A DNA stretch of 64,000 bases from Campylobacterota bacterium (GTDB lineage: Bacteria > Campylobacterota > Campylobacteria > Campylobacterales > Arcobacteraceae), in NCBI GenBank assembly GCA_051746405.1, contig JBNJFB010000005.1:1993-65992 (forward strand), in the 5' to 3' direction. The notes under the pieces were generated by a model, which saw nothing but the letters and a program-made list of their open reading frames with translations, made no database searches and was not told where the DNA came from. Numbering within the stretch: the stretch's first letter is position 1; every line of letters begins with the position of its first letter. The position numbers were made by a program, and so were the translations under genes. This document shows, piece by piece, positions 1-64,000 of the stretch.

Positions 1-411
1 TGTAATTTTTACATCATGCTCATAAGTTGGATCCTCTTCAACACAAACCATCTCCAACTCAGCTAATCTATTATTTACTTCATCAGTAAACTCAGCTGCC
101 ATATAAAGCTCTTCTTTCTCTTTTGTAGCATCATACAGTCTTTTGTTACCTAATAACACTGTATCAAATAAAGAGTAATCCTCATATGCATATTGGTTCT
201 GTTCTAATGTACCAAATTTTTTGCCATTTTGAATCTGAACTTCACCTTCTGTGGCATCTTCAATACCTGCTAAAACTCTTAAAAAAGTAGTCTTACCTGC
301 ACCATTTGCACCTATAAGACCATATCTTTTCCCTTGATCTAATTTTAAATTAATATCTTGAAATAACACCCTTGGTCCGAATGCTTTTTTTAAATTGACT
401 ACTTGTACCAT
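1..411 (-). CDS. ABC-F family ATP-binding protein, N-terminal part (runs off window start)
   Basis: Not in ORF track. Hand translation from ATG at 411: MVQVVNLKKAFGPRVLFQDINLKLDQGKRYGLIGANGAGKTTFL..., Walker A GANGAGKT, typical ABC-F N-terminus. Confidence 0.9.
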   Translation of the reverse strand, partial: MVQVVNLKKAFGPRVLFQDINLKLDQGKRYGLIGANGAGKTTFLRVLAGIEDATEGEVQIQNGKKFGTLEQNQYAYEDYSLFDTVLLGNKRLYDATKEKEELYMAAEFTDEVNNRLAELEMVCVEEDPTYEHDVKIT

Positions 412-500
412 ATAAATAAATCTCCAAATCTTTAGTATGCGTGATTATAACAAAATTAGCCTGATTTACAATTTATACTTGTAATTTTATTTTTATTAAA

Positions 501-3251
501 CTATATATTACTATATTCTTGAGTTTTTTGAGGTAATTCAATAGTAAATTTTGCTCCAAAATACTCTTTGTTTTGATAATAAAATTTACTATTTTCTACA
601 TTTATATTTCCCCTTAAGCCCTCAACTACTAAAGAGTATGTCATATGAAGCCCCAAACCTGTACCTTTTGATTGATGTTTTGTAGTAAAGTATGGGTCAA
701 ATATCTTATCTGTAATATCTTTTTTAATTCCCCCTGCACTATCAACAATCTCTAAATATGCAAACTCATTTTTTGTATAACTTTTTATTAATATAATTTT
801 ATTCTCATAATCACTAGTTTCTTTTAAGGCATCATTTGCATTATTAACAATATTGATAATACACTGAACAAGTTCATTAATATTACTATAAACCCATACA
901 TCTTTTTGAAACTCTTTGACTAAGGTAATATTATAGTTTTTAAAAGCTGACTCTAAAAGATGACATGACTTTTCTACTGCTGAATCTAATGTAAAATGAC
1001 TCTGTATTCTCTCACCTTTTAAAAAATCTCTAAAATCATCAATTGTTTGAGAAAGATACTGTGCATTTTCATTAATCATATCACAGGTTTTTAAAAGATG
1101 CTCATCTTTAAGTGCATCAACCTCTTTAAGCATCTTAACTCCTGTTGCTCCACTAGATATAACTGAAAGTGGTTGACGCCATTGGTGAGCTATATTGGCT
1201 ATCATTTCACCCATAGCTGCCATTTTTTCAGAACGAAAAAGTTGCTCTTGAATTTTCTTACTTTTTTCCACTTCTTGACTTACTCTTTGTTCAAGATTTT
1301 GATTTAGTTGTGTAAGCTGTTTTGTTTTAGAAGCAACAGTTTTATGAAGTCTTCTATTCCAGTATGCAAAAAATAGAATATGTAAAACTGCAACGCTTAT
1401 AATACTAAAAATCAAAGACCAATCTATCTCTTTTTTGATAATTACTTGAGTCCATTTGTGAAATATCTCATCACGTTTTTTCTCATCAATACTTTGAAGT
1501 ACTTTATCTAAAATAGAAATTAACTCTTTAGGCATATCTTTAGTAGTCGCCATTTTTAATTCTAAATCAAAATCAAGTTTTTGAGATATTTTAATGTGTG
1601 AATAATCTTTTTTCTTAATATAATATTGTGCTGTAACTACATTGGCTACAAAATAATCAAACTCTTTATTTAATAGACCCTCAAAACCCTCTTGTGTAGT
1701 TTTTACTGATACAAACTTTTTGTTTGGATAACGTTTTTGTAGAATATTTTCAAATATATCATCTTGAACTACTGCTACTTTACTATTTTTAATAAGCTTA
1801 TTTTGATTTTTAAATATTTTTGTTTCATTTTGTCTCTCTACAAATACTACAGGTATTTTATAGATACTATTTTTTGTAAATCTAAACTGTTTAGACCTTT
1901 GTTTATCGTATGCCATACTACTTATCATTATATCTTTAGACTCTTTTGCATAATTTAAGGATTTTGACCATGAATCAAAATGAATAGGCTTAAAATTTAA
2001 AGAGGTTTTTTGCTTTATGATTTTAAGTAAATCAGGAATAATACCATCATGCTCCCCAAGTCTATTCTTCCAGTCAAAAGGGTCTGCATTGGGATCATAT
2101 ACATATGAAATATCTGGTCGTTGATGTAGAAATAAACGCTCATTTTCAGTAAAATATATTCCATGTTCACTTACCGTTTCCATCCAATAGCTTGTAATTT
2201 GTTTTTTTTGCTTAGAAGTTATACTTTTAAGCACTTGATTAATAATATCAGCTAACATAGGATTATCTTTTTGCACAGCCATATGTAGCGATTTTCTTCC
2301 TCTCTCTTCCAAAAGAGAATTTAGTTTAAGATTTTCAATCTTAGCTTTTTTAATGTTATATTGTGTTGAGCTTGAATCAAATATAAAAGCATGGGTTTCA
2401 CCACTTGAAACTGATTGCAGACACTGTACAATACTCATTTTCTCAACAATCTGTATTTGTGGATGATTTTTTTTCAACCAATGAGTTATTGCAAAACCTT
2501 TAGCACTAGCAACTTTTTTGCCATATAGCTGTTTAATATCTTGAATCAAAGGAACATCTTTTTTTGTAAAAACATACTCATACATACTATAATACGGTAT
2601 AGAAAAATTAGCTTTTTTCGTACGTTTTTTTGTTTTATACAAAGCAGGTAATAAATCAATCTCTTTTTTGTCAAAAGCATTTTGCAAAGTATCCCAATAT
2701 GTGTACTCTTTATATTCAAACTTCAAACCTGTATATTTTTGAATAAGTTCCAAATATTCATAGGCCATACCACTATAATTACCATTTTCATCTACAAAAT
2801 CATAAGGTGCCCAGTCTTGTTCTAACCCCACTTTTATTATTGGATTTTCTGCTATCCATGCCTTTTGTGCAAAACTTAGCTGTACAGTTTCATTGTAGTA
2901 AACTTTTACTTCCCCTATTACTTCATCTTTGTAAATAATAGGAGAACTTACTTGTTTATACTCATTTACTTTAGAAGTAATGTCTTTATTATATGAATTG
3001 TCTAAACGATAATAAGTAAACAACTCTTTATTTTCAAGGTTTTCTGTGATTATTAATGCTTTAATATCCTCATTTTTCTTAATAAATGACTTTAAAATAA
3101 GCGGTAGTTGCCTTTGGTCTAAATGATAAACCGCATTTGCACTAAGCATAGCAGCACTTTGAGCTTTTTCGTAAAATTTATCTTGCGTTATAGATATGGC
3201 TGCATTACATTCAAAAAAGATCAACAAAAGTAAAAGAAGTGTTTTTCTCAT
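501..3251 (-). CDS. Sensor histidine kinase with two periplasmic amino-acid-binding (PBP2-type) domains
   Basis: Two GLEQDWAPY/DPFDW-type binding domains, TM helix, H-box IAHQWRQPL, N/G boxes (NNANDA, DSAGG, FDPYFTTK, GTGLGL). Confidence 0.9.
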   Translation of the reverse strand: MRKTLLLLLLIFFECNAAISITQDKFYEKAQSAAMLSANAVYHLDQRQLPLILKSFIKKNEDIKALIITENLENKELFTYYRLDNSYNKDITSKVNEYKQVSSPIIYKDEVIGEVKVYYNETVQLSFAQKAWIAENPIIKVGLEQDWAPYDFVDENGNYSGMAYEYLELIQKYTGLKFEYKEYTYWDTLQNAFDKKEIDLLPALYKTKKRTKKANFSIPYYSMYEYVFTKKDVPLIQDIKQLYGKKVASAKGFAITHWLKKNHPQIQIVEKMSIVQCLQSVSSGETHAFIFDSSSTQYNIKKAKIENLKLNSLLEERGRKSLHMAVQKDNPMLADIINQVLKSITSKQKKQITSYWMETVSEHGIYFTENERLFLHQRPDISYVYDPNADPFDWKNRLGEHDGIIPDLLKIIKQKTSLNFKPIHFDSWSKSLNYAKESKDIMISSMAYDKQRSKQFRFTKNSIYKIPVVFVERQNETKIFKNQNKLIKNSKVAVVQDDIFENILQKRYPNKKFVSVKTTQEGFEGLLNKEFDYFVANVVTAQYYIKKKDYSHIKISQKLDFDLELKMATTKDMPKELISILDKVLQSIDEKKRDEIFHKWTQVIIKKEIDWSLIFSIISVAVLHILFFAYWNRRLHKTVASKTKQLTQLNQNLEQRVSQEVEKSKKIQEQLFRSEKMAAMGEMIANIAHQWRQPLSVISSGATGVKMLKEVDALKDEHLLKTCDMINENAQYLSQTIDDFRDFLKGERIQSHFTLDSAVEKSCHLLESAFKNYNITLVKEFQKDVWVYSNINELVQCIINIVNNANDALKETSDYENKIILIKSYTKNEFAYLEIVDSAGGIKKDITDKIFDPYFTTKHQSKGTGLGLHMTYSLVVEGLRGNINVENSKFYYQNKEYFGAKFTIELPQKTQEYSNI

Positions 3252-3994
3252 TTATATTTGCCTTGAGAAGACTCTTCTATCATCTTGGACACAACACCAT
3301 TTGATTTAATCAAAGCAAGACCTTTATTGAACTTAGATATAACTTCTTGGGCGTTTGGATGTTGCTTAGAAACCATTAAGTAAGCATCTTTTTGAAAAAT
3401 AGCTTTTTTTGAAAAACTTATCTGTTTTTTTTCACTTAAAGAGAAGTTTTCATCTATTAATGTTTTAGCAACACTTTTAGCACATAAAAAAGCATCAAAC
3501 TCATCTTTTTTTAAAACTTGACGTAGTCCCGCTAAATCAGAATTTACCACATGAACTTGGATTTTACCTTCTAAAATCATATCATCTATCTTTTGAGAGT
3601 AAGAGTAACCTCTTGTAATCCCAATTTTGTAATTACTTAAATCTTCTATGGATTTTATCTTTATATCTTTATCTTTTTTAAAAATAAGTATATTTTTGAT
3701 TGAGAAAACTGAGTCTGAATAGTAAAAATCTTTTTCTCTTTTATGGGTTTTAAGCCAAAAACCAGATGCATCAGCTTTAGCAACTTTAGCTACATAGTAT
3801 GCTCTTTTCCATGGATAAAAAGAGAAGTCCACGTCAATGCCAACTTGTTCAAAAGCTTTATGAGTAATAGCAGGTGCTACACCATAATCCTTAAGACTTT
3901 GTGAAACCCAAGGTTTCCACTCTCCTGTTGATACTACAAAATTTTGTGCAAAAGCAACACTTGCAATAAGTAAACTAATAATAATATATTTCAT
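3248..3994 (-). CDS. Periplasmic solute-binding protein (family 3)
   Basis: Signal peptide; TGEWKPW and PWKRA, GITRGYSY motifs; overlaps kinase start by 4 bp. Confidence 0.8.
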   Translation of the reverse strand: MKYIIISLLIASVAFAQNFVVSTGEWKPWVSQSLKDYGVAPAITHKAFEQVGIDVDFSFYPWKRAYYVAKVAKADASGFWLKTHKREKDFYYSDSVFSIKNILIFKKDKDIKIKSIEDLSNYKIGITRGYSYSQKIDDMILEGKIQVHVVNSDLAGLRQVLKKDEFDAFLCAKSVAKTLIDENFSLSEKKQISFSKKAIFQKDAYLMVSKQHPNAQEVISKFNKGLALIKSNGVVSKMIEESSQGKYK

Positions 3995-4158
3995 GACTTG
4001 TCCTTATTATAATTATACTCTAGTGTTTATTTAACACTCTTAAAGTAATCAAGTAAATTTAAATAAATAAGTTATAAATTAATAAAAGATTGAAAATGAT
4101 ATTATTTTGATACTTTTTTTTTGTATAATCTTTTTAAATTAATTGGAGTAACTAGATT

Positions 4159-5733
4159 ATGCAAAAAATCAACTATAGATTTACATTTATTCTTATTTAT
4201 ATAAGTTTTATTTTATTTTCACTACTTTTACTAAAATATATTTTTGAACAAAATAGTTTGAAAAATATAGATGAGATATCAAAAGATAATATTGAAATAA
4301 AAGTTGAGGGGAACACTAAAACTATTGATGAAATAAAAATAGTTTCAAAGACAAAGCTTTTAGAACTAATAAAGCAAAATCAAGATAATCAAAATAATAT
4401 ATATTTTATAATAATACTGATTTCATTTATTTTTCTACCTGTTGTATTCTATTTTGCAAAAATACCTGAGAGTTTAAAAGATAAGATTTATGAGCAAACC
4501 GTAACGGACCAATTAACAAATCTACCAAATAAACAGCATCTATTGAAGGATTTAAATCAACACAAATTTTTAGATGCAGCTATTATTTTAGTAAATATTG
4601 ATAACTTTGATAAAATCCAAACAGCATATGGCTATAAAATCTCTGAAAATCTAATAATAGAAATATCAAAATATTTAAATGAGTATAGTAAAACCCATAA
4701 AAATTTTATAAAACTCTATAAAGTATCAAAAAATAGTTTTGCACTTAAGTATGAAGTGATTTCTAAATCAAATTTTATAGCTATTATTGAAAACTTACAC
4801 AAAGATATAGAAAATAATATATTCGAACCTGATAAAAACTTTGAGATATTAGCTAACTGTACAATTGCATCAAGTGACCCTGTAAATCTTAATAATGATT
4901 TAAATGAACTAAAAGAAGCAGAGCTTGCACTAAGTAGTGCTTTAGAAAACTCAAAAGAGATTAATATCTATGATAATGATGATTTTAATAAAATTGAAAA
5001 AAACAAAAAAAATATAGATATGGTAAACAAAATAAAAAAAGCAATAGATACAAATAATGTGATAGTTCAATTTCAAGCAATATATAATAACTACCATGAA
5101 AAAACTGATAAGTATGAGACATTGATAAGATTGAAAACTAGAGATGGTAAAATAGTATATCCAGGAGAGTTTTTAGATATAGCTAAAGATATAAAAAAGT
5201 ATAAAAAATTAACCATGATAGTTATTGAAAAATCCTTTGAGTATTTCAAAGATAAAGATTATGAGTTTTCTATAAACTTAAGTATTGAAGATATTGCATC
5301 TAAAGAGATTAGAGAGTTTTTATATAAAAAAATTGCACAATATAGTGTTAATGATAAGTTAGTATTAGAAATAGTTGAATCAGAAGCAATAGAAAACTAT
5401 GATGATTTTATTGATTTTATAAAAGCAGCTAAAAAGCTAGGGTGTAAGATAGCTATTGATGATTTTGGAAGTGGTTATTCAAACTATTCATATATTGTGA
5501 AGTTTAGTGACTATATTGACTATCTTAAAATAGATGGCTCACTTATTTTAGGACTTCATGAAAATCCTAAAAGACAACTTTTGGTTGGAACACTAAAGTT
5601 TTTATGCGATAATTTAGATATAAAAACAGTAGCAGAGTTTGTTGAAAGTAAAGAGCTATTTGAGTATGTTAAATCTATGGGCATAAACTACTCACAAGGT
5701 TTTTATATAAGTAAACCCCAAGATGAAATATGA
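4159..5733 (+). CDS. Membrane-anchored degenerate-GGDEF/EAL c-di-GMP phosphodiesterase
   Basis: Two TM segments; GGDEF position reads KVSKNSF; ETLIR, EIVESE and DDFGSGYS EAL motifs. Confidence 0.85.
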   Translation: MQKINYRFTFILIYISFILFSLLLLKYIFEQNSLKNIDEISKDNIEIKVEGNTKTIDEIKIVSKTKLLELIKQNQDNQNNIYFIIILISFIFLPVVFYFAKIPESLKDKIYEQTVTDQLTNLPNKQHLLKDLNQHKFLDAAIILVNIDNFDKIQTAYGYKISENLIIEISKYLNEYSKTHKNFIKLYKVSKNSFALKYEVISKSNFIAIIENLHKDIENNIFEPDKNFEILANCTIASSDPVNLNNDLNELKEAELALSSALENSKEINIYDNDDFNKIEKNKKNIDMVNKIKKAIDTNNVIVQFQAIYNNYHEKTDKYETLIRLKTRDGKIVYPGEFLDIAKDIKKYKKLTMIVIEKSFEYFKDKDYEFSINLSIEDIASKEIREFLYKKIAQYSVNDKLVLEIVESEAIENYDDFIDFIKAAKKLGCKIAIDDFGSGYSNYSYIVKFSDYIDYLKIDGSLILGLHENPKRQLLVGTLKFLCDNLDIKTVAEFVESKELFEYVKSMGINYSQGFYISKPQDEI

Positions 5734-5751
5734 CTTTTGAGCTCTTTTGAA

Positions 5752-7248
5752 TTAAAGCTCTACTTCAAAAGCCATTTTTATTAAATCACTTTCAGTTAGC
5801 TCATCTTTTGTTCTTGTTTTAGGGTATTTGATTTTTAAAACTTTTTGCTTTAAATCATCTAAGTGATACTTTTGTAGGTTTTTAATCAAAGTATCATTTA
5901 TCATATCTTTTTTAAGTCCATCTGTTTCTAACAGCCTTGTGATAGCATTTTTTAGATTTGCTTTTGTTTTCTCATAGAGTTTCTCTTCTTCTGTTAGTGA
6001 AACATAGATTTTATCAAGATACTCAGTGACTGCAACTCCTTGATACTTATATGTTGTAACTGAGTTATAAACATATTTTTGAGCTCTTATATTTGGTACA
6101 AATACGCCTGTAAAAATAGAACCTTGAATGGTATTAATTCCATCTAAGTCTGTCAAAGGATTATGGGAACATATAAAGTCCTCTTTTACTATTGAGGGTG
6201 AGAATTTAAGGGAAGTTATATTGTTTTTTAAAATAATAAAACTACCCTCAACCTGCTTTGGTCCACCTTTTAGTGAAGTTATCTCATTTTTAAAAGCCAA
6301 AAAATCACCATGTACTATTTTTGGACTACCCTCAAGTGAAACTAGCTCATTATCACTTATGTCAAAATTTCCATCTATCTCATTGAAGTTTAGTGGAAGT
6401 TTAGATAAATTTGCTAACTTATCAGAGAGTCTTACGCTACTTTTTACATTTACAGAATTATCACTTAGTATATTGTAGTCTTTTATATCATGTTTATCCA
6501 ACCATCTACTTATATCTTTTTTGTTACTTAATGATACTATTGGTTTATAAACATGTGAAACCACGTCTTTACCTTGATACTTCCAATACTTTTCATCTTC
6601 ATTATAACTACTTGCTAGTCTATTTAGTCTCACATCTGTTAAGACATCCCAACCAATAGTATCTGCAATTCCATCTAAGCTTTTTATCATATTGCTATTA
6701 CAAATATAGTCTTGATGAACAGTAATTGGACCACCATTTAACTCTTTTATGTAGTTATTGGAACAATCAAAATTACCATCAATATATTTAGGTCCACCTC
6801 TTAATGACTCTATCTTGTTATTTGAACAATTGAAATAACCTTTGATAGTTCGGGGACTTCCTTTTATTGAAGTTAATTTATTATTTGAACAGTTAAAAAA
6901 CCCAATAGTCTCTTTTGGGCAGTGTGAAAGAGTTGTTAATAGATTATTTGAACAATCAAAATCACCTACTTTTTTTGGAGCCCCTAATAGTGACTCTAAC
7001 TTATTATTAGCACAATTAAAATCTTTACCAACTGCTTCAGGACAACCCTCAAGTGACTCAATAGCATTATTACTTATATCAAAATACCCATTTACAATAT
7101 CAAACTTAACAGGTAGTTTTTTTTCATTTGTTAATTTTTCATGTAAATTTACACTACCATGAACTGTCACATAAAGTTCATCAGAGATAGTATAGTTTTC
7201 AATGGCATTTTCATCAAGCCACGCTTCAACTGCAGAAATACTTCGCAT
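5752..7248 (-). CDS. Hypothetical protein with two modules of 22-aa LRR-like repeats
   Basis: Repeats of type SLxGxPxxVxGxFxCSxNxL in two blocks, each preceded by a WLDxxxIxxYxI header. Confidence 0.75.
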   Translation of the reverse strand: MRSISAVEAWLDENAIENYTISDELYVTVHGSVNLHEKLTNEKKLPVKFDIVNGYFDISNNAIESLEGCPEAVGKDFNCANNKLESLLGAPKKVGDFDCSNNLLTTLSHCPKETIGFFNCSNNKLTSIKGSPRTIKGYFNCSNNKIESLRGGPKYIDGNFDCSNNYIKELNGGPITVHQDYICNSNMIKSLDGIADTIGWDVLTDVRLNRLASSYNEDEKYWKYQGKDVVSHVYKPIVSLSNKKDISRWLDKHDIKDYNILSDNSVNVKSSVRLSDKLANLSKLPLNFNEIDGNFDISDNELVSLEGSPKIVHGDFLAFKNEITSLKGGPKQVEGSFIILKNNITSLKFSPSIVKEDFICSHNPLTDLDGINTIQGSIFTGVFVPNIRAQKYVYNSVTTYKYQGVAVTEYLDKIYVSLTEEEKLYEKTKANLKNAITRLLETDGLKKDMINDTLIKNLQKYHLDDLKQKVLKIKYPKTRTKDELTESDLIKMAFEVEL

Positions 7249-7285
7249 TATAAACCTTCGAAATAAAAGTTATTTTATTAATTTA

Positions 7286-8755
7286 TTATACCAAATTAAA
7301 AGGTCTATAAACCTTAATATTTTCATACCCCTCTTGGTCTCTTAAGTACTGTGCATGCAACTGACTTAATATACCTTTATCACAATAAAACAAATATGTC
7401 TTATCTTTTGGGAGTTTTTTAAATTCACCTTTTAGTTTATAAAAAGGTATTTTTATAGTCTCACAAGCTGCTTTTATACACTCATTTGTCTGTCTAATAT
7501 CCACTACTATATAATCATTACTAGATGAAATATCAGTCACCTCTTCAACTTCTCCTATTTCTTTGATATCATTTGGGATTTCATCAACATTTACTTTTAT
7601 TGCATTTTCAACAGCTTTATGTAATATATTATAATCAAACTTTGCATGCTCTTTTTCTATTCTTTTAAAAGAACCATACGTAATAGGATTCTTTGAAATA
7701 ACCCCACAATATTCAGGCATACTCTCTGCAAATCTTCTTGTTCCTATATCATTTGCAATCTTTATAATCTCTGGTTTATTCATAGTACATAAAGGTCTTA
7801 AAACCAACTTATCAGTAGCTTGATCAATAATTGATAAGTTTCTTAGTGTTTGACTTGAAACTTGAGCAATACTTTCACCTGTAACAAGTGCATCAATTCC
7901 CATTTCATCGGCAACTTTTTGTGCTGCTTTGAGCATAAGTCTTTTTAAAACAACTCCCATATAAGTCTCATGGGTACTTTTAAAAATCTCAGTTACAACA
8001 TCTTCAAAAGGTATAGAGATAAATGAGACTCTATGTGAAGATGAAAACTTAGACCAAAGATATAAAGCCACTTGCTTCACCCCTATTTCATGAGCTAAAC
8101 CGCCTAAGTTAAAAAATATAAAATGTGTTTTAAGACCTCTTTTCATTGTCATATAACTAGCTACAGTTGAGTCAAAACCACCTGACATTAGTGATAAAAT
8201 ACTACCTTGTGTACCTATTGGAAAGCCTGAGAGTCCCTTATATTTATTTGTCACTATATTTAGTTTTTTATCAATTAGTTCAAGATTTATAGTAACATCT
8301 GCATCTCTTAAATCCACACCTTTTGTATCATTATTTGCAAGCATAAAACCACCTACATTCTGCTCAATATCAGTAGATCTAAACTCATGTGTACCTGAAC
8401 GCTTTGCTCTTACTACAAAAGTTCTATTTTGAATCTTATGAGATGTTATCTCATTTACTTTTTGTTTTATCTCATCTAGTGTTGTAATATTGTCATATTG
8501 TAAAACTTCTAAAATAACCTCAATACCAGCTGTATCTTTTAGTTTTACTCTAACTTCATCTACAATCTCTTTTGTACACTCTACTTCAATTTTATCTGAA
8601 AACTTTACTACAGTTATATCTTTATCTAATCTGTTTAATACCAATTTTAGATTATTGTAAAGTTGCCCTATCATTTGTCTTTTGGTTTTTACACCCTTTA
8701 CCATAATCTCTGGAAAGAACTTAACTATAAACTTTTGTCTTTTAGACTCTTGCAT
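7286..8755 (-). CDS. thiI: tRNA 4-thiouridine synthase ThiI with C-terminal rhodanese domain
   Basis: THUMP region, PP-loop SGGFDS, GESIAQVSSQTL, C-terminal rhodanese FYCDKG. Confidence 0.93.
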   Translation of the reverse strand: MQESKRQKFIVKFFPEIMVKGVKTKRQMIGQLYNNLKLVLNRLDKDITVVKFSDKIEVECTKEIVDEVRVKLKDTAGIEVILEVLQYDNITTLDEIKQKVNEITSHKIQNRTFVVRAKRSGTHEFRSTDIEQNVGGFMLANNDTKGVDLRDADVTINLELIDKKLNIVTNKYKGLSGFPIGTQGSILSLMSGGFDSTVASYMTMKRGLKTHFIFFNLGGLAHEIGVKQVALYLWSKFSSSHRVSFISIPFEDVVTEIFKSTHETYMGVVLKRLMLKAAQKVADEMGIDALVTGESIAQVSSQTLRNLSIIDQATDKLVLRPLCTMNKPEIIKIANDIGTRRFAESMPEYCGVISKNPITYGSFKRIEKEHAKFDYNILHKAVENAIKVNVDEIPNDIKEIGEVEEVTDISSSNDYIVVDIRQTNECIKAACETIKIPFYKLKGEFKKLPKDKTYLFYCDKGILSQLHAQYLRDQEGYENIKVYRPFNLV

Positions 8756-8907
8756 TAATAACTACCCTTACATTTTATATAGTTTGCATTATAACATAAG
8801 AGATTTAAAGTTATTTAGATAAATAGATATTTTAAGTGTTAATACTTAATATTATTAAAAATATACATAATTTTAATTATAATAGTTAATACATATATAA
8901 CTTATAC

Positions 8908-8932
8908 AGTAAGTATAGATATTATACTTACT
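8908..8932 (-). terminator. Stem-loop, probable terminator after the response regulator
   Basis: AGTAAGTATA-gatat-TATACTTACT, 10-bp perfect stem; AT-rich, so could instead be an operator. Confidence 0.4.
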
Positions 8933-8944
8933 ATACAAAATGTA

Positions 8945-9697
8945 CTAACTTAATATATTTATTCTATATCCAAAACTATAGATATTTTCTATATCTAATT
9001 GTGGTATTTTTTTTCTAAGTCTTGAAATTATATTTTTCAAGTTTGAAATATCAGGTATTTTATCTGTTTCATCACTCCATAAATATATCAAAATCTCTTC
9101 ATTTGTATGGGTTTTTTCAGGAAATCTTAAAAGCAAATCAATAAGCATAGACTCTTTTTTTGTGAGTTTTATAATCTCTTCATCTACTATTAGCTGCTTT
9201 ATATTTGTATCCCATTTAAGATTTGAAGCTAACATTATAGTACTACTAGTTTTAGTATCTCTATTTTCATATTTATTTAAATGAATATGCCTAGAGACTT
9301 TAAATATGATATCTATAAAATTATCAAAATCGATAGGTTTTAAAATAAACTGAGATATCCCAATATTAACCAACTCCATAAGATATTCAGACTCATTGTG
9401 AGCTGATAATACAATCAAAGATTGGTCTTCATTTTGTTTATAGATTAATTTTGTAAGCTCTATACCATCTAAATTTGGCATCTTTATATCTGTAATGACC
9501 AAATCATAATACTTACCATGCTTTTCATAATAATCCATATACTTTTCAAAGCCCTCTTTTCCATCCACTGCAGTAACAATATCTTTTTGAAATATATCTG
9601 ATAGCAACTCTGTTGTTTCTTTTCTAATACTTTCATCATCTTCTACAAATAAAACACTTATATCTTTTGCATACTCTTCTAAAAGAACGTAATCCAT
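8945..9697 (-). CDS. OmpR-family response regulator
   Basis: Receiver VEDD...DLVITDIKMP...KP plus C-terminal winged helix (ISRLRKK, YSFGYR). Confidence 0.9.
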   Translation of the reverse strand: MDYVLLEEYAKDISVLFVEDDESIRKETTELLSDIFQKDIVTAVDGKEGFEKYMDYYEKHGKYYDLVITDIKMPNLDGIELTKLIYKQNEDQSLIVLSAHNESEYLMELVNIGISQFILKPIDFDNFIDIIFKVSRHIHLNKYENRDTKTSSTIMLASNLKWDTNIKQLIVDEEIIKLTKKESMLIDLLLRFPEKTHTNEEILIYLWSDETDKIPDISNLKNIISRLRKKIPQLDIENIYSFGYRINILS

Positions 9698-9768
9698 ATT
9701 TACCCCATTTAACCAAATAAAAAATTTATATATATTATAATCTATTCAATATTATATAGGACTAATTT

Positions 9769-10818
9769 ATGACAAAAAATATAACTGATTCCACACAACT
9801 AAATCAAATTTTGGATAATACAATAGAGGGAATTATAATTATTAAAGATGGGTTTATTATAAATGTAAATAAATCTTTAGTGAAAATACTTGGATATAAA
9901 CAAAAAGAAGAGCTTGTAGGAAACTTAGCAACAGGTATTTTAATACCCACTTTAAATATAAAATATATAAAATATAATAGTGAAACTTTTCAAGAAGTCT
10001 CATTAATTACAAAAAATGCACAAATTATTCCTGCAATACTAAAAATTAAAAATATAAAACTAGATAATGAGTCCTATAAAATGGTATCAATATTAAATAT
10101 GAGTGATTTAAAACAGAAAGAAAATATGTTAATAGAGCAATCTAGACTTGCAGCAATGGGTGAGATGATATCTGTAATAGCACACCAATGGAGACAACCT
10201 TTAAGTGCAATTGCAAGTATCACCACAAGAATAAAAATGAAAATTAAGATGAAAAAACTTGATATTGAATTACTTGAAGAGAAAACTGATGAAATAAATA
10301 ACTATTTACAGTATATGTCTAAAACTATAGATGATTTTAGAAACTTTTTTGAACCAACAAAAAACAGATCAAAAACAAATCTTTTTGAGCTTATAAATGC
10401 ATCAGTTAAAATACTAGAACAATCTTTTAAATCTGAAAGTATCAAAATCACAATTGAACAGAAAGATTTATCAGATATATATGTTCACAAAAATGAAATA
10501 GTTCAAGTCTTTATAAATATTTTAAATAACTCAAAGGATGCATTTATAGAAAATAGTACAAAAAATGCAAAAATCAATATAAGCTTTGAACAAACAAATG
10601 ATACCCAAACTGCTATTATAAAAGATAATGCAGGGGGAATCAATAATGATACTATTAAGAAGATATTTGACCCATATTTCTCTACAAAAGACAAAAAAAA
10701 TGGTACAGGGTTAGGTCTATATATTTGTAAAAATATTATAGAAAAACATGCAAATGGGAGTATAAATGTTCAAAATGAAACTAATGGAGTTTCATTTAAA
10801 ATAACTCTTCCTAAATAG
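9769..10818 (+). CDS. PAS-domain sensor histidine kinase
   Basis: N-terminal PAS, IAHQWRQPL H-box, NNSKDA, DNAGG, GTGLGL. Confidence 0.9.
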   Translation: MTKNITDSTQLNQILDNTIEGIIIIKDGFIINVNKSLVKILGYKQKEELVGNLATGILIPTLNIKYIKYNSETFQEVSLITKNAQIIPAILKIKNIKLDNESYKMVSILNMSDLKQKENMLIEQSRLAAMGEMISVIAHQWRQPLSAIASITTRIKMKIKMKKLDIELLEEKTDEINNYLQYMSKTIDDFRNFFEPTKNRSKTNLFELINASVKILEQSFKSESIKITIEQKDLSDIYVHKNEIVQVFINILNNSKDAFIENSTKNAKINISFEQTNDTQTAIIKDNAGGINNDTIKKIFDPYFSTKDKKNGTGLGLYICKNIIEKHANGSINVQNETNGVSFKITLPK

Positions 10819-11506
10819 TATTCATCACATAACCTCTATTTGATGAGTTTTTTATTAGGCTAATATCTGTTTTTTCTCTTATATGCTTTACAATATTTCT
10901 CAAAGAGTACTTAGAAAAATTTCTATTTTTCCATACTATTTTCTCAATTGTTTCATAAGTTACAAGCTGATTTTTTCTTTCAACTAAAAGCTTAATAAGT
11001 GATTTTTCAGTTCTTGTAAGTTTTACAGGCCGTCTATTATAAAAAAGTTCATCTCTTCTTATATCAAAATAGAAGCCATTTTCAAACTCAACTTTTTTAT
11101 TTTGGTTTAGATACTGCATACATAACTCAATATTTAAAAGTAACTCATCAAACTCAAATGGCTCTTTTAACAAAGTATATACATTTGATTTTCTATAAAA
11201 GCTTATATCTTTTAGTTCATTTTCTAAAATAACTATAGGGATATTTAAAACATAATTATACTTATTTTTAAAACCATCTACAAAATTTTTAAGGCTATTT
11301 TGTTCTGTATTGTCAAATACTACTAAATCAAACAGCATTAATTTATCAGCTATAAGTTTAAACTTACTTACTTCAAAAAAAGAGACCTTATAAGCAAGAC
11401 TACTTAAAACATCTTTAAAGCTATTTGTTAACTTTTCATTATTTGTTATTACTAAAACTGATTTGTATTTTATATCATTTGTGGTATCAATAAATATACT
11501 GGTCAT
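10811..11506 (-). CDS. OmpR-like regulator with atypical receiver domain
   Basis: C-terminal winged helix (LTRTE, NIVKHIREK, RGY); receiver has DLVVFD but TNN in place of the acidic pocket. Confidence 0.75.
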   Translation of the reverse strand: MTSIFIDTTNDIKYKSVLVITNNEKLTNSFKDVLSSLAYKVSFFEVSKFKLIADKLMLFDLVVFDNTEQNSLKNFVDGFKNKYNYVLNIPIVILENELKDISFYRKSNVYTLLKEPFEFDELLLNIELCMQYLNQNKKVEFENGFYFDIRRDELFYNRRPVKLTRTEKSLIKLLVERKNQLVTYETIEKIVWKNRNFSKYSLRNIVKHIREKTDISLIKNSSNRGYVMNTI

Positions 11507-11588
11507 TCTACTTTCCTTAAATGTTTGATAAGAAATTTTATCAAGGAAAGGTATTATAAAAGTATCATTTGTTATAAATTTTAAAATT

Positions 11589-11628
11589 TATAGCTACATT
11601 AATTAAACTCTATATCAATGTAGCTATA
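11589..11628. terminator. 12-bp inverted repeat downstream of nitroreductase (terminator or operator)
   Basis: TATAGCTACATT (11589-11600) / AATGTAGCTATA (11617-11628). Confidence 0.4.
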
Positions 11629-11637
11629 TGATAAAAA

Positions 11638-12270
11638 CTACTCTATAAACTCAACTATTTCATCTAAAGGAAGTCTTTGCTGTGTTGATTGTTCGTTTAC
11701 TCTATACCCAAGAGGTAAAATAACTGAAGTTTGATATTTTGAAGTATCAAGATTTAGAAGTTTATCTACTTTTTCTTTTTCAAACCCTTCAATAGGGCAA
11801 CTATCTACTCCAATAGCAGCAGCTGCTGTCATCATATTTCCAAGTGCTATATATGTTTGACATGCTGTCCATGAATATATATTTTCATTTGTAGCTAATG
11901 TATCTTCTAAATGACTAGCATATAGATTTAAATAAAAATCAAGCTTCTCTTGTGGCATCTCTCTTCTTGAAAATCTTTTTTTAGGAATACCTGATTGAGG
12001 CTTAACACAATCAATTCCAGCTAAAACAACTACAAGATGAGAACATGAAGTAATTTGCACTTGATTCCAGCATAATGGTCTAATTTTAGCTTTTAACTCT
12101 TCATTTGTGATTACTAAAAACTTCCAAGGTTCCATACCAAATGATGAAGGTGACTTTTGTGCAACCTCTAAAATATAGTTCATATCCTCTTTTGGAATTT
12201 TTTTATTTTCATCAAAAACCTTACAAGCATGTCTAAAATCCATAGCTTCTAAAAATTGCTCTTTTTGCAT
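11638..12270 (-). CDS. NAD(P)H nitroreductase (NfsB/FrxA-like)
   Basis: RHACKVFD, SPSSFGMEPW, DSCPIEGF; start at second Met chosen for RBS spacing. Confidence 0.9.
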   Translation of the reverse strand: MQKEQFLEAMDFRHACKVFDENKKIPKEDMNYILEVAQKSPSSFGMEPWKFLVITNEELKAKIRPLCWNQVQITSCSHLVVVLAGIDCVKPQSGIPKKRFSRREMPQEKLDFYLNLYASHLEDTLATNENIYSWTACQTYIALGNMMTAAAAIGVDSCPIEGFEKEKVDKLLNLDTSKYQTSVILPLGYRVNEQSTQQRLPLDEIVEFIE

Positions 12271-12279
12271 AATCATCCT

Positions 12280-12870
12280 TTATTTAAAATTTTTTTCTAA
12301 TATACTTTCAAACTTATTTAACTCACCATTTATATCTAAATCACCTTTAAAAACATCATTTATGGAGTATGTTTCAAGCTGTTTTGCTCCACAAAATTGA
12401 AATACTTTATGAACTGCAAAGTTTGCTTCATCCAAAGATAAACCTTCAAAAAATCCATCTTTGTTACTAAACTCACTTATTGGACAGTTGTAAGTAAGAC
12501 TTAACATATATTTTTTTTCAGTCATAAGTCCACCACTTCCATATTTTTTAGATGAATCATCCCTACTTCTTCCATCATTTACAAACGTAACTGTTCCATT
12601 TCCACCTGAAAAAATTTCATCAATATACTTTTTTGCTATCCATGGTACTCCCATCCAAAATACAGGATATTGAAAAAATATATAATCAGCCCACTGAAAC
12701 TTTTCAAGCTCTTCTTTTACATCATAACCACTTTCAATATATGTCTGTTTTATATTAAACTCATTTGATTCAAAGAACTCTTTTGCTTTATCTATAAATG
12801 TTTTAGTCAAATTTCCCTCAGCCATACCTTCATATCTTTGATGTCCACTAATTATCAACACATTTTTCAT
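12280..12870 (-). CDS. mdaB: MdaB-like NAD(P)H:quinone oxidoreductase (flavodoxin-like fold)
   Basis: QYPVFWMGVPW, GRSRDDSSKKYGSGGL, YMLSLTYNCP. Confidence 0.8.
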   Translation of the reverse strand: MKNVLIISGHQRYEGMAEGNLTKTFIDKAKEFFESNEFNIKQTYIESGYDVKEELEKFQWADYIFFQYPVFWMGVPWIAKKYIDEIFSGGNGTVTFVNDGRSRDDSSKKYGSGGLMTEKKYMLSLTYNCPISEFSNKDGFFEGLSLDEANFAVHKVFQFCGAKQLETYSINDVFKGDLDINGELNKFESILEKNFK

Positions 12871-12921
12871 TTTTATCCTTTGGTTTAGTTTTGAAAATTA
12901 TAAAGCTAATATACTTAAAAC

Positions 12922-12951
12922 TCTCTTACTTTACTTTAGGTAAGTAAGAGA
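12922..12951. promoter_or_regulatory. Candidate HxlR-family operator
   Basis: TCTCTTACTT-N10-AAGTAAGAGA inverted repeat between divergent mdaB and hxlR. Confidence 0.55.
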
Positions 12952-12996
12952 AATAAATATATTTTATGTTACAATAATAACTTCAAAAGGATTTAA

Positions 12997-13392
12997 ATGT
13001 ATAAAATAAATGATAAAGATTATAAATGTTCAGTTTCAGTAACATTAGATGTTTTCAATGACAGATGGAAACTTGCTATTATCTGGCATTTATTAGAAAA
13101 TAATAAAAGATTTAAAGATTTACATAAAGATATTACAGAAATAACACAAAAAACATTAACAGTAAAACTAAAAGAGCTAGAAGAAAAAAATATAATAAAT
13201 AGAGAAGTTTTTCCAGAAGTTCCACCAAAAGTTGTATATTCGCTAACCTCTTCAGGAAAAAAATTAAAACCTGTATTAAAAGAGATGTATAACTGGGGGA
13301 TTTCTTATGTTCAAGAGCATGGAGAAATCACCGATGATGTGAGTTGTTGTGAACTAAGTGTCTCTAAGAAAATTGGCTTTAAAAGTAAATAA
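12997..13392 (+). CDS. HxlR-family winged-helix transcriptional regulator
   Basis: CSVSVTLDVFNDRWK, RFKDL, LKELE, EVPPKVVYSLT. Confidence 0.9.
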   Translation: MYKINDKDYKCSVSVTLDVFNDRWKLAIIWHLLENNKRFKDLHKDITEITQKTLTVKLKELEEKNIINREVFPEVPPKVVYSLTSSGKKLKPVLKEMYNWGISYVQEHGEITDDVSCCELSVSKKIGFKSK

Positions 13393-13452
13393 TAAACTTT
13401 TACTAAACATAAAAACTGTATCATATGATAAATTTTAATTTTAGGAAATGAG

Positions 13453-14196
13453 ATGTTAAATATGAAGAAAAAAGTAGTTTTAGCTTTATTTAGTCTATCA
13501 CTTGGAATTAGTGCAAGTGCTTTAAGTGAAGTATCAAAAGATAAGTTATCACAAATTCAAGATTTAAACTTAATCAAAAAAGCAAGTATTGAAGTAAAAA
13601 AAGCTTATGACTTAGGCAGTTTGTATGCACTTGATAGTATTATTCAAGGACAAAATCAAGAGTTATATCTTACTAAAGACACAGAGGTTTTAATAGCAGG
13701 TGAAGCTATCAATACAAATACAGGTCAAAAACTATCAATTCCAGCTGATGTTTCAAAACTAGAGGGTAATGAAGCTTTTACATTTGGAAGTGGTGAAGAT
13801 GAATACTACTTATTTACAGACCCTGAGTGTCCATACTGTAAAAAGTTTGAGTCATATTTAAAACAAGTAGAAGATAAAGTTAGTATTAAAGTATTTTACT
13901 ATCCTTTAGACTTCCATGAAAATGCAAAAGATATCTCTTTGTATGTAATGAGCCAAGATACAAAAGAGAAAAAAAGTGATGCTATGATAAATATTACGAA
14001 AAACTCAAAAGAGTTTAAAAATAGAGATATCGATGAAAAAAAGCTTGCAAAACTTGAAAAAAGCCTAGAAAAACAGATGCAACTAGCTAAAGAATTAGGA
14101 GTAAGAGGTACTCCATCTATTTATGATAAAAAAGGTAACAAAATAAGCTGGGTAAAACTACTACAAGATTATGGTGTAAAAGTTGATATGAACTAA
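13453..14196 (+). CDS. DsbC/DsbG-like periplasmic thiol:disulfide protein
   Basis: Signal peptide, FTDPECPYC active site, GTP cis-Pro loop. Confidence 0.85.
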   Translation: MLNMKKKVVLALFSLSLGISASALSEVSKDKLSQIQDLNLIKKASIEVKKAYDLGSLYALDSIIQGQNQELYLTKDTEVLIAGEAINTNTGQKLSIPADVSKLEGNEAFTFGSGEDEYYLFTDPECPYCKKFESYLKQVEDKVSIKVFYYPLDFHENAKDISLYVMSQDTKEKKSDAMINITKNSKEFKNRDIDEKKLAKLEKSLEKQMQLAKELGVRGTPSIYDKKGNKISWVKLLQDYGVKVDMN

Positions 14197-14210
14197 AAGA
14201 TTTTTATAAT

Positions 14211-14240
14211 AAATATGTAAAGAGTTTTCTTTACATATTT
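14211..14240. terminator. Bidirectional intrinsic terminator between convergent genes
   Basis: AAATATGTAAAGA-gttt-TCTTTACATATTT, 13-bp perfect stem. Confidence 0.7.
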
Positions 14241-14268
14241 TTATTTGAAATCCAGACCGTTCAAAAAA

Positions 14269-14616
14269 TTAAGACTTTTTTACAAACTTAGGTGTAATCT
14301 TAATAGCTCCAACCCCTTTGATTTTACAATCAATATTATGGTCATCAGCACTTTGTACTAATCTAATAGCTTTAATTTTTGTACCTACTTTTACAACTGA
14401 AGAGCTACCTTTAATCTTTAAGTCCTTAATAACAGTTACATCATCACCACTTCTTAAAGTAGTTCCATTTGAGTCTTTTACAGTAAACTCTTCATCTTCT
14501 TCATTTACAGTATCATCATGTGACCATTCATAAGCACATTGGGGACATACAAGTAAGCTTCCATCCTCATATGTATATTCACAATCACATTTTGGGCAGT
14601 TTGGTAAATCCATCAT
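14269..14616 (-). CDS. PhnA/YjdM zinc-ribbon protein
   Basis: CPKC...[25 protein letters not shown]. Confidence 0.9.
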
Positions 14617-14785
14617 AATCCTTCATATTTATTTTGAATTGTTATTATAACACAAACTTATATAATTTATATTTGCTTTAAATTTTTTATTCAGATAGAC
14701 TAAATCTATTACAGACATATCTACGGAATTTACATCTTCGTTCATACCGTCATACTTACTTAAATTTTATAAAGGAAATGACACA

Positions 14786-15934
14786 ATGAATAAACTTAAA
14801 ATAGGAGTTATTGGAACTTCTAAAAAAGTAGATGAAAAAAGACTTCCAATTCACCCAGAGCATTTAATTCGTATCCCAAAAGACCTAAGAGAACAATTGA
14901 TATTTGAAAAAGGTTATGGTGAACCTTTTGGTTTTTCAGATGAAAAAATAATAGCATTAAGTGGTGGGGTTGATACAAGATACAATTTATTATCAAAATT
15001 AGGAACAGTAATAATAAACAAACCTGTTTTGCAAGACTTAGAACAGTTAAAAATCGGTGGGACACTTTGGGGATATGTACACTGTGTGCAACAAGAAGAT
15101 ATAACACAAATTGCAATTGAAAGAGAACTAACACTTATAGCTTTTGAAGATATGTTTATTTGGTCACCCACAGGTCAAATAGGAAGACACACCTTTTATA
15201 AAAATAACGAAATGGCAGGATATTGTGCTGTTTTACACGCTTTACAACTAAAAGGAATAGATGGACATTATGGAAATCAAAGAAAAACTATAATCTTTGG
15301 ATTTGGTGCAGTTAGTCGTGGTGCAATATATGCTTTAAAAGCACATGGCTTTAGGGATATTACTATTTGTATTCAACGACCTGACCATGAGGTTAGAGAG
15401 GAAGTCCTAGACTGTCATTATGTAAGGATTCAACAAGGTAAAAAAAATGAACCTCGTATGGTAGTTATAGAACATGATGGCTCAAAATCACCACTTGAAA
15501 AGTTGATTAATCAAGCTGATATTATAGTTAATGGTATTTTTCAAGATACTACAAACCCTACTGATATTATAATTGAAAAAGAGAGTAAATCCTTAAAACC
15601 AAATAGCTTAATTATAGATATTAGTTGTGATGAGAAAATGGGTTTTTTCTTTGCAAAACCTACTACTTTTAAAAAACCGATGTTTAAGTATGATACAACA
15701 GATTACTATGCAGTGGATCACACTCCCACTTACTTATGGGAGAGTGCTACTCGTTCTATTTCTGCTGCTTTAATTGTATATTTACCAATGTTTTTAACAG
15801 GCAAAAAAAATTGGCACAAATCTCAAACTATTCAAAAAGCTATAAATATAGATTCTGGAACAATTCTTAATAAATTAGTTTTATCTTTTCAAAATAGAGA
15901 TAAAATATACCCTCATAAAATAATTAAAAATTAA
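14786..15934 (+). CDS. ceo: N5-(carboxyethyl)ornithine synthase-like protein (AlaDh/PNT superfamily)
   Basis: GVIGTSKK..EKRLPIHP, FEKGYG, NNEMAGY, GFGAVSRGA, IIDISCD, YAVDHTP. Confidence 0.7.
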   Translation: MNKLKIGVIGTSKKVDEKRLPIHPEHLIRIPKDLREQLIFEKGYGEPFGFSDEKIIALSGGVDTRYNLLSKLGTVIINKPVLQDLEQLKIGGTLWGYVHCVQQEDITQIAIERELTLIAFEDMFIWSPTGQIGRHTFYKNNEMAGYCAVLHALQLKGIDGHYGNQRKTIIFGFGAVSRGAIYALKAHGFRDITICIQRPDHEVREEVLDCHYVRIQQGKKNEPRMVVIEHDGSKSPLEKLINQADIIVNGIFQDTTNPTDIIIEKESKSLKPNSLIIDISCDEKMGFFFAKPTTFKKPMFKYDTTDYYAVDHTPTYLWESATRSISAALIVYLPMFLTGKKNWHKSQTIQKAINIDSGTILNKLVLSFQNRDKIYPHKIIKN

Positions 15935-16003
15935 AACCTCTTAATCAAATCCACATAAACAGCTGTTAAGTCTTCTACTTCTTTTACTGTAGTTCTCTCA
16001 CCT
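15931..16003 (-). repeat. Exact 73-bp duplicate of the dapE 3' end (left direct repeat)
   Basis: Identical base for base to 17368-17440. Confidence 0.97.
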
Positions 16004-16007
16004 TATA

Positions 16008-17312
16008 TTACATATCTTCCAAGCTATATCCAACAAATTCAATATCATAGTTTTTCAAATTTTTTTCTAACTTTTTTGATTTTTCTTTTAATACTTCTAT
16101 ATCTATCTTTTTGGAGTTTATTTTCACTTCACCAATTAAAACGTTTTTATCAAGTTCATTTACCGCTACAATATCTATTTCATTTAAGTTTGACTTTTCC
16201 CAATATGTACCTATTTGAGAGTACTTCTTTTTAAGTTTCAATTTCTCTAAAAAGTATTTTTCTAAAAACTTTCCACTATATACTGAAAAATCTCTTTTTA
16301 CTATAGATTTTACAAAATCATAATTTTCTATTTCTATAGCACTTTTATATTTGTAGATAAACCTAAACCAAAAGTTAAAATAGTTATCAATTATTTCATA
16401 TTTTACTGTTCTACTTCCTTCTTTTGAGAAAATTGGCTTAACTTTTTTTATCATAGTATAATCATTTTCAAGTTTATCTAAATATCCACCTATATTTCGC
16501 TTTAGGATACTTTCTATTTCACTTCTTGAAGTCTTTGAACTAGCAATAAGAGAGAGTATAGAAAAGTATGTAGTATACTCTTTACCAAACTCTTCAACCA
16601 ATAAGTTTTTACCCTCTTCTAAAAAAAGTGAAAAATCACTAAAAATAACATCTAATTGTTTTTCAAAAGTAAAAGCTTTTTTTTCTACAAAAATTTCTAC
16701 ATACTTAGCAACACCGCCTGTGAATATATAAAATGATAATAAATCTTTATTTTTATATGATGGATAGTTTTCTTTTAAAATCTCTTTTAAAGTATTTACT
16801 GTAAAACTTTTTAGATGAATCTTATTATTTGCTCTACCAAATAATGGTTCTTTTTTATCTTCAAATATTTTTTTCATCAATGAATATATAGAACCACTTA
16901 ACACTAAATTCATCTTTGATTTATCTTTATATTCATCCCATATATTTTGCATATCACTGTAAATAGAACTATTTATCTGTAAAAACTCCTGAAACTCATC
17001 TATCACTAGTGTAAATGCAGTTGTAATTGATAAGTTCATAAGATATTCAAAAAGGTTTTTAAAAGATGAAAATTCTCCAAAAACCTTAACTTTTAAAGTA
17101 TTTTCTATAATATCTACAAACTCAGCACAAAGTAAAGCTTCATTTTTTTTAGACACAAAGAAATAAACTTTTTCTTTATACGCTTCTTTTATAAGTTTAG
17201 TCTTACCAATCCTTCTTCTTCCAACTAAAACAGTCATTTTTGATGAGTCTAATGAAGAGGACTGAATATCTATTAAATTTTGTAGCTCTTTTTCTCTATT
17301 ATAAAATTTCAT
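16008..17312 (-). CDS. Archaeal-type ATPase with DUF234/PD-(D/E)XK-like C-terminus (COG1672-like)
   Basis: Walker A GRRRIGKT, Walker B LVIDEFQE, DNYFNFWFRF, EIDIVA...IGEVK. Confidence 0.88.
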   Translation of the reverse strand: MKFYNREKELQNLIDIQSSSLDSSKMTVLVGRRRIGKTKLIKEAYKEKVYFFVSKKNEALLCAEFVDIIENTLKVKVFGEFSSFKNLFEYLMNLSITTAFTLVIDEFQEFLQINSSIYSDMQNIWDEYKDKSKMNLVLSGSIYSLMKKIFEDKKEPLFGRANNKIHLKSFTVNTLKEILKENYPSYKNKDLLSFYIFTGGVAKYVEIFVEKKAFTFEKQLDVIFSDFSLFLEEGKNLLVEEFGKEYTTYFSILSLIASSKTSRSEIESILKRNIGGYLDKLENDYTMIKKVKPIFSKEGSRTVKYEIIDNYFNFWFRFIYKYKSAIEIENYDFVKSIVKRDFSVYSGKFLEKYFLEKLKLKKKYSQIGTYWEKSNLNEIDIVAVNELDKNVLIGEVKINSKKIDIEVLKEKSKKLEKNLKNYDIEFVGYSLEDM

Positions 17313-17321
17313 TTTACCTCT

Positions 17322-17360
17322 TTATAGTAATATATATTACTGTAATGTATATTACTATAA
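17322..17360. promoter_or_regulatory. 19-bp inverted repeat upstream of the ATPase gene
   Basis: TTATAGTAATATATATTAC-t-GTAATGTATATTACTATAA, one mismatch. Confidence 0.6.
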
Positions 17361-17367
17361 TCTCTTC

Positions 17368-17440
17368 TTAAAACCTCTTAATCAAATCCACATAAACAGC
17401 TGTTAAGTCTTCTACTTCTTTTACTGTAGTTCTCTCACCT
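17368..17440 (-). repeat. Right direct repeat (last 73 bp of intact dapE)
   Basis: Identical to 15931-16003. Confidence 0.97.
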
Positions 17441-18468
17441 ACGCTATGAATTGTATCATTGATTACTCCAAACTCAATAGCTTCTATGTCAAAGCTTCCA
17501 AAATACCTAGCATCACTCGTACCACCTGCAGTTGAGTGTTTTGTAGTAACTCCTGTGATTTCTTTGATAGAGTTTTCCATAGCTTTTACTACTTTTGATT
17601 CTTTATTTGTTACAAATGGAAATGACCTTTGTGTTGTGTAAAAGTCATACTCTAAGCCCTTTAAATTTTTATGAATAAACTCTTCTACTTTTTCTCTTGT
17701 GGTGTTTGTTGAGTTTCTTACATTGAACATTAGTTTTAAGTTATCAGGTGTTACGTTGGTAACTTGTGTACCACCTCTTATATCAGTTATTACCATCTTA
17801 CTTGGTGCAAAGTACTCATCACCATCATCTAGGTTATGTCCTGCTATTTTTGGTAATACATGTGCAAAATTATGTACTGGATTTATACATTTTACTGGAT
17901 AAGCTGCGTGTCCTTGCTTTCCTTTTATAGTGATGTATCCATTGATACTTCCTCTTCTTCCTACTTTTATAGCATCCCCAAAAACTTGCTCACAAGTTGG
18001 TTCTGCTACTACTGCATATTGAGGAATCATATCTATTTTTTTTAAATGCTCTAACATTTTAATAGTTCCATAAGTGCCCTCACCCTCTTCATCAGAAGTC
18101 ATAAGAATACTAAGAGTTCCATCAAAGTTTTGTGCATGTTTACAAGCATATAAAAAAGCAGCATCACCACTTTTCATATCTTGCGTTCCCCTAGCAGTTA
18201 TCACACCATTTTTTATATCAGCAGCAAAAGGATCAACATCCCAACCCTCACCTGGAGGTACCACATCTATATGACCTGCAAAACATAAGTGTTGTGGATT
18301 GTCGTTGAACTTCTTATAATAAAATCTATTTTTTACACCTTCCATATCAACACTAATACACTCCCACGTATCACCTAAATACTCTTTTATAAAATCAAAC
18401 GCCCCATCATCATCAGGAGTAATTGATTTAAATCTTAATAATTTTTGAAATAATTCTATTATTGTCAT
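17368..18468 (-). CDS. dapE: Succinyl-diaminopimelate desuccinylase
   Basis: FAGHIDVVP, RGTQDMK, SDEEG, GRRGS, GGTSDAR, TIH. Confidence 0.95.
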   Translation of the reverse strand: MTIIELFQKLLRFKSITPDDDGAFDFIKEYLGDTWECISVDMEGVKNRFYYKKFNDNPQHLCFAGHIDVVPPGEGWDVDPFAADIKNGVITARGTQDMKSGDAAFLYACKHAQNFDGTLSILMTSDEEGEGTYGTIKMLEHLKKIDMIPQYAVVAEPTCEQVFGDAIKVGRRGSINGYITIKGKQGHAAYPVKCINPVHNFAHVLPKIAGHNLDDGDEYFAPSKMVITDIRGGTQVTNVTPDNLKLMFNVRNSTNTTREKVEEFIHKNLKGLEYDFYTTQRSFPFVTNKESKVVKAMENSIKEITGVTTKHSTAGGTSDARYFGSFDIEAIEFGVINDTIHSVGERTTVKEVEDLTAVYVDLIKRF

Positions 18469-18568
18469 TTAATTCCTTTTTTATACAATGTGATTGTAAC
18501 AAAAATGTGATTTATTTTGCTATAATAATTAAATCCCTAAAAAGTTATAATTAAAAAAAGGTCCTAAT

Positions 18569-21433
18569 ATGAGTAGATTTGATAAAGTATTCTATTTCGT
18601 TTTTATAGTTTTTACTATTTATGTATCAGTTGGTTTTAAACTAATACCTTATATTGCACAAGAGCAGTTAGTAAAAAACTTAAACAATAATTTAACCTTA
18701 AAAACCCATATTGAAAAAGTTGATTTTAATCCCTTTACTTTTAGTATAAAAATAGATGATTTCAAACTTGGTGATTATAAAAATCCTACTATATCTTTTC
18801 AAGAGCTTATATTAGATGTTGGAGGTTTTAAATCACTTCTTGATATGCACGTAAATATTGAAAATATCACCCTAAAGCAAGCTTTTGTAGATGTGATACA
18901 ATACGAAGATGACAGTATAAACCTAACAAAGCTTTTAAAACAAAAAGAGAATAAACCAAAACAAAATAATAAAAACAGTAGTAGTGATATTAAGTTTTTA
19001 ATCTCAAAAATATCATTACTAAACTCAAATATAAACTTTACAAAACAAAAAGAGAATAAACCTTTTTTATTTACCTTAGATAATATAAACTACACTATTC
19101 ATGATTTAGGTACATTTAAAAATCCATTAACCTCAAATAACTTATCAATAGACATAAACAAAAATGCAAAATTGATTCTAAAAGGTGCATTACGATTAGA
19201 ACCATTTTCTATGTATGGAAAAGTAAGCTTATCTAATTTAGAGCTTAAAAAGCTTTTAGACTACAAAAAGGAGATGCTAAACTTCACTTTAGATAAAAAT
19301 GCAAACTTTGATACAGTAGTTAATTTTGATATTAGTAAAAAAGATGAGTTTAAACTAAAACTTAATACCGATAAATTTCTATTATCAAATTTAAATATTA
19401 ACAGTAATAAAAATAGTGTTTTAAAACTAGAAAAATTTGATATTAGTAAAATCAACTTTGATTTAAATAAACAAGACATAAAAGTATCAAATATAGAGTT
19501 TACAAAACCAGAAGTAAACCTAATTCAAGATAAAGATGGACTAAATATCTCAAATCTTATTAATAAAACAGAAATCAAAGATGAAAAAAACAAGACAAAA
19601 CAAGAAAATACAAACACTGAAAACAATTGGGATATTATGTTAAGTAATATAAAGCTTAATAACTCTACTTTTAAATTTGAAGATAAGAAAAATAAAATAG
19701 CTATAGATGTAAATGATTTAATTGTAAATCTAAATAGTATAAAACTTATTGATAATAAAATAGATATAAATAAAATAGTTTCAGATACTAAATCAATTAA
19801 TATAAATCAAATAAAACAGAAACAAAAAATTAATATAAAAGATATTGGTTTAGATATAGAAGATATTTATCTAAACAACCAAAATATAGATATTGAAAAA
19901 CTGCAACTATCAAAACCATCATTTAAGCTTGAAAACCAAAAAACAAATAGCTTAATAAAAGCAGAAAATATAGATATTTTTGCAAATAAAATAACAAAAA
20001 ATGAAAAACTAATAAAAGTAGATCAAGTAAAGTTAAATGAACCTGCTTTAAGTATCTATAATAGTAAAGATAAAACTAAAATCAACACTTCAAATATTAA
20101 TATAATAGTTAATAATATAAAAAGATATGATAATGGACTTTTAAGTGTTGGGAATACAAATATAAAAAATCCAAAAATAGAAATATCTCTTCTTAGAAAA
20201 ACACAGAGTAAAACTGAACCTGAAACTAAAAAGAGTGTTGCAAAAAAAGAAGATAGCCCTAAATTTGATATTGGTACAGTAAGTATTAATAATGCTCAAT
20301 TACAGTTTGAAGATGAAAATCTACCAATACCTTTTAAAACTACAATATCAAAACTAAACGGTGAAATATCTAAGTTTGATACAACAAAAGCAAGCAAAAC
20401 AGATTTAAAAGTAAATGGTGTAGTAAATAAGTATGGTATAGCAAAAATCACAGGTATTGTAAATCCACAAGATATAAAAATCTTAACAGATATAAATATG
20501 ATATTTAAAAATATTTCTATGAAAAGCTTTACTCCTTATACTTCAAGATATATAGGAAGACAAATAGATGGAGGGAAACTTGATTTAAATCTAAAATATA
20601 ATATTGAAAAATCAAACCTAGATGCAAAAAACTCAATTGTTATTACAAAGATTGAACTAGGTGATGAAGTAAAAAGTGATGATGCAGTTTCATTACCTCT
20701 TGGACTAGCTATTGCACTACTTGAAAATAGAAATGGTGTTATAGACTTAGATATTCCTGTATCAGGAAATATTGATGACCCAAAATTTGAGATTGGCTCA
20801 ATTGTTTGGAAAGCCTTTTCAAACTTGATAATGAAAGCTGTAACAGCACCATTTTCACTTCTTGGAGCTATGTTTGGATTTGATGAAAATGAGATAAAAT
20901 CTGTAAGCTTTGATTATGGACAAAAAGTGATTTCTCCACTACAAAAAGAGACATTAGATAAAATCACTAAAATACTTAAAAAAAGACCAAACTTAGCACT
21001 GAAACTATCTCCTACCTATGATAAGAATAAAGATTTGGAAGCACTACAAATACAAAGCTTTAAGGAGTTTATAGAAAACAAAATTCCAAATAAGCAAATA
21101 GAGAACTATGAGACTAAATACCAAACTATTTTAGAAAAACAGTACCTAAAGTATAACAAAAACTTAGATATAAAAAATCAGTTTGTAGATAATAAAAAGC
21201 TTAACTATCAAGCCTATACAAAAAGATTAAAAGAGATACTATTAGAAAAACAGAATATTACTAAGAAGGATTTAGAAAAAATAGGTAAAAGTAGAGTCAA
21301 AAGTATTAAAGACTATTTAATACAAAATAATAAAGTAGGACAAAAGCAGGTAATTATTCAAGATAAAATTGATATATTAAATAATAGTACTGATAATTTA
21401 AATATATCAATAGAGCTTTCAAATATAAATTAA
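18569..21433 (+). CDS. DUF748-family membrane-anchored protein with OmpA-like C-terminal region
   Basis: N-terminal TM, PLGLAIALLENRNGVIDLDIPVSGNIDDP, FDYGQ...KRPNL. Confidence 0.8.
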   Translation: MSRFDKVFYFVFIVFTIYVSVGFKLIPYIAQEQLVKNLNNNLTLKTHIEKVDFNPFTFSIKIDDFKLGDYKNPTISFQELILDVGGFKSLLDMHVNIENITLKQAFVDVIQYEDDSINLTKLLKQKENKPKQNNKNSSSDIKFLISKISLLNSNINFTKQKENKPFLFTLDNINYTIHDLGTFKNPLTSNNLSIDINKNAKLILKGALRLEPFSMYGKVSLSNLELKKLLDYKKEMLNFTLDKNANFDTVVNFDISKKDEFKLKLNTDKFLLSNLNINSNKNSVLKLEKFDISKINFDLNKQDIKVSNIEFTKPEVNLIQDKDGLNISNLINKTEIKDEKNKTKQENTNTENNWDIMLSNIKLNNSTFKFEDKKNKIAIDVNDLIVNLNSIKLIDNKIDINKIVSDTKSININQIKQKQKINIKDIGLDIEDIYLNNQNIDIEKLQLSKPSFKLENQKTNSLIKAENIDIFANKITKNEKLIKVDQVKLNEPALSIYNSKDKTKINTSNINIIVNNIKRYDNGLLSVGNTNIKNPKIEISLLRKTQSKTEPETKKSVAKKEDSPKFDIGTVSINNAQLQFEDENLPIPFKTTISKLNGEISKFDTTKASKTDLKVNGVVNKYGIAKITGIVNPQDIKILTDINMIFKNISMKSFTPYTSRYIGRQIDGGKLDLNLKYNIEKSNLDAKNSIVITKIELGDEVKSDDAVSLPLGLAIALLENRNGVIDLDIPVSGNIDDPKFEIGSIVWKAFSNLIMKAVTAPFSLLGAMFGFDENEIKSVSFDYGQKVISPLQKETLDKITKILKKRPNLALKLSPTYDKNKDLEALQIQSFKEFIENKIPNKQIENYETKYQTILEKQYLKYNKNLDIKNQFVDNKKLNYQAYTKRLKEILLEKQNITKKDLEKIGKSRVKSIKDYLIQNNKVGQKQVIIQDKIDILNNSTDNLNISIELSNIN

Positions 21434-21514
21434 TATAAGTATTACTTATATATTATAAAGAGTTTCTTAATAATAATTAGTTATAATAGTACAAAACTAA
21501 TATAAGGAACTCTT

Positions 21515-22069
21515 ATGAAATACGCACTATACGGAATATTGATTTTTATCATAGGTTTTATTGTATATGGTGTTTTCACACAAATAAAAAAAACCACATC
21601 TTTTGATTCAAAAAGAGTTAGTTGTCAAGAGAAAACAACAACTTTTGAGAATATAAATACACAGCAACCAATAAAAAAAGCTATTAAGATTTTTGAATCA
21701 AACAACTTTGAAATTGATGGTTATATTGACTATTCAAAATTTATGAGTAGTAATATTGAAGGTAAAATTACATCTCAAGATATAAAACAAAGAATAATAA
21801 AAATAGCAAAAGAGTTTACCATAGAAAATAGTAAACTAAATACTCAAAACCAACTTGATATTGATTTTTACATATATGAAAATGATAAGGAAGATAGCAG
21901 AAAAAAAGGTGATAACTGTAAACTCTATGCAGGGTATATAGTACTTGATTTTTTATTAAATAAAAAGTCAGTTTATAAAATCCAAATAGACTATATGGAA
22001 AATGATACAAGCGATTTAGATGAGAGAATTAACTGTGCATTTAAATCATTTATATCACTTAAAAATTAG
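21515..22069 (+). CDS. Hypothetical membrane-anchored protein
   Basis: 184-aa ORF with RBS and N-terminal TM helix; no motif recognised. Confidence 0.6.
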   Translation: MKYALYGILIFIIGFIVYGVFTQIKKTTSFDSKRVSCQEKTTTFENINTQQPIKKAIKIFESNNFEIDGYIDYSKFMSSNIEGKITSQDIKQRIIKIAKEFTIENSKLNTQNQLDIDFYIYENDKEDSRKKGDNCKLYAGYIVLDFLLNKKSVYKIQIDYMENDTSDLDERINCAFKSFISLKN

Positions 22070-22070
22070 T

Positions 22071-24275
22071 TTAAAACTTTATTACCTTTGCACCAAATCC
22101 ACCTGAAGAGGGATGAGCATCCTTATAGCTACTAACGCTTGGATGTTTATCCAAAAACTGCTTTACTGCATAAGATAGCTTTCCTGTTCCAATTCCATGG
22201 TAAACCAAAACTTCATCAAAACCAGCTAAAAGTGAATCAGATATAAACTTATCTAAGTTATCTATTGCTTCATCTGCTCTTTGTCCATGTAAGTCCAACT
22301 TCACGTGACCTGATTTAGGTTTTTCAATATTAACTACGGCTTTTTTAGGTATTGGCTTAGGCTTTATTTCATTACCACTTTTTCTAAGGTCTGATAGATT
22401 AACTTGAATCTTCATTCCCATATCATTTTCAATAAATGCTTTCTTACCTCTTATTGAAAGAATAGTTCCTTTTGTACTTCTATACTTTACCCTATCTGCT
22501 ACTTTTAAATCTTCAGGTTCTACTACTTTCTTAGTTTTAATTTCACTAGCTTTTTGATGGGAAATATTTAAGTGCCTATGCCCCTCTTTTGAAATTTTTG
22601 CTTTTATTGCTTTTTTAGCTTCATTTCTTGCATCTGTGTACTCCTTATGAAGCTTTGATTTTTCAGAGTAAACTCTTTCATCTAAACTCTCTTTTTCCTC
22701 TTTTAAAATTCTATTTAATTTTTCATGATTCTTTATTTGCTCATCTAAATTTTGTATTTTTAGCTTATACTCCCTTTCAAGTTCACTACTTCTTTCTATA
22801 AGCTCATTTAGTTTATCTTTATCTTCACCATAAACATCTTTTGCTTTTTTAATAACATTTTGAGGAATACCATATCTTAAAGCTGTTTCAAACGCGTAAG
22901 ATTTTCCGATAGTTCCTTGTAAAAACTCATAAGTAGGTTTTTGATTTGCTTCATCATAAAGTGCTGCTATTAGCTCAACTTGCTCATTTGAAGCCATTAG
23001 TGCTGCTAATCTTTTATGGTGAGTTGTTATAATTATTTTTATATCTTTTTTTATTAAATCTTCAATAATAACTTTAAATAAGCTAGCAGCTTCGTCTGAA
23101 TCTGTACCTAACTCTATTTCATCAACTCCTACAATAGAGTTTCTTGCAGTAAATAGTTTTGAGAACTCAACCATTCTACCTGCAAATGTTGAAATATCAT
23201 TTTTAACACTTTGAGGGTCATCAAGCACTGCTTTTATAGACTTATAACTTCCTATAATACTATCTTTTGAAGCCCTATATGGAAGTAAGTATTTTGATAA
23301 AAATACAGCAGATAGTATTGATTTTAGCATCATAGTTTTACCACCTGCATTTACCCCTGTAATCATAATAACAGATTTTGAGAAATCAACTGATATTGGT
23401 TTTGCACCATGTAGTGCTGGATGATAGAAATCTATAAGCCTATTTTGCTTTTTTTTAGATGGCAAAATAAAGTTTCTATCATTTGCTTTTGCAAAGTTTA
23501 GTCTTGCTTGATAGTGATCAAATCTATCAAACTCTTTATTTAAAAACTTCAAAAACAGTAGTTTCTTTTCAAATAGTGAACTAATCTGCCTACATATTCT
23601 TAAAAGAATCTCTTCTTGCTTATTTTTTAAGTCATTTTGTCTCTGTTTTAGTTCACTAACACTATGGGGAATCACATAAAAAAAGCCTGAGTTTGACCTA
23701 TTAATAACTTGACCTTTTAAGACGTGATTAAACCCACCCCTTACAAGTAAACACTCTTCACCATTTACAAAATGAACTTGTGAATCTACTAAGTATGTTC
23801 TTATTTTATTTGTATTTATAATTTTATAAAGGCTTTGTTTAATTTGATCTTTATTTTTTAAGATAGCTTTTTTAACACTATCATAGTCACTATCAACACC
23901 ATCTTTTAAATTTGATTTCTCATCAAAATATTCACAAATATCTTTAATTTCGCTTGGTATTATTATCTTATCAAGCCATTGTGCCATCTTATCTTCAAAG
24001 TCAAATCTTTTTAAATATAAAAAATAGTTAATTATTTTTATAAATTCATAAATCTCATAAGATTTTAATATACCCTGCTTTTGTATATGAATAAGTTGTT
24101 TATCTAAGTTCTCTACTTTTTTAGGAGCAGTTAGTTCATATTTTTCTAACTCTTCAATAAGTTTAAAGTGAATATTTATATCCCCTTCTAATATTATTGA
24201 TTTTTCCCTTGCTAAATACTCTTTAAAAGAGTCTATATAATCATTTAAATCTAGTTTTTTTAATATTTTTTGCAT
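22071..24275 (-). CDS. mutS2: MutS2 endonuclease
   Basis: GVNAGGKT, DEIELGTD, TTHH, C-terminal Smr LDLHG. Confidence 0.93.
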   Translation of the reverse strand: MQKILKKLDLNDYIDSFKEYLAREKSIILEGDINIHFKLIEELEKYELTAPKKVENLDKQLIHIQKQGILKSYEIYEFIKIINYFLYLKRFDFEDKMAQWLDKIIIPSEIKDICEYFDEKSNLKDGVDSDYDSVKKAILKNKDQIKQSLYKIINTNKIRTYLVDSQVHFVNGEECLLVRGGFNHVLKGQVINRSNSGFFYVIPHSVSELKQRQNDLKNKQEEILLRICRQISSLFEKKLLFLKFLNKEFDRFDHYQARLNFAKANDRNFILPSKKKQNRLIDFYHPALHGAKPISVDFSKSVIMITGVNAGGKTMMLKSILSAVFLSKYLLPYRASKDSIIGSYKSIKAVLDDPQSVKNDISTFAGRMVEFSKLFTARNSIVGVDEIELGTDSDEAASLFKVIIEDLIKKDIKIIITTHHKRLAALMASNEQVELIAALYDEANQKPTYEFLQGTIGKSYAFETALRYGIPQNVIKKAKDVYGEDKDKLNELIERSSELEREYKLKIQNLDEQIKNHEKLNRILKEEKESLDERVYSEKSKLHKEYTDARNEAKKAIKAKISKEGHRHLNISHQKASEIKTKKVVEPEDLKVADRVKYRSTKGTILSIRGKKAFIENDMGMKIQVNLSDLRKSGNEIKPKPIPKKAVVNIEKPKSGHVKLDLHGQRADEAIDNLDKFISDSLLAGFDEVLVYHGIGTGKLSYAVKQFLDKHPSVSSYKDAHPSSGGFGAKVIKF

Positions 24276-24321
24276 TTTGAAATTATAGCCAAAAGGCTAT
24301 AATATCTTCTTTATGTAAGAT

Positions 24322-24861
24322 CTATTTTTTCTTTGGTCTAAATGGTTTAATAATATCTTCATTACAAACCATATATGGACCTTCCATTAAATCTATACAA
24401 TAAGGAATTGCTGGGAATACTGCATCTAAACACTCTCTTATTGATTTTGGTTTTCCAGGAAGATTTACTATAAGTGAATTTTTTCTAAGCCCTGCTGTTT
24501 GTCTTGATAAAATAGCTGTTGGTACAAACTTTAAAGACTCAGCTCTCATAAGTTCACCAAACCCAGGCATCATTCTATCACATACAGCTTCAGTTGCTTC
24601 AGGTGTCACATCCCTAGCAGCAGGTCCTGTTCCACCTGTTGTTACTACTAAACAACAGTTTTGTTCATCAACTAACTCTTTTAATGTATCTTCGATAGTT
24701 TTTTGGTCATCTTCAATACATCTATAAACACTCTGCCACGGTGAAGTTAGATACTCACTCATTGTTTTTTCAATTGCTTTCCCACTTATATCTTCGTACT
24801 CACCTTTACTAGCTCTATCACTAGCTGTAATAATTCCAATTTTTGCTATTTGCTCACTCAT
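24322..24861 (-). CDS. mog: Molybdopterin adenylyltransferase
   Basis: SDRAS, TTGGTGPAARDVTPEA, NLPGKPK. Confidence 0.95.
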   Translation of the reverse strand: MSEQIAKIGIITASDRASKGEYEDISGKAIEKTMSEYLTSPWQSVYRCIEDDQKTIEDTLKELVDEQNCCLVVTTGGTGPAARDVTPEATEAVCDRMMPGFGELMRAESLKFVPTAILSRQTAGLRKNSLIVNLPGKPKSIRECLDAVFPAIPYCIDLMEGPYMVCNEDIIKPFRPKKK

Positions 24862-24883
24862 ATAACTCCTTTTTGTTTAAATA

Positions 24884-25399
24884 TTATAAAATATGCCCTC
24901 TATTTTTTATAAAATATACTGTTGCAAAACTCTTAAAGAAACTACAAGCCTCTTTTGCATCAATTATTTTATCATCACTTCCTAAATAAACTTCTATTTT
25001 TACACCTTTTTTCACAAGCTCTCTAAGGCTATCTTCACTCCATTGATAGTGTAGTAACTCATCTAGTTGTTTATAACTACCTTGTATAAAAAAACTAGAA
25101 ATATCTTTATTATCTGGATAAGTTACATTTTTTAAAAAGTTTTTACCATAAGCTTTTTTATCTTTTTTAAAAAACATCAGTTGCATTCTTCTAAACTTTT
25201 CATTTTGAGTTTGAAAAAAAGCAGGAGAGAAAAGCTGTAACCTATCAACTCTTTTATTTGTATTATAAACCTCTTCAAAAGCTTTTATAGCACCATAAGA
25301 AAATCCTGATACGGTAAACTCATTTTGTATTAGGTACTCTTTAAAAAGCTCTTTTTCATTAGCTAAACAAAAACCTGAAAAATATTTTTTAGATATCAT
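24884..25399 (-). CDS. bioV: Pimeloyl-ACP methyl ester esterase, BioV-like
   Basis: GFSYGA nucleophile motif, D-K-II-D and GH(IL); position beside ftsH2-mtaB as in Helicobacter. Confidence 0.75.
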   Translation of the reverse strand: MISKKYFSGFCLANEKELFKEYLIQNEFTVSGFSYGAIKAFEEVYNTNKRVDRLQLFSPAFFQTQNEKFRRMQLMFFKKDKKAYGKNFLKNVTYPDNKDISSFFIQGSYKQLDELLHYQWSEDSLRELVKKGVKIEVYLGSDDKIIDAKEACSFFKSFATVYFIKNRGHIL

Positions 25400-26876
25400 C
25401 TTCTAAGATAACCTCATTTTTGAGCATAATATTTTTTAGTCTCTCAATTTCAACCGCATTATGAGATAATTCCGCTCTTAAATCATTTTTAATATTTGTA
25501 ATTAAATCTTCTACTGAATTTACCATCTTATATTTATTAACTATCTCATCTGCTAAATCATAAGCATTTTGTAAATCTTTTTGGTTTATTGCATATTTCT
25601 CTTTTTTGATAACTTCAACACCAATAACTCCTGCTAAATCTCTTTTTATGTTTTCACATAATTCATTATACGAAGGATAAGTTGAATCAAGTTTTTTAAC
25701 AGTTTCATCAAATAGTGCAACTTTTGATTTTGCTATAAACGCTTTTGAAGCTTGATATATACATAAAATATCTTTTTGTTTCTCATCAAGTATTTTTATC
25801 TGTTTTTTTCCAAACTCTAATTTATTTTTAGCTATTTCAATATCATCACTTGTTAATATTTTTGAATTACTCTTTATCATATTTAGTAAAGCTTCATTTA
25901 TAAGAGTTGATAAGGTTGCTGAACTAAACCCTGAAGTATCTTGTGCTAAACTATCTATATTTATTTCATGATTTTTATGTTTTAAGTAAAGCTCTAAAAT
26001 ATTTTTTCTATCATTTATATTTGGTAATGATACATGAACTCTTCTATCAAACCTTCCAGCTCTTAAAAGTGCATCATCTAAAACCCCTATTTTATTTGTT
26101 GCAGCTATTACTATTACTCCACTATCACCATCAAAACCATCCATTTGTGTTAAAAGTTCATTTAGTGTAGCTTCTCTTTCATCATTTGACTTTCCACTTC
26201 TTTTCTTACCAACTGCATCAATCTCATCAATAAAAACAATAGCAGGAGCGGTAGCTTTTGCCTTTGCAAAAAGTTCACGTACTTTCTTTGCACCCATTCC
26301 CACATATATTTGAACAAAACTAGAACCACTTTGGTAAAAAAATGGTACATCCGCTTCACCTGCAACTGCTCTTGCAATAAGAGTTTTACCAACACCAGGA
26401 GGTCCAACTAAAAGAACACCTTTTGGAAGTTTTACTCCATGTTTTATAAATTTTTTGGGTTTATTTAAAAACTCCACAACCTCTTCTAACTCTTCTTTTA
26501 TCTCACTAATTCCAGCCACATCATTAAAAGTAATATTTGAAGTTACAGCTTGAATATTACTACTAAAATCATTTGAAGCTTTTGCTCTTGATTTTATTAG
26601 CTCTTCATCAAAGGCCTTGCTAGCTTTTTTACCACCTTTTTTTTTATCAAGGTAGGCTTTTATTTTTGTTTCATTTACTTTTAAAACAAATGCAAAAACT
26701 AAAAGCAAAAATAGGAATCCTATTCCTAAATAGTAAGAGGTATTTTGTATATGAGCATTGCTTTTATATAATGTATAAACAAACAGTACAAGAAGTACTG
26801 TAGCAGACATTATCATAAGTTTCAAGTTTTTATCTACACTGTTTTTATTATCGTTATTATGTGAATTTTGCAACAT
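25389..26876 (-). CDS. FtsH-like AAA+ membrane ATPase lacking HEXXH
   Basis: GPPGVGKT, FIDEIDA, RAGRFDR; YQASKA where HEAGH is expected; start trimmed to MLQNS. Confidence 0.85.
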   Translation of the reverse strand: MLQNSHNNDNKNSVDKNLKLMIMSATVLLVLFVYTLYKSNAHIQNTSYYLGIGFLFLLLVFAFVLKVNETKIKAYLDKKKGGKKASKAFDEELIKSRAKASNDFSSNIQAVTSNITFNDVAGISEIKEELEEVVEFLNKPKKFIKHGVKLPKGVLLVGPPGVGKTLIARAVAGEADVPFFYQSGSSFVQIYVGMGAKKVRELFAKAKATAPAIVFIDEIDAVGKKRSGKSNDEREATLNELLTQMDGFDGDSGVIVIAATNKIGVLDDALLRAGRFDRRVHVSLPNINDRKNILELYLKHKNHEINIDSLAQDTSGFSSATLSTLINEALLNMIKSNSKILTSDDIEIAKNKLEFGKKQIKILDEKQKDILCIYQASKAFIAKSKVALFDETVKKLDSTYPSYNELCENIKRDLAGVIGVEVIKKEKYAINQKDLQNAYDLADEIVNKYKMVNSVEDLITNIKNDLRAELSHNAVEIERLKNIMLKNEVILEDDI

Positions 26877-28125
26877 TTTTATTAGCCTTTGCTTCATACT
26901 TATCAATAAAAATCCAATCACCTTTTATATCCACAGGGGATTCAACCTCTATTTGATTAAAAAATTGGTCAAGTCCAACATACTTTCCATTTTTTTGTTG
27001 TTCTATTAACACTTCTAATGTACTACTATTATTTCTTCTAAAATCTAAATTTTTGTTATTTATAATATCCATCAATTCGTTATAACGTAATTTAGCTATA
27101 TCACCTCTGATTTGTGGTTTCATCTGTGCACTTGGTGTACCATCTCTTTTTGAATAAGTAAAAGCATGTACATGAGTTAGTGGAAATCTATGAAGATTTT
27201 CCATAGCCTCTTTCCATAACTTCTCAGTCTCACCTGGATGCCCTACAATAAAATCAGTACCTAAAGCATATCCGTTATCTCTTAAAAATTCAAATAACTC
27301 TAAATCAGACAATACCTTATTTCTTCTATTCATAATTTTTAGCATCTCTTTAGATGTATGTTGAAGTGCTATATGAAGATGTTTTGACATAAAAGGCTCA
27401 TTTATTATCTCTTTAAATTCATCATCAATTTGAATAGGCTCTATACTTCCCATTCTAATACGTCTAACTCCTTTAATAGCAGACATTTTCTTAATAAGTT
27501 TAGCTAGGCTTGTATGCTGTTTTTTACCATAACTTCCCACATTTGTACCTGTTAAAATAAACTCACCAAAACCATTTGCAGCAAGTGTTGAGATTTGTTC
27601 TAAAATTTTATCTTCTTGGTAACTTCTAGCATCACCTCTTACATAAGGTATAATACAGTAACTACATCTAAAATCACACCCCTCTTGAATTTTAATAAAT
27701 GCCCTACTTTTACCCACAAACTCTTCAACAATAGTATTATCAATATGCTCTAAATCACCAGCTTGAAAAAATCTCTCTTCTTTTTTTAAAAGCTCGTTAA
27801 TACCCTCTTTTTCACTATGCCCAAAAAGTGAGTCAATTTTATTACTTTCATATAAAGACTCACCTTTTGTCCAAACTCCACATCCAGTAAAAACAACTCT
27901 TGGTTTATTAGGAAGTTTATTTAATCCATTTATATAACCCCTGGCAGTTGAATCAGCACCATTTGTAACAGTACATGAGTTTATTACTACTACATTTGCT
28001 TCTTTTTCATCTTTTGTAATATCAAAATCTTTTAGATTACTCATCATAACTTGTGTATCAAATACATTTGTTCTACAACCAAAAGTTTTAAAAAATACTT
28101 TTGGTTTATTACTTGAAAAATTCAT
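26857..28125 (-). CDS. mtaB: tRNA t6A methylthiotransferase
   Basis: TFGCRTN, NSCTVT, radical-SAM CDFRCSYC. Confidence 0.9.
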   Translation of the reverse strand: MNFSSNKPKVFFKTFGCRTNVFDTQVMMSNLKDFDITKDEKEANVVVINSCTVTNGADSTARGYINGLNKLPNKPRVVFTGCGVWTKGESLYESNKIDSLFGHSEKEGINELLKKEERFFQAGDLEHIDNTIVEEFVGKSRAFIKIQEGCDFRCSYCIIPYVRGDARSYQEDKILEQISTLAANGFGEFILTGTNVGSYGKKQHTSLAKLIKKMSAIKGVRRIRMGSIEPIQIDDEFKEIINEPFMSKHLHIALQHTSKEMLKIMNRRNKVLSDLELFEFLRDNGYALGTDFIVGHPGETEKLWKEAMENLHRFPLTHVHAFTYSKRDGTPSAQMKPQIRGDIAKLRYNELMDIINNKNLDFRRNNSSTLEVLIEQQKNGKYVGLDQFFNQIEVESPVDIKGDWIFIDKYEAKANKNVAKFT

Positions 28126-28148
28126 TTTATAAACTTACCTTTAATATC

Positions 28149-29927
28149 TTATCTACTAATAATCTCATCTTCTAATTCTCTTTGTTTATTTTTTTGCTTT
28201 ACAGAAACACCATATGCATTATCTGTTTTATTAATATTAATTTGTTGTGTTGGAAATGCAATATGAATATCATCCTCTTTCATAAAAGCATTTACAATCT
28301 CAGGTGACATAGTACTTCTTAATTGTAAAGCAGCATAAGAGTTAGTTAAGTACCACCCTGAAATCACCATTCCATACTCCTCAACAAAAGTAAATACCCT
28401 TGGTTCTACACCTGTTGATCTTAACTGATATTTACTTCTCATCTTTGACAACTGTTTTCTTGTAATATCAGTATAACCTTTTGAGTAGTGTTTTAAAATA
28501 TCTTTCATAATTTTTTGGGCTTTTTTATGATTTGAATCATAAGTAATAGTCATATCAATACCATCCCATACTGTTCTAAGTCCTGAGTGAGTATAATTAG
28601 CTATCATTTCAGAAAATATATAGTTATTTGGTATAAAGAAAATTCTACCAGTTCTTCTATTTACTTTATATGATGTATATGTAATATCCTCTCTAATAGT
28701 TATTTTAAATAGTGAAATATCAAGTACATCACCCACAACCTCAAGATTATTTCGATTTACTTTTATTCTATCTCCCACTTGAATTGAACCTGATGTTACA
28801 ATAACCATCCAACCAAAAATAGACATAAACCAGTCTTTTAAAGCAATAGCAATACCAGCTGAAGCAAAACCTAAGATTGTAACCAAATAAGAAACATTAT
28901 CTATATATGAAAATAAAACCGTCATCACAATTAAAAATACAACTGTAAAGTTGATTATTTTATTTATCATATAAAAACTCTCATTTTGAGAAAAGTATTT
29001 TTTAAGGGTAAGTTTAATTAAAAAAGTTAAAAATGAAAGAGTTAAAATTATTGACAAAATAACTAATACTTTTTGTATTTGTTCTGAGATTTGACCCTCT
29101 AAATCTAAAATAATTTGTTCGATTTTTCTTGTGTAAACAACTTGTGTTGTGGAAACAATCTCCAAAACCATACTAAAATCTTTTTTTTGTTTATCTAAAA
29201 AAGTGATTTTATCTTTATATTCACTATTTTCAAGAAGATTAAATAAATCCAAATACAAAACCAACTCTTCATCTAACTTTTTAACCAAACTTGTTAATCT
29301 ATCTTCCAACTGCTTAAACTGCTTTTTATTCTCCTTAAGCTCTTGAATATGTGAAAGTGCATTTATAATACCAAATGGGTTTGATATCTCTTCAAAACTC
29401 TTTATTTCAGGAGGATTTATCAAAGCCCCAATTGGCGAGCCCTTATACTCTTTTATAAGTTCAAGCTCATTTTGTTTTACTTTTATTTTATTATGTAATC
29501 TGAAAAGCTTTTCTTCATCTAGTTGATTTTGATTATTTTTAAGTTGAGCTTTTAGTTTTGCTAACTGTGTAGATATTTTAGTATATGATGAATAATTAGA
29601 GTATCTTTTTAATAATATATTATCTTTTAATTCTGCCTCTATTTGTTGTATTCTATCTTTTAAACTATTTATTTTAGCTAGTTTTTGCATATCAATTTCA
29701 CTAGCTTTTATCTGTTGTAACTCTTTTTCTTTTTTTTGCTGTAACTCTTTTTGTGCTAAGTCATATCTCTCTTTTATAATTTGTTGTTCTATCTGGTCAA
29801 TTAATGCTTTATCTTCTAAATCAATTATCTTATCAATACCCTTTTCATTTAAAGAGGTATTACTTTCAGCCCACAAAATAGAAATAGTAGATATAATAAA
29901 AATTGAAAAAAGAAATCTATAAATCAA
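28149..29927 (-). CDS. MscS-family mechanosensitive channel with long periplasmic coiled coil
   Basis: [21 protein letters not shown]; TTG start overlapping aroB stop. Confidence 0.88.
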
Positions 29928-30961
29928 TTAAAACCCTTTAAAACTTCAATAACATCATCTTTTTTTATCTCATCTGTAATAACACAATCACCCAAACTTT
30001 TAGGTAAAATAAATTTTATTTTATTATCTAGTGACTTTTTATCCAAAAAGAAGTGTTCATAAAACTTCTTTATATCTTCTATTTTATATGATGTTGGAAT
30101 ATCATACTTTTCTAAAAGAGTTTTTACTCTTAAAGCTTCATCTTCACTCATAAGTTCTTGCTTAACAGCAAGACTATTAGCCATAACAATACCTATACCA
30201 ACAGCTTCACCATGTAGATATTTTGAGTAATTTGTCTCATTTTCAATTACATGACCAAAAGTGTGCCCATAATTTAAAGCTGCTCTTATCCCATGCTCTT
30301 TTTCATCTTTTGAAACAACTTGAGCCTTTATTTGTACAGACTTAGAAATAGCATTTTTGATACTGTCTTCACTATTTAAATCATTATGCTCTAACCACTC
30401 AAAAAACTCCTTATCAAAAGTAACAGCCATTTTTATTATCTCTGCAACACCTGCAGAAAACTCTCTTTTAGGGAGAGTTTTTAACATACTAGGGTCTATA
30501 TATACAGCCTTTGGTTGATGAAATGCTCCTATTAAATTTTTTCCAAACTTATTATTTATACCAGTTTTACCACCAACACTTGCATCCACTTGTGAAAGTA
30601 AAGTAGTTGGTATTTGAATAAACTCAATACCCCTTTGGTAAATCGAAGCTGCAAAGCCTGTCATATCGCCAATAACACCACCACCAAAAGCTATTAAGAT
30701 AGATTTTCTATCCAATCTTTTTTCAAAACAATGCTCTAAAATCATCTCAATTGTTTGCATATTTTTATACTCTTCGCCATCTGGAATAGTAACTACACTA
30801 AACTGTTTTGCAGTTATATTCTCTTTTAGATACTCCAAATGAAAACCACTTACAGTAGGGTTAGTTACAACAACTACTTTAGTATCAAAATTAACTTGCC
30901 TTAACCTATCAATAGCAATATCATATGAGTTATTATTTCCAAGCATTATATTTACAACCAT
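29924..30961 (-). CDS. aroB: 3-dehydroquinate synthase
   Basis: [38 protein letters not shown]. Confidence 0.96.
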
Positions 30962-31114
30962 TTATTATCCATTTGTATTTTTCATAAATTTTATCTAAAA
31001 CTATCTAATTAAAGGTTTAAAACTACTACAAAAATAAAATTGTCTAATCGCTTTTTAAGATTAGTTTGTTATGGTTTACACATTATTTTGTTATGTCACA
31101 AAAGGATATCTATA

Positions 31115-32761
31115 ATGAAAATAGCTAGTGTTGGTTTTTTTAAGGGAATGAACCGAAAAATGTCGGTAATTTCTATAATACTTATTGTTGTATCTGTTCT
31201 AATAACTGCATACTATCCAAGTAAAAGTTCTGTTTATTTAGAACAAACAAGAGATTTTATAAATCCATTTTTAGAGTGGTACTATATACTTTTAGTTGCA
31301 TTTTTACTTTTTTTAATGATTTGGCTTGGAATGGGTCGATATAGAAATGTTAGATTAGGTGGAGATTTAGAACAACCTGAATTTACCTTTTTTTCATGGG
31401 TATCAATGCTTTTTGCAGCTGGAACTGGTGTAGGAATACTATTTTGGTCTGTAGCACAACCTATTATGCAGTTTCAAAGCAATCCTTTCACAGGTGCAGA
31501 GATGACCCCACAAGCTGCTATTACAGGTATGAGCCTTAGCTTTTTCCACTGGGGATTAAATGGATGGGCAATATTTTCATTTATTGCTCTTACCTTAGCA
31601 TATTTTTCATTTAGGCATGACTACCCTTTGACTATTCGTTCAGCACTTTATCCACTATTTGGAAGAAAAGTGGACTCTTTTTTTGGTGATATTATAGATG
31701 TATTAGCTGTTTTTGGTACTGTTTTTGGTATTGCGACAACTTTAGGCTTAGGGGTTCAACAAATGAACACAGGATTAAGAAAGGTTTTTGAAATAGAAAC
31801 CTCCTTAACCTTTCAACTAACAGTAATGTCACTTATAATGTTAATAGCTGTTGCATCTGTTGTATCAGGTGTTAATAAAGGGGTTAGATTTCTATCAGTT
31901 AGTAACTTTTGGCTTAGTATTATAGCATTAACATTTTTACTTTTATTTGGGCCAACACAATATCTAATTGGTATTACAATTGAGTCAACTGGTCACTATA
32001 TACAAAATATTTTAAGACTAACTTTTCATACAAATGTGACCCATGATACCAGTTGGCAATCTGTATGGACAGTATTTTTCTGGGGATGGTGGATAGCATG
32101 GTCACCATTTGTAGGGATGTTTATAGCAAGAATATCAAGGGGGAGAACCTTTGGTGAGTTTGTATCAGGTGTTTTACTAACCCCTACTTTAATTACTATA
32201 ATATGGATAGGACTATTTGGTGGAACTGCTTTATATGAAGAGCTTATTTTACAAAAAGATATTGTATCAGCAGTGAACCAAGATGTATCAAGTGCACTAT
32301 TTGTAATGCTAGAAAATCTAAACTTAGGAACACTTGGCAGTATAATGTCATTTTTAATGATTGTACTTATTGCCACATATTTAATTACATCAGCAAATGC
32401 AGGAACACTTGTAATCACTACTATTCTAGCAGCAGGTTCAACAACACCACCAACAAGCCATAGAATTTTATGGGGTATAATTCTCACACTTCTTACAGGT
32501 GTTTTAATAGTTGCAGGTGGACTTCAAACCTTACAAGCAGCAGTTATAACAGCTGCATTACCATTTTCATTTGTGATTATTCTTATGGTTGTAGGTTTAT
32601 TAAAAAGTCTAAGCTTAGAAAAAACTCCTGTTAGGTCAGGTAATGAATCAGTAGCAGCTAGAGAACCTTGGATTTTAGAAAAAGATGTAGGGGAAGAACC
32701 AACAATAGTAGATGAACTAAATCCAAATGTAAAAGAGATGAAAGACCCTGAATACAAGTAG
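31115..32761 (+). CDS. BCCT-family (betaine/choline/carnitine) transporter
   Basis: WxSMLFAAGTG, FHWG, WWIAWSPFVGMFIARISRGRT; start at ATG 31115 after AAAGGA. Confidence 0.92.
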   Translation: MKIASVGFFKGMNRKMSVISIILIVVSVLITAYYPSKSSVYLEQTRDFINPFLEWYYILLVAFLLFLMIWLGMGRYRNVRLGGDLEQPEFTFFSWVSMLFAAGTGVGILFWSVAQPIMQFQSNPFTGAEMTPQAAITGMSLSFFHWGLNGWAIFSFIALTLAYFSFRHDYPLTIRSALYPLFGRKVDSFFGDIIDVLAVFGTVFGIATTLGLGVQQMNTGLRKVFEIETSLTFQLTVMSLIMLIAVASVVSGVNKGVRFLSVSNFWLSIIALTFLLLFGPTQYLIGITIESTGHYIQNILRLTFHTNVTHDTSWQSVWTVFFWGWWIAWSPFVGMFIARISRGRTFGEFVSGVLLTPTLITIIWIGLFGGTALYEELILQKDIVSAVNQDVSSALFVMLENLNLGTLGSIMSFLMIVLIATYLITSANAGTLVITTILAAGSTTPPTSHRILWGIILTLLTGVLIVAGGLQTLQAAVITAALPFSFVIILMVVGLLKSLSLEKTPVRSGNESVAAREPWILEKDVGEEPTIVDELNPNVKEMKDPEYK

Positions 32762-32782
32762 GTATTTAGGGTTTAAGATATC

Positions 32783-34570
32783 TTAGTCATCAAATTTTTC
32801 TTTTATTTCTAAAAACTTATCTAAATTTTTAAAAAATATATCAATTAAAATAGGATCAAAGTGTTTTGCTCTTTGCTCTTTAAAAAGCTCAAGTATTCTA
32901 TCTAAGTCCCATGCTTTCTTATAAACTCTATCATGACCCAAAGCATCAAGAACATCAGCTATAGCTGTTATTCTTCCATAAATATGAATTTGCTCACCTT
33001 TAAGTCCTCTAGGATAACCACTTCCATCCCATTTCTCATGGTGTTCATAAGCTACAATAGCAGCAGCTTTTAATACCTCTCTACTAGAACCCTCTAAAAC
33101 TTTATACCCAATATTAGCATGTGACTTCATCACCTCAAACTCTTCTTTTGTAAGTTTGCCTGGCTTATTTAAAATACTATCTGCAATAGCAACTTTACCT
33201 ATATCGTGCATAGGACTTGCAGTAAAAAGTGTTTCAGCCTCTTTATAGCTAAGCCCATATAAAAGTGCTAAAAGCCTAGAGTATTCAGCCACCCTTTTTA
33301 CATGATTTCCTGTTTCCTTACTTCTACTTTCACCTATCTCTCCCATTTTATATACTATCTCTTTTTGAGTAGCTTCAATCTCAAGATGTGAATTTACAAG
33401 AGGCGTAACATCGTGCATTATAAGTAAATACTCACAAATATCTCCATTGATATTTTTTATGGGCTTGATAGTTGTTTCAGTATAAAATGGCTCACCATAC
33501 TTTGGTTTTCCTTTAAAATTTCCTGTATAAACTCTGCCTTTTTGAACTATTTTTAATATCCCATGTCTATTCTCTAAGGATTCCCACGATATAAAATCAC
33601 TAATTCTAGCTTTTAGCATCTCACTTTTTTTATATTTTGTAAGTTGCAGATACTTATCATTAACATACTCAATTGTAAATTTAGTTGAGAGTTTTGCAAT
33701 AGCACTATTATTTATAATAGCATCTTCATACTCTTTTAATGAATTAGATGTATCTTCAAGCTCATTATTTAAAGACTCTTTATAGTTTTGTAGTTGTGTA
33801 ATATCTGTTCTTAATCCAATAAATTCAACAATCTCACCTTTGTTATCTAAAATAGGCTTGATAGTAGCCTCAACCCAATAATAAGAACCATCTTTTTTAA
33901 GATTTTTAATCTCACCTCTCCAAGTTTTTTTAAGATTTTTGATTGTATGCCAAAGATCAGAAAAAATCTCTTTTGGCATATGTGGATGCCTTACTATACT
34001 ATGTGGCTTTCCTATAATCTCATCTTTTTCATAACCTGAAATCTTACAAAACTCAGAGTTAACATATGTAATTATTCCATTTTTATCTGCTTTTGAAAGA
34101 ATAGAACCATCATCAACCGCATCTTTATACTCTTGAAGTAGCTTTTGCGATTGCTCAAGTTGCTTATATGCACTAACATCATGTTGAACACAAAAGTAGT
34201 GTGATAACTCACCTTTTTTATTATATAAAGCTGAAATGTTCCACTCCACCCAATATGAAGTACCATCTTTTCTATAGTTTATTGTACTATCTTGAAAAAA
34301 CTCACCTGCTTGAAGCTTTTGTTTTAATCTATTTAAAACATCTCTACTAGTTTGCTCACCTTGTAAAATACGAGGAGTTTTACCTAAAATCTCTTCAAAA
34401 CTATATCCAGTTTGTTTACAAAAAGCACTATTTGCATATATGATTTGTGGTCCAGGAAGCTCTAGCTGGGATGTGGTTATTACTACAGAGTTAAAAAGTT
34501 GCTCAAAAAATGGCTTAAATAGATCAAGGTTATCTATATCAAAATCAAATTCTTCCAAAGGTGTTGTCAT
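32783..34570 (-). CDS. Triple-PAS HD-GYP phosphodiesterase
   Basis: Three PAS/PAC repeats; MHDIGK and HHEKWDGSGYP. Confidence 0.9.
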   Translation of the reverse strand: MTTPLEEFDFDIDNLDLFKPFFEQLFNSVVITTSQLELPGPQIIYANSAFCKQTGYSFEEILGKTPRILQGEQTSRDVLNRLKQKLQAGEFFQDSTINYRKDGTSYWVEWNISALYNKKGELSHYFCVQHDVSAYKQLEQSQKLLQEYKDAVDDGSILSKADKNGIITYVNSEFCKISGYEKDEIIGKPHSIVRHPHMPKEIFSDLWHTIKNLKKTWRGEIKNLKKDGSYYWVEATIKPILDNKGEIVEFIGLRTDITQLQNYKESLNNELEDTSNSLKEYEDAIINNSAIAKLSTKFTIEYVNDKYLQLTKYKKSEMLKARISDFISWESLENRHGILKIVQKGRVYTGNFKGKPKYGEPFYTETTIKPIKNINGDICEYLLIMHDVTPLVNSHLEIEATQKEIVYKMGEIGESRSKETGNHVKRVAEYSRLLALLYGLSYKEAETLFTASPMHDIGKVAIADSILNKPGKLTKEEFEVMKSHANIGYKVLEGSSREVLKAAAIVAYEHHEKWDGSGYPRGLKGEQIHIYGRITAIADVLDALGHDRVYKKAWDLDRILELFKEQRAKHFDPILIDIFFKNLDKFLEIKEKFDD

Positions 34571-34683
34571 AAAATCTTCTTCTTAAGTATAATATTTAAA
34601 TACGTATATTGTATCATAATTTACTTACGCCCATTTAAAGCATAAGCAAATTTTTTATCTTTAACTTTTCATAAACTATACTT

Positions 34684-36138
34684 TTAAAATAGTTCAATTA
34701 AAAAAAGCCAGCTCATAGTTATTACAGGCCCTAAAACTGCAGTAACAATACCTAATATTAAGAAGTCTTTACCTTGAACTTTATTGCTTGAGTACATAAT
34801 CGCATTTGGTGGAGTAGAAACAGGTAGTATCATCGCAAAAGAAGCACTTAATGCCACTGCAATGACTGCTACTAAGCTTGAATCAGGTGAGATACTTATA
34901 GCCACTGCTATTACAATTGGAAGCATAATATTTGCAGCTGCTGTATTACTCATAAAGTTTGAAACTACTACTACAAGATAAGAAAAAATCACTATAACCA
35001 TAAGCATACCAAGAGTTTCTGTGGGCACAAAAGAGGCTAGCCAAAGGTCAAGACCTGTTTTTGATACTCCAAGACCAAGACTTAATCCACCAATAATAAG
35101 AATAATCACATCCCAACGAATATGACAAATATCATCTGCATCTAAAATCCCAAAAAGAGTAAATCCAATAATTGGAATAAGTGAAACTACAGTTGTAGGA
35201 ATATGATGCAAAGGACCTGTTAGCCAAAGCAAAATAGTCAAAGCAAAGATAGCTATTGTTACGATTTTTTTCCAACTAGGTACAGTGGGTATCTTGGAAA
35301 ACTTTTTTGTAGAATCATCAAAGTGCTCTACTTCTTTGATACTTCTAATATCAATAAAAGGCTCAGTTGAAGCATAGAGCTTAAGAATCACAAACCGTAA
35401 AACTAAAACCATTAAAATTGCAGGTACTACAGCATAACCCATCCAACCAATAAAAGATGGAGCGTTTTGCCCAAGTACACCTACTGCAATAGCATTGGGA
35501 GGAGTACCTATAATTGTTGACATCCCTCCAATATTTGCACCCACAACCACAGACAGAAGCATCGCTTTGCCAAATGGATTACCAGGTTTTACATGTAGAA
35601 GAAGTGGCGTTAATACAGTAAGCATCATTGCAGCAGTTGCTGTGTTTGAAACAAACATAGAAAGCAAAAATGTAACAGCAATAAGCCCAGAAACAATATT
35701 TTTTGGACGTCCACCCACATAAAAAAGTACCCTTTTTGCAAGCCATAAATCAAGTTTAGTTTTAGAAGCAGCACTTGCCATAATAAAACCTGCCAAAAAT
35801 AAAAAAATCAACGGTGATGACCAAGGCTTTAAATAACTCTCCCACTCATTTGAACCACTAGAAAAGTTAAAGTCACTAAAACCTAAGAGTATAATCTCAA
35901 GTGCAATTACTAATAGTGAAACAGCAAATGCAGGAATTGCCTCTGTAATCCAAAGCCCAGCTGCAAATATAAGAATAAAAAGCATTAATACACCCTCTTT
36001 AGAAAGGGAATAATCAGGAATAAATGCAACACATAAAGCAATTAATAAAGTAAATGTAAAAGATCTAAAAATAATTTTAAGAGGAATATTATAAGCCTTA
36101 TCAATTAACTGCCGAAGACTCCGTCTCTCATCTAACAT
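34684..36138 (-). CDS. DASS/SLC13 anion transporter
   Basis: SNTATAAM twice, GTPPNA, PVSTPPNA. Confidence 0.9.
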   Translation of the reverse strand: MLDERRSLRQLIDKAYNIPLKIIFRSFTFTLLIALCVAFIPDYSLSKEGVLMLFILIFAAGLWITEAIPAFAVSLLVIALEIILLGFSDFNFSSGSNEWESYLKPWSSPLIFLFLAGFIMASAASKTKLDLWLAKRVLFYVGGRPKNIVSGLIAVTFLLSMFVSNTATAAMMLTVLTPLLLHVKPGNPFGKAMLLSVVVGANIGGMSTIIGTPPNAIAVGVLGQNAPSFIGWMGYAVVPAILMVLVLRFVILKLYASTEPFIDIRSIKEVEHFDDSTKKFSKIPTVPSWKKIVTIAIFALTILLWLTGPLHHIPTTVVSLIPIIGFTLFGILDADDICHIRWDVIILIIGGLSLGLGVSKTGLDLWLASFVPTETLGMLMVIVIFSYLVVVVSNFMSNTAAANIMLPIVIAVAISISPDSSLVAVIAVALSASFAMILPVSTPPNAIMYSSNKVQGKDFLILGIVTAVLGPVITMSWLFLIELF

Positions 36139-36153
36139 TATAATCCTTTATTA

Positions 36154-36555
36154 TTAAAATTTTAAAATAGACTCTTTAGTAATATCTACCATAGATTGAT
36201 ACTTACTATAATCGTTTATTTCTTCAAAACTCTTTGTTTGCATTGAAAAAATATAAAATGGTATATTAACCCCATAAAGTGAAACTAACATCTGCATCAA
36301 TATGAAGGGGCTTAGTTGATGGCTAATCCTATGTTCATAAGAGGGCAAAGGGACTGCTAATGTGTAAGATGAACCATAAGAAGCATCTACAAAAACTATT
36401 TTTGTTGCATCTTTTAACTCTAAACAGTGTTCAGGAAGTAGTTGATGAGTTTGGATACATTTAAACTTACAATTCTGACTGAAGCTTTTTACCACATCTA
36501 AACCAAATGCATCTTCTCCTCTTAATTCATTGCCCATTCCTACTAAATAAATCAT
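36154..36555 (-). CDS. hoxW: Hydrogenase maturation protease, HoxW-like
   Basis: GMGNELRGEDAFG, HQLLPE, VFVDAS, SHQLSP. Confidence 0.8.
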   Translation of the reverse strand: MIYLVGMGNELRGEDAFGLDVVKSFSQNCKFKCIQTHQLLPEHCLELKDATKIVFVDASYGSSYTLAVPLPSYEHRISHQLSPFILMQMLVSLYGVNIPFYIFSMQTKSFEEINDYSKYQSMVDITKESILKF

Positions 36556-36571
36556 TAGTTTTTATCTTTAT

Positions 36572-37540
36572 TTATCTTACCATCTGTGTTGCCATATCCA
36601 ATAAATTCTGTTTTATTTTATATTTTTGGCTATTTACATAATCTATTGTTACAAATTCAAACTTTGATTCTTTATAAACTATCACATAAGACTCTGTTTT
36701 ATTATCTATATTTAAAAGTTTGTCAATAGAATATGTTACAAATTCAACTGCCATAAGTCTATCATATACAGTGGGATTTCCACCTCTTTGTATATGACCT
36801 AATGTTGTAGCTCTTGTTTCAATTCCAACTTCATTTTCTAAGAAGTCAACTATATTTTCTGTTTGTTTTGTACCCTCTGCCACAAGGGCTACTATATATT
36901 GTCTACCATTTAATAACTCATTTTTTAGTTTAGTTTTCAGTGAATTTAAGTCATATTCAAGTTCTGGTATTATACAAATCTCTGCTCCACAAGTAATAGC
37001 TGAAACTAGTGCTAAATATCCACAATCTCTACCCATAGTCTCTATAACACAACCTCTTTTAAATGAAGCAGAGGTATCTCTAATAGCATCTGTTGCACCC
37101 CTAATTATATTTAAAGCTGTATCTACACCTAGACAATAGTCTGTAGCAAATATGTCATTATCAATTGTAGATGGTATTGCAATAAAAGGAATAGAAAAAT
37201 CTTTATGAAATTGATTTAAAGCTCGAAATGAACCATCACCTCCAAGAATAATAAGCCTACTTATTCCATATGATTTTAAATTTTCATAAGCTTGTTTTCT
37301 ATATTTATACTCATAAAATCGTTTGGATCTTGATGACCGAATCTTAGTCCCACCCTCATGCATTATTCCTGCTACATCTTCATATGTAGCTTTTTTAATA
37401 GTACCGTTTATTAATCCCTCTAATCCATCATAGATTAAGAATGGTTCTATTTTTAATGTAAAACAGTAATCAACAAACTGTTTTATAGCAGGGTTCATTC
37501 CAGCACAATCTCCACCTGAAGTAAGTATTGCTATTGCCAT
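36572..37540 (-). CDS. pfkA: ATP-dependent 6-phosphofructokinase
   Basis: TSGGD, GGDGS (ATP-type), TIDND, MGR, GHIQRGG. Confidence 0.95.
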   Translation of the reverse strand: MAIAILTSGGDCAGMNPAIKQFVDYCFTLKIEPFLIYDGLEGLINGTIKKATYEDVAGIMHEGGTKIRSSRSKRFYEYKYRKQAYENLKSYGISRLIILGGDGSFRALNQFHKDFSIPFIAIPSTIDNDIFATDYCLGVDTALNIIRGATDAIRDTSASFKRGCVIETMGRDCGYLALVSAITCGAEICIIPELEYDLNSLKTKLKNELLNGRQYIVALVAEGTKQTENIVDFLENEVGIETRATTLGHIQRGGNPTVYDRLMAVEFVTYSIDKLLNIDNKTESYVIVYKESKFEFVTIDYVNSQKYKIKQNLLDMATQMVR

Positions 37541-37541
37541 T

Positions 37542-38810
37542 TTAACTCTCTTTTTTCATCTTTTTTATAAGCTTTTTCTTCCCTAGTTCAACTCCTGGTT
37601 GATCATATGTATTTATGTCAAGCATTATACCTACAACTGAAGTTAATAGTTCGTAATAGTATATTAAACTTCCTAAGTTATCAATATTTAGATTATTTAT
37701 TGTAATCATATCACATGGGATTCCTGACTCACTTACACTCTCATATGTAGCCATACATTGGGCATTTATTAAGCTACTAAAACTATAATTATTACTGTAG
37801 TTTACCCCTGTAATATGGTCAAGTTTTATATCAGGTATTTTAATATCTGTTTGGAAATCATTTATTTTTAAAAAAGTTACTGTTTTATCCTCAGGACCTT
37901 GCATAACTAGCTGTAAAAAAGAGTGTTGGTCAACACTTCCTACTAATCCAATAGGAGTTAAACCCACTTTTTTAAATGTTTTATTAAGTTTTCCCAAACT
38001 CTCTCCCCATAACTGAACATACCACTTATTAAAGTTCTCAAAACTAGACCCATAAGAAAAAAGTATATTTATAGGTTTCTTTTTGGCTTTTTTAAAGTAA
38101 AAATATGCTTTTTCTAAAAGATGGTCATGTTTTCTATTAAAAAAATCTTTCTCAAACTTTGCTGCACCTAAAATAAGTTTTTCTATATCATATCCAATAA
38201 TAGAAAGTGGAACAAGTCCAACTGCACTTAATACAGAAAACCTTCCCCCAACGTTTTTAGGAATTGTAAAGGTTTTTATTTTATACTGTTGTGCAAATAA
38301 AAATAGTGGAGAGTTTTCATCTGTTATTGCAATAAGATTTTTTGTATCTTTTGTATGTAAATCTATTTTATATCTTTGAAGTACATACTTAAATATAGAA
38401 GTTGTTTCAATTGTTGTACCTGATTTGCTAATAACAATAAATATCGAATCTTCTTTATTAACATCTATTAAGTTTTCTTTTATATTGCTAGGGTCTCCAT
38501 TTTCAAGAAATATTAATTTTATTTCAGATTTCTTTTTAAATCCTAAAATAGCATCAATAGCTTTAGTACCTAAACTAGATCCACCTATTCCAATAACAAC
38601 AACATTTTTAATTTTATTATTTTGAAGAGAATTGTGATTCTTTTTATATTCTTCTATTTGATGAATTAGAGGTTTTGTATTATTTGGTAAAGAGTAGTAA
38701 CCAACTTTATTACTATCTTTCTCCTTTTTTAGTTTCTTAAAAGTACTTTCACAAAACTCAGTTGCTTTTTTACCAATTTTTGGGTTAAATTGTCTCTGGA
38801 ATTGAAGCAT
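37542..38810 (-). CDS. pgi: Glucose-6-phosphate isomerase
   Basis: GIGGSSLG, SKSGTT, GGRFSV, QLWGESLGK, HS, DQPGVELGK. Confidence 0.95.
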   Translation of the reverse strand: MLQFQRQFNPKIGKKATEFCESTFKKLKKEKDSNKVGYYSLPNNTKPLIHQIEEYKKNHNSLQNNKIKNVVVIGIGGSSLGTKAIDAILGFKKKSEIKLIFLENGDPSNIKENLIDVNKEDSIFIVISKSGTTIETTSIFKYVLQRYKIDLHTKDTKNLIAITDENSPLFLFAQQYKIKTFTIPKNVGGRFSVLSAVGLVPLSIIGYDIEKLILGAAKFEKDFFNRKHDHLLEKAYFYFKKAKKKPINILFSYGSSFENFNKWYVQLWGESLGKLNKTFKKVGLTPIGLVGSVDQHSFLQLVMQGPEDKTVTFLKINDFQTDIKIPDIKLDHITGVNYSNNYSFSSLINAQCMATYESVSESGIPCDMITINNLNIDNLGSLIYYYELLTSVVGIMLDINTYDQPGVELGKKKLIKKMKKES

Positions 38811-39805
38811 TATTTTGTTCCTACAAACTTTACCATATCAACTAATCTTGAGCTATATCCCCACTCATTATCATACCAAGCTAATACTTTTACAGTTTTA
38901 GCATCTACAACATTTGTCATATCAGGTACAAATGTAGAGCTATAAGTACTACCTACAAAATCACTAGATACTCTTTTGTCATTATCTATTTCAATTAAGC
39001 CTTTAAAATCTGCTTGACTTGCTTTTGTCATAGCATCATTTATTGCATCTACAGTAACCTCTTTATGTAAATTAACTGTTAAATCTACTACAGAAACATC
39101 AGCTGTAGGAACTCTCATAGCATAGCCATTTAATTTACCTGTTAAATTTGGCATAACTTTAGCAATAGCTTTTGCTGCACCTGTTGTAGTTGGTATCATA
39201 TTTACAGCAGCTGCTCTTGCTCTTCTTTTATCACTTTTATGTTTTACATCTAAGATATTTTGATCATTTGTGTAAGAATGAATAGTTGTCATAAGTCCAT
39301 TTTCAATCCCAAACTCTTCATCTAAAACTTTACAAATAGGTGCTAAACAGTTTGTAGTACAAGAAGCATTAGATATTATCTCTTCACCTTTATACTCATT
39401 AGTATTAATATTTAATACATAAGTGGGTGTGTCATCTTTAGCAGGTGCTGACATTACAACTTTTTCTACTCCATCTTTTAGATATGCCTTACATTTTTCA
39501 GTAGTTAAAAAAGCACCCGTACACTCAATAACAACTTTAGCTTTACATTTTCCAAAACCTAACTCTTTTGGATCTCTTGTGGAGAATATTTTTACATATT
39601 TTCCATTGATTTTCATAGTTGTATCATCAACAATTACAGCATCTACACCTTTATGAACTGAATCATATTTTAAAAGATATTGCAACATATCCATACTTGA
39701 TGTTGTATTAATTGCTACTAATTCTAAATCATCTCTACTTGTTACAATTTTTGCTACAATTACACCTATTCTTCCTGTTCCATTTATTGCTACTTTTAAT
39801 GCCAT
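38810..39805 (-). CDS. gapA: Type I glyceraldehyde-3-phosphate dehydrogenase
   Basis: GTGRIG, SNASCTTNCLAP, WYDNEWGYS. Confidence 0.96.
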   Translation of the reverse strand: MALKVAINGTGRIGVIVAKIVTSRDDLELVAINTTSSMDMLQYLLKYDSVHKGVDAVIVDDTTMKINGKYVKIFSTRDPKELGFGKCKAKVVIECTGAFLTTEKCKAYLKDGVEKVVMSAPAKDDTPTYVLNINTNEYKGEEIISNASCTTNCLAPICKVLDEEFGIENGLMTTIHSYTNDQNILDVKHKSDKRRARAAAVNMIPTTTGAAKAIAKVMPNLTGKLNGYAMRVPTADVSVVDLTVNLHKEVTVDAINDAMTKASQADFKGLIEIDNDKRVSSDFVGSTYSSTFVPDMTNVVDAKTVKVLAWYDNEWGYSSRLVDMVKFVGTK

Positions 39806-39829
39806 TTGTTATCCTTGATTTAATTGATT

Positions 39830-41473
39830 TTAAAACTTATACATTTTTTCATAATATTTATGTGCCATTGACCCTGAATCAAACTCATGTAAAACACTAT
39901 TCATGGAGTTTTCCATAATTCTAGCCCACTTTTTAGTATCTTCGTAATATATTGGTATTATCTCATTTTCTAGTCTATCCATCATCGATTTATTATCATT
40001 TTTATCTTGCATTTCTATACTTAAGCTTGCATCTGCATTTAAAATAGTAAAACTATTTTCACCATCATTACAAAATTCTGGATGCCAGCCATCTGCTATT
40101 GAGTAGTTAATAGCACCATTCATAGAAGCACTCATACCACTTGTTCCACTAGCTTCTCTAGTAATTCGTGGAGTATTAAGCCATATATCTGCACCCTGTT
40201 TTAGTAATCTTGACAATTGAAGTTCATACTCTATTAATACTGCTGTATTACTATACTGTTTTGTCAAATAGATAAGTTCATTAAATAGATTTATAGAGTT
40301 TGTATCAAAAGGATAAGGTTTACCAGCCCAAATAACTTGAATTGGTTGTTCCTTTCTAGTAATTAGATTTACAAATCTATCAAAGTCATATTTTAAAAGT
40401 CCTGGTCTTTTATACTCAGCAAATCTTCTTGCCCATACAATAGTAAGTACATCTGGGTCAAACATTTTACCTGTTTGATTTGCAACCTCATCAAAAAGTT
40501 TTCTTTTTAGATGTTTTTTTCTAGCAATTAATTCATAATCTTCATGTTCATCAAGGGCTCTAAGCATTGGTTTATCAGCCCAATATCTCTTATTTTGTGC
40601 ATTGGTAATATCAATAATATCACAAATACCATCATAACCTTTCCACATATCATTTGCCACATCTGCATGCATTCTAGATACGCCATTAGCAATTTTTGCT
40701 ACACGTAATGCAGAGACTGTAAGATTAAAATCATCATGCTTTTCATAATGAACTATTTGCTTAACCTCATCTAAAGAAATATTACTAAAAAAACCCATTT
40801 TATTTAAAAGATTTATATTATGTACTTCATTCCCAGCAGCTTCAGGGGTATGAGTAGTGAATCTAACCTTTTGCCTTAATAACTCCATATCTTTAATATT
40901 TTTATATAGTTCAAATACTAATGGTAAAGCATGTCCCTCATTCATATGATAAATATCAACTTTATGATTTAAAGCCTCAAGTACTTTAACTCCACCAATA
41001 CCTAAAACAATCTCCTGAGCAATTCTTGTCTCTTCATGTGCGTCATAAAGCTTATGTGTAATAGTTCTAGAAAGGTAATCATTCTCTTCTATATCTGTTG
41101 TAAGAAGTATTAAAGGAGCTGAACTAAATAGATGTGAAGGAACAATTTGTGCTTTTACAATGACAGGTTTATCATTTATCATAACAGTTACTTTTATATC
41201 TAAATCCTCTAAAAAGTAATAGTGTTTTCTTCTAAACTCAATTTTTAAGTTTCTATCTTCATCCCTTGCTTGGTCATAATAACCATAACTCCATAATAAA
41301 CCAATACCAACAACATTCTGTTTTAAGTCATAAGCACTTCTCATATGAGACCCAGCTAAAAACCCAAGACCACCTGAATATATTTTAAGTGCTTGGTGTA
41401 CTGCAAACTCCATTGAGAAGTAGGCTACTGCTTTACTATACTTTTTACTAAATTCATATTGTTCTATTTGCAT
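39830..41473 (-). CDS. glgP: Short (547 aa) alpha-glucan phosphorylase, GT35; PLP-lysine replaced by Ser
   Basis: YFSMEF, YSGGLGFLAG, NEGH, FTTHTP, RRFAEYKR, EASGTSGMSA. Confidence 0.88.
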   Translation of the reverse strand: MQIEQYEFSKKYSKAVAYFSMEFAVHQALKIYSGGLGFLAGSHMRSAYDLKQNVVGIGLLWSYGYYDQARDEDRNLKIEFRRKHYYFLEDLDIKVTVMINDKPVIVKAQIVPSHLFSSAPLILLTTDIEENDYLSRTITHKLYDAHEETRIAQEIVLGIGGVKVLEALNHKVDIYHMNEGHALPLVFELYKNIKDMELLRQKVRFTTHTPEAAGNEVHNINLLNKMGFFSNISLDEVKQIVHYEKHDDFNLTVSALRVAKIANGVSRMHADVANDMWKGYDGICDIIDITNAQNKRYWADKPMLRALDEHEDYELIARKKHLKRKLFDEVANQTGKMFDPDVLTIVWARRFAEYKRPGLLKYDFDRFVNLITRKEQPIQVIWAGKPYPFDTNSINLFNELIYLTKQYSNTAVLIEYELQLSRLLKQGADIWLNTPRITREASGTSGMSASMNGAINYSIADGWHPEFCNDGENSFTILNADASLSIEMQDKNDNKSMMDRLENEIIPIYYEDTKKWARIMENSMNSVLHEFDSGSMAHKYYEKMYKF

Positions 41474-41543
41474 ATGTCTCCTTTACTGTTTTAGAAAATA
41501 ATTATATATAAATCACATCACTATTTGGTTACAGACTATTATC

Positions 41544-42821
41544 TTACTTCCAATAATATTGAACAGCACCCTCTAGTTGTGCTTCTATTTCAAGAAGTCT
41601 ATTATATTTCTCTATTCTCTCACCTCTACTAGATGAACCTGTTTTTATATGTCCTGCATCAAATGCAACTGCAAAATCAGCTATAAACGTATCCCCTGTT
41701 TCTCCTGACCTATGTGATATAAATGTTCTAAATCCATTCTCTTTACACATCTTTATTGCATCTATTGATTCACTAACAGTTCCAATCTGATTTAACTTAA
41801 TTAAAACAGAGTTCGCACTTTTAAGTTCAATGCCTTTTTTTATATATTTTGTATTTGTTACAAAAAGATCATCTCCTACAACTTCAATATCATTACCTAG
41901 CTTTTGAGTAAATCTTGCAAAACCATCCCAGTCATTTTCTCCAAGTGGATCTTCCCAAGATATTATTGGATATTTTTTGCACCAACTTTGTGCCATTTCT
42001 ATCATTTCATCACTTGTTTTTATTCCACTATTTGACCACTTTAAATTATATTGATTATGGCTATTTTCAACTAAAAATTCACTAGCTGCACTATCTATTG
42101 CTATACTTATTTGCTCACCTGGTTTATACCCTGCATTTTTTATAGCTTCTACAATAAGCTCCATTGCTTCTTCGTTAGAATCAAGATTTGGAGCAAAACC
42201 ACCCTCATCACCTACACTAGTAGCTTTTTTTTGAGTTTTTAAAAGTTTTTTAAGCTCATGAAATGTTTCAGTAGCATACTGAAGACCTTCTTTAAATGAA
42301 GGTGCACCATGGGGTACAACCATAAACTCTTGAATATCTACACTATTATCTGCATGACTTCCCCCATTTAAAATATTCATACAAGGTACAGGTATTCTTC
42401 TAACATTACTTCCACCAAGATATCTATAAAGTGGCATATCACTATATATAGCTGCTGCTTTTGCCACTGCCATAGAAACCCCTAAAATTGCATTTGCTCC
42501 AAGATTTTCTTTTGTTGCAGTACCATCTAAATCTATCATAGTTTGATCTATCATAGTTTGATTCATACAACTCATCCCTTTTATCTTATTTGCAATAATA
42601 TTTTTTACATTATCAACAGCTTTTAATACCCCTTTACCACCATATCTATTTTTGTCATTATCTCTTAGTTCAACCGCTTCATTTACTCCTGTACTAGCAC
42701 CACTTGGTACAGAAGCTGATGCTATAATTCCACAAGCTAGTTTTACATAAACTCTAATAGTAGGATTTCCTCTACTATCTAAAATTTCTAACGCATTTAT
42801 ATCTTGTATAGTTCCACTCAT
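41544..42821 (-). CDS. eno: Enolase
   Basis: DSRGNPT, PSGASTG, DEGG, LIKLNQIG, SHRSGET. Confidence 0.96.
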   Translation of the reverse strand: MSGTIQDINALEILDSRGNPTIRVYVKLACGIIASASVPSGASTGVNEAVELRDNDKNRYGGKGVLKAVDNVKNIIANKIKGMSCMNQTMIDQTMIDLDGTATKENLGANAILGVSMAVAKAAAIYSDMPLYRYLGGSNVRRIPVPCMNILNGGSHADNSVDIQEFMVVPHGAPSFKEGLQYATETFHELKKLLKTQKKATSVGDEGGFAPNLDSNEEAMELIVEAIKNAGYKPGEQISIAIDSAASEFLVENSHNQYNLKWSNSGIKTSDEMIEMAQSWCKKYPIISWEDPLGENDWDGFARFTQKLGNDIEVVGDDLFVTNTKYIKKGIELKSANSVLIKLNQIGTVSESIDAIKMCKENGFRTFISHRSGETGDTFIADFAVAFDAGHIKTGSSSRGERIEKYNRLLEIEAQLEGAVQYYWK

Positions 42822-42843
42822 TAATCTACCCTCTTATTTTATT

Positions 42844-43911
42844 TTATAATCTATTTAAACAATTTAAATCTTCAAATGTTTTCATTGCTCTTTTTACCAT
42901 ACTATCTTGTCCCGCTCTCAACCACTTCCTTGGGTCATAATACTTCTTATTTGGACTACTTTCTCCTGATGGATTTCCAATTTGAGACTGTAAGTATTGA
43001 TGATTTATTTTTTCATACTCTCTTATGCCATCCCAAAATGCCCATTGCATATCTGTATCAATATTCATTTTAACTACCCCAAAACTAATAGCATCTTTTA
43101 TATCTGATACTGAACTTCCACTACCACCATGAAAGACAAAATTCACAGGTTTTGTTTCAGTTTTTAAAGTATCTTTTATATATTTTTGTGAATTGTCTAA
43201 TATTTGAGGTTTTAAAGTCACATTACCTGGTTTATATACTCCATGTACATTTCCAAAGCTAGCTGCAATAGTAAAATTTGGAGATATTTTTGATAACTTA
43301 TCATAGGCATAACAAACTTCACTTGGTTGTGTATAAAGTGAAGTTACATCAGCATCACTATTATCAACTCCATCCTCTTCTCCACCTGTAATACCAAGTT
43401 CAATCTCTAAGGTCATACCAATTTTTGACATTTGTTTTAAATACTTCGATGAGATTTCAATATTTTCTTCTAAAGTCTCCTGACTTAAATCTAACATATG
43501 AGATGAGAAAAGGGGTTTTCCTGTTTTAGAAAAATGCTCTTCACTAGCTTCTAATAACTTATCTATCCATGGTAAAAGCTTTTTTGAAGCATGGTCTGTA
43601 TGGAGTATTACAGGAATACCATAATTTTTTGATACTTCATGAACATGTTTAGCACCTGCAATTGCACCAATTACATCTGCATTTTCATTATTAATATTTC
43701 CTGCATTAAACTTAGCTCCACCATTACTAAACTGTATAATAACAGGTGAGTTGACTTTTGAGGCTACTTCTAAAGCTGCATTTATTGATTCACTACCAAT
43801 TACATTTATTGCAGGTATTGCAAAGTTGTTATTTTTTGCATAATCAAATACCCTTTTCACATCACTGCCTGTTATAACTCCAGTATCTACAATATTTAAT
43901 AAACCCATCAT
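42844..43911 (-). CDS. fbaA: Class II fructose-bisphosphate aldolase
   Basis: HTDH, FGNVHGVYKPG, FHGGSG, NIDTD. Confidence 0.96.
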   Translation of the reverse strand: MMGLLNIVDTGVITGSDVKRVFDYAKNNNFAIPAINVIGSESINAALEVASKVNSPVIIQFSNGGAKFNAGNINNENADVIGAIAGAKHVHEVSKNYGIPVILHTDHASKKLLPWIDKLLEASEEHFSKTGKPLFSSHMLDLSQETLEENIEISSKYLKQMSKIGMTLEIELGITGGEEDGVDNSDADVTSLYTQPSEVCYAYDKLSKISPNFTIAASFGNVHGVYKPGNVTLKPQILDNSQKYIKDTLKTETKPVNFVFHGGSGSSVSDIKDAISFGVVKMNIDTDMQWAFWDGIREYEKINHQYLQSQIGNPSGESSPNKKYYDPRKWLRAGQDSMVKRAMKTFEDLNCLNRL

Positions 43912-43961
43912 TTTTCCTCTTATGTATTATTTTTTACATTGTAAATAATAAAAGATACAGT

Positions 43962-43975
43962 TTGATTACAATCAA
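43962..43975. promoter_or_regulatory. FNR-type Crp/Fnr-family binding site
   Basis: TTGAT-TACA-ATCAA, perfect consensus, in the 161-bp divergent fbaA/hoxE region. Confidence 0.65.
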
Positions 43976-44072
43976 ATTCAAAAAGTTATAATAATTAAAA
44001 AAAAGCAAAGTAACCATTATGTTACTATGAGTATATATAATTTAGTATATAAATAATAAAATGGAGTAGCCA

Positions 44073-44546
44073 ATGAATGCACAAGCAAATAATAGGTATA
44101 AATTAGTTGAAAAAACTATGAAGAGGTTAGGCTTTGAAAAAAGTTCATTGATAGAGACTCTTCATACGGCTCAAGAAACATTTGGTTATCTTGAAAATGA
44201 AACACTTAAATACATAGCTAAAAGACTAAAAATCCCCTACTCAAAAGTTTATGGAGTAGCTACTTTTTATCACTTCTTTAGACTAAAACCAAAAGGTAAG
44301 CATACAGCTGTTGTATGTACAGGAACAGCTTGCTATATAAAGGGTGCTGATAAAATTCTAAAAGATTTAGAAGATAGATTTGGAATAAAAGCTGGGGAAA
44401 CAACAAAAGACTCTCTCATTTCAGTTTTAACTGCACGTTGTGTTGGTTCATGTTCTATTGCACCTATAGTTATTTATGATAATAAATCAGAAGGTAATCT
44501 TACTTTAGAAGATGCTAAGAAAAATGTTGAGGAACTAATATGTTAA
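44073..44546 (+). CDS. hoxE: Bidirectional hydrogenase diaphorase subunit HoxE (NuoE-like)
   Basis: LIETLH..QETFGYL, YGVATFYHFF, CTGTAC and CVGSC [2Fe-2S] ligands. Confidence 0.88.
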   Translation: MNAQANNRYKLVEKTMKRLGFEKSSLIETLHTAQETFGYLENETLKYIAKRLKIPYSKVYGVATFYHFFRLKPKGKHTAVVCTGTACYIKGADKILKDLEDRFGIKAGETTKDSLISVLTARCVGSCSIAPIVIYDNKSEGNLTLEDAKKNVEELIC

Positions 44547-46159
44547 ATTGTGTTGAAGATTTAGAAAATATAGCCATCAAAAAAAAATCTAGTCAAAAAA
44601 GTTGTAAAAATGAACTTCGTATTTGTACAGGAAGCTCATGTGCTGCTTTGGGTGCAAAAGATTTACAAAAGAGTTTATCTAAAAAAATAAAACAGAATAA
44701 AACAAATAAAGAAACAAAAGCAAAAGCTGTAGGTTGTAATGGCTTATGTTCAGCAGCTATTATGGTATCTTCTTTTAATAAAGAGAATAATAATGAAGTT
44801 ATATATGGTGGTATTCAATTAGAAGATGAGCATAAGCTTCTAGATTTAATTGAAAATAAAAAAAGCTTAGAGGATAAACTTTTAGATACAAATACTCCAT
44901 TTTTTTTAAAACAAAAGAAAATAGTACTTGAAAACGCAGGTATTATAGACCCTGATGATATTGAAGATTATATTATGAATGATGGATATAAAGCTTTATT
45001 TACTGCTCTTGAAGATATGACACCAACAGAAGTAATTGATGAAGTTAAAATTTCTGGACTTCGTGGTCGTGGTGGAGGAGGATATCCAGCAGGTTTAAAA
45101 TGGGAAACAGTATCAAAAGTAGAAGCAAACCAAAAGTATATCATTTGTAATGGAGATGAGGGAGACCCTGGTGCTTTTATGGATAGAGCAGTAATGGAAG
45201 CAGACCCCCACAAAGTACTTGAGGGTATTATTCTTGCAGGTTTTGCTTGTGGTGCATCAAAAGGATATATTTACGTTAGAGCTGAATACCCAATAGCAGT
45301 TGAAAAACTAACAAAAGCTATTAAACAAGCAAAAATGAAAGGTATCCTTGGAAATAATATTGCAAATAGTAGCTTTAGTTTTGATATGGAAATACGACTA
45401 GGTGGTGGAGCGTTTGTATGTGGAGAGGCAACTGCATTAGTATCTTCTATTGAAGGTAATAGAGGAAATCCAAGACAAAAACCACCACATTTAAGTGATT
45501 TTGGACTTTATAAAGACCCTACTATATTAAACAATGTGGAAACATTTGCAAATATAGCTACTATTATACGAAATGGTGGAGCGTGGTACAAGAATATAGG
45601 AACAGAAAAATCAAGTGGAACAAAAGTTTTTGCCCTAACAGGTCATATAAAAAATACAGGTCTTGTTGAAGTCCCAATGGGTATTACACTTCGAGAACTT
45701 ATTTATGATATAGGTGGTGGTATTCCTAATGGTGGGAAACTAAAAGCTATACAAACAGGAGGTCCAAGTGGTGGTTGTATACCTGAAGACCTCTTAGATA
45801 TTACAGTTGATTATGATAGTTTAAAAGAGGTTGGTTCTATAATGGGTAGTGGAGGACTAATTGTTATTGATGAAAGTTCAAATATGGTTGAGGTTGCAAG
45901 ATTTTTTATGGATTTCTCAAAAAGTGAAAGTTGTGGAAAGTGTGTGCCCTGTAGAGTTGGAACAAGCCAATTAGCAGACTTACTAGATAAGTTTATAAAA
46001 AAAGAGGCAAAACAGAGTGATTTTTATCTTTTAAAGAGTCTGTGTGATGTTGTAATTGACTCTAGTCTTTGTGGACTTGGTCAAGCAGCACCAAACCCTA
46101 TAAAAAGTACGATAAAATATTTTGAAGCTGAATATCTTGAAGGAATAGCCAATGATTAA
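44540..46159 (+). CDS. hoxF: Bidirectional hydrogenase diaphorase subunit HoxF (NuoF-like)
   Basis: N-terminal [2Fe-2S] CTGSSC/CNGLC, GRGGGGYP, CNGDEGDPGAFMDR, ESCGKCVPCR, CGLG. Confidence 0.9.
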   Translation: MLNCVEDLENIAIKKKSSQKSCKNELRICTGSSCAALGAKDLQKSLSKKIKQNKTNKETKAKAVGCNGLCSAAIMVSSFNKENNNEVIYGGIQLEDEHKLLDLIENKKSLEDKLLDTNTPFFLKQKKIVLENAGIIDPDDIEDYIMNDGYKALFTALEDMTPTEVIDEVKISGLRGRGGGGYPAGLKWETVSKVEANQKYIICNGDEGDPGAFMDRAVMEADPHKVLEGIILAGFACGASKGYIYVRAEYPIAVEKLTKAIKQAKMKGILGNNIANSSFSFDMEIRLGGGAFVCGEATALVSSIEGNRGNPRQKPPHLSDFGLYKDPTILNNVETFANIATIIRNGGAWYKNIGTEKSSGTKVFALTGHIKNTGLVEVPMGITLRELIYDIGGGIPNGGKLKAIQTGGPSGGCIPEDLLDITVDYDSLKEVGSIMGSGGLIVIDESSNMVEVARFFMDFSKSESCGKCVPCRVGTSQLADLLDKFIKKEAKQSDFYLLKSLCDVVIDSSLCGLGQAAPNPIKSTIKYFEAEYLEGIAND

Positions 46160-46871
46160 GCAAAAAGTCAGAGTAAAAACATTTAAAATTGATGATATAG
46201 ATGTTACAGGAAGATCAGATAGTTCAATACTAGAAGTTGCAAATGAACACAACATAAATATACCAACTCTATGTTATATGGAAGGGTTAAGCTGTGTGGG
46301 AGCATGTAGAATGTGTCTTGTAGAGGTTCGTGGTAGTTCTAAACTTATTCCTGCATGCACAGCAAAAATAAAAGAAGGTATGCAGGTTATTACAAATTCA
46401 ACCAAAGTAGAATCCCACAGAAAAATGGTACTTTCAATGATATTTGCTGAACGAACTCATACATGTAGTGTATGTGTATCAAATGGTCATTGCGAATTAC
46501 AAAATCAAGCAATAGAGCAAAACCTTGAACATAGTTTAGTTCCATATATCCATAAAAGTTTTGAAATGGATGCTTCCCATAAATTTTTCAACTATGACCC
46601 AAACAGATGTATACTTTGTACTAGATGTGTAAGAGTTTGTGATGAAGTTGAAGGGGCTCATGCTTTAGATATTATGGGTCGTGGAATAAATGCAAAAATC
46701 ATACATGATATGGATGAACCATGGAGTGAATCAACCAGCTGTACTAGCTGTGGAAAATGTGTGCAGGTGTGTCCAACAGGTGCATTATTTGAAAAAGGTG
46801 TAAGTGCAACAGAAATGATAAAGAAAAAAGATATAGTAACAAACCTCATTAAAATAAGGGCAAATAGATGA
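46152..46871 (+). CDS. hoxU: Bidirectional hydrogenase subunit HoxU
   Basis: IPTLC, CRMC, HxCxxCxxxGxCELQ, CILCTRC, CTSCGKCVQVCP. Confidence 0.9.
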   Translation: MIKQKVRVKTFKIDDIDVTGRSDSSILEVANEHNINIPTLCYMEGLSCVGACRMCLVEVRGSSKLIPACTAKIKEGMQVITNSTKVESHRKMVLSMIFAERTHTCSVCVSNGHCELQNQAIEQNLEHSLVPYIHKSFEMDASHKFFNYDPNRCILCTRCVRVCDEVEGAHALDIMGRGINAKIIHDMDEPWSESTSCTSCGKCVQVCPTGALFEKGVSATEMIKKKDIVTNLIKIRANR

Positions 46872-47407
46872 AAAAAATAAGAGTTGGTACAGTTTGGTTA
46901 GATGGTTGTTCAGGATGTCATATGTCTTTTTTAGATATGGATGAGAGAATTATTGAGCTATCAGAGTATATGGATGTTGTATATAGTCCCTATGTAGATA
47001 CAAAAGAGATTCCATGTGATGTGGATCTATTTATAGTAGAAGGAGCTTTAAGTACCGACCATGATATTAAAATAATTAAAGAAATAAGAAAAAACTCTAA
47101 AAATATTTTAGCCTTAGGAGACTGTGCGGTAACTGGAAATATCTCAGCTATGAAAAATCTTTTCGGAACAGAAGCTGTTTTACAAAAAGGGTATTTTGAT
47201 TTAGCTGATTACAATGAGAGTGGAAAATATCCATCACAAGTAGTACCAAAACTATTAGATAAAGTAATTCCACTAAATGAAGCAATAGATGTGGATTTTT
47301 TTGTGCCAGGATGTCCTACACCTGCAGATGCAATTTATGAAGTTATTAAAGCAATTATAAAAAACAAAGAGATAAAAATAAGTGAATATACAAGGTTTGG
47401 AAAGTAA
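46868..47407 (+). CDS. hoxY: [NiFe]-hydrogenase small subunit HoxY
   Basis: WLDGCSGCHMS, GDCA, PGCP; no Tat signal. Confidence 0.92.
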   Translation: MKKIRVGTVWLDGCSGCHMSFLDMDERIIELSEYMDVVYSPYVDTKEIPCDVDLFIVEGALSTDHDIKIIKEIRKNSKNILALGDCAVTGNISAMKNLFGTEAVLQKGYFDLADYNESGKYPSQVVPKLLDKVIPLNEAIDVDFFVPGCPTPADAIYEVIKAIIKNKEIKISEYTRFGK

Positions 47408-47408
47408 C

Positions 47409-48839
47409 ATGGAAAAGAAAAAAATAGTAATTAGCCCAGTGACAAGAATAGAAGGACATGCAAAAATCACAATTGATTTAAATAAAAAAGGTAGTGTAGA
47501 TAATGCAAGAATCCATGTGACTCAATTTAGAGGTTTTGAGAAAATTTGTGAGGGAAGACCCTATAGTGAAATGCCCTCACTTACAGCTCGTACATGTGGT
47601 ATTTGTCCTGTTAGCCATGCCATCTCTTCTACAAAAGCATGTGATGAAATACTAGCAGTAAGACCTCCAAAAGCAGGAAGAAATTTGCGTCGTATCATAA
47701 ATCTAGCTCAAATAATACAATCACATGCTTTAAACTTTTATCATCTAAGTGCTCCTGATTTTGTATATGGTTTTGATGCAAAAAAAGATGATAGAAATAT
47801 CTTTAAAATGATTCAAACAAATCCAGATATGGCAAAAGATGGTATAAAATTAAGAGCTTTTGGTCAAAAGATTATTGAAAATCTTGGCGGTAAAAGAATA
47901 CATCCAACTTGGATTGTACCAGGTGGAGTAAGTCACCCTATCACAAAAGAACAAAGAGATGATATCCTAAAACAAATTCCTGAAGCTATGGATATAGCTA
48001 AACGAACTTTAAAATATTTTGTAAATAGTCTTCATAAATTCCAAAAAGAGATAGACTCATTTGGAAATTTTCCATCACTATTTATGGGACTTGTGAATAA
48101 ACATGGGAACTTAGAACACTATGATGGCTTATTAAGATTAGTAGATAGTAATGGTAAAATACTTGAAAATGGAATTAATCCTAAGTTTTACAAAGAGTAT
48201 ATTGGTGAAGCAGTTGAAAATGACACCTATTTAAAATCTCCATACTACAAACCACTGGGATATCCAAAAGGGATGTATAGAGTTGGTCCCCTTGCACGTT
48301 TAAATGTAGCAGAAGCTTGTGGTACACCTCTTGCAGACCAAGAGTTTGATAGATTTAAAAATATCAACAATGGGAAGCCAGTATTAAACTCATTTTACTA
48401 CCACTATGCAAGAATTATAGAGATAATTTATGGTATTGAAAGAATCGAAGAACTTTTAAATGAACCTGAAACATTAGATGAGAATATCAGGTCACATGCT
48501 AATATAAATAGAAACAGAGGTGTTGGATGTAGTGAAGCACCAAGAGGAACACTTTTTCATGACTATGAAGTTTCAAATGATGGTATTATAACCAAACTAA
48601 ATCTTATAATAGCAACTGGAAATAATAACCTTGCTATGAATCAAGGAGTAAAGCAAGTTGCACAAACATTTGTAGATGGAAATAATATTACAGATGGTGC
48701 TTTAAATAGAGTAGAAGCAGTTATCAGATGTTTTGACCCATGTTTAAGTTGTTCTACTCATGCTCTTGGAATTGTTTCATCTAATATAGAAATAAGAGAT
48801 CACGATAAAAAACTATTAAATACTATAAATAGAAATTAA
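47409..48839 (+). CDS. hoxH: [NiFe]-hydrogenase large subunit HoxH (group 3d)
   Basis: TRIEGH, RTCGICP (L1), DPCLSCSTH (L2) followed by a 25-aa cleavable tail. Confidence 0.93.
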   Translation: MEKKKIVISPVTRIEGHAKITIDLNKKGSVDNARIHVTQFRGFEKICEGRPYSEMPSLTARTCGICPVSHAISSTKACDEILAVRPPKAGRNLRRIINLAQIIQSHALNFYHLSAPDFVYGFDAKKDDRNIFKMIQTNPDMAKDGIKLRAFGQKIIENLGGKRIHPTWIVPGGVSHPITKEQRDDILKQIPEAMDIAKRTLKYFVNSLHKFQKEIDSFGNFPSLFMGLVNKHGNLEHYDGLLRLVDSNGKILENGINPKFYKEYIGEAVENDTYLKSPYYKPLGYPKGMYRVGPLARLNVAEACGTPLADQEFDRFKNINNGKPVLNSFYYHYARIIEIIYGIERIEELLNEPETLDENIRSHANINRNRGVGCSEAPRGTLFHDYEVSNDGIITKLNLIIATGNNNLAMNQGVKQVAQTFVDGNNITDGALNRVEAVIRCFDPCLSCSTHALGIVSSNIEIRDHDKKLLNTINRN

Positions 48840-48841
48840 AA

Positions 48842-48867
48842 GGGAGTGTTAAAAAACTCCCCCTTTT
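48842..48867. terminator. Intrinsic terminator between convergent hoxH and pgk
   Basis: GGGAGT-N8-ACTCCC followed by cc-TTTT. Confidence 0.6.
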
Positions 48868-48879
48868 AAAGTGAGTTTT

Positions 48880-50082
48880 TTAATCAAGATTTTCAAAACC
48901 AGGAAGAAGTTTTCCCTCTAATAACTCTAAACTAGCTCCACCACCTGTACTTATGAAACTAATATTCTCTTTCTCTCCTGCTTTGTCTGCAGCATTTGCA
49001 GTATCTCCACCCCCAACAATACTATATGCATAAGTATCTGCAATAGCATGTGCTATTCTAAATGTCCCTTTTGAATATCTACCTATTTCAAAAATACCCA
49101 TAGGTCCATTCCATATAATAGTATTAGACAATCCTATAGCTTCTTCAAAAAGTTTTACAGTAGCAGGTCCGATATCAACAGCCATAAAACCATCTAGCAT
49201 ATCTTGTGATGGCACTACTTTATTATCTACTGGATGGTCTATACTATCTGTTATTACCACATCTACAGGTAAATATAGATTTACTTTAGATGCCCGTGCT
49301 GTTTGTATTATTTCAGTAGCTTCTTGTAAATAATCATTTTCTACAAGTGAAGATTTTGTATCATACCCTATTGCTTTAAGAAATGTATTAGACATAGCTC
49401 CACCAATTATAAGCTTATCTATTTTTGGCATAATATTTTTTAATAGTGTTATTTTTGAAGATACCTTTGCTCCACCTATTACTAAACATATAGGTTCTAC
49501 TGGCTTAAATAATGCTTTTGCAAATGCATCTATTTCACGTTTTAGTAAAAACCCTGCAACCTTAGTTTCCACATACTTTGTTATACCAACAGTAGAACTA
49601 TGGGCTCTATGGCTAGTCCCAAATGCATCATTTACAAAAATATCACAAAGTGATGCCAACTCTTTTGATAACGTTTCATCATTTTTTGTTTCACCAGAAA
49701 AGAATCTAATATTTTCTAATATAAAAACTTTTGAATCATTTGCACTATTTAAAACATCTTTATTTTCTATAAAATTATCTATAAGTTCTACTTTTTTATC
49801 AAGTAATCGCTCTAATCTTTTAACTATATGTTTTAAAGAAAATTTATCTTCATATCCATTTTTCGGCTTTCCTAAATGAGTTACTAAAACTATATTTTTG
49901 GCTTGATGGTCTATACAATAAGTTATTGTTCGAAGTGCTTCTTTAATACGATTATCGTCTGTTATGTTATGATGAGAATCCATAGGTACATTAAAATCTA
50001 CCCGAATAAGTACTCTTTTATTTTTTACATCCACATCTTTTAACGACTTAACATTTTGCATTATTTCTATATTTGATAACAT
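48880..50082 (-). CDS. pgk: Phosphoglycerate kinase
   Basis: RVDFNVP, LENIRF, DAFGTSHRAH, GGAKV, WNGPMG, STGGGASLE; start trimmed to MLSNI after AAGG. Confidence 0.95.
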   Translation of the reverse strand: MLSNIEIMQNVKSLKDVDVKNKRVLIRVDFNVPMDSHHNITDDNRIKEALRTITYCIDHQAKNIVLVTHLGKPKNGYEDKFSLKHIVKRLERLLDKKVELIDNFIENKDVLNSANDSKVFILENIRFFSGETKNDETLSKELASLCDIFVNDAFGTSHRAHSSTVGITKYVETKVAGFLLKREIDAFAKALFKPVEPICLVIGGAKVSSKITLLKNIMPKIDKLIIGGAMSNTFLKAIGYDTKSSLVENDYLQEATEIIQTARASKVNLYLPVDVVITDSIDHPVDNKVVPSQDMLDGFMAVDIGPATVKLFEEAIGLSNTIIWNGPMGIFEIGRYSKGTFRIAHAIADTYAYSIVGGGDTANAADKAGEKENISFISTGGGASLELLEGKLLPGFENLD

Positions 50083-50158
50083 TTTGTACCTTTTTAATAA
50101 TTTATTAATATTATCAAAAATTAAGTACAAAATGATTACAAAATTTTATCAAAAGTAT

Positions 50159-51001
50159 TTAATTTAAAAAGCTATCTTCTACTGCTTGTATCTCTTTTTT
50201 AGAACCAAAATAAAAAGGTGTTTTTTGCTGTATTGATACATTTGTCATATCAAGGATTCGTCCCTTATGACTTATAGCTCGTCCCCCTGCTTCTTCAATA
50301 ATATATGAAATTGGAAAAGCTTCAAATATAATATCATGAACTCCATCAGGAAAAGATTTTGTAGCTGGACTTGAATATACTCCCCCTTTTTTAAACAAAA
50401 TTTGGTGCGTATCCAAAGCCAAAGAGTCAGAAAACCTAAGCCTATAACCCTCATTAAAAAATGAATCTATAAGCTCTTTATGCTCACTTGTCCACTCATT
50501 TGGTAATCCACCAGTTGAGTTTATTTTTCCAGAATTTTCTAGTTTTAGAGGGTCTTGTTCTATAAACTCTCCATTTTCATAGGAAAAGTAAATCACCCCT
50601 TCTTGCTTTGAAGCAAATACTAGTTGGAAAGTTGGACCATAGGTTATATACATTGCAGCTTTTAAGTGAAAAGCATCCATATGATTTTCATAAATTCCAA
50701 AAATAGTACCTAAAGAGAAATCAACATCTATTAAATCTAGATTATCAATTGCAACATAACTAATCTTATACTTGCCATTTTCATTTATTGTTGTATATTT
50801 TTTAGAATATTTACCAATAAAACCATGCACTGATTTAACTTTTTTGAACTCTGTTCTTATTACCTTTGAACAATACTCATTTACTCTATCATGCATCTGC
50901 TCATCGCTTAATCCACTTGAGATAAATTTATCACAATCTGTAAAGACATTTTTTTCAATATCTTCTGCAATATTTGTTATGGCGTTGAAAACTGCTATCA
51001 T
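50159..51001 (-). CDS. Class I FBPase homologue with degenerate active site
   Basis: Overall FBPase_1 layout (GTIFGIY, YGP, GYRLR, GGVYSSP, FEAFP...EEAGG) but VAIDNLD in place of DPLDGSS and GKY in place of SEE. Confidence 0.8.
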   Translation of the reverse strand: MIAVFNAITNIAEDIEKNVFTDCDKFISSGLSDEQMHDRVNEYCSKVIRTEFKKVKSVHGFIGKYSKKYTTINENGKYKISYVAIDNLDLIDVDFSLGTIFGIYENHMDAFHLKAAMYITYGPTFQLVFASKQEGVIYFSYENGEFIEQDPLKLENSGKINSTGGLPNEWTSEHKELIDSFFNEGYRLRFSDSLALDTHQILFKKGGVYSSPATKSFPDGVHDIIFEAFPISYIIEEAGGRAISHKGRILDMTNVSIQQKTPFYFGSKKEIQAVEDSFLN

Positions 51002-51081
51002 TTATATAAACCCTAACTTATTATAATTTGTCAATTGACATTGTTTCTTACAATAATACCAAGTAATTCATTAAAGATTGA

Positions 51082-51897
51082 TTACTTAGCTTCTTTTTTT
51101 GTTCCCTCTAAACTCCCATTTTCCAACTTTGAGAGTTTTATTTTAATACTGTTTTTACAAAAAGCACTTTTAATAATTTCTTGTTCCAAAAACATCTTCA
51201 ACTGTTTGTTTTTACCAACACTTCCACCTAAAACTAAATCAGAAAAATCAAATAAACTTATGGCAGTATGAAAGGCATGTGCCAAACCATCATAAAAATT
51301 ATCTATAATTATTTTACTTTCAGGTGTATTTAGTTTATGCAATTTATCAAGCCTATGATAGTATGAAGTTATTTTATAATACTCACACCATCTTTTTATA
51401 GCACTACCACTTACACTTAGTTCAATACAATCATCTCTACCACATCCACATACAAATGGTGTTTTTTTAAAAGGGATATGTCCTATCTCCCCACTTTGAT
51501 TATTTACCCCTCGTACAAGTTTCCCATCGTCAAGAAAAGCACCTCCAAAGCCTGTTCCAATATAAAAAAGTGCCATTGATTTTGAGCCAGTACTTTTATG
51601 TTCTGCTATTGCTGCACAGTTTAAATCATTATCTATTTTTAGTGCAATTTTGTAAGTATCATTTATATATTTTTTAATATTAAAATTTTCTATAGCTATA
51701 CTTGGAGATTTAACTATAACCCCATCTTTTACTTGACCCGCGAAGCTTATAGATATAAACTCTATTTGTTTATTTTTATTTATAATATCATCTAAAAAAG
51801 TTTTTAAGTCAACTGTTTTACTTCCAAGTGATATAATTTGACCATTATCAAACTGATATCTAAAATTTGTACCACCAAAATCTATATAAAGATTCAT
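51082..51897 (-). CDS. ROK-family sugar kinase (putative glucokinase)
   Basis: IDFGGTN, NDLNCAAIAE, GTGFGG, GEIGH, CGCGRDDCIE. Confidence 0.88.
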   Translation of the reverse strand: MNLYIDFGGTNFRYQFDNGQIISLGSKTVDLKTFLDDIINKNKQIEFISISFAGQVKDGVIVKSPSIAIENFNIKKYINDTYKIALKIDNDLNCAAIAEHKSTGSKSMALFYIGTGFGGAFLDDGKLVRGVNNQSGEIGHIPFKKTPFVCGCGRDDCIELSVSGSAIKRWCEYYKITSYYHRLDKLHKLNTPESKIIIDNFYDGLAHAFHTAISLFDFSDLVLGGSVGKNKQLKMFLEQEIIKSAFCKNSIKIKLSKLENGSLEGTKKEAK

Positions 51898-51904
51898 ACT
51901 AAAC

Positions 51905-52885
51905 TTAACTCTCTTTTAATATTTTTGCAGCAGTTTCAGGCAAAAAAGTATTTATCATAATATCACTATCAAGCTCAAATCCAGCAGTTTTGTACAATCT
52001 TGGTATAATTTGAATATGAAATCTATTAGAGTTATGAGTATCTTGTATAGCTCCATTTTTTATAAGCATATTAAAATCACACTCACCCAAAGCTTTTTTG
52101 AGCTTTATAAAACAGTATTGTATAATTTCACTTAAGGAGTAAATCCCTATATCATCTAAATCTAAAATAGAAGATATTTCACCAGTTGCAACTATATTTA
52201 TCTCAAATGAATAACTTGAAGCATAAGGACAAAATGCTATAAAGTAGTTATTCTCAAAAAGTAACCCTTTCATAAAGGTTTTCTCTTCATAAATTAAATC
52301 ATCAAAAAAACATCTATTTGTTTCTTGCTTATATTTACTATACTCTTCAAGGTCAGATGCAATCGTTTTAGGAATAAATGGCGTTGCTATAAGTTGTGAA
52401 TGGGAATGCAAGATAGATGCCCCACCATCTTGTCCATAATTTTTAAATATTGAAAAATAATTCAATCTTATATCTTTTTTAAGGTCATTAATACGAAGTT
52501 TTATGATACTAAAATAATCAAAAAACTCATCAATTGAAAAATCAAACATTTGATGACTATGGACAGGAGTTTCTATGATAACTTCATGTGCTCCAAAAGC
52601 ACTCATATTTTCAAAACATCCTGTTCTATATGATTTTACCTCTTTATCAATACTTAATGCATGATATAAATTTGGAACCACTCTGCATTTCCAGTTTTGC
52701 AAAGTACCAATTCTAGCTAGCTCATTAGGTGTTTGCTCTTCATTTCCTTTCTCAAAAGGACAACTTTCTATATCTTTTTTTGTATGATTATCATCATTTC
52801 TATTAAAACTAAAAGGTCTTCTTGCTCTATTTGGAGCAAATAAAACCCAATTTTTTGTTAGCTTATTATATCTAAATTCTGACAT
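51905..52885 (-). CDS. GalT-like hexose-1-phosphate nucleotidyltransferase
   Basis: RARRP, CPF, VVPNLY, GAHEVIIETP, KNYG..GGASILHSHSQ (HxHxQ). Confidence 0.85.
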   Translation of the reverse strand: MSEFRYNKLTKNWVLFAPNRARRPFSFNRNDDNHTKKDIESCPFEKGNEEQTPNELARIGTLQNWKCRVVPNLYHALSIDKEVKSYRTGCFENMSAFGAHEVIIETPVHSHQMFDFSIDEFFDYFSIIKLRINDLKKDIRLNYFSIFKNYGQDGGASILHSHSQLIATPFIPKTIASDLEEYSKYKQETNRCFFDDLIYEEKTFMKGLLFENNYFIAFCPYASSYSFEINIVATGEISSILDLDDIGIYSLSEIIQYCFIKLKKALGECDFNMLIKNGAIQDTHNSNRFHIQIIPRLYKTAGFELDSDIMINTFLPETAAKILKES

Positions 52886-54972
52886 TATATGTACCAATTC
52901 TTTAAATCTAAATTTTCTATATCTATTATAAAACTATTATATAATGGGAAAGATTGAACTTTATTCGCCCCTTCAAATATAGAAAACTTAAAATCTATTT
53001 TTTTTCCTACTGTTAACTGTTTTGATGAAAACTCTATTTGTATACTATTTTCCAATGAAAAAACATTACAAGAGATATCTTCTTGAATAATATTTTGCTT
53101 ACCTTTTGTAACAAATATTTCAAACTCCTTATCATTTAAAGTAACTATTAATGATATTTTTTTAAAAAGCTTTGCAAAATTTCCATCAAAAAAGAGATAA
53201 AATTTCCCTACATTATAACCATATTTAATATTTTTTACTATATTTTTAGAGCTATCCATAACTGAAAACTCTTTTTTTATATCAATAAAACCACTATTTA
53301 TCCACTCAAAATAATTACTTTTATCACAAGCTAGGTTTTGATAAATAAAACTTAAAGGTTTTGTATGAAAACCATTATTTGAAGTGTCATCAACAATTGG
53401 TCTTAATATTTCTAAAGGTGTTGGAAGCTTTAGATACTCATAAATATTTATAAGGTGCGTTCTAAAAAATGTATCAAACTCTTTGGACTGAACAGTAAAA
53501 TGGTCATCTCCATACCACCAAAACCAATCACTTGCCAATGCCACCATAAATTCATTTTCAATAAGCTGTAGAGTTTTTTTATCTAAAGAGTTTTTATATT
53601 TATCAAAATCCCTTTTTGTAATACTTAAAAGCTCCCAAGCTCTATTTTTTTGTTTACTTCCTATCCAAATATCAAAGTTTCCATTTATCCAACTTCCACT
53701 ATGTATATGTGATAATGTTTCGCATACTATTTGTTTATCATGAGTTACTTCATCCATTGTTACTGTTTCTATCCAAGAAGTACTTTCAAATAAGCTATAT
53801 AGTTCATTAAAAAACTCAAATGCATTATTTGGAAAAAACTCCCAAGCATTTTCTCCATCAAGTATAACATTAACTAATGGCATAAAATCACATGAGTTAT
53901 ATATCTCTTGCAAATGCTCTACAAATCTTTTTGCAGCTACTTTTGGTTCTATATTACTATACTCAAAACCTATTAAGTCACTTAAGTAATGGTCTCTAAA
54001 TCTCACATCAATAACACCATTTTGTGTTTGTAACTGATAATTTTTATAGATATCTTTTTTCTCTCTTTTGTTAGGTGATTTAAAAAGAGTCTCTTCATCA
54101 CTACAAAACCATTGCAAACCATTTTTTGTAAATAATTCAGCAGTATCCTGACTTACACTACCCTCTGCAGGCCAAAAACCCTTTGTTTTCTTTCCAAATC
54201 TATTTTCAAAAAATTGTATTGCATCTTCTGTATTTTTTATACCAAACTCCTTAAAAGAAGCTAACTTTTCTGGCATAACCACATCATGTTTTGCTTTTTT
54301 TGCATTTGAAAAGTCAAGTAATAATGGTGTGATTGGATGAAAATAAGGAGTGGTACAAACTGTTATTTTATTCTCACTATCTAACTTTTTATACAACTGT
54401 ATTATAGATGGTAAAAATGCAACTAGTTCATTTATAAGTTTTATTTTCTCTTCTTGTGAAAAATTATCTCCTTTTGCTAAAAGGAACTTAACCTCTTCAT
54501 TGGAAGTTCTTAAATATACACCACACCATGATAAAAGAAATAATACCTGTGTATCTAAAAGCTCACTAGAACTAAAATCTTGTATAGTTTTATGTGTATT
54601 GTATTTTAAATAAAGCTCATAATATCTTTTAAGAGGTTTTATCATATTTTTTTCATTTGATAAAAAAAGATAACTTTGAAGATACTCTTTATCATGAGTA
54701 GTAAGGTTTACTATATCTTTTTTTAAAGTCTCAAGTAGTTTATCATTTGCACTATTATCTATATATGACTCTATTTGACGCACTAATGAGGGAACTAGGT
54801 TAAAAGTAGTTTTAAGATTAGGAAATAAACTACCATACCAAGGTATATCATAATAGTCTTTTATTGAGTGTAAAAATACCCAAGGAAACAGTGTTTTATC
54901 TGACTTATCATCTTTATAATATGGCTGATGCATATGCCATAAAAATGCTAGTTTTAATTTTTTTTCACTCAT
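52885..54972 (-). CDS. GH57 amylopullulanase-like glycoside hydrolase
   Basis: WHMHQP, GFWPAEG nucleophile, ILDGENAWE acid/base, ASDWFWW. Confidence 0.88.
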   Translation of the reverse strand: MSEKKLKLAFLWHMHQPYYKDDKSDKTLFPWVFLHSIKDYYDIPWYGSLFPNLKTTFNLVPSLVRQIESYIDNSANDKLLETLKKDIVNLTTHDKEYLQSYLFLSNEKNMIKPLKRYYELYLKYNTHKTIQDFSSSELLDTQVLFLLSWCGVYLRTSNEEVKFLLAKGDNFSQEEKIKLINELVAFLPSIIQLYKKLDSENKITVCTTPYFHPITPLLLDFSNAKKAKHDVVMPEKLASFKEFGIKNTEDAIQFFENRFGKKTKGFWPAEGSVSQDTAELFTKNGLQWFCSDEETLFKSPNKREKKDIYKNYQLQTQNGVIDVRFRDHYLSDLIGFEYSNIEPKVAAKRFVEHLQEIYNSCDFMPLVNVILDGENAWEFFPNNAFEFFNELYSLFESTSWIETVTMDEVTHDKQIVCETLSHIHSGSWINGNFDIWIGSKQKNRAWELLSITKRDFDKYKNSLDKKTLQLIENEFMVALASDWFWWYGDDHFTVQSKEFDTFFRTHLINIYEYLKLPTPLEILRPIVDDTSNNGFHTKPLSFIYQNLACDKSNYFEWINSGFIDIKKEFSVMDSSKNIVKNIKYGYNVGKFYLFFDGNFAKLFKKISLIVTLNDKEFEIFVTKGKQNIIQEDISCNVFSLENSIQIEFSSKQLTVGKKIDFKFSIFEGANKVQSFPLYNSFIIDIENLDLKNWYI

Positions 54973-54978
54973 GATTTA

Positions 54979-56970
54979 TTATATATCTTTTATTGTAAAT
55001 TGCATTATTGTATTGAAACTTTTAACAAAATCAAATACAAAACCAAAACTTATCCCTTGATTTGTAATATCAAGCCCTTTTTCACTTTGACTAATAGTGT
55101 TTAGTGGTACTATTAATATATCAATATCTTTTTGAAAACTAAAACTTATTATCTTTTTTGTATATCTATCTTTAATTATAAGTTCACTTGTATGTAGCTT
55201 TAAAGTTGATTGATTATCTTCTAAGATAAGATTATTAAAACTCACTTCTTGTATATTAGCAAAATGTAGATTCCACTCATGAAAATAGTAAAGTTTTTTA
55301 GTAAAACTACTCTTTAAGCCTATGTCTATTTCTATACTATTTTTTAAAAATTTATAAGATTTTTCAATCTTTGTATCAAACTTCTTATCTAAATAGATAC
55401 CACCATCTCTTTTTAAAGAGATTTTTTTTGATCTATTTTTACTCTCTTCATAAGGCTGATTTGCAAAATCTCCTAACTCATGAAAACTATTATTAAAAAA
55501 GCTTTCACAGGATATTGCATTTACAATATGATCAATAGCTGATTTTTTTAAATACCAATCTATAATAATCTTCATATCTTCTTTTAGTAGAAGTTTATTA
55601 TCGTGAATAGTTATTAACTCTTCTTTTTCTTCTAAACTACTATCACCTATTACTATTTCCTTATGATAGGCTTCTTCATGTCTTGTGAGTGTATTTTGTA
55701 GATTATATTTTTCATCTAATAAATCAAGTTCAACTATTTGTCCTCCATGTTTAGATGATATAATAGTAAGAAGGTTTTCACTTTTAAATTTATATTCATC
55801 ATACCCATCCATATCAATATCAATAGTCTCTTTTGATGTTTTAAGCATGGTTTCACAATCTATTATATACTTATATGTATTATCTCTTAAATTTGGAAGA
55901 TATATACCTCCAAATACACCATGCCATAATACATCATTACATTGTGATTTATAAAGTGCTTCTTTATATTTTGTACTTGTACCTTGTTTGTTAGAAAGTT
56001 CTAAAAATCTTTTTTGAATCCAGTTACTCTCTTGATATTTATTAAAAAAATTCTTCCATGTGCCCCCATTAATAAAATGAGATAGCTCTCTTTGAGAATT
56101 CATTAATGAGTCAACTTTAATTGCTTCAGCACACTTTAATGACCACTTCCCCATTTCTGAATATGATACTGTTGGTAAATATACCAAACCTAAAGGTTTA
56201 TTTTCCATATAGTAGTCTTTAAACGTTTTACACTCTATTTTCTCATCTGCTAAAGTTTGAGTAATAAAATCTTCTAACCATTTTTTTTCATATACTGTCT
56301 CATATGTTTTTGGCCATATTCCAAACTTTTCCCCATCATCAAAAAGAATAGCTGCATTTTTTCCTTGTGTATTCTCAAAACTATGAAGAAGATTATTTGT
56401 AGTTTCTAAATCATAAAAAGGAATAGCATATCGTAACTCTTGATTTATAGGAAATATCCCTATAGAGTCACCGCCCTCTTCTGTAATGAAATATCCTGTT
56501 GTATCTTTAACATCAACTCCTGTAGAAATAAGATGATAATCATCTACTATTACATACTCAACGTTACACTGCTTTATATCTCTTATAATACTATTGTCCC
56601 AAACCCTTTCAGTAAGCCATAGACCTTTTGGAGTTTGGTTAAAGTGTTTTTTTATATAGTTTGATAGCTTTTTTATTTGAGCTATTCTATCTACAGCTGG
56701 AATAGAGGCTAAAATTGGCTCATAAAACCCTCCTGTAAAAAACTCTATTTGTTTTGATAGTGATTTTATAAGTGAAAAAAGCTCCTTATCATTTTTTTGT
56801 ATAAACTCTAAAAGCCATCCACTAAAATGAACAGAAAATTTAAAATCAGGAAACTTTTGAACTGTTTGAAAAAAAGGCTTATAAGATTTCTCAATCGCAT
56901 CATATATTACATAATCAAAATTATCAATTGGTTGATGAGAGTGAACCCCTAAAAGAAATGTTGTTTTCAT
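54979..56970 (-). CDS. GH57 4-alpha-glucanotransferase / alpha-amylase
   Basis: HSHQP, GLWLTERVW, FDDGEKFG, SQCNDVLWHG. Confidence 0.88.
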   Translation of the reverse strand: MKTTFLLGVHSHQPIDNFDYVIYDAIEKSYKPFFQTVQKFPDFKFSVHFSGWLLEFIQKNDKELFSLIKSLSKQIEFFTGGFYEPILASIPAVDRIAQIKKLSNYIKKHFNQTPKGLWLTERVWDNSIIRDIKQCNVEYVIVDDYHLISTGVDVKDTTGYFITEEGGDSIGIFPINQELRYAIPFYDLETTNNLLHSFENTQGKNAAILFDDGEKFGIWPKTYETVYEKKWLEDFITQTLADEKIECKTFKDYYMENKPLGLVYLPTVSYSEMGKWSLKCAEAIKVDSLMNSQRELSHFINGGTWKNFFNKYQESNWIQKRFLELSNKQGTSTKYKEALYKSQCNDVLWHGVFGGIYLPNLRDNTYKYIIDCETMLKTSKETIDIDMDGYDEYKFKSENLLTIISSKHGGQIVELDLLDEKYNLQNTLTRHEEAYHKEIVIGDSSLEEKEELITIHDNKLLLKEDMKIIIDWYLKKSAIDHIVNAISCESFFNNSFHELGDFANQPYEESKNRSKKISLKRDGGIYLDKKFDTKIEKSYKFLKNSIEIDIGLKSSFTKKLYYFHEWNLHFANIQEVSFNNLILEDNQSTLKLHTSELIIKDRYTKKIISFSFQKDIDILIVPLNTISQSEKGLDITNQGISFGFVFDFVKSFNTIMQFTIKDI

Positions 56971-57031
56971 ATTTTAACCCCTTATTTGGTTGTACTAATG
57001 TTATTCTTATTTAATCACAGTTTAATTACAA

Positions 57032-58456
57032 TTACTGATATAGCTCTATATATCTTAAAGCAGAGTGTTCCCAGGAGTTATCAACTGCCATATTATGCTT
57101 TGAAATAGTTTCAAACTTTTGATGATTTGCATAGAGACTTAAAGCTTTTGCAATAGCATGCATAAACCAAAAGATATTTTGCTCTTCATATGTGATACCT
57201 ATACCTATATACTCATTAAGACTTGAATAATCCACATCTGTAAAATCAACCACACTATCTTTAAGTCCTCCAGTTTTTGCAACTATTGGTAAAACACCAT
57301 ATTTCATACCTATCATTTGATTCAATCCACAAGGTTCAAAAATAGATGGCATAAGTAAAAAATCCGCAGCTGCATATAGTTTTCTTGAAAAACTCTCTTC
57401 ATATCCAACTTTTATATAAACATTAGGATAACTAACGGAAATATTATTGAAAATTGTTTCGTAATGCTTTTCTCCACTTCCAAGTATGATAAAGTTTGCT
57501 TCAAAATCTTTTAAAAGATTTAAACTCTCTATAAGTAAATCAATACCTTTTTGATTTGTAAACCTACCTATAAAAATAAAAAGTGGCTTTTGACTGCGTT
57601 TAAAACCTATATCTGCTAAAAGTTGTTGTTTATTTTCATTTTTATTTTTATAGTTTTTTAGTGTAAACTTTTTATATATATTTAAATCAATTTTAGGATT
57701 AAACACCTCATAGCTTATTCCATTTAAGATTCCAGAAAGTTTATAATTGTTTGCAATAAGTGTGTGCTCTAAGTCATTACCAAAAAGCTTTGTTTGAATC
57801 TCATTTGCATATGTGGGACTAACAGTTGTGATTTTATCACTATAAAAAATACCAGCTTTAAGAAAATTTACTTCATCGTGATACTCTAAAGCTTCTTTCT
57901 TAAAACACTTATCCCAAGAAAGTTCAAGTAAATCAACACTATTTTTTGGATAAATTCCTTGATAAGCAAGATTATGAATAGTAAGAATTATCTTTTGTGA
58001 TAACTTATATTTTGTTTTTGCCAATAGTGCAATCAGTGCTGTTTGCCAATCGTTTATATGAATAGCAGATATTTCTAAATTCATATGAAAAATTACTTCT
58101 ATACATGCATAAGAAAAGAGTCCAAACCTTAAAGCATTGTCACCAAAATCACCATATCCATCATAATACAGCCCTTCTCTATCACATAAAATTGGATTAT
58201 ATATAAAAAGTTCATATCTATTATTTTTATTATGAAATATATCAAACTGATGGGATACACCATTTAAAGTATAATAAAATGTACAATGAGCGTACTGTAA
58301 ATTAAACTTATTTCTATCTATTGTTTGATAAAGTGGCAACACAGTATAAACATCTATGGTATTTCTTAATGCTTCAGGTAAACTTTGTGAAACATCACCA
58401 AGCCCACCACTTTTAGCATAAGGATACATCTCGCTTGTACAAAATAGTAGTGCCAT
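57032..58456 (-). CDS. glgA: Glycogen synthase (GT5)
   Basis: PYAKSGGLGDV, HINDWQT, TIHNLAYQG, RFTNQKG, PSIFEPCGL, TGGLKD; start trimmed to MALLF. Confidence 0.93.
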   Translation of the reverse strand: MALLFCTSEMYPYAKSGGLGDVSQSLPEALRNTIDVYTVLPLYQTIDRNKFNLQYAHCTFYYTLNGVSHQFDIFHNKNNRYELFIYNPILCDREGLYYDGYGDFGDNALRFGLFSYACIEVIFHMNLEISAIHINDWQTALIALLAKTKYKLSQKIILTIHNLAYQGIYPKNSVDLLELSWDKCFKKEALEYHDEVNFLKAGIFYSDKITTVSPTYANEIQTKLFGNDLEHTLIANNYKLSGILNGISYEVFNPKIDLNIYKKFTLKNYKNKNENKQQLLADIGFKRSQKPLFIFIGRFTNQKGIDLLIESLNLLKDFEANFIILGSGEKHYETIFNNISVSYPNVYIKVGYEESFSRKLYAAADFLLMPSIFEPCGLNQMIGMKYGVLPIVAKTGGLKDSVVDFTDVDYSSLNEYIGIGITYEEQNIFWFMHAIAKALSLYANHQKFETISKHNMAVDNSWEHSALRYIELYQ

Positions 58457-58457
58457 T

Positions 58458-60050
58458 TTATCTCTCCTTTTTTGTGCAGTATATTCTATAATCACAAAAA
58501 CTAAATAGGGAGTTTTTAGACTCAATCTCTTCTAAAAACTCATAATCTATATCTTCATTAATCATTTCTAATAACATTTGAAAATTACTTATATGCTCTT
58601 TTGTTCTTTTAATACTATATTCAGTAGCTGTTTGAGTTGTCATCAAAAATGCCCAATCACTACTTTGTGCTAGCAATAACTCTCTGTGCATTTGATTTAA
58701 TAACCTTGTATTATTAGAACTTGTACCATCTTTATATCTATTTGCTAACTCTTCCATAGTATCAGCCATGTTATGCAAATGTCTATATATCCAAGAGTTT
58801 CCTTCATTTAACCATACATCATAGTACCCCTTATCTCCCCATGATGAAGCAGATGGACTTATTACTTGATTTTGTGAATACATAGAGAGATACTCAAGAG
58901 GTGTTACAGCTTTAAAAACTTTATGCTTATCAATCTCTTTAAAAATATTGTAGATAAACTCAGGACCCTCAAACCACCAATGACCAAAAAGTTCAGCATC
59001 ATATGGAGACACAACCATAGGAGTTCTGTTCATATTTGATTTTAAAAACTCAAATTGCTTATCTCTTTTAAAGTGAAAATCTTTTGCATGTTCCACTGTT
59101 TTTTGTGAAGCAATTAATGGATTATATACCTCTTTATAATCAGTTTCCCCTGTTACTTTATGATATTTAAATCCAGTAAACTCTCTATTTCCACTAGGGT
59201 CAATATGCTCTTTTATATAATCAAACTCTAAGTCATACCCAATATCTCTATAAAAATCTCTATAGTTGAGATCTCCTGGATAGCCCTCTTTTGAACTCCA
59301 TACTTGCTTTGCAGAGTGAGGGTCTCTAGCAAAAGCTGCAACTTCATTTGTGGTATATACAGGTGCATAAACACCATTTGTAGATGTGGGATTGCCATAT
59401 ACTAAGCCATGTGAATCCATAAAGAAAAATTCAATTTCATTATCTTTTAAAATCTCATCAAGCCCTTCATAATATGCACACTCAGGGAGCCATATTCCTT
59501 TTGGAGCTTTTTTAAAATGCCTTTTATGAGACTCTACAGCTACTTCAATTTGAACTTCAACTGCTCTTTTATTTGGCTTTAAAAGAGGAAGAAAGCCATG
59601 GGTTGCAGCACAAGTTATAACCTCTATTTTTCTAAGGTCATTAAAATATCTATATCCATTTAAAATATTCCTATCTAAAACATTTATAAAAAAATCTTTA
59701 GTTTTTGTATATAAGTCTTGATAAAATAGAGCTAAATCCTTATAGTTTATATCATTTGCCGTTCTTTTAACCTCTTTTTTTGCTAAAAGAAGCTGATTTT
59801 TAAGATGATTTTCATATTTTTTCATAAGATGTTCATCATCTAACATCTGAGCTAGGGGAGGAGTTATAGAAATAGTAAGCCTAAAATCTATATTTTCAGA
59901 CTCAAGTTGTTTAAGTCTGCTTAAAAGTGGTATATAACATTCAGTAATAGCCTCAAATAGCCAATGCTCTTCTAGAAAATAGTCATATTTTGGATGTTTT
60001 ACAAACGGTAAATGTGAATGAAGTACTGGTACCCAATATCCTTTTATCAT
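58458..60050 (-). CDS. GH57 1,4-alpha-glucan branching enzyme (DUF1957)
   Basis: HSHLP, EEHWLFEA, GIWLPEC, PYDAELFGHWWFEG, AQSSDWAF. Confidence 0.92.
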   Translation of the reverse strand: MIKGYWVPVLHSHLPFVKHPKYDYFLEEHWLFEAITECYIPLLSRLKQLESENIDFRLTISITPPLAQMLDDEHLMKKYENHLKNQLLLAKKEVKRTANDINYKDLALFYQDLYTKTKDFFINVLDRNILNGYRYFNDLRKIEVITCAATHGFLPLLKPNKRAVEVQIEVAVESHKRHFKKAPKGIWLPECAYYEGLDEILKDNEIEFFFMDSHGLVYGNPTSTNGVYAPVYTTNEVAAFARDPHSAKQVWSSKEGYPGDLNYRDFYRDIGYDLEFDYIKEHIDPSGNREFTGFKYHKVTGETDYKEVYNPLIASQKTVEHAKDFHFKRDKQFEFLKSNMNRTPMVVSPYDAELFGHWWFEGPEFIYNIFKEIDKHKVFKAVTPLEYLSMYSQNQVISPSASSWGDKGYYDVWLNEGNSWIYRHLHNMADTMEELANRYKDGTSSNNTRLLNQMHRELLLAQSSDWAFLMTTQTATEYSIKRTKEHISNFQMLLEMINEDIDYEFLEEIESKNSLFSFCDYRIYCTKKER

Positions 60051-60577
60051 AGTTTTTCTCCTAAATCTTTAGAGCTTAAATACTCACAAGATATATTACT
60101 ATACTCTTGTATTCTTTTAGTTTTTTTTAGATAAGTTGCATAAATAATATCTTTATTAATAATTTTTATATTATCTGATTCCATAAGATTTTTAATTATC
60201 ATACCGTCTTTATAAACAGCTATAACTTTTATCTCTTTTAAAGATGAATTTGTAGTATCTATATTATAAAAATACTCACCATATAAATATTCACACTTTA
60301 TATTAGCAAGTAAATTCTGTTTTTGATCAACTATATGAAAAAAAATATCATCTAAACTTATACTATTTTTATCTAAAAACTCCTCTGTAAACTCCCAATA
60401 AAAATATGATCTACTTTTATTTACAGGTAGCATTACCAATTTATTTTTATAATATCTTGTTGGAATAATATAATCTTTTTCTTCAACTACATTATCTGCT
60501 ACAATCGTATCAATAGAGTGTATACTACTAGTAAAGTTTCCTGTAGTTAAACTTTCATTTATTAAATTCTCTTTCAT
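60047..60577 (-). CDS. DUF4912-like protein
   Basis: LVMLPV...YFYWE motif; directly upstream of the GH57 branching enzyme; start at ATG 60577 for RBS spacing. Confidence 0.65.
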   Translation of the reverse strand: MKENLINESLTTGNFTSSIHSIDTIVADNVVEEKDYIIPTRYYKNKLVMLPVNKSRSYFYWEFTEEFLDKNSISLDDIFFHIVDQKQNLLANIKCEYLYGEYFYNIDTTNSSLKEIKVIAVYKDGMIIKNLMESDNIKIINKDIIYATYLKKTKRIQEYSNISCEYLSSKDLGEKL

Positions 60578-60723
60578 ATTTAGCAATCTCCTTATATCAT
60601 AAATTATATCGCTAAATAGTTACAAATCAGTTATATAGAAAAAAATTTAAGGTTAAGGCTAATATGTAACTAAAATGTATCTAAAGGTAAGTAAAATAGA
60701 GTAACTTTTAATTAGGATAGATA

Positions 60724-63219
60724 ATGAAAGCAATAATTCTAGCAGGTGGTTTTGGAACAAGAATCCAACCACTTACAAACTCACTTCCAAAACCAATGTT
60801 ACCAATACTCAATCGTCCAATGATGGAACATATTATTTTAAAACTACGTGATGAGTTAGATATAAAAGAGATGGCAATTTTACTTTACTTTAAACCTGAA
60901 ATTATTAGAGAATATTTCGGTGATGGCAGTAGATTTGGTGTAAAATTAACTTATATAGAACCCGATGATGACTATGGAACAGCAGGTGCTGTTTCATTTG
61001 CAAGGGATTTTTTAGATGATACGTTTATCATAGTAAGTGGTGATTTAGTAACAAATTTCAATTTTAAAGCCATAGAGAAATTTCACAAAAAGAAAAAATC
61101 ACAATTTACAATTACGCTAACTAGTGTTGAAGACCCTCTACAGTTTGGTGTAGTTATTGCAGATGAAAATAATAGAATAGATAAGTTTTTAGAAAAACCA
61201 AGCTGGGGAGAAGTATTTAGTGATACTATAAATACCGGCATTTATATAATAGAACCTGAAATATTAAACTTTATACCACATGGAGAAGATTTTGATTTTG
61301 CAAAAGACCTTTTTCCTACCCTTATGCAAAATAATATCCCATTATGGGGCTATAGTGAAAAAGGATACTGGAGAGATGTGGGAAATCCTCAAAGTTATAG
61401 AGAAGTATATGAAGATATTTTTAAAGGAGATATAACTCTACCTATAAAAGGTGAAGCAAAAAAGATTGATAATGGACTAGTTTACATATCAAAAGGAGTT
61501 GAGTTACCTGAAAAGTTAAGAGTAAAAGGTGTAGTTGTTTTAGATGAAAATGTTAAAATAAGTGAAGGCGTTACATTAGAAAATGCTTCTATTGGCAAAA
61601 ACTGTAAAATAAAAAAACATTCTGAAGTAACAAACACTATTTTATGGAATGATGTAACAATAGGCTCAAAATCTAAAATCAATAACTCTGTTATATGTAA
61701 CAACTCTCAAATAAAAGATGAAGTAAAAGCATCCTTAGGTGTAATAATAGCTGAAGGTTGTATAATATTTAAAAAAGTAAGTTTTGTAAAAGATATTATT
61801 ATATGGCCTAATAAAGTTATAGATGCTTCCTCAATAGTAAGTAATAATGTAATATGGGGTACAAAATATAAGTCTACTATTTTTGAAGAGGGAAAAGTAA
61901 CAGGAAGAACAAATATAGAACTTTCTGTACAAATGAGTACTAAACTTGCTGAATCTTTTGGTTCTATACTCCCTGTTGGTAGTAAAGTTTATATGTCAAG
62001 GGATTATCATAAAAGTTCAAGAATGATTAAGCGTGCTTTTCTTTCTGGACTTTTAGCAACTGGAATAAATGTTGATGACCTTTTTGATGTTCCCTCTAAT
62101 GTAATGAGACACTGTTTGTCTAATAATGATAATGTTATTGCAGGAGTTCATTTTAGACAATCAGTTGTTGATCCTTCAAATACTGAGATTATTCTTTATA
62201 CAAACGAAGGATTATCTATTGATACAAAACTATCAAAATCCATTGAGAGAATATTTTTTAGAGAGAATTTTAGAAGAGTTAACTATACTCAAATTGGTGA
62301 AATCACTGAAGAAATAGGAACAAAAAACAGATATGTAGATGCAGTTTTAGAAAAATTAAATCTTAATAGTTTTAAAAACAATGAGCTAAAAGTAGCTACA
62401 GATATTATGTTTGGTTCCACATCTGATATATATCCTAAACTTATGAATGAGTTAGCTATTGAAAATGTTGTATTAAATGCCTACAAAGATGATAAAAATC
62501 TATCAGGTGTAGCAAATATGATAGTAAAATCTCAAAAATATATGGAAAATATTGTAAAAGCAATGCAGCTAGACTGTGGTTTCTTAATCTATCCAAATGG
62601 TCAAAAACTTCAACTAATTGATGATAAAGGTGAACTTGTATATGACTATAAAACACTTCTTGTAATACTAACAATGTTAAATGAACAAACAAATAAAAAG
62701 CTAAAAGTTTTACTACCTGCTTGGGGTCCTGATTTTATAGAGTTCAAAAATCTACAAATAACTTATGAAAATTTATCTAAACTCAAAGCAAGTGAACTAA
62801 TGGAGTTTGATCTTATTGCTACAACTGATGGGCACTATTCATTTTGTGATTTTGGTCTAAATCGTGATGCCATTTTTTCAAGTTTTAAAATTCTTGAACT
62901 CATGCAAAAATCAGATATTAAAATATCAAAAATTGTAAAACAACTTCCAGAGTTTGTATTTAGAGGCGAAAATGTAGCTTGTCCTAGTGAATTTAAAGGA
63001 AAAATGATGAGAAAATTCCTTGAAGATGGAAAAGATAAAGAGACTAGTTCTATAGATGGTGTTAAAACTTGGATAAGTGAAGATGAATGGCTACTTATGG
63101 TTCCAGATGAACATGCAGACTATTTAAACATATATATTCAAGCACAAGATGACAAAAGTGCAAGTAAAATATTTTGGAGCTATCAAGATAAAATAGAAAA
63201 ATGGATTAGTGAAAAATAA
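60724..63219 (+). CDS. Sugar-phosphate nucleotidyltransferase + hexapeptide (LbH) + degenerate PGM/PMM fusion
   Basis: ILAGGFGTRIQPLT..PKP, VSGD, FLEKP, YWRDVG; LbH repeats; PGM fold with YPNGQ in place of DxDxD. Confidence 0.85.
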   Translation: MKAIILAGGFGTRIQPLTNSLPKPMLPILNRPMMEHIILKLRDELDIKEMAILLYFKPEIIREYFGDGSRFGVKLTYIEPDDDYGTAGAVSFARDFLDDTFIIVSGDLVTNFNFKAIEKFHKKKKSQFTITLTSVEDPLQFGVVIADENNRIDKFLEKPSWGEVFSDTINTGIYIIEPEILNFIPHGEDFDFAKDLFPTLMQNNIPLWGYSEKGYWRDVGNPQSYREVYEDIFKGDITLPIKGEAKKIDNGLVYISKGVELPEKLRVKGVVVLDENVKISEGVTLENASIGKNCKIKKHSEVTNTILWNDVTIGSKSKINNSVICNNSQIKDEVKASLGVIIAEGCIIFKKVSFVKDIIIWPNKVIDASSIVSNNVIWGTKYKSTIFEEGKVTGRTNIELSVQMSTKLAESFGSILPVGSKVYMSRDYHKSSRMIKRAFLSGLLATGINVDDLFDVPSNVMRHCLSNNDNVIAGVHFRQSVVDPSNTEIILYTNEGLSIDTKLSKSIERIFFRENFRRVNYTQIGEITEEIGTKNRYVDAVLEKLNLNSFKNNELKVATDIMFGSTSDIYPKLMNELAIENVVLNAYKDDKNLSGVANMIVKSQKYMENIVKAMQLDCGFLIYPNGQKLQLIDDKGELVYDYKTLLVILTMLNEQTNKKLKVLLPAWGPDFIEFKNLQITYENLSKLKASELMEFDLIATTDGHYSFCDFGLNRDAIFSSFKILELMQKSDIKISKIVKQLPEFVFRGENVACPSEFKGKMMRKFLEDGKDKETSSIDGVKTWISEDEWLLMVPDEHADYLNIYIQAQDDKSASKIFWSYQDKIEKWISEK

Positions 63220-63220
63220 A

Positions 63221-63242
63221 GGTAGAGATTAATTTCTCTGCC
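63221..63242 (+). terminator. Stem-loop after the nucleotidyltransferase gene
   Basis: GGTAGAGA-ttaatt-TCTCTGCC, 8-bp stem with one G-U pair; no clear U tract. Confidence 0.45.
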
Positions 63243-63261
63243 CTCTTACCACTCCATATCG

Positions 63262-64000
63262 TTAATATTTCTTCCACTCAAACTTAGATATATTTCGCTT
63301 ATTGGTATCAAACTCTATACCTACAAGGTAAATATCTTTATTTTGGTTTGTGTAGCCTGAAGCATAGTTGTTATCTTTTATTTGTTGTAGTGCATCACCT
63401 TTGCCAACTATTTTAAACTCTAACACATAAATTACATCATCCATATTAATAGTTAAATCTATTCGCCCTTTGTTATTTGAATCTTCACCTATGATTCTCA
63501 TTCCTAATGATTGTAAATAGATAAAAAACACACTTGCATAAAATCCTTCATAATTTGCTATAGAATTATTAGTATAGTTATTATGAGGAATAGAATCAAA
63601 TACAGCTACAAGTGAAGCTTTTAAATTATCCATATCTTTTTCTAGTAAGCTTTTGTAAATATTAGTTTTCTTTTGAAGTAATCTATCATCTTCAATAAGA
63701 TAGTAAATAATATAATCAGCAAATGATTGCCTTACTTCTTTATTTGGTAGCTTCAAGTTATATTGTTGTGTTCCAAAAAGTGTAGTTTCTACTTTATCTA
63801 TAGTTAAATATCCACTTTGATACAGTATTACTTCTAAATCAAGATTTTCAATATCAAAGCTGTTAAGTAGTTTTTCATCAACTTTCAAATCAGTAAGAGC
63901 AGGTAAGAAATAATTTTTCTTCTTAATGAGCTTCATTAGAAATGTAGGAGTTCCACTTTCAAACCAGTAGTTACTATATTGAAAGTCATTGTCTATAAAC
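63262..64000 (-). CDS. AAA-ATPase-like / PD-(D/E)XK nuclease protein, C-terminal part (runs off window end)
   Basis: Frame is open upstream of the track Met to the window edge (YWFESGTPTFL); QSGYLT, EGFYAS, GRIDL...LEFK, ALQQIK..Y. Confidence 0.88.
   Translation of the reverse strand, partial: FIDNDFQYSNYWFESGTPTFLMKLIKKKNYFLPALTDLKVDEKLLNSFDIENLDLEVILYQSGYLTIDKVETTLFGTQQYNLKLPNKEVRQSFADYIIYYLIEDDRLLQKKTNIYKSLLEKDMDNLKASLVAVFDSIPHNNYTNNSIANYEGFYASVFFIYLQSLGMRIIGEDSNNKGRIDLTINMDDVIYVLEFKIVGKGDALQQIKDNNYASGYTNQNKDIYLVGIEFDTNKRNISKFEWKKY

What the first reader, a model, noticed from the sequence alone, without database searches (positions are those of the whole stretch)
15931..17440. Integrase-less 1.36-kb ATPase-nuclease cassette bracketed by an exact 73-bp duplication of the dapE 3' end
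Seen: 15931-16003 equals 17368-17440, the last 73 bp of dapE including the stop. Between them (16004-17367) are only the ATPase/DUF234 gene, 4 bp downstream of it and 55 bp upstream of it. Removing one repeat plus the insert restores ceo and dapE as convergent genes with overlapping stops (TTAA). Established: elements that integrate into gene 3' ends leave such duplications. Inference: a very recent (zero mismatch) insertion or a collapsed island remnant with no recombinase in view, possibly excisable as a ~1.44-kb circle. The cargo is a candidate defence protein.
Basis: partly seen in the sequence, partly recalled or inferred. Interest (0 to 1): 0.65.

Follow-up and report, generated by a model that had tools for sequence, protein, structure and literature searches.

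The report
Recombination scar flanking defence ATPase gene
A candidate anti-phage ATPase-nuclease gene sits between two identical 73-base copies of the end of the neighbouring dapE gene. This is most likely a recombination scar in a hot spot where defence genes are swapped, a pattern already described for restriction genes, and not a self-contained mobile element.

Summary
Positions 15931-16003 and 17368-17440 are 73/73 identical, and this is the only long exact repeat in the 64-kb window. The repeats enclose only a 434-aa AAA+/winged-helix/PD-(D/E)xK gene (PADLOC candidate PDC-S27) with its 55-bp leader and 4 bp of tail.

The reading "very recent integrase-less insertion" is only partly supported.
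- In seven related Arcobacteraceae loci the same gene already lies downstream of dapE, in the same orientation and without any duplication. It is a resident of this locus, not a newcomer.
- The region after dapE is a recombinase-free hot spot for defence and toxin-antitoxin genes. In one relative (L146), ceo is the hot spot's far border.
- About 10% of homologues in metagenomes are flanked by long, locus-specific direct repeats (24 to over 72 bp; a tRNA-Met end, gene starts and stops), against about 0.5% of control windows.

This matches the "insertion with long target duplication" described for restriction genes. The best model is that two alternative hot-spot arrangements were joined by one homologous and one illegitimate crossover. 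I found no reads or strains of the same species, so an assembly artefact, excision and the parental forms remain untested. It is a new member of a known kind.

The parts
17368..18468 (-). dapE (succinyl-diaminopimelate desuccinylase), intact, 366 aa. It is the conserved left border of the variable region.
   Evidence: NCBIfam NF009557 at E = 5e-127; Pfam Peptidase_M20 + M20_dimer. Orthologues of 80-94% aa identity occur in over 30 Arcobacteraceae loci.
17368..17440 (-). Direct repeat copy A: the last 73 nt of the intact dapE, including its stop codon.
   Evidence: 100% identical to 15931-16003.
17313..17367 (-). Leader of the ATPase gene. It consists of 6 nt (GAAGAG), a three-site TTAC/GTAA operator-like palindrome (17322-17360), and the ribosome-binding site.
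   Evidence: Palindrome I12: 19-nt arms, 95% complementary. The block TTATAGTAA-N6-TTACnGTAA-N6-TTACTATAA is seen upstream of most listed homologues of 73-97% aa identity (83 upstream regions collected, 45 displayed), in unrelated contexts. Homology stops at its outer edge, about 48-56 nt before the ATG.
16008..17312 (-). 434-aa Orc1/Cdc6-like AAA+ ATPase + winged helix + C-terminal DUF234 (PD-(D/E)xK-like) protein; PADLOC candidate defence gene PDC-S27.
   Evidence: Pfam DUF234 3.9e-15, AAA_14 1.6e-7. PDC-S27 6.7e-46. Invariant residues G31, R33, R34, G36, K37, T38, D105, E106, R160, E378, D380 and K397; E395 in at least 90%. AF2 model pLDDT 88.5; top folds 2qen, 2fna, then Orc1/Cdc6, CED-4, TnsC. 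The C-terminal domain resembles RLE/restriction/Cas4/Hjc folds only weakly (best E = 5.5e-3).
16004..16007 (.). TATA, the 4 nt between the ATPase stop codon and repeat copy B. This is the novel (non-homologous) joint.
   Evidence: Colinearity with L001 ends exactly at 16004. Among 113 homologue pairs, homology ends 0-8 nt after the stop in 107.
15931..16003 (-). Direct repeat copy B: an orphan 73-nt dapE tail fragment. Its first 4 nt (TTAA) contain the ceo stop codon.
   Evidence: The sequence occurs only once in each of 64 related dapE loci.
15914..15930 (.). Short stretch after copy B. It resembles the native dapE 3' intergenic sequence of relatives and supplies the last codons of ceo.
   Evidence: The reverse complement, TTTTTAATTATTTTATG, compares with ATTTAATTATATTATG after dapE in L008. 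ceo homology to its closest relative (L146 and runs X1-X4) stops at 15919. The match is short and AT-rich, so it is suggestive only.
14786..15934 (+). ceo-like N5-(carboxyethyl)ornithine synthase-type AlaDH/PNT protein, 382 aa. It is the right border of the variable region in this lineage.
   Evidence: Pfam AlaDh_PNT_C/N. Sources name the homologues CEOS. In L146 the 91%-identical ceo lies convergent to dapE, with 5 defence/TA-type genes between them.

Best explanation
The 73-bp duplication is a recombination scar at the border of a recombinase-free hot spot for defence and toxin-antitoxin genes downstream of dapE.

Two alternative arrangements of that hot spot were joined in tandem:
- 'dapE - leader - ATPase - ...', which is seen in seven relatives;
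- 'dapE tail - short spacer - ceo', which is inferred. ceo is the far border of the hot spot in L146.

The join needed one homologous crossover, anchored in sequence the two arrangements share, and one illegitimate joint (TATA|AGGTGAG at 16003/16004). This is either homology-facilitated illegitimate recombination or the equivalent Campbell-type single crossover of a circularised fragment. The incoming DNA was probably taken up from a strain of the same species. Both cargos and the tail of the shared border gene were kept, which gives dapE - ATPase - dapE tail fragment - ceo.

The product is what the Kobayashi group called 'insertion with long target duplication'.

The ATPase gene itself is a self-contained, probably self-regulated unit: an operator-like leader plus the ORF. 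It encodes an Orc1/Cdc6-like AAA+ ATPase, a winged helix and a PD-(D/E)xK-type nuclease, and it is a candidate anti-phage gene.

Shown: the repeat, the gene content, the synteny in relatives, the hot-spot content, and the enrichment of such repeats around homologues.

Inferred: the parental arrangements, the recombination route, the defence function, and the idea that the 73-bp repeats now allow RecA-dependent loss or amplification of the 1437-bp unit.
For: 1. The ATPase lies downstream of dapE, in the same orientation and without duplication, in L001, L008, L032, L062, L143, L144 and L145.
2. Window against L001: dapE is 88.6% nt identical; the leader plus the first ~200 nt of the ATPase are 83-92%; an internal ATPase tract (17120-16280) is 93-100%, mostly 97% or more. 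This is a mosaic produced by homologous exchange, not a cassette that arrived as a whole.
3. ceo is the other border of the same variable block in L146. Copy B is followed by sequence resembling a native dapE 3' spacer.
4. A census of 111 ORFs downstream of dapE in 36 loci gave GNAT, AriA/AAA_21-like, PDC-S27, ORF6N, PDC-S05, HipA, PtuA/GajA-like, NTase/HEPN and NACHT. No integrase was among the 25 most frequent families.
5. No recombinase lies within about 15 kb of the cassette.
6. Parallel cases in homologues:
   - L093 carries a 36-40-bp copy of the helicase start upstream of the ATPase, while L104 and L139 have the same ATPase-helicase junction without it.
   - L097 against L115 shows the same pattern.
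   - L063 has a 108-bp duplication whose single-copy site exists in L027 and L028.
7. Repeats of 20 bp or more flank 9 of 86 homologue loci (8 independent), against 3 of 604 control windows. One of the control hits is a similar scar around a different cargo in the same hot spot.
8. Published precedents:
   - Long, variable target duplications spanning start or stop codons occur around restriction genes, mostly in naturally competent species including Helicobacter and Campylobacter (PMC2853133).
   - A one-anchor-plus-illegitimate-joint route has been proposed for orphan arrays in T6SS and Rhs loci (PMC5361080).
Against: - Neither parental arrangement was found in the same species. No conspecific genome or run exists in the collections searched.
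- 'dapE tail abutting ceo' was not seen in any of 64 loci.
- No microhomology can be shown at the illegitimate joint.
- The model does not explain why the joint lies only 4 nt after the ATPase stop. The same tight 3' limit recurs across the family.
- Homology-facilitated illegitimate recombination is rare in experiments (PMC5361080).
- The two copies are 100% identical, so they carry no information on separate origins.
- In L063 the two copies (10/108 differences) do not sort cleanly to different relatives.
Confidence: 0.47

Rival explanations
1. [quoted passage not shown] The 73-bp target was duplicated during the event, for example by widely staggered breaks and fill-in. Breakage might have been caused by a nuclease such as the cargo itself, as Kobayashi's group proposed for restriction genes.
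For: - The anatomy fits exactly: removing 1437 bp restores overlapping stops.
- The copies are identical.
- The cassette is trimmed to its functional unit.
- L063 has a filled site, with single-copy sites in L027 and L028, and its cassette is 94.5% identical to L032's, which sits at another position in the same hot spot.
- Repeats are enriched around homologues in unrelated sites: tRNA-Met, the tag stop codon and gene starts.
- The class is described in PMC2853133.
Against: - A random or loosely targeted insertion would not be expected to land next to the same gene (dapE), in the same orientation, as the resident copy in seven relatives.
- The left junction region is as diverged from L001 as dapE is.
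- No empty site was observed.
- No mechanism for 24-108-bp staggered breaks is known.
Confidence: 0.2
2. Assembly artefact. Two co-existing strain variants (dapE-ATPase-... and dapE><ceo) were joined end to end, and the second contig kept a 73-nt overlap with the shared dapE tail.
For: - The source contig is only 73.9 kb, and many relatives are MAGs.
- The copies are exactly identical.
- The breakpoints coincide with the places where variants are expected to diverge.
- No reads were available to check.
Against: - There are no Ns at the joint.
- De Bruijn assemblers cannot create a TATA|AGGTGAG link without reads.
- 73 is not, to my knowledge, a common default k.
- The same architecture is present in independent assemblies and isolate runs for another homologue: L070/L071 and runs X5, X6 and others.
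- Restriction genes in finished genomes show it too (PMC2853133).
Confidence: 0.1
3. Site-specific integration by a tyrosine or serine recombinase supplied in trans, or a decayed island. The 73 bp would be an attL/attR pair at the dapE 3' end, and the cassette would be a cis-mobilisable remnant that can excise as a 1437-bp circle.
For: - Duplication of a gene's 3' end that keeps the gene intact is the classical integrase signature.
- One homologue (L071) sits between a 51-bp partial copy and a full tRNA-Met.
Against: - No recombinase lies within about 15 kb, and none is among the frequent families in the hot spot.
- None of 64 related loci has a duplicated dapE tail or an element at that site.
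- Repeat length, position relative to the ORF and target type (gene starts as well as ends) differ in every case.
- The cassette has no shared sequence at its outer ends.
Confidence: 0.08
4. The ATPase-nuclease is itself a one-gene mobility machine. It would bind its palindromic leader or the target DNA, cut, and drive its own insertion or the capture of neighbouring DNA, leaving long variable duplications.
For: - Repeats are enriched about 20-fold around the family.
- Family homology has very tight limits, from the leader's edge to 0-8 nt after the stop.
- The AAA+ fold resembles Orc1/Cdc6 and the transposition ATPases TnsC and MuB.
- The nuclease motif is invariant.
Against: - The fold resemblance is generic for AAA+ proteins.
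- The tight limits are equally explained by selection on a compact promoter-plus-ORF unit.
- The outer boundaries of the duplicated units vary: 13 to 803 nt upstream, and from 2 nt inside the stop codon to 195 nt after it.
- A different cargo in the same hot spot shows the same scar (L028).
- The gene is syntenic with dapE across species.
Confidence: 0.07

Closest known systems
Insertion with long target duplication of restriction-modification and solitary restriction genes (Nobusato et al. 2000, Gene 259:99; Furuta, Abe & Kobayashi 2010, NAR 38:2428, PMC2853133)
   Same: - A short nuclease-encoding unit, which can be a single gene such as mcrA, lies between direct repeats longer than 30 bp that duplicate local sequence.
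- The repeats span a start or stop codon, so the neighbouring gene stays intact.
- There is no integrase or transposase.
- The host clade is Campylobacterota, the clade in which the class was first described (H. pylori).
   Different: - The cargo is not a recognised restriction-modification system but an AAA+/PD-(D/E)xK candidate defence gene.
- No empty site was found for this locus.
- Comparative data suggest the 'insert' was already resident and that the neighbouring block was the part added.
Homology-facilitated illegitimate recombination and the 'orphan' arrays it is proposed to leave in T6SS effector-immunity, Rhs and CDI loci (de Vries & Wackernagel 2002; Prudhomme et al. 2002; Kirchberger et al. 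2017, PMC5361080)
   Same: - One junction is colinear with relatives and one junction is novel.
- Old and new cargo are both retained downstream of a conserved anchor, together with leftover fragments of the conserved gene.
- The locus is a hot spot without mobility genes.
   Different: - The leftover here is a 73-nt tail of a housekeeping gene, not a toxin 3' end.
- The process was not demonstrated here, and no microhomology was identified.
PADLOC phage-defence candidate PDC-S27 (Pfam ATPase_2/AAA_14 + DUF234; COG1672-type 'archaeal ATPase')
   Same: - Full-length match to the PADLOC models (E = 7e-46 and 2e-34).
- An ATPase fused to a PD-(D/E)xK-superfamily module, as the family is described in PMC12988326.
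- Embedded among defence and TA genes.
   Different: The family has no experimentally shown function, so calling this gene 'defence' remains an inference.
Integrase-borne islands and cis-mobilisable elements at tRNA or gene 3' ends
   Same: A direct repeat that duplicates the 3' end of the target gene and leaves it intact.
   Different: - There is no recombinase in or near the unit.
- The dapE tail is not used recurrently as a site.
- Repeat length and position vary from case to case.
Core-gene-flanked defence hot spots exchanged by homologous recombination
   Same: A variable set of defence and TA genes lies between conserved housekeeping borders (dapE; ceo or a phnA-like gene), with no mobile-element markers.
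   Different: Here a border fragment was duplicated, so the exchange was not a clean double crossover.

Membership tests
Insertion with long target duplication (Furuta et al. 2010 criteria) | Unit flanked by direct repeats longer than 30 bp | tested here: met
   73/73 nt identical repeats at 15931-16003 and 17368-17440.
Insertion with long target duplication (Furuta et al. 2010 criteria) | The repeat aligns to a sequence present once at an empty site in a related genome | tested here: inconclusive
   The dapE tail is single-copy in all 64 related loci. However, none shows dapE abutting ceo; L146 has 5 genes between them. No conspecific genome is available.
Insertion with long target duplication (Furuta et al. 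2010 criteria) | No other mobile-element genes in or next to the unit; unit shorter than 20 kb | tested here: met
   The unit is 1364 bp with one ORF. ORFs of at least 150 aa between 501 and about 30000 are housekeeping or signalling genes.
Insertion with long target duplication (Furuta et al. 2010 criteria) | Cargo is a restriction-modification or restriction gene | tested here: inconclusive
   The cargo has an invariant D-x(n)-E-x-K motif and a weak restriction-endonuclease-like fold. It is not an annotated RM component, and its activity is untested.
Site-specific integrative element (att duplication at a gene's 3' end) | Recombinase encoded in or beside the element | tested here: not met
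   None in the unit, and none within about 15 kb.
Site-specific integrative element (att duplication at a gene's 3' end) | The same site is used recurrently in relatives | tested here: not met
   0 of 64 dapE loci carry a second copy of the dapE tail.
Transposon or insertion sequence | Terminal inverted repeats, a transposase, and a short target-site duplication of fixed length | tested here: not met
   No inverted repeat pairs the two ends; only a local palindrome lies at one end. There is no transposase. Duplication lengths in the family range from 24 to 108 bp.
Integron gene cassette | attC site with R''/R' core (RYYYAAC/GTTRRRY) and an integron integrase platform | tested here: not met
   The leader palindrome lacks these cores. 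It lies upstream of the ORF and is conserved as an operator-like triple TTAC/GTAA site.
PDC-S27 (PADLOC) | Full-length match to the family models | tested here: met
   PDLC04985 E = 6.7e-46 (residues 2-426); PDLC04984 E = 2.3e-34.
PDC-S27 (PADLOC) | ATPase fused to a PD-(D/E)xK-superfamily domain with intact motifs | tested here: met
   Walker A GRRRIGKT, Walker B DE105-106, R160, and D380...E395-V-K397 are invariant or nearly so in 57 sequences. The AAA+/winged-helix fold is confident. The nuclease fold is only weakly matched.
PDC-S27 (PADLOC) | Protects against phage | not testable with these tools
Homology-facilitated illegitimate recombination / Campbell-type product | One junction colinear with relatives and the other junction without homology | tested here: met
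   dapE-leader-ATPase is colinear with L001 up to 16004. Beyond that there is no homology except the duplicated tail.
Homology-facilitated illegitimate recombination / Campbell-type product | Parental arrangements exist; microhomology at the illegitimate joint | tested here: inconclusive
   The parent 'dapE-ATPase' is seen in 7 relatives. The parent 'dapE tail-ceo' was not seen. Microhomology cannot be assessed without the parents.

The most novel reading that the evidence does not exclude
PDC-S27-type ATPase-nuclease genes may be autonomous one-gene elements. The protein would recognise its own triple TTAC/GTAA leader or DNA ends, and would use its Orc1/TnsC-like AAA+ module and PD-(D/E)xK nuclease to make or process breaks. 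[quoted passage not shown] The 73-bp repeat here would then be the footprint of such an event, and would give a reversible excision/amplification switch.
Probability: 0.07. Interest if true: 0.85.

Novelty: new member of a known kind. Interest (0 to 1): 0.4.

Why it matters
'Insertion with long target duplication' has been a described but mechanistically unexplained route of defence-gene mobility for about 25 years.

This locus adds a clean example: zero mismatches, a single gene, and a naturally competent clade. It comes with useful comparative context. The cargo is resident next to the duplicated gene in seven relatives, and the site is a recombinase-free defence hot spot. That context favours homology-guided stacking of alternative hot-spot arrangements over a dedicated insertion machine.

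The PDC-S27 family is very common in bacteria and archaea, is functionally untested, and shows such scars in roughly one locus in ten. That makes it a practical system for testing the mechanism by transformation experiments. The 73-bp repeats also predict spontaneous loss or amplification of a defence gene.

As a single locus it is not surprising to a specialist.

Tried and rejected
The window's own genome and its nearest relatives could not be searched.
- Exact-sequence look-ups of dapE, the ATPase and ceo found nothing on record.
- Public runs: only relatives at 90-95% identity (X1-X4) or trace matches (X27, X28). There was no read-level check of the assembly, no empty site and no circle junction.
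- Empty dapE><ceo site: absent from 59 species-representative loci and 5 further loci.
- Integron attC, transposon ends and integrase: considered and rejected.
- Separate allelic origin of the two repeat copies: tested on L063, whose copies differ at 10 of 108 sites. The differences do not sort cleanly to different relatives, so the test is uninformative.
- Depth in Logan unitigs for the tRNA-Met case: isolates X5 and X6 show the cassette unitig at about half the depth of one flank. That could mean partial loss or a repeated flank, and contig depths cannot decide.
- Foldseek on the isolated C-terminal domain gave only weak matches (best E = 5.5e-3). The nuclease assignment therefore rests mainly on the invariant motif and the Pfam/PADLOC family.
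- Base composition: the ATPase is 22-25% GC against 31-35% for dapE and ceo, but the native DUF748 gene is equally AT-rich, so this is not evidence of foreign origin.
- The promoter scan was not above chance.
Full report
**Observation.** The sequence shows two perfect 73-nt direct repeats, 15931-16003 and 17368-17440, with starts 1437 bp apart. A scan of the whole window found no other direct repeat of 28 nt or more above 87% identity.

Copy A is the 3' end, stop codon included, of an intact dapE (17368-18468, minus strand). dapE matches the NCBIfam equivalogs at E = 5e-127 and 1e-121.

Between the copies lies one ORF (16008-17312, minus strand, 434 aa), preceded by 55 nt and followed by 4 nt (TATA). 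Copy B overlaps the stop codon of a ceo-like AlaDH/PNT gene (14786-15934, plus strand).

**The gene.**
- Pfam finds AAA_14 and DUF234. PADLOC assigns it to the phage-defence candidate PDC-S27 (E = 6.7e-46).
- PDC-S27 is described as an ATPase fused to a PD-(D/E)xK-superfamily domain. It is abundant in bacteria and archaea and has not been validated experimentally (PMC12988326).
- In 57 homologues, Walker A (GRRRIGKT), Walker B (D105, E106), R160, E378, D380 and K397 are invariant, and E395 is nearly so.
- An AlphaFold model (pLDDT 88.5) matches the archaeal ATPases 2qen and 2fna, then Orc1/Cdc6, CED-4/Apaf-1-type STAND proteins, TnsC and MuB.
- The isolated C-terminal domain resembles restriction-endonuclease-like folds (the R2 endonuclease domain, R.BspD6I, Cas4-family, Can2, Hjc) only weakly; the best E-value is 5.5e-3.
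- The family is large: 4552 cluster representatives at E of 1e-3 or better.
- A triple TTAC/GTAA palindromic leader (17322-17360) is conserved upstream of most listed homologues down to 73% protein identity, in unrelated contexts. It is probably the promoter-operator of an autoregulated gene. That is an inference.

**Relatives and the locus.** This gave 59 loci, the best at 94% aa identity, all Arcobacteraceae or other Campylobacterota.
- None of the 59 loci carries ceo within 6 kb of dapE, and none has a second copy of the dapE tail.
- The ATPase lies downstream of dapE, in the same orientation, in L001 (82 bp away), L008 and L032.
- It does so too in all four long contigs fetched through the closest ATPase homologues: L062, L143, L144 and L145.
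- So dapE-ATPase linkage is a shared feature of this clade, and the window alone has the duplication.

Against L001, dapE is 88.6% nt identical. The leader and the first ~200 nt of the ATPase are 83-92% identical. An internal ATPase tract is 93-100% identical, mostly 97% or more. This mosaic indicates homologous exchange within a resident gene, not arrival of a whole cassette.

The closest ceo (91% aa) lies in L146, convergent to dapE, with ORF6N, HTH-HipA, GNAT and SIMPL genes between them. There, dapE and ceo are the two borders of a variable block.

A census of 111 ORFs downstream of dapE in 36 loci is dominated by defence and toxin-antitoxin families: GNAT, AriA/AAA_21-like, PDC-S27, PDC-S05, ORF6N, HipA, PtuA/GajA-like, NTase/HEPN and NACHT. 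No integrase is among the 25 most frequent families. In the window, all ORFs of at least 150 aa between 501 and about 30000 are housekeeping or signalling genes.

**Flanking duplications in homologues.** Among 86 loci carrying a homologue, 9 (8 independent) have an exact direct repeat of 20 bp or more bracketing the gene within 1.5 kb, low-complexity repeats excluded. The control was 3 of 604 windows of the same size in the same loci.

The repeats are locus-specific:
- L070/L071: 51 bp of the tRNA-Met 3' end, with the full tRNA on one side.
- L077: 40 bp spanning the stop codon of a 3-methyladenine glycosylase gene.
- L093 and L063: the start codon regions of a DEAD-box helicase gene and of an AAA_23 gene.
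- L080, L119, L097 and L117: other repeats of 24 to over 72 bp.

The distance between each repeat and the ORF differs in every case. The tRNA-Met arrangement is present in isolate and metagenome runs from several studies, so at least that case is not an assembly artefact.

For L063, single-copy target sites exist in L027 and L028. Its cassette is 94.5% identical to that of L032, which lies elsewhere in the same hot spot.

For L093 and L097, relatives (L104/L139 and L115) have the same ATPase-target junction without the extra copy. In those cases the ATPase was resident, and the block carrying the target fragment is what differs.

One of the two control hits (L028) is a 155-bp duplication of a hipB-like gene's 3' end around a different cargo in the same dapE hot spot. 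The scar is therefore a property of the hot spot as much as of the ATPase.

**Comparison with the literature.** This matches 'insertion with long target duplication'. That class covers restriction-modification units and single restriction genes such as mcrA, flanked by long and variable direct repeats that often span start or stop codons. They have no mobility genes and occur mostly in naturally competent bacteria, including Helicobacter and Campylobacter. The mechanism is unknown, and double-strand breakage by the cargo has been suggested (PMC2853133).

A mechanistic analogue has been proposed for orphan immunity and toxin-tail arrays in T6SS and Rhs loci. [quoted passage not shown] Transformation-triggered duplication by alternative pairing has been shown experimentally in pneumococcus (PMC3784515).

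**Interpretation.** Most likely (about 0.47), the window's structure arose when two alternative arrangements of the dapE hot spot were joined. One is dapE-ATPase-..., as in seven relatives. The other is one in which the dapE tail abuts ceo.

The join took one homologous crossover and one illegitimate joint at 16003/16004, or the equivalent single crossover of a circularised fragment. Both cargos and a 73-nt tail of the shared border gene were kept. The identity of the copies means either that the event is recent or that the partner DNA came from the same species.

Rival explanations:
- De novo insertion of a free cassette with target duplication (0.2).
- Assembly artefact (0.1).
- Recombinase acting in trans, or a decayed island (0.08).
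- A self-mobilising ATPase-nuclease (0.07).

What the model does not explain is why the novel joint lies only 4 nt after the ATPase stop. The same tight limit applies to family-wide homology: 0-8 nt after the stop in 107 of 113 pairs.

**What could not be done.** No conspecific genome or sequencing run was found. Read support, the parental alleles and excision products are therefore untested. Excision or amplification through the 73-bp repeats is a prediction only.

**Earlier notes of this scan.** Notes retrieved after I had reached the same reading describe the same pattern around DUF234 ATPase genes in other genomes. They offer the same two candidate explanations. I treat them as leads, not as independent support.

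**Verdict.** This is a new member of a known kind and of moderate interest.

Noticed in passing
L028:9661-9815 and L028:11800-11954: A 155-bp duplicate (91.6% identical, 47 bp exact) of the 3' part of a hipB-like HTH gene brackets a 2.1-kb block. The block holds an AAA_23-like gene and a 350-aa gene, in the same dapE-downstream hot spot. This is the same kind of scar around a different cargo.
   Followed up: partly
L071:4709-6569: A PDC-S27 homologue is the only gene between a 51-bp partial tRNA-Met 3' copy and the full tRNA-Met. Four isolate-type runs and more than 15 metagenome runs hold this arrangement. In isolates X5 and X6 the cassette unitig has about half the depth of the right flank. 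In metagenomes a second downstream context branches off 9 nt after the ATPase stop.
   Followed up: partly
window 17322-17360 and upstream of the ATPase in the related loci: The leader TTATAGTAA-N6-TTACnGTAA-N6-TTACTATAA is conserved in most homologue loci regardless of context, and homology ends at its outer edge. It looks like a three-site operator overlapping the promoter. L080 lacks it; there a 28-bp repeat abuts the ribosome-binding site.
   Followed up: partly
window 15914-15934: The ceo-like gene is about 10 codons shorter than most homologues (382 aa against 392 aa). Its last 4-5 codons differ from its closest relative, and its stop codon is supplied by the duplicated dapE tail. The ceo 3' end was therefore itself remodelled by a rearrangement.
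   Followed up: partly
L001-L146, first 3-4 kb downstream of dapE: The dapE 3' flank in Arcobacteraceae is a hot spot filled with different defence and TA genes in nearly every species: GNAT, HipAB, ORF6N, AriA/PtuA/GajA-like ATPases, NTase/HEPN, NACHT, PDC-S05/S09/S27 and Mrr-like. No integrase is among the frequent families.
   Followed up: yes
L093:3235-6369 against L104 and L139: An AbiEi/AbiEii operon ends with a 36-40-bp copy of the start of a DEAD-box helicase gene. The ATPase and then the full helicase gene follow. Relatives have ATPase-helicase without the AbiE block. In L093 the ATPase ORF is extended so that it overlaps the helicase start codon.
   Followed up: partly
window 17120-16280 against L001: An internal tract of the ATPase gene is 93-100% identical to L001 (mostly 97% or more), while its 5' end and dapE are about 88% identical. 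This indicates a recent homologous exchange between lineages inside the defence gene.
   Followed up: partly

What the first reader, a model, noticed from the sequence alone, without database searches (positions are those of the whole stretch)
36154..63219. Contiguous ~27-kb glycogen + EMP glycolysis + bidirectional Hox hydrogenase cluster
Seen: 21 consecutive genes cover glycogen synthesis and breakdown, a ROK kinase, pgi, ATP-type pfkA, fbaA, gapA, pgk, eno and hoxEFUYH plus hoxW, with no unrelated gene among them. Established: Campylobacter and Helicobacter typically lack 6-phosphofructokinase and use these steps gluconeogenically. In cyanobacteria, Hox reoxidises NAD(P)H/ferredoxin during dark anoxic glycogen fermentation. 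Inference: a portable storage-and-fermentation module that stores carbon as glycogen, then ferments it under electron-acceptor limitation and vents electrons as H2, or runs in reverse using H2-derived NADH. tpi, gpm, pyk and hyp genes are absent here and must come from elsewhere. I cannot confirm whether this linkage has been described.
Basis: partly seen in the sequence, partly recalled or inferred. Interest (0 to 1): 0.85.

Follow-up and report, generated by a model that had tools for sequence, protein, structure and literature searches.

The report
Glycogen, glycolysis and Hox hydrogenase cluster
A freshwater Campylobacterota bacterium keeps its glycogen-storage genes, most of its sugar-splitting genes and a reversible NAD-linked hydrogenase in one 27-kb block; this hints, without proving it, that it can burn stored glycogen and release the spare electrons as hydrogen gas.

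Summary
They are hoxW, pfkA (ATP type), pgi, gapA, glgP, eno, fbaA, hoxEFUYH, pgk, fbp, a ROK kinase, a GalT-like gene, two GH57 glucanases, glgA, a GH57 branching enzyme, DUF4912, and a nucleotidyltransferase-phosphoglucomutase fusion.

Most of the block is not unique. Among 44 metagenome loci of at least 8 kb holding a pfkA relative, 26 carry glycogen or other glycolysis genes beside pfkA, often with pyruvate kinase. None has hox within 10 kb.

Hox lies next to glycogen genes in six of about 29 Campylobacterota hox loci, in at least two independent layouts. The window merges the two patterns.

Two features are special to the window. The protease gene hoxW, which directly follows hoxH in every relative that holds it, here ends the fbaA-to-pfkA operon. 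A promoter motif conserved in relatives (TGTAATCAAAYNG) lies 45-47 nt upstream of fbaA, glgP, GH57b and pgk, and the fbaA copy is in the region shared with hoxE.

"Portable module" is not supported: there are no mobility genes, no tRNA and no compositional break. The glycolytic genes look like the organism's ordinary copies.

Glycogen fermentation with Hox as a redox valve is the best reading, but it is inferred, not shown.

The parts
34684..36138 (-). DASS-family Na+-coupled anion symporter. It starts 15 bp after hoxW with no terminator between them, so it may be co-transcribed. It is not conserved next to the cluster in relatives.
   Evidence: TIGR00785 258.6 bits against cut-off 198.6; junction sequence; no tblastn hit in L001-L141
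36154..36555 (-). hoxW-like hydrogenase maturation endopeptidase, last gene of the fbaA-to-pfkA operon. It is separated from hoxH.
   Evidence: TIGR00072 37 bits, below its cut-off. Full-length alignment to the gene that follows hoxH in 13 relatives, 35-46% identity, with conserved GNxLRGED, (F/V)DA and SH motifs
36572..37540 (-). pfkA, ATP-dependent 6-phosphofructokinase
   Evidence: NF002872 320 bits against cut-off 253; GGDGS and PSTIDND motifs
37542..38810 (-). pgi, glucose-6-phosphate isomerase
   Evidence: NF003016 561 bits against cut-off 487
38810..39805 (-). gapA, type I glyceraldehyde-3-phosphate dehydrogenase
   Evidence: TIGR01534 409 bits against cut-off 367; best PDB hit 7bew at 415 bits, next 348
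39830..41473 (-). glgP, short-type alpha-glucan phosphorylase
   Evidence: TIGR02094 434 bits against cut-off 192
41521..41533 (-). Promoter motif copy TGTAACCAAATAG (1 mismatch), 47 nt upstream of the glgP start codon
41544..42821 (-). eno, enolase
   Evidence: TIGR01060 638 bits
42844..43911 (-). fbaA, class II fructose-bisphosphate aldolase; first gene of the catabolic operon
   Evidence: NF006628 567 bits; best PDB hit 3qm3
43912..44072 (.). 161-bp divergent control region between fbaA and hoxE. It holds the exact motif TGTAATCAAACTG (43958-43970, minus strand), 46 nt upstream of the fbaA ATG.
   Evidence: The block ACA(G/A)TTTGATTACA is the longest invariant stretch in an alignment with five relatives.
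44073..48839 (+). hoxE (44073-44546), hoxF (44540-46159), hoxU (46152-46871), hoxY (46868-47407), hoxH (47382-48839): cyanobacterial-type bidirectional [NiFe]-hydrogenase
   Evidence: HoxE NF005747 228 bits against cut-off 224; HoxU NF005745 338 against 333. HoxH motifs RTCGICPVSH and DPCLSCSTH plus a 25-residue tail. 54-56% identity to cyanobacterial HoxH.
48836..48869 (.). G+C-rich hairpin between the convergent hoxH and pgk genes; likely a bidirectional terminator
48880..50082 (-). pgk, phosphoglycerate kinase. The start is probably ATG 50082 or 50061 rather than TTG 50130.
50128..50140 (-). Promoter motif copy TGTAATCATTTTG (2 mismatches), 45 nt upstream of pgk ATG 50082
   Evidence: NF006784 247 bits, below the equivalog cut-off but full length
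51082..51897 (-). ROK-family sugar kinase (probable glucokinase)
   Evidence: PF00480 136 bits
51905..52897 (-). GalT-like (HIT superfamily) hexose-1-phosphate nucleotidyltransferase. Its role is unknown. It sits between GH57 and glgA wherever relatives hold it.
   Evidence: TIGR00209 96.7 bits against cut-off 102.1; Pfam; synteny
52885..54972 (-). GH57 enzyme, amylopullulanase-like (probable debranching or degrading enzyme)
   Evidence: PF03065 176 bits; 318 bits to PDB 8zyi, the entry cited in the GH57 amylopullulanase structure paper PMC12106739
54979..56970 (-). GH57 4-alpha-glucanotransferase/alpha-amylase type
   Evidence: PF03065, PF09094 and PF09095
57018..57030 (-). Promoter motif copy TGTAATTAAACTG (1 mismatch), 47 nt upstream of the GH57b start codon
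57032..58456 (-). glgA, GT5 glycogen synthase (start probably ATG 58456)
   Evidence: TIGR02095 478 bits against cut-off 328
58458..60050 (-). GH57 glycogen branching enzyme
   Evidence: PF03065 plus PF09210 BE_C; NF041133 319 bits
60047..60586 (-). DUF4912 protein; a recurring neighbour of the GH57 branching enzyme in relatives
   Evidence: PF16258, weak; synteny in L005-7, L019, L081
60724..63219 (+). Fusion of sugar-1-phosphate nucleotidyltransferase (1-352) and phosphoglucomutase/phosphomannomutase (386-821). It stands in for GlgC plus Pgm.
   Evidence: Pfam; NCBIfam; follows pfkA in 20 relatives

Best explanation
The block is a lineage-typical Campylobacterota gene cluster for glycogen metabolism and Embden-Meyerhof glycolysis, with a cyanobacterial-type HoxEFUYH hydrogenase operon sitting inside it. 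It has four transcription units.

(A) fbaA-eno-glgP-gapA-pgi-pfkA-hoxW (perhaps also the symporter) carries the two steps specific to breakdown, phosphorylase and ATP-PFK.

(B) hoxEFUYH is transcribed divergently from A, out of a shared 161-bp control region.

(C) DUF4912-glgB(GH57)-glgA-GH57-GH57-galT-ROK-fbp-pgk carries the steps specific to synthesis: synthase, branching enzyme and FBPase.

(D) is the nucleotidyltransferase-PGM fusion.

Proposed working (inferred). When carbon and energy are in excess, units C and D build glycogen. When electron acceptors run out, unit A turns glycogen into triose phosphates and PEP and yields ATP. The NADH from GapA, together with reduced ferredoxin or flavodoxin from pyruvate oxidation encoded elsewhere, is reoxidised by Hox, which releases H2. 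Making HoxH maturation depend on hoxW transcribed with the catabolic operon ties active hydrogenase to glycolytic flux.

Shown: gene identities, operon layout, recurrence of the layouts in relatives, and the shared promoter motif.

Inferred: the direction of flux, H2 evolution, and co-regulation of hox.
For: - Gene identities.
- pfkA is clustered with glycogen or EMP genes in 26 of 44 related loci of at least 8 kb. That includes 25 of the 27 whose PfkA is at least 60% identical.
- Relatives' clusters also hold pyruvate kinase, a second PK-like gene, pgm, ADP-forming acetyl-CoA synthetase and NAD(P)H flavoproteins. This is a catabolic, ATP-yielding gene set.
- Hox lies next to glycogen genes in L002, L005, L006, L007, L027 and L019. 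These loci fall in two HoxH subclades with different junctions, so there were at least two independent events.
- hoxW directly follows hoxH in every relative that holds it, but in the window it ends the pfkA operon.
- HoxH keeps a C-terminal extension, so it needs the protease.
- The motif TGTAATCAAAYNG was derived from relatives only. All four of its intergenic hits in the window are inside the cluster, on the coding strand, 45-47 nt from start codons.
- In relatives, 17 of 31 motif hits lie in the 6% of DNA that is intergenic, upstream of fbaA, gapA and pfkA.
- Cyanobacterial Hox is known to release H2 from glycogen catabolism in the dark (abstracts of PMC9335942 and PMC9195167). It reacts with both NAD(P)H and ferredoxin (PMC7363133).
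- Fermentative H2 production already exists in Epsilonproteobacteria (PMC6242987).
Against: - There are no expression or physiological data. No RNA run holds this sequence.
- fbp and pgk sit in the cluster, and GapA may accept both NAD and NADP, so the block serves gluconeogenesis equally well.
- None of the 44 pfkA loci of at least 8 kb has hox within 10 kb. Most hox loci have no glycogen genes within the flank held. The Hox link is therefore facultative.
- Outside the window the motif is only weakly associated with hoxE: an exact 10-nt core in L008 and one-mismatch cores in L003 and L005.
- tpi, gpm, pyk, por and hyp genes are not in the window, so pathway completeness is unverified.
- H2 from NADH alone is thermodynamically poor unless the H2 partial pressure is very low.
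Confidence: 0.55

Rival explanations
1. Hox works mainly in the uptake direction. H2 is oxidised in the cytoplasm to make NAD(P)H, which drives gluconeogenesis (Pgk, GapA, FbaA, Fbp) and glycogen synthesis during lithoautotrophic growth. On this reading the cluster is a 'store carbon when H2 is plentiful' unit.
For: fbp, pgk, glgA, the branching enzyme and the NDP-sugar fusion are all in the block. In L005-7, L027 and the window, the hox 3' end abuts the operon that ends with fbp. In L019, hox follows the glgA/glgB operon on the same strand. Roalkvam et al. proposed NADH/NADPH supply for Hox in Arcobacter anaerophilus, which grows on H2 (PMC4584990).
Against: hoxW and the shared promoter region are tied to the operon holding the breakdown-specific genes glgP and pfkA, not to the synthesis operon. 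Campylobacterota usually oxidise H2 with membrane-bound group 1 enzymes. The HoxE-containing type is best known as an electron valve in cyanobacteria.
Confidence: 0.25
2. The adjacency has no functional meaning. The hox operon landed beside the glycogen/glycolysis cluster through neutral rearrangements, and hoxW was separated from hoxH by an inversion that happened to be tolerated.
For: Inverting 36572-48839 restores a canonical hoxEFUYH-hoxW operon (inference). Most hox loci, and all pfkA loci, lack the combined layout. Gene order in this region is fluid across relatives.
Against: A roughly 15-kb glycogen cluster should fall within 10 kb of hox in about 1-2% of 2.5-Mb genomes by chance (my estimate). 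It does so in six of about 29 loci and in two independent layouts. After the rearrangement, hoxW has intact conserved motifs, a tight 16-bp junction to pfkA, and no pseudogenisation.
Confidence: 0.15
3. The whole 27 kb is a horizontally acquired, self-contained 'portable' storage-and-fermentation island carrying extra copies of the glycolytic genes.
For: Hox has a patchy distribution, and hox genes are plasmid-borne in Acaryochloris and Cupriavidus. PFK is unusual in Campylobacter, Helicobacter and Sulfurospirillum (PMC11406935).
Against: There are no integrase, transposase, tRNA or boundary repeats. GC3 is uniform. There is no plasmid match. The flanks are core genes such as aroB, mtaB, mutS2 and dapE. 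GapA, Pgk and FbaA are nearest to the Campylobacter-type structures. The cluster lacks tpi, gpm and pyk. The same genes are clustered at 76-90% identity in many relatives.
Confidence: 0.05

Closest known systems
Cyanobacterial HoxEFUYH bidirectional hydrogenase acting as the electron valve in dark glycogen fermentation (Synechocystis, Aphanothece, Lyngbya)
   Same: The same five-subunit enzyme type, including HoxE. HoxH is 54-56% identical, with the same metal-binding motifs and C-terminal processing. The proposed physiology is the same: glycogen to NAD(P)H and ferredoxin to H2.
   Different: In cyanobacteria the hox genes are not embedded among glycolysis and glycogen genes. Only sporadic single neighbours appear in the 30 or so cyanobacterial loci. 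Here they are physically merged, and hoxW is transcribed with pfkA. The host is a non-photosynthetic Campylobacterota.
hox genes of Arcobacter (Halarcobacter) anaerophilus IR-1 (Roalkvam et al. 2015, PMC4584990)
   Same: The first report of HoxEFUYH in Epsilonproteobacteria. It belongs to the same family of organisms as the window's best matches.
   Different: That paper treats hox as unique to one strain and links it to H2 use and NADH balance. It mentions neither glycogen nor PFK. Here hox is found in about 29 Campylobacterota species-level genomes and is linked to glycogen in a subset of them.
Fermentative H2 production by Sulfurospirillum (Kruse et al. 2018, PMC6242987)
   Same: A precedent that Epsilonproteobacteria can produce H2 by fermentation.
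   Different: The substrate is external pyruvate rather than stored glycogen. From memory, the enzyme is a membrane-bound group 4 Hyf-like hydrogenase. Sulfurospirillum lacks PFK (PMC11406935).
GH57-based glycogen/maltodextrin gene sets of Thermococcales and Thermus/Thermotoga
   Same: GH57 branching enzyme with a BE_C domain, GH57 4-alpha-glucanotransferase, GH57 amylopullulanase-like enzyme, short phosphorylase, and an archaeal-style nucleotidyltransferase/phosphomutase.
   Different: The host is mesophilic, low-GC and bacterial. The set is fused with a near-complete EMP gene set and a hydrogenase. All NCBIfam equivalog scores are far below their cut-offs, so these are distant family members.
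Electron-bifurcating NiFe hydrogenase HydABCSL of Acetomicrobium mobile (PMC8880783)
   Same: HoxH's best solved relative is HydL (7t2r_D, 509 bits, against 376 for the Hydrogenophilus NAD-reducing enzyme). HoxF aligns well with HydB (576 bits) and keeps an N-terminal [2Fe-2S] domain.
   Different: HoxF ends where the HydB C-terminal domain with two [4Fe-4S] clusters begins. HoxU is the short 239-aa form. The features that define bifurcation (PMC9304861) are therefore missing.

Membership tests
Group 3d HoxEFUYH-type bidirectional [NiFe]-hydrogenase | Five structural genes hoxE-F-U-Y-H in one operon, with a NuoE/F/G-like diaphorase part | tested here: met
   HoxE NF005747 228.2 bits against cut-off 224; HoxU NF005745 338.3 against 333; HoxF nuoF-family 471 bits; HoxY and HoxH hit group 3 small and large subunit models
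Group 3d HoxEFUYH-type bidirectional [NiFe]-hydrogenase | Large-subunit Ni-Fe ligand motifs RxCGxCxxxH (N-terminal) and DPCxxCxxH (C-terminal) | tested here: met
   RTCGICPVSH and DPCLSCSTH are present in the translation
Group 3d HoxEFUYH-type bidirectional [NiFe]-hydrogenase | C-terminal extension of HoxH removed by a dedicated endopeptidase (HoxW) | tested here: met
   A 25-residue tail follows the His. The hoxW-like gene keeps its conserved acidic, Asp and His motifs, although it scores below the TIGR00072 cut-off.
Group 3d HoxEFUYH-type bidirectional [NiFe]-hydrogenase | Reversible NAD(P)H- or ferredoxin-linked H2 turnover; hyp maturation genes present in the genome | not testable with these tools
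   There are no hyp genes in the 64-kb window. The rest of the genome is not available, and no activity data exist.
Bfu-type electron-bifurcating hydrogenase (HydABCSL/HydABC) | The HydB/HoxF homologue carries a C-terminal domain with two [4Fe-4S] clusters (B3, B4), in addition to B2 and B5 | tested here: not met
   HoxF (539 aa) aligns to residues 5-526 of the 597-599-aa HydB chains and then ends. Criteria are taken from PMC8880783 and PMC9304861.
ATP-dependent 6-phosphofructokinase (PfkA) | Gly at position 104 (GGDGS) and no Lys at position 124, as opposed to Asp104/Lys124 in PPi-dependent enzymes; catalytic Asp in TIDND | tested here: met
   GGDGS and PSTIDND are seen in the HMMER alignment. 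NF002872 scores 320 bits against cut-off 253. The residue rule itself is from my own knowledge.
Classical GlgC-GlgA glycogen pathway | GT5 ADP-glucose-type glycogen synthase, a branching enzyme and a phosphorylase | tested here: met
   TIGR02095 478 bits against cut-off 328. GH57 plus BE_C domains. TIGR02094 434 bits against cut-off 192.
Classical GlgC-GlgA glycogen pathway | Stand-alone ADP-glucose pyrophosphorylase GlgC | tested here: not met
   The only candidate is the 831-aa nucleotidyltransferase-PGM fusion. glgC models score 123-127 bits against cut-offs of 425-470.
Mobile genomic island ('portable module') | Integrase, transposase or conjugation genes; tRNA or repeat boundaries; compositional break | tested here: not met
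   No such genes. No tRNA. Uniform GC3. No plasmid match.

The most novel reading that the evidence does not exclude
A widespread group of sulfur- and hydrogen-oxidising Campylobacterota runs a dedicated regulon, marked by the operator-like element TGTAATCAAAYNG. The regulon switches between glycogen storage and ATP-PFK glycolysis. In the lineages where Hox has been wired into it, the cells become net H2 producers on stored carbon when electron acceptors vanish. Organisms counted as H2 sinks in stratified lakes and sediments would then be intermittent H2 sources.
Probability: 0.3. Interest if true: 0.7.

Novelty: new variant of a known kind. Interest (0 to 1): 0.55.

Why it matters
Campylobacterota are usually treated as respiratory H2 and sulfur oxidisers that lack PFK and use the glycolytic enzymes only for gluconeogenesis.

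A conserved cluster joins ATP-PFK, pyruvate kinase (in relatives) and a full GH57 glycogen system. In some lineages it also holds a cyanobacterial-type bidirectional hydrogenase. This points to an internal carbon and redox buffer that would let these bacteria survive swings between oxic, sulfidic and acceptor-free conditions.

It also gives a concrete, testable regulon: one motif in front of four promoters. Cultivable relatives, such as Halarcobacter with a hox-glycogen junction, are available for testing it.

I found no paper describing the cluster or the Hox-glycogen linkage in this phylum in nine full-text searches. That is absence of evidence, not proof of novelty.

Tried and rejected
- The look-up of encoding contigs found no exact copies of PfkA, GapA or HoxY.
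- Sequencing runs: only one lake-water metagenome holds about 21% of the words and there are no RNA runs. Its short, low-depth contigs said nothing about gene order.
- FNR box: TTGATTACAATCAA at 43962-43975 is a perfect FNR-type palindrome. In relatives, however, the conserved element is TTTGATTACA paired with TGTAATCAAA, with starts 31 nt apart. The FNR-like symmetry in the window is probably a by-product, so I dropped that reading.
- A GTAAC-N6-GTTAC palindrome at 44010-44025 occurs once in the window and is not significant.
- No inverted repeats mark the ends of the inferred 36572-48839 inversion.
- The motif is not enriched window-wide at one mismatch: 18 hits against 19.3 expected. The signal lies only in where the hits sit.
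- The Rfam and tRNA scans found nothing.
- Cyanobacterial hox loci show no consistent glycolysis or glycogen neighbours.
- I could not confirm from the literature that PDB entries 7bew, 3q3v and 3qm3 are Campylobacter jejuni proteins. That attribution is from memory.

Full report
**What is there**

The window is low-GC DNA (24-34% GC in 2-kb windows). Its HoxH is most like that of Arcobacteraceae genomes assembled from metagenomes (83-84% identity). Near-identical DNA occurs only in one lake-water metagenome.

From 36154 to 63219 every ORF of at least 100 aa belongs to one of three themes.

- Minus strand: hoxW-like protease, pfkA, pgi, gapA, alpha-glucan phosphorylase, eno, fbaA.
- Plus strand: hoxE, hoxF, hoxU, hoxY, hoxH.
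- Minus strand: pgk, class 1 fbp, ROK kinase, GalT-like gene, a GH57 enzyme resembling amylopullulanase (318 bits to PDB 8zyi, the entry cited in the GH57 amylopullulanase structure paper PMC12106739), a GH57 4-alpha-glucanotransferase type, glgA, a GH57 branching enzyme, DUF4912.
- Plus strand: an 831-aa fusion of a sugar-1-phosphate nucleotidyltransferase with a phosphoglucomutase.

Several sequence details check out.

- PfkA has GGDGS and PSTIDND, so it has Gly104 and no Lys124. This is the ATP-type signature (the rule is from my own knowledge).
- HoxH has both Ni-Fe ligand motifs and a 25-residue C-terminal tail.
- The hoxW-like protein aligns end to end with the gene that follows hoxH in relatives and keeps the conserved acidic, Asp and His positions.
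- tpi, gpm, pyk and hyp are absent from the whole window.

**Operon layout**

Gaps between genes are 0-80 bp within four units.

- Unit A: fbaA-eno-glgP-gapA-pgi-pfkA-hoxW. A DASS symporter starts 15 bp further on with no terminator between.
- Unit B: hoxEFUYH, divergent from A across 161 bp. It ends at a G+C-rich hairpin shared with the convergent pgk.
- Unit C: DUF4912-glgB-glgA-GH57-GH57-galT-ROK-fbp-pgk.
- Unit D: the fusion gene, divergent from C.

Unit A holds the two breakdown-specific steps, phosphorylase and PFK. Unit C holds the synthesis-specific ones: synthase, branching enzyme and FBPase.

**Relatives: the glycogen-glycolysis cluster is a clade feature**

A metagenome scan with PfkA returned 80 loci. 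Of the 44 that are at least 8 kb long, 20 have glycogen genes next to pfkA, 24 have other glycolytic genes, and 18 have both. Of the 27 whose PfkA is at least 60% identical, 25 carry such genes. Of the 17 below 60%, only one does.

Typical layouts are:

- pgm fbp | Tll0287 pyk eno fbaA | gapA (pgi) pfkA PK-like fusion GH57 galT glgA ROK (L064-L069)
- GH57 | gapA pfkA fusion GH57 galT glgA glgP pgk (L074, L085, L089)

Pfam and NCBIfam show that the extra genes are pyruvate kinase, a second long pyruvate-kinase-like protein, phosphoglucomutase, an ADP-forming acetyl-CoA synthetase (L094, L095, L098), and pyridine-nucleotide-disulfide flavoproteins of the CoA-disulfide-reductase/NADH-oxidase kind (L072, L094, L102).

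That is the gene content of a catabolic, ATP-yielding pathway with its own NAD(P)H-handling enzymes. None of these loci has hox within 10 kb.

**Relatives: the Hox operon**

A scan of one genome per species with HoxH gave about 29 Campylobacterota loci, labelled Arcobacteraceae, Halarcobacter, Sulfurimonas and others. It also gave cyanobacteria at 54-56% identity and a few Proteobacteria and Myxococcota at 59-60%.

In every Campylobacterota locus that holds the gene, hoxW directly follows hoxH on the same strand.

Glycogen genes lie next to hox in six loci.

- L005, L006, L007: hoxEFUYHW convergent with fbp-glgB-DUF4912-pgm-glgP-glgA-galT-GH57.
- L027: fbp, then the contig ends.
- L002: fbp, 3 kb away.
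- L019, a Sulfurimonas genome: galT-glgA-ROK-glgP-DUF4912-glgB sits immediately upstream of hoxE on the same strand.

A neighbour-joining tree of HoxH makes the Campylobacterota sequences one clade with an Arcobacteraceae-like and a Sulfurimonas-like branch. The first five loci and the window are scattered through the first branch, and L019 stands alone in the second. The hox-glycogen junction therefore arose at least twice.

By my estimate, chance adjacency within 10 kb would be about 1-2% per genome.

No relative has glycolytic genes beside hox. The window is the only sampled case where both patterns are merged.

**How the window's layout may have arisen (inference)**

Inverting 36572-48839 would put hoxW back behind hoxH and leave fbaA-to-pfkA convergent with pgk. 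No repeats mark the breakpoints.

The window's HoxW is somewhat more divergent than the others. It is 35-46% identical to relatives, which are 35-77% identical to one another, mostly 40-58%. It is intact.

**A shared promoter element**

In L063-L069 the fbaA|gapA divergent region holds an inverted pair, TTTGATTACA and TGTAATCAAA, with starts 31 nt apart. L062 has one copy in front of pfkA.

In an alignment with the window's fbaA|hoxE region, ACA(G/A)TTTGATTACA is the longest invariant block.

I derived the pattern TGTAATCAAAYNG from the relatives only. It hits the window 23 times at up to two mismatches.

- Only four of those hits are intergenic.
- All four are in the cluster's 759 bp of intergenic DNA. 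None is in the other 2217 bp.
- All four are on the strand of the gene downstream.
- All four lie 45-47 nt from the start codon: fbaA (0 mismatches), glgP (1), GH57b (1), pgk (2).

In the relatives, 17 of 31 hits at up to one mismatch lie in the 6% of DNA that is intergenic.

This is good evidence for one regulator acting on several promoters of the cluster. The fbaA copy lies 102 nt upstream of the hoxE ATG, so hox may share it.

Outside the window the link to hox is weak. There is an exact 10-nt core upstream of hoxE in L008 and one-mismatch cores in L003 and L005. In all, 4 hits were seen against 0.66 expected in 16 upstream regions.

The window's perfect FNR-like palindrome is this half-site plus ATCAAA and is not conserved, so I do not rely on it.

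**Is it portable?**

I found no evidence for it.

- The flanks are ordinary chromosomal genes such as thiI, dapE, mutS2, mog, bioV, mtaB and aroB.
- There are no tRNA, Rfam or mobility genes.
- GC3 is 0.12-0.23 throughout.
- There is no plasmid match.
- GapA, Pgk and FbaA are closest to PDB entries 7bew (415 bits, next 348), 3q3v (420, next 370) and 3qm3 (530, next 527). I recall these as Campylobacter jejuni enzymes but could not verify that.
- Enolase is closest to 1iyx.

The glycolytic genes are therefore probably the organism's own, perhaps only, copies. The variable element is the hox operon, not the block as a whole.

**What kind of hydrogenase?**

It is the HoxE-containing, cyanobacterial type. 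HoxH's nearest solved relative is the large subunit of the electron-bifurcating Acetomicrobium mobile enzyme.

HoxF stops where that enzyme's HydB begins its extra domain with two [4Fe-4S] clusters, and HoxU is the short form. The defining bifurcation features are therefore absent.

The cyanobacterial enzyme nevertheless reacts with both ferredoxin and NAD(P)H (PMC7363133). That would ease the poor thermodynamics of making H2 from NADH.

**Verdict**

The best reading is a carbon and redox buffer. Glycogen is built when resources allow. It is broken down through an ATP-PFK pathway when acceptors fail, with Hox removing excess reducing power as H2.

The reverse reading, with H2 feeding gluconeogenesis, cannot be excluded because the block also carries fbp.

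Known pieces are Hox in one Arcobacter (PMC4584990), GH57 glycogen genes noted in a pan-genome (PMC11406935), fermentative H2 in Sulfurospirillum (PMC6242987), and Hox-glycogen fermentation in cyanobacteria. My searches found no paper describing:

- the conserved glycogen-EMP cluster with PFK in this phylum;
- its repeated junction with hox;
- the relocation of hoxW into the glycolytic operon;
- the shared motif.

Noticed in passing
window 32783-34570 (-): A protein with three PAS domains and an HD-GYP-type domain lies just downstream of the symporter. Its PAS domains score 163 bits to the YtvA blue-light (LOV) family, below the cut-off of 250. Partial homologues lie near the hox or glycolysis clusters in L001 (47% identity), L067 (50%, 96 aa) and L094 (36%). 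It could be a light, redox or oxygen sensor acting on c-di-GMP, or the matches could simply reflect how common PAS proteins are.
   Followed up: partly
L002 546-5503; L003 190-2562; L008 1460-6518: Directly upstream of hoxE in three Arcobacteraceae-type loci lies another multi-gene set that includes a 362-367-aa protein 23-26% identical to HoxH. This looks like a second, different hydrogenase-like complex next to hox.
   Followed up: no
L016, L019, L021 and L022, hoxF: In several Sulfurimonas-type loci the HoxF ORF is only 443-452 aa, against 537-539 aa elsewhere. It matches from about residue 100 of the window's HoxF, so the N-terminal [2Fe-2S] thioredoxin-like domain seems to be missing or separately encoded.
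   Followed up: no
L021 4075-9295: Four minus-strand genes (286, 411, 557 and 419 aa) are inserted between hoxU and hoxY. They split the hox operon in this genome.
   Followed up: no
L065 10980-12788; L094 13955-15928; also L062-L069, L083, L102: A long (602-657 aa) pyruvate-kinase-like protein (NF011314, about 500 bits, below the cut-off of 642) follows pfkA in many relatives, in addition to a normal 473-aa pyruvate kinase next to eno. The window has neither.
   Followed up: partly
L064 557-569; L065 712-724; L073 3165-3177: The motif variant TGTAACCAAATAG is identical to the copy upstream of glgP in the window. In L064 and L065 it lies just upstream of the ORF that precedes pgm and fbp; in L065 that ORF is a PstS-family phosphate-binding protein. 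This hints that the regulon also reaches phosphate uptake.
   Followed up: no
window 5752-7248 (-): A 498-aa protein with leucine-rich repeats gives weak hits to internalin and SspH2-type LRR regions. It has no Pfam family at E below 1e-4, and two ORFs of 106-116 aa overlap it on the opposite strand.
   Followed up: no
window 11638-13392: A small redox-stress group: an NAD(P)H nitroreductase, a flavodoxin-like-fold quinone reductase, and a divergently transcribed MarR regulator of the Campylobacter RrpB type.
   Followed up: no
window 16008-17312 (-) and 63262-63936 (-): An AAA ATPase with a DUF234 domain, and a PD-(D/E)XK (PDDEXK_9) protein. Both are of unknown role. The second marks the right-hand edge of the cluster.
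   Followed up: no

Follow-up and report, generated by a model that had tools for sequence, protein, structure and literature searches.

Dependence on pyridoxal phosphate (PLP) was long regarded as universal among GT35 phosphorylases. To our knowledge, only one lysine-less phosphorylase has been assayed, an archaeal enzyme. The universality of PLP in GT35 was overturned by the 2025 work on this enzyme, the Methanococcus maripaludis glycogen phosphorylase [MmGP; UniProt Q6LXX5; bioRxiv 10.1101/2024.09.29.615707; FEBS J 2025, doi 10.1111/febs.70182], together with a phylogeny that appeared in 2026 (Nat Commun 2026;17:5756; PMC13324651). MmGP is a monomer with many effectors in which the motif Lys is replaced by Thr; it is active on glycogen with a Km(Pi) of 0.74 mM, and PLP was found to be absent by UV, fluorescence, a cyanohydrin assay and mass spectrometry (bioRxiv 10.1101/2024.09.29.615707). 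Its host does not grow on sugars, and the enzyme acts on the internal glycogen. In the 2026 phylogeny a lysine-less bacterial sub-clade of ∼550 residues was delineated within GP1 clade VIII, its PLP-independence being inferred there as it is here, and 'Archaea' were placed within the same sub-clade (PMC13324651). The closest solved structure is that of the Segatella copri enzyme (ScGP; PDB entry 9L6I; PNAS 2026, PMC12912991), in which Lys609 carries PLP as seen by cryo-EM.

The window analysed here is a single stretch of 64 kb from a Campylobacterota genome, and its only phosphorylase gene encodes a protein of 547 residues. The gene and the residues on which the comparison turns are listed below in window coordinates; 'K-type' denotes homologues that have Lys at the column of Ser448 (120/120 representatives), 'both groups' denotes the K-type and lysine-less sequences, and invariance refers to an alignment of 70 sequences.

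39830-41473, minus strand: short alpha-glucan (glycogen) phosphorylase gene of the GP1/TIGR02094 type, lysine-less sub-clade, 547 aa
41363-41374, minus strand: GGLG, residues 34-37, glucose-1-phosphate/phosphate-binding glycine loop; invariant, conserved in both groups
40850-40852, minus strand: His208 in FTTHTP, substrate-contacting, equivalent to ScGP His316 (alignment; PMC12912991); invariant
40406-40429, minus strand: RRFAEYKR, residues 349-356, phosphate/substrate-binding segment (alignment)
40211-40213, minus strand: Ser421, codon TCA, one helical turn before Lys425; Ala/Gly in the K-type
40199-40201, minus strand: Lys425, codon AAA, in helix 418-427 (ScGP Val586); clade-specific by residue counts
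40133-40156, minus strand: EASGTSGM, residues 440-447; invariant, conserved in both groups
40130-40132, minus strand: Ser448, codon AGT, aligned with the Lys that forms the Schiff base with PLP (ScGP Lys609); sequence and alignment

The open reading frame begins with ATG, 6 nt downstream of an AAGGAG ribosome-binding site, and residues 438-453 of the product read TREASGTSGM-S-ASMNG. The original prediction, that Ser occupies the place of the cofactor-binding Lys in this motif, was borne out: the codon is AGT, and a phmmer search against the PDB aligned 'easgtsgmsasmng' without a gap to 'easgtsgekaemng' of ScGP, so that Ser448 corresponds to Lys609. By its position in the motif, Ser448 is presumably also the counterpart of rabbit Lys680. 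The window comes from one genome, which is the sole point in favour of a sequencing or assembly error or of a strain-specific inactivating mutation, and the probability of either was judged to be negligible. Two base changes separate AGT from both AAA and AAG, more than one miscalled base would produce; an alignment of the short GT35 subfamily at this column gave Ser in 96 and Thr in 24 of the best 120 homologues (67-100% identity, independent assemblies) and Lys in none, and a motif scan of species genomes added at least 119 further Ser/Thr cases. Both an error and a strain mutation were rejected on these three grounds. Relatives were also present in two lake-metagenome runs, on contigs that do not span codon 40130-40132. 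The protein had further been described as short beside classical GlgP of about 800 residues, which is true of its 547 residues as such; it carries no extra domains, its relatives measure 537-571 residues, and 547 is the usual length for the sub-clade.

The suggestion that the exchange marks a whole short GT35 subfamily was confirmed by the trees as well as by the homologue column. Lysine-less sequences were monophyletic in the IQ-TREE bipartition (SH-aLRT 100/UFBoot 100), support was 99.5/100 when the short K-type sister group was included, and FastTree placed 33/33 non-K sequences in a single clade (SH 1.0). The 547-residue protein falls within this clade together with sequences from Flavobacteria, Chitinophagia, Cytophagia, Akkermansia and Gastranaerophilales, with the short K-type enzymes as sister. 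Campylobacterota form a sub-branch of their own whose sister comprises Bacteroidota and Verrucomicrobia. The genome motif scan returned at least 120 loci, and those listed were all true members of ∼550 residues (Thr 92, Ser 27, Cys 1); the phyla among the matches listed were Bacteroidota, Akkermansia/Verrucomicrobia, Gastranaerophilales and Campylobacterota. In a few deep clade members the motif has decayed further, to EACGTSWM or EACEDCWI for instance. An archaeal origin was not seen among the traced clade representatives, the cluster names and five contig contexts all being bacterial.

The protein is thus a Campylobacterota example of a published lysine-less subfamily and not a new kind of enzyme, because both the subfamily and an archaeal phosphorylase free of the cofactor were already on record in the 2025-2026 papers; the novelty implied in the original prediction is thereby withdrawn (FEBS J 2025; Nat Commun 2026). 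It agrees with the published sub-clade in its length of ∼550 residues, in a small residue in place of Lys, in the retained GGLG and in belonging to the same monophyletic group. In its main text that paper gives Thr, Gly and Ala at the column (PMC13324651), and the window adds Ser and the phylum Campylobacterota, neither of which is named there. Many cultured Bacteroidota (Chryseobacterium, Pedobacter, Hymenobacter and others) have the lysine-less form as standard, as does Akkermansia, so a bacterial test case is easily obtained.

Membership of GT35 is established by both sequence and fold. TIGR02094 was matched with 433.7 bits (curated cut-off 191.7) and PF00343 over residues 294-492 with a score of 52.2 (cut-off 27), whereas the GP2 profile TIGR02093 gave 45.8 bits (cut-off 552.9). 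The AF2 model (pLDDT 92.5, pTM 0.91) has the GT-B phosphorylase fold with two Rossmann domains, and the top Foldseek matches were 20YR and 9L6I (TMq 0.91), followed by the E. coli, human and rabbit glycogen phosphorylases. The protein is nevertheless not a canonical PLP enzyme, because Ser448 replaces the Schiff-base Lys. In classical enzymes the EASGTSGM loop and the start of the following helix bind glucose and the PLP 5'-phosphate. Trp298 and Tyr416, which we take from their motif positions to be the counterparts of the PLP-ring-packing Trp491 and Tyr648 of the rabbit enzyme, are retained in the clade. Classical GlgP, MalP and muscle phosphorylase (GP2, TIGR02093, ∼800 residues) share the GT-B fold and equivalents of the GGLG, NHT-type His, TN...W, (K/R)RxxEYKR and EASGTxxM motifs; similarity to them is otherwise weak, the present protein being ∼250 residues shorter and devoid of the tower, the regulatory N-terminus and the PLP lysine. 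The phosphate-binding RRFAEYKR had been predicted to be intact, and residues 349-356 are indeed conserved in the K-type and lysine-less groups alike. Within this segment Arg349, Arg350 and Lys355 align with Arg507, Arg508 and Lys513 of ScGP, and Tyr354 is also kept; the roles of these ScGP residues and of His316 are taken from PMC12912991. The protein has His208, Arg349, Arg350, Lys355, Gly34-Gly37 and Glu440-Gly446, each of them invariant in the clade, and among these catalytic residues the sole change relative to ScGP is Lys609 to Ser448. Their conservation down to ∼36% identity indicates purifying selection on the active site. ScGP, which shares this GP1 catalytic core at 28% identity, differs in its 852 residues, which include a helical domain at the N-terminus and a beta-sheet domain at the C-terminus, in its pentameric, AMP-regulated assembly and in having PLP on Lys609.

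ScGP also has Val586 and an Ala at the positions of Lys425 and Ser421. Lys425 was found in 21/21 lysine-less representatives and at 118 of the 119 genome loci listed, and in none of the 120 K-type representatives, which have Val, Thr, Ile or Leu in this column. At position 421 Ser is present in 17 of the 21 lysine-less representatives and is invariant in the 70-sequence alignment, against 86 Ala, 23 Gly and 9 Ser in the K-type. Judged from these columns, loss of the Lys at position 448 is coupled to the gain of Lys425 and Ser421 in the helix next to it. The co-signature of Ser421 plus Lys425, both of which the 547-residue protein carries, is a criterion of the present analysis and not a published one; neither the MmGP paper nor the Nat Commun 2026 paper mentions the coupling. 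Clade-specific changes from small to large residues, relative to the K-type, are Gly24Ala, Gly346Val and Phe347Trp. The pocket-filling Phe26 of the MmGP paper was tried as a clade marker and rejected: position 23 is Phe, Tyr or Ile in K-type and lysine-less sequences alike and is therefore not discriminating.

The gene lies in a co-directional run that adjoins a glycogen/gluconeogenesis cluster.

36572-43911, minus strand: run of six genes with gaps of 0-70 bp (open reading frames, translations, tblastn), including the phosphorylase gene
42844-43911, minus strand: fba (translation and tblastn)
41544-42821, minus strand: eno (translation and tblastn)
38810-39805, minus strand: gap (translation and tblastn)
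37542-38810, minus strand: pgi (translation and tblastn)
36572-37540, minus strand: pfkA (family match)
48880-63219, mixed strands: glycogen/gluconeogenesis cluster (NCBIfam and Pfam scans)
60724-63219, plus strand: nucleotidyltransferase-phosphoglucomutase fusion (NCBIfam/Pfam)

The minus-strand genes of the cluster were assigned by NCBIfam and Pfam as pgk, fbp, a ROK kinase, a GalT-like gene, a GH57 gene, a GH57 gene of the 4-alpha-glucanotransferase type, glgA, a GH57 branching enzyme and DUF4912. A consensus scan gave no convincing minus-strand terminator within the fba-pfkA run, and the promoter and terminator matches across the operon were no more frequent than expected by chance. The same gene association was found by tblastn at four other Campylobacterota loci; a Bacteroidota contig has the lysine-less phosphorylase beside glgA and an isoamylase-like gene, and a candidate-phyla contig has it with GDE_C. 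A search of the literature on glycogen phosphorylase in Sulfurimonas returned nothing relevant. With the lysine-less enzyme as the sole phosphorylase of the window, wired between a complete glycogen cluster and the glycolysis operon, the gene context is unusually clear.

By sequence, the sites for glucan and orthophosphate are intact, and Ser448 takes the place of the Lys that anchors the cofactor. We consider it probable that the protein is a functional glycogen/alpha-glucan phosphorylase of the ∼550-residue lysine-less GP1 sub-clade, most likely working without PLP. The likeness to MmGP (GP1-type, ∼60 kDa) extends to the exchange of the EASGTxxMK Lys for a hydroxyl residue (Thr in MmGP, Ser in some Methanococcales) and to the conserved substrate and phosphate residues. 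The two differ in that MmGP is archaeal with Thr and the present protein bacterial with Ser, and in that activity and PLP state were measured for MmGP, whereas those of the present protein are predicted. Catalysis may proceed as proposed for MmGP, with the proton shuttled by a second, free orthophosphate or some other anion in the place of the PLP 5'-phosphate; the pocket of the pyridoxal ring and Lys side chain would be refilled by Ala24, Val346, Trp347, Ser421 and in particular Lys425. Conserved residues and operon context point to Pi-dependent release of glucose-1-phosphate, which from the gene order would be drawn from stored glycogen, converted to glucose-6-phosphate by the phosphoglucomutase domain of the nearby fusion and passed to the products of the presumably co-transcribed pgi-pfkA-fba-gap-eno glycolysis genes.

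A more specific proposal, which we regard as possible but doubtful, is that of a lysine relocation, a coupled swap that gave Lys425 either an anion-holding role or a place in a new effector site. A single branch of the tree would have seen Lys448 change to Ser/Thr, Val/Thr425 to an invariant Lys and Ala/Gly421 to Ser. The epsilon-amino group of Lys425, with Ser421 and Ser448, would then fill the former pyridoxal/Lys pocket and hold the second, catalytic orthophosphate as a cofactor substitute built by the protein itself; another option is that Lys425 and Arg/Lys422 make up a new effector site for an anion or a nucleotide, one that would match the distal AMP site of the S. copri enzyme. For mutagenesis aimed at how these enzymes manage in the absence of PLP, the Lys425/Ser421 signature is a concrete target.

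Of the mechanisms originally offered, the PLP-independent one has a direct experimental precedent in MmGP, and the non-catalytic binder is disfavoured by the conserved residues and the operon context. Retention of PLP or another B6 vitamer in some other way, bound non-covalently or as a Schiff base to a relocated Lys425, appears unlikely. The presence of Lys425 in all 21 lysine-less representatives and its absence from the 120 K-type representatives would suit such a linkage, as would the retention of Trp298, Tyr416, Thr444 and the EASGTSG loop, all placed around PLP in classical enzymes; however, Gly24Ala, Gly346Val and Phe347Trp fit a filled pocket, and Lys425, some eight residues down the helix, would on geometric grounds probably lie too deep for contact with C4' of a PLP in the normal position. 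MmGP lacks PLP by four methods and has a filled pyridoxal pocket in its model, two points that apply only if MmGP belongs to the same clade. A non-catalytic glucan binder or pseudoenzyme that lost its activity along with the cofactor is very unlikely: the canonical anchor is gone and the motifs of the few deep members are degraded, but all substrate and phosphate residues are invariant in this protein and its Campylobacterota and Bacteroidota relatives, the cluster would otherwise have no route from glycogen to glucose-1-phosphate, and MmGP is active. Hardly any probability attaches to a change of chemistry, to an NDP-glucose-dependent transferase or a hydrolase with a nucleotide in the former PLP site. 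The GT35 PLP site is thought to be equivalent to the GT-B nucleotide site (review PMC11046441), Lys425 and Arg422 belong to the helix bearing Arg583 of the ScGP distal AMP site, and ADP, ADP-glucose and UDP-glucose strongly affect MmGP. These compounds are nevertheless inhibitors of MmGP, whose measured activity is phosphorolysis; the cluster has a dedicated GlgA, and the orthophosphate-binding Arg350 and Lys355 are kept.

The phosphorylase gene of the window encodes a lysine-less glycogen phosphorylase (GP).

Phosphorylase gene and motifs
39830-41473, minus: lysine-less GP ORF, 547 aa, ATG start, AAGGAG ribosome-binding site
40132-40130, minus: codon 448, AGT (Ser), read from the sequence
Residues 349-356: RRFAEYKR, motif in the translation

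Residues 438-453 of the translation read TREASGTSGM-S-ASMNG. The protein scored 433.7 bits against the TIGR02094 'alpha-glucan family phosphorylase' profile (cut-off 191.7) and only 45.8 bits against the classical TIGR02093 profile (cut-off 552.9), and Pfam PF00343 matched residues 294-492. An AF2 model (pLDDT 92.5, pTM 0.91) contained a helix at 418-427, a strand at 430-433 and a helix at 444-450 and matched the nearest solved structure, Segatella copri glycogen phosphorylase (ScGP; PDB entry 9L6I), with a TMq of 0.91. In a gap-free local alignment Ser448 corresponded to ScGP Lys609, His208 to His316, Arg349/Arg350 to Arg507/Arg508 and Lys355 to Lys513. In ScGP, PLP is bound to Lys609, with H316, R507, R508 and K513 in contact with substrate or product (PNAS 2026, PMC12912991). 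The original prediction of Ser at the PLP-lysine position, an intact RRFAEYKR and a length of 547 aa (512-571 aa in the nearest ~20 clusters) was therefore exactly right; judged from the sequence, the PLP anchor is absent and the remaining active site is present.

Conversion of AGT to AAA or AAG takes two changes, and the Lys column was occupied by Ser in 96 and Thr in 24 of the closest 120 database homologues (67-100% identity; Sulfurimonas, Arcobacter, Halarcobacter and other Campylobacterota). A sequencing error or strain-specific feature was ruled out on these grounds, and the probability that Ser448 is an error is negligible. When 1.84 billion cluster representatives were screened with the window protein, the nearest ~20 clusters (33-53% identity) carried Ser, Thr, Gly or Ala in this column; every other listed representative with a readable motif carried EASGTSGMK. 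In a FastTree phylogeny of 153 sequences all non-Lys sequences (33/33) formed one clade containing no Lys sequence (SH-like 1.0). IQ-TREE (LG+G4, 56 sequences) supported the split from Lys sequences with SH-aLRT 100/UFBoot 100 and grouped the clade with a short sister group retaining the PLP Schiff-base Lys (K-type) at 99.5/100. The column alignment and this clade bear out the suggestion that the loss is common to a whole short GT35 subfamily.

Searching a single genome of every GTDB species with a degenerate nucleotide pattern encoding EA[S]GT[S]GM[S/T]A gave at least 120 loci, and every match listed was a true member. Among these listed matches the Lys column held 92 Thr, 27 Ser and 1 Cys, most ORFs not clipped by a locus end were ~545-600 aa, and the taxa comprised Bacteroidota (Chitinophagaceae, Chryseobacterium, Flavobacteriaceae, Cytophagales, Pedobacter, Hymenobacter), Akkermansia, Luteolibacter, Gastranaerophilales/Vampirovibrio, Sulfuricurvum, Sulfurimonas and Sulfurovum. 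With scan sequences included, Campylobacterota formed a separate branch, sister to Bacteroidota plus Verrucomicrobia.

A gene fragment in an archaeon MAG (L027, DATDXH010000010.1; PLEASGTSGM-C-AALNGVP, 351-379) has Cys in the Lys column, with motif surroundings typical of K-type short GP1 enzymes and Ser in the column of window residue Lys425. Apparently the anchor Lys was lost here separately from the lysine-less clade, or the Cys is an error. A gammaproteobacterial isolate (L116, Halopseudomonas formosensis JCM 18415) carries a Bacteroidota-like lysine-less GP, and an 'archaeal' gene (L119, Candidatus Methanomethylophilaceae bin) is nested among Gastranaerophilales sequences. Horizontal transfer, contamination or mis-binning could account for both placements, and the latter case means that an 'Archaea' label within the clade calls for care. 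In a deep lysine-less branch (cluster representatives P0129, P0139 and P0210; e.g. L127:1606-3234) the loop is degraded further (EACGTSWM, GACETSWM, EACEDCWI) and the Lys425 equivalent is kept; one of these genes adjoins a GDE_C debranching gene. These proteins may be inactive or again mechanistically different.

Comparison of 21 lysine-less with 120 K-type representatives showed that Glu22, GGLG 34-37, His176/Asn178/Glu179/His181, FTTHTP 205-210, Asn291, Trp298, Arg349, Arg350, Tyr354, Lys355, Arg356, Tyr416 and EASGTSG 440-446 are kept in both groups. The substitutions listed next were coupled and clade-specific.

Clade-specific substitutions (K-type to lysine-less)
Gly24 to Ala
Asp42 to Ser
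Lys45 to Arg
Tyr61 to Trp
Phe66 to Tyr
Phe218 to His/Tyr
His294 to Asp/Asn
Gly346 to Val
Phe347 to Trp
Ala386 to Pro
Gly393 to Met/Ala/Ser
Trp464 to Met/His
Gly474-Trp475 to Ser-Phe

Most striking is a triad of changes carried by two successive helices in the C-terminal Rossmann domain: Ala/Gly to Ser at 421, Val/Thr/Ile to Lys at 425 and Lys to Ser/Thr at 448. Lys425 was present in 21/21 lysine-less representatives, 118/119 listed genome loci and 0/120 K-type representatives, and in the most divergent members its conservation exceeds that of the EASGTSG loop. From motif spacing we take Tyr416, Ser421, Lys425 and Ser448 to be Tyr648, Ala653, Ile657 and Lys680 of the rabbit enzyme. We only infer where the Lys425 side chain lies; by alignment Lys425 corresponds to ScGP Val586 and Arg422 to Arg583, the arginine in ScGP's 'distal' AMP site, which lies behind the active site.

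Methanococcus maripaludis glycogen phosphorylase (MmGP) has Thr in place of Lys, is active on glycogen and lacked PLP by UV, fluorescence, cyanohydrin assay and mass spectrometry; its authors proposed that a second orthophosphate replaces the PLP 5'-phosphate (bioRxiv 10.1101/2024.09.29.615707; FEBS J 2025). One of two sub-clades of GP1 clade VIII (~550 aa) lacks the Lys, having Thr, Gly or Ala, and includes Flavobacteria, Chitinophagia, Cytophagia, Akkermansia and Gastranaerophilales (Nat Commun 2026, PMC13324651); that paper cites MmGP to show that activity does not depend on the Lys, and neither Campylobacterota nor Ser appears in its main text. Lysine-less GT35 enzymes go unmentioned in a 2024 Chem Rev review (PMC11046441). 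The window protein, bacterial and with Ser where archaeal MmGP has Thr, shares the Lys loss with this sub-clade of clade VIII and adds Campylobacterota and Ser to the main-text list; it is thus a further-phylum member of a published group.

The window protein is probably active as a glycogen phosphorylase and free of PLP: phosphorolysis of glycogen would be helped by a second anion in the former 5'-phosphate site, and the product would feed the adjacent glycolysis genes. That PLP is instead retained, non-covalently or via Lys425, would suit the new and invariant Lys425 and the kept Trp298 and Tyr416, but is unlikely in view of the results on MmGP and of the substitutions that fill the pocket. 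A pseudoenzyme or glucan binder is improbable, and altered chemistry using a nucleotide marginally more so.

The PLP-free phosphorylase proposed here is encoded within a tightly spaced, co-directional run, fba-eno-GP-gap-pgi-pfkA. A glycogen cluster (pgk, fbp, ROK kinase, GalT-like gene, two GH57 enzymes, glgA, GH57 branching enzyme, DUF4912) lies ~5 kb further, beyond plus-strand hox genes, and a divergent fusion gene follows it.

Genes around the phosphorylase run
44073-48839, plus: NADH-dehydrogenase-like/Hox-type hydrogenase run, divergent from fba
51905-52897, minus: GalT-like/DUF4921 HIT-family gene, beside the ROK kinase inside the glycogen cluster
52885-60586, minus: glucan remodelling genes, all GH57 (branching enzyme, 4-alpha-glucanotransferase type, third GH57 of 695 aa)
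60724-63219, plus: fusion of sugar-1-phosphate nucleotidyltransferase (GlgC/RmlA-like, LbH domain) and phosphoglucomutase/phosphomannomutase, 831 aa

The lysine-less GP is the only phosphorylase within the window and the sole evident route there from glycogen to glucose 1-phosphate. In other Campylobacterota (L067, L072, L102, L115) the orthologue adjoins pgi, pfkA, glgA, GH57, fusion, GalT-like or ROK kinase genes; a GT5 glycogen synthase and an isoamylase-like gene precede it on a marine Bacteroidota contig, and in a candidate-phyla contig it adjoins a GDE_C debranching gene. The link to glycogen turnover thus holds generally.

The fusion gene, divergent beside the glycogen operon, is kept next to the lysine-less GP in L067 and L115, and its product may channel G6P through G1P to NDP-glucose within one polypeptide. 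The GalT-like product could be of the ADP-glucose or NDP-glucose phosphorylase type rather than a galactose enzyme; in Sulfurovum (L115) the GalT-like and ROK kinase pair is directly upstream of the GP gene. The window contains neither a GH13 nor a GH77 gene, and a small DUF4912-like ORF accompanies the GH57 genes. HoxE/F-like ORFs were recognised from translations at 44073-46159 (plus); since the hox run is divergent from fba, glycogen fermentation and hydrogen metabolism may be co-regulated.

Follow-up and report, generated by a model that had tools for sequence, protein, structure and literature searches.

What is the function of a gene that keeps the complete reading frame of a class-1 fructose-1,6-bisphosphatase (FBPase), although most of the residues with which these enzymes bind metals and substrate have been exchanged? 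This question is raised by a locus in a 64-kb stretch of Arcobacteraceae DNA, which was analyzed over its whole length and is referred to as the window. The original prediction, made from the DNA letters alone, described the encoded protein as a catalytically dead sugar-phosphate sensor or regulatory subunit. The gene and its family are termed FBPL in this report, a name of our own:

50159..51001, minus strand: FBPL (FBPase-like gene), 280 aa, intact; identified by ORF reading, Pfam, NCBIfam, AlphaFold2 and Foldseek

The open reading frame begins with an ATG start codon and contains zero internal stops, so the claim of a full and intact frame was borne out. Both FBPase domains were detected by Pfam (FBPase_C, PF18913, 97.5 bits; FBPase_N, PF00316, 37.2 bits), and HMMER searches against the PDB sequences aligned residues 74-272 with pig and human FBPase. 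An AlphaFold2 model computed from an 88-sequence family alignment reached a pLDDT of 92.9 and a pTM of 0.92. FBPases were the only top Foldseek matches of this model (TM 0.82-0.88, E ~1e-22, 22-26% identity), with a TM of 0.86 and an E value of 1.8e-23 for the pig enzyme. The class-1 FBPase fold is thus present in the predicted structure. The best NCBIfam models were two short (~280 aa) class-1 FBPase equivalogs, NF006782 and NF006784, and FBPL remained below the cutoff of both, with 247 bits versus 395 for NF006784 and 210 bits versus 457 for the second model of the pair.

The alignments with canonical enzymes (pig numbering for canonical residues) located the replaced active-site segments at the following positions:

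50807..50815, minus strand: G63-K64-Y65, standing where canonical enzymes have S96-E97-E98 (metal ligand and general-base residues)
50717..50758, minus strand: V-A-I-D-N-L-D motif, YVAIDNLDLIDVDF, standing where canonical enzymes have (F/Y)-D-P-L-D-G-S-S (metal and 1-phosphate)
50321..50341, minus strand: V221-H-D223-I-I-F-E227, standing where canonical enzymes have K274-L-R276-x-x-(Y/F)-E280
50369..50371, minus strand: codon of S211, at the 6-phosphate ligand Y264; coordinate computed from the ORF start

All three exchanges that had been read from the sequence (SEE to GKY, DPLDGSS to VAIDNLD and KLRxxxE to VHDxxxE) were correct and are encoded at these coordinates. In the HMMER alignments against the PDB, 'kisyvaidnldlid' stands opposite pig 'vvcFDPLDGSSNID', and 'dgvhdiifeafp' stands opposite 'kGKLRLLYECNP'. 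Two of the four metal-binding carboxylates (pig E97, D118, D121 and E280) are replaced, namely E97 by K and D118 by V, and D121 and E280 are kept. Among the general-base and loop residues, E98 is changed to Y (D/Q/N/Y in the family), D74 to N (Y/H/R/N in the family) and N64 to L. The 1-phosphate cradle is absent, as the D-P-L-D-G-S-S motif reads V-A-I-D-N-L-D (G122 to N, S123 to L, S124 to D) and R276 has become D. Further C-terminal ligands are affected by the changes N212 to G, Y244 to F, G246 to D, Y264 to S and K274 to V, and R243 and E280 are retained. R243 acts in trans and reaches the active site of the adjacent FBPase subunit. Four of six 6-phosphate ligands are replaced; when the sugar ligands are included (N212, Y215, R243, Y244, M248, Y264 and K274), R243 alone is kept and M248 to L is a conservative change, with a less certain alignment near residues 212-215. 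The C-terminal half had been described as a retained substrate-binding half, which holds for its fold (97.5 bits for FBPase_C) and not for its substrate ligands (N212, Y244, G246, Y264, K274 and R276).

The equivalences between FBPL and canonical residues were identical in the HMMER alignment to PDB sequences, in a MAFFT alignment of 120 family members and in a MAFFT L-INS-i alignment with 120 canonical representatives, and misalignment of the motifs was rejected. The canonical set was obtained by searching 1.84 billion cluster representatives and aligning the best 150 with pig FBPase, 120 of which were canonical class-1 FBPases. Within these 120 representatives, conservation is 100% for D118, G122, R276 and E280, 99% for E97 and E98, 98% for S123, 98-100% for P119 and D121 and 94-95% for Y264 and K274. 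Conservation reaches 85% or more at 37 columns of these canonical enzymes; FBPL and its close relatives differ at 21 of them, namely those of the active site. The columns left unchanged are structural glycine and proline residues together with D121, R243, D251 and E280. As the affected positions are nearly invariant in the 120 canonical representatives, the alignments place the joint loss of active-site residues in FBPL far beyond chance. Retention of an AMP site was also considered as a clue to nucleotide sensing and was dropped, since the G-K-Y at pig positions 111-113 is common in canonical enzymes too and FBPL lacks the AMP-site residues 17-29.

The losses are not peculiar to the window. 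Among 5.8 billion proteins, 219 relatives of FBPL were found. The best 120 of these 219 are 55-100% identical and of full length (~278-282 aa), and their named members come from Halarcobacter, Arcobacter, Aliarcobacter or unclassified Campylobacterota. A second search seeded with a distant member yielded 310 protein clusters at E <= 1e-30, and a scan covering one genome per GTDB species yielded 56 loci. Altogether, the family comprises about 300 protein clusters. It occurs in at least 56 GTDB species, nearly all belonging to Arcobacteraceae, with identities of 45-91%, and complete chromosomes that carry FBPL include CP182352.1, CP182347.1, CP041403.1, OY781089.1 and OY782506.1. The catalytic-residue replacements are common to all of the 120 to 189 family members examined, which is the outcome for orthologues that the original prediction had asked about, and the same pattern is carried by representatives as distant as 45% identity (P0123-P0125). 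In 189 distinct sequences, position 97 (K64 of FBPL) is K in 73%, Q in 16% and R in 10%, position 118 is V in 84%, position 122 is N in 90%, position 124 is E or D in 90%, position 264 (S211) is S in 84% and position 276 (residue 223) is E or D in 88%. Throughout the family, N212 is changed to A/G, Y244 to F, Y264 to S, K274 to variable residues, R276 to E/D and G122-S123-S124 to N-(I/V/L)-(D/E). D121 and R243 are conserved in 100% and E280 in 99.5% of the 189 sequences. The invariance of D121 and E280, together with a remodelled site that is fairly conserved and polar, is an observation that speaks against a non-catalytic protein.

The scores separate the family in the same way. All eight FBPL sequences scanned (that of the window and seven other members) missed the NCBIfam FBPase cutoffs, with 199-270 bits versus 395 or more, and two of the three canonical short FBPases scanned from Campylobacter and Helicobacter passed. 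In a neighbor-joining tree, the FBPL clade is monophyletic (100/100 bootstraps) on a stem branch of 0.415 and nests among the short Campylobacterota FBPases, the nearest canonical enzymes being those of Campylobacter and Helicobacter with 35-44% identity. The phylogeny indicates that FBPL arose once, out of the short class-1 FBPases found in Campylobacter and Helicobacter. In every residue-level and score-level membership test, FBPL fell outside the FBPases, and on these grounds it ought not to be classified among them. A description of the FBPL family was not found in the literature.

Maintenance of the gene is evident from substitution rates. For the window's FBPL and its closest relatives, the Nei-Gojobori method gave dN/dS values of 0.07-0.12 (dN 0.055-0.137, dS 0.59-1.54), which points to strong purifying selection, excludes random decay and settles the dN/dS question raised by the original prediction in favor of a maintained gene. 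In the same comparisons, the neighboring enzymes gave 0.13-0.16 (PFK), 0.15-0.24 (GH57 branching enzyme), 0.21-0.26 (GlgA) and 0.18-0.22 (PGK). FBPL is below this range of 0.13-0.26, in a comparison that is rough, since strict orthology of the neighbors is not assured for each pair. An uninterrupted frame is seen in all 56 loci of the GTDB scan and in 62 loci when the window's and 61 others are counted. Within the family, conservation no longer peaks at the former catalytic positions. The mean entropy at the former catalytic positions is 1.19 versus 1.24 over all columns in the 189 sequences, with position 274 among the most variable, and residues 21-41, the former mobile catalytic loop, form the most variable segment of FBPL (2.23 versus 1.16 elsewhere). 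Such variability is expected after catalysis has been lost and not for a conserved alternative active site, and it argues against a conserved catalytic apparatus.

The genomic context places FBPL in carbohydrate metabolism. The neighboring features of the window are:

51905..60586, minus strand: glycogen genes upstream, encoding GalT-like/DUF4921, GH57, GH57 4-alpha-glucanotransferase, glgA, GH57 branching enzyme and DUF4912 (Pfam)
51082..51897, minus strand: ROK-family sugar kinase, 80 bp upstream of FBPL; Pfam ROK 135.9 bits
48880..50130, minus strand: phosphoglycerate kinase (pgk), 28 bp downstream of FBPL; Pfam PGK 476.8 bits
48838..48865, minus strand: terminator-like hairpin after pgk; from the consensus scan only
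36572..37540, minus strand: pfkA, ATP-dependent 6-phosphofructokinase; Pfam PFK 319.8 bits, NF002872 320 bits versus a cutoff of 253

FBPL ends a long glycogen cluster on the minus strand, and its predicted placement between a kinase and pgk with a co-clustered pfkA was recovered in full. The best NCBIfam matches of the ROK kinase are allose kinase and glucokinase, both below cutoff. The consensus scan predicted no terminator-like hairpin between the ROK kinase, FBPL and pgk. As a hairpin was predicted only after pgk, these three genes are likely co-transcribed. Past a HoxEFUYH hydrogenase cluster follow fba, eno, alpha-glucan phosphorylase, gap, pgi and the ATP-type pfkA.

In relatives, the neighbors of FBPL within ±10 kb of the 56 loci vary between genomes, always within sugar-phosphate metabolism and never beside regulators. 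FBPL lies directly 3' of pfkA with gaps of 3-73 bp in some loci (L009-11, L045, L046, L053) and is divergent from pfkA or a pfkA-pgi pair in others (L001-3, L024, L030). In 15 loci it follows directly 3' of the GH57 branching enzyme at distances of -8 to 50 bp, with an overlap in two loci. Other settings are after phosphoglucomutase (~37 bp) and before pyruvate kinase (4-bp overlap), and one subclade has the order pfkA-FBPL-DUF89, in which the DUF89 protein is a homologue of 'damage-control phosphatases'. The link to PfkA that had been suggested from the window alone gained strength from those relatives in which FBPL is directly downstream of or divergent from pfkA, the PFK being of the irreversible ATP type. 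Two features of these neighborhoods speak against a non-catalytic protein, as the immediate neighbor differs between genomes and a genuine FBPase would be the logical expectation in an operon for glycogen synthesis.

The sequence of the window itself was matched only in a lake-water metagenome. For an FBPL orthologue, a 178-nt contig located inside the gene was found in a marine-sediment metatranscriptome, which represents true RNA, and contigs spanning pfkA and FBPL occur in runs of uncertain type. These matches are a weak sign that the FBPL orthologue is transcribed.

Another FBPase was not found in the 64-kb window or within ±10 kb of the 56 FBPL loci. In the canonical-profile search, the named matches came only from Campylobacter and Helicobacter, with no short FBPase from Arcobacteraceae among them, and three canonical representatives lie on contigs of 34-46% GC that are not clearly Arcobacter-like. 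FBPL is itself patchy, and no large cluster from the heavily sequenced isolates of A. butzleri, A. cryaerophilus and A. skirrowii was present among the named matches. Because of this distribution, the data suggest, without proving it, that the Arcobacteraceae possess a separate core FBPase and that FBPL travels as an accessory gene with the glycolysis/glycogen island. The one pertinent statement found in the literature is that A. thereius, which lacks PFK, has an fbp gene used for gluconeogenesis (PMC5495459).

Taken together, FBPL is best explained as a non-catalytic member of the glycogen/glycolysis gene set with a regulatory or binding role, a reading to which we assign a probability of roughly 0.55. 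The description of FBPL as catalytically dead in the FBPase reaction appears to be the most economical, since a conserved and selected clade replaces the catalytic residues consistently. The proposal of a sugar-phosphate sensor fared less well: it relied on a retained substrate-binding half, and canonical binding of FBP or F6P seems unlikely because the 6-phosphate and 1-phosphate ligands have been replaced too. In a single ancestral episode, corresponding to the long stem branch, the metal ligands E97 and D118 were replaced by K/R/Q and V, respectively, and the general-base residues E98 and D74, the 1-phosphate cradle and the majority of the 6-phosphate ligands were exchanged as well. What remained were the fold, D121, E280 and R243, and the clade has since been maintained by purifying selection in at least 56 species. 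The resulting protein is presumed unable to hydrolyse fructose-1,6-bisphosphate and may instead serve as a regulatory or binding subunit for F6P/FBP-glycogen metabolism. The likeliest routes would be protein-protein contacts inherited from the FBPase oligomer (the trans-acting R243 and the YRLR segment are invariant) or a remodelled, more acidic and polar pocket that might bind a ligand different from FBP. In both cases a futile cycle with the ATP-dependent PFK of the island could be avoided, as the original prediction proposed. A stronger version, attractive though speculative, would give FBPL an active part in suppressing a catalytic FBPase or in tuning PFK.

The strongest competitor, which we consider distinctly less probable, is that FBPL is still an enzyme, with an active site rewired for another substrate or another type of chemistry. 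It could, for example, be a phosphatase or transferase that uses one metal ion or none and acts on some other sugar phosphate of glycogen metabolism or glycolysis; K64 and E/D223 would then exchange roles, and D/E89 would replace D118. The invariant D121 and E280, the strong selection on FBPL and the position of the gene among sugar-phosphate enzymes, never adjoining regulators, are compatible with such an enzyme, and the combination of E97 to K with R276 to E resembles a charge swap within one site. Several new polar pocket residues are also fairly well conserved in the family (N87 90%, D/E89 90%, E/D223 88%, D/N192 98%, S211 84%; K/R at position 97 83%). The new ligands are nevertheless variable, as residue 64 is Q in 16%, residue 223 is H/N/S/F/K/Y in ~12% and residue 89 is N/S in 9% of the sequences. 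A K64/E223 salt bridge was considered, and no covariation between positions 64 and 223 was found in the family. The high variability of the mobile catalytic loop also speaks against such an enzyme. To our knowledge, activity in the absence of the first Asp of the DPxDG motif has not been described for any FBPase/IMPase superfamily member, which counts further against a rewired enzyme.

Slightly less probable still is a bolder pair of possibilities, in which FBPL would be either a new catalytic variant of the FBPase fold with migrated ligands (K at E97, E/D at R276, D/E at S124) or a dedicated anti-futile-cycle subunit, which on expression of the glycogen-catabolic island would either poison a catalytic FBPase or tune the ATP-PFK. 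The catalytic variant would have a one-metal or metal-independent activity on a different glycogen or glycolysis intermediate.

It is improbable that FBPL is a divergent yet working fructose-1,6-bisphosphatase whose product F6P feeds glycogen synthesis, as the databases annotate it. Several sources label members 'class 1 fructose-bisphosphatase', such an enzyme would be a metabolically sensible last member of an operon for glycogen synthesis, and the absence of an Arcobacteraceae canonical short FBPase among the named profile matches would leave room for it. This assignment is contradicted by the extent of the replacements, which affect two of four metal ligands and both general-base residues as well as the entire 1-phosphate cradle and four of the six ligands of the 6-phosphate, and by NCBIfam scores far below cutoff. 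If transcribed together with the ATP-PFK, as in relatives, an active FBPase would drive a futile cycle. The patchiness of the family, with its absence from the named matches for three well-sequenced Arcobacter species, and the fbp gene reported for gluconeogenesis in a PFK-less Arcobacter (PMC5495459) point in the same direction. A decaying pseudogene or an annotation artefact, for which nothing but the loss of catalytic residues speaks, can be dismissed almost entirely in view of 62 intact loci in at least 56 species, the wide range of identities, the low dN/dS and the confident AlphaFold2 model.

A non-catalytic FBPL has consequences for annotation and for metabolic reconstruction. Databases mostly name FBPL proteins 'class 1 fructose-bisphosphatase' and hence an active enzyme, which we regard as mislabelling. 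Reconstructions of Arcobacteraceae and related MAGs would wrongly credit these organisms with a gluconeogenic FBPase step encoded beside PFK. If the reading is true, FBPL would be a clean case of a pseudoenzyme in bacterial central metabolism: it arose once, comprises about 300 protein clusters, is under strong selection and is linked to a mobile glycogen/EMP/Hox-hydrogenase island, in a lineage most of whose members have no PFK. The means by which bacteria that have acquired glycolysis avoid a futile PFK/FBPase cycle would then become directly testable. If FBPL should prove active, the residues needed by the FBPase/IMPase fold would have to be redefined. The family is of interest as a widespread and mis-annotated one at a classic control point of central metabolism.

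The closest known family comprises the short (~280 aa) class-1 FBPases of Campylobacter and Helicobacter (NF006782, NF006784; PF00316, PF18913), which FBPL resembles in fold, length and ancestry. Collinear motifs common to both are KGKIN(A/S)TGG, GYRLR(Y/F)S, D(L/T)HQIL.K.GG and FE.FP..(F/Y)I.E.AGG, and the motif-by-motif collinearity with a Helicobacter enzyme is striking, the aligned pair including IGKDKKQFCMVNKDGKYLVSYVSIDNID. Against this common background, SEE of the short FBPases is changed to G(K/R/Q)x in FBPL, YDPLDGSS to YV(A/S)IDN(I/V/L)(D/E), FSYP to YSSP and GKLR..FE to Gx(L)(E/D)..FE. The NCBIfam cutoffs of 395 and 457 bits, which none of the eight FBPL sequences reached, are passed by some but not all canonical short FBPases. 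With mammalian FBP1 (pig and human liver; 1EYI, 1CNQ), FBPL has in common the structure (TM 0.82-0.88), D121, E280, R243, D251 and the structural glycine and proline residues. Compared with the mammalian enzyme it lacks residues 141-155 and the first ~29 residues, which contribute to the AMP site, and its 52-72 loop is shorter, all of which also applies to the canonical short forms. Unlike any canonical form, FBPL is devoid of E97, E98, D74, D118, G122, S123, S124, Y264 and R276.

Regulatory pseudoenzyme paralogues are known from other pathways and include HisZ with ATP-phosphoribosyltransferase, the trypanosomatid AdoMetDC 'prozyme' and the non-catalytic subunits of plant PPi-PFK. Like pseudoenzymes in general, FBPL combines homology to an active family with loss of essential residues and purifying selection across species, and like these three examples it is encoded with its pathway. 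The likeness is one of concept. Roles of FBPases that are independent of catalysis have also been described and comprise fructose signalling by the Arabidopsis cytosolic FBPase (FINS1) and the nuclear roles of human FBP1. Both illustrate that the FBPase fold can act by binding; they do so with an intact active site, whereas that of FBPL has been lost.

The window contains a single contiguous carbohydrate island (36572-63219), in which the following features were identified:

First block, minus strand: pfkA-pgi-gap-short alpha-glucan phosphorylase-eno-fba
39830-41473, minus strand: short alpha-glucan phosphorylase (547 aa; TIGR02094 and Pfam Phosphorylase)
44073-48839, plus strand: HoxEFUYH-type NAD-linked [NiFe] hydrogenase, the middle block
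Third block, minus strand: pgk-FBPL (the FBPase-like gene)-ROK kinase-GalT-like-GH57-GH57 4-alpha-glucanotransferase-glgA-GH57 branching enzyme-DUF4912
51905-52897, minus strand: GalT-like/DUF4921 HIT-family protein, within the glycogen operon
60724-63219, divergent to the glycogen operon: sugar-1-phosphate nucleotidyltransferase fused to a phosphoglucomutase-like domain (831 aa)

Because of its gene layout, the island suggests storage of glycogen followed by fermentative breakdown with release of H2, in a lineage from which PFK is usually absent. A Hox cluster like that of the window adjoins FBPL in many relatives. The match of the phosphorylase to TIGR02094 is split into two stretches and the Pfam Phosphorylase match is limited to residues 294-492; this compact form is kept in the glycogen operons of relatives. 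A glgC gene is absent, and NDP-glucose may instead be supplied by the GalT-like/DUF4921 protein together with the nucleotidyltransferase-phosphoglucomutase fusion. Three ORFs of the window had no Pfam match at E <= 1e-5:

5752-7248: ORF of 498 aa
21515-22069: ORF of 184 aa
24884-25399: ORF of 171 aa

The listed pgk ORF (48880-50130) begins at a TTG codon and carries 16 additional N-terminal residues; the Pfam PGK match starts at residue 30. The in-frame ATG (M17) is more likely to be the true start than the TTG, which would widen the gap between FBPL and pgk from 28 bp to approximately 76 bp.

In one subclade of FBPL-carrying loci from relatives (L004 at 10847-11704, L005, L044-L046 and L053), FBPL is directly followed by a DUF89/ARMT1-like gene, with -4 to 5 bp between the two. 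As pfkA lies upstream of FBPL in L045, L046 and L053, these loci contain a pfkA-FBPL-DUF89 unit. The DUF89/ARMT1-like protein scored 182 bits against the NCBIfam 'damage-control phosphatase' model, which is under the cutoff. This protein, encoded next to the probably dead phosphatase homolog FBPL, is probably a live sugar-phosphate phosphatase.

Two observations concern the loci L031 and L038, and also L019, L047, L048 and L052. Among the MAGs of one cave study, FBPL contigs carry the labels 'Sulfurovum sp.' and 'Desulfosporosinus sp.', which looks like a binning or labeling problem. Several FBPL loci have a GC content of 45-51%, compared with 27-30% in Halarcobacter, and the FBPL family therefore reaches beyond the low-GC Arcobacteraceae.
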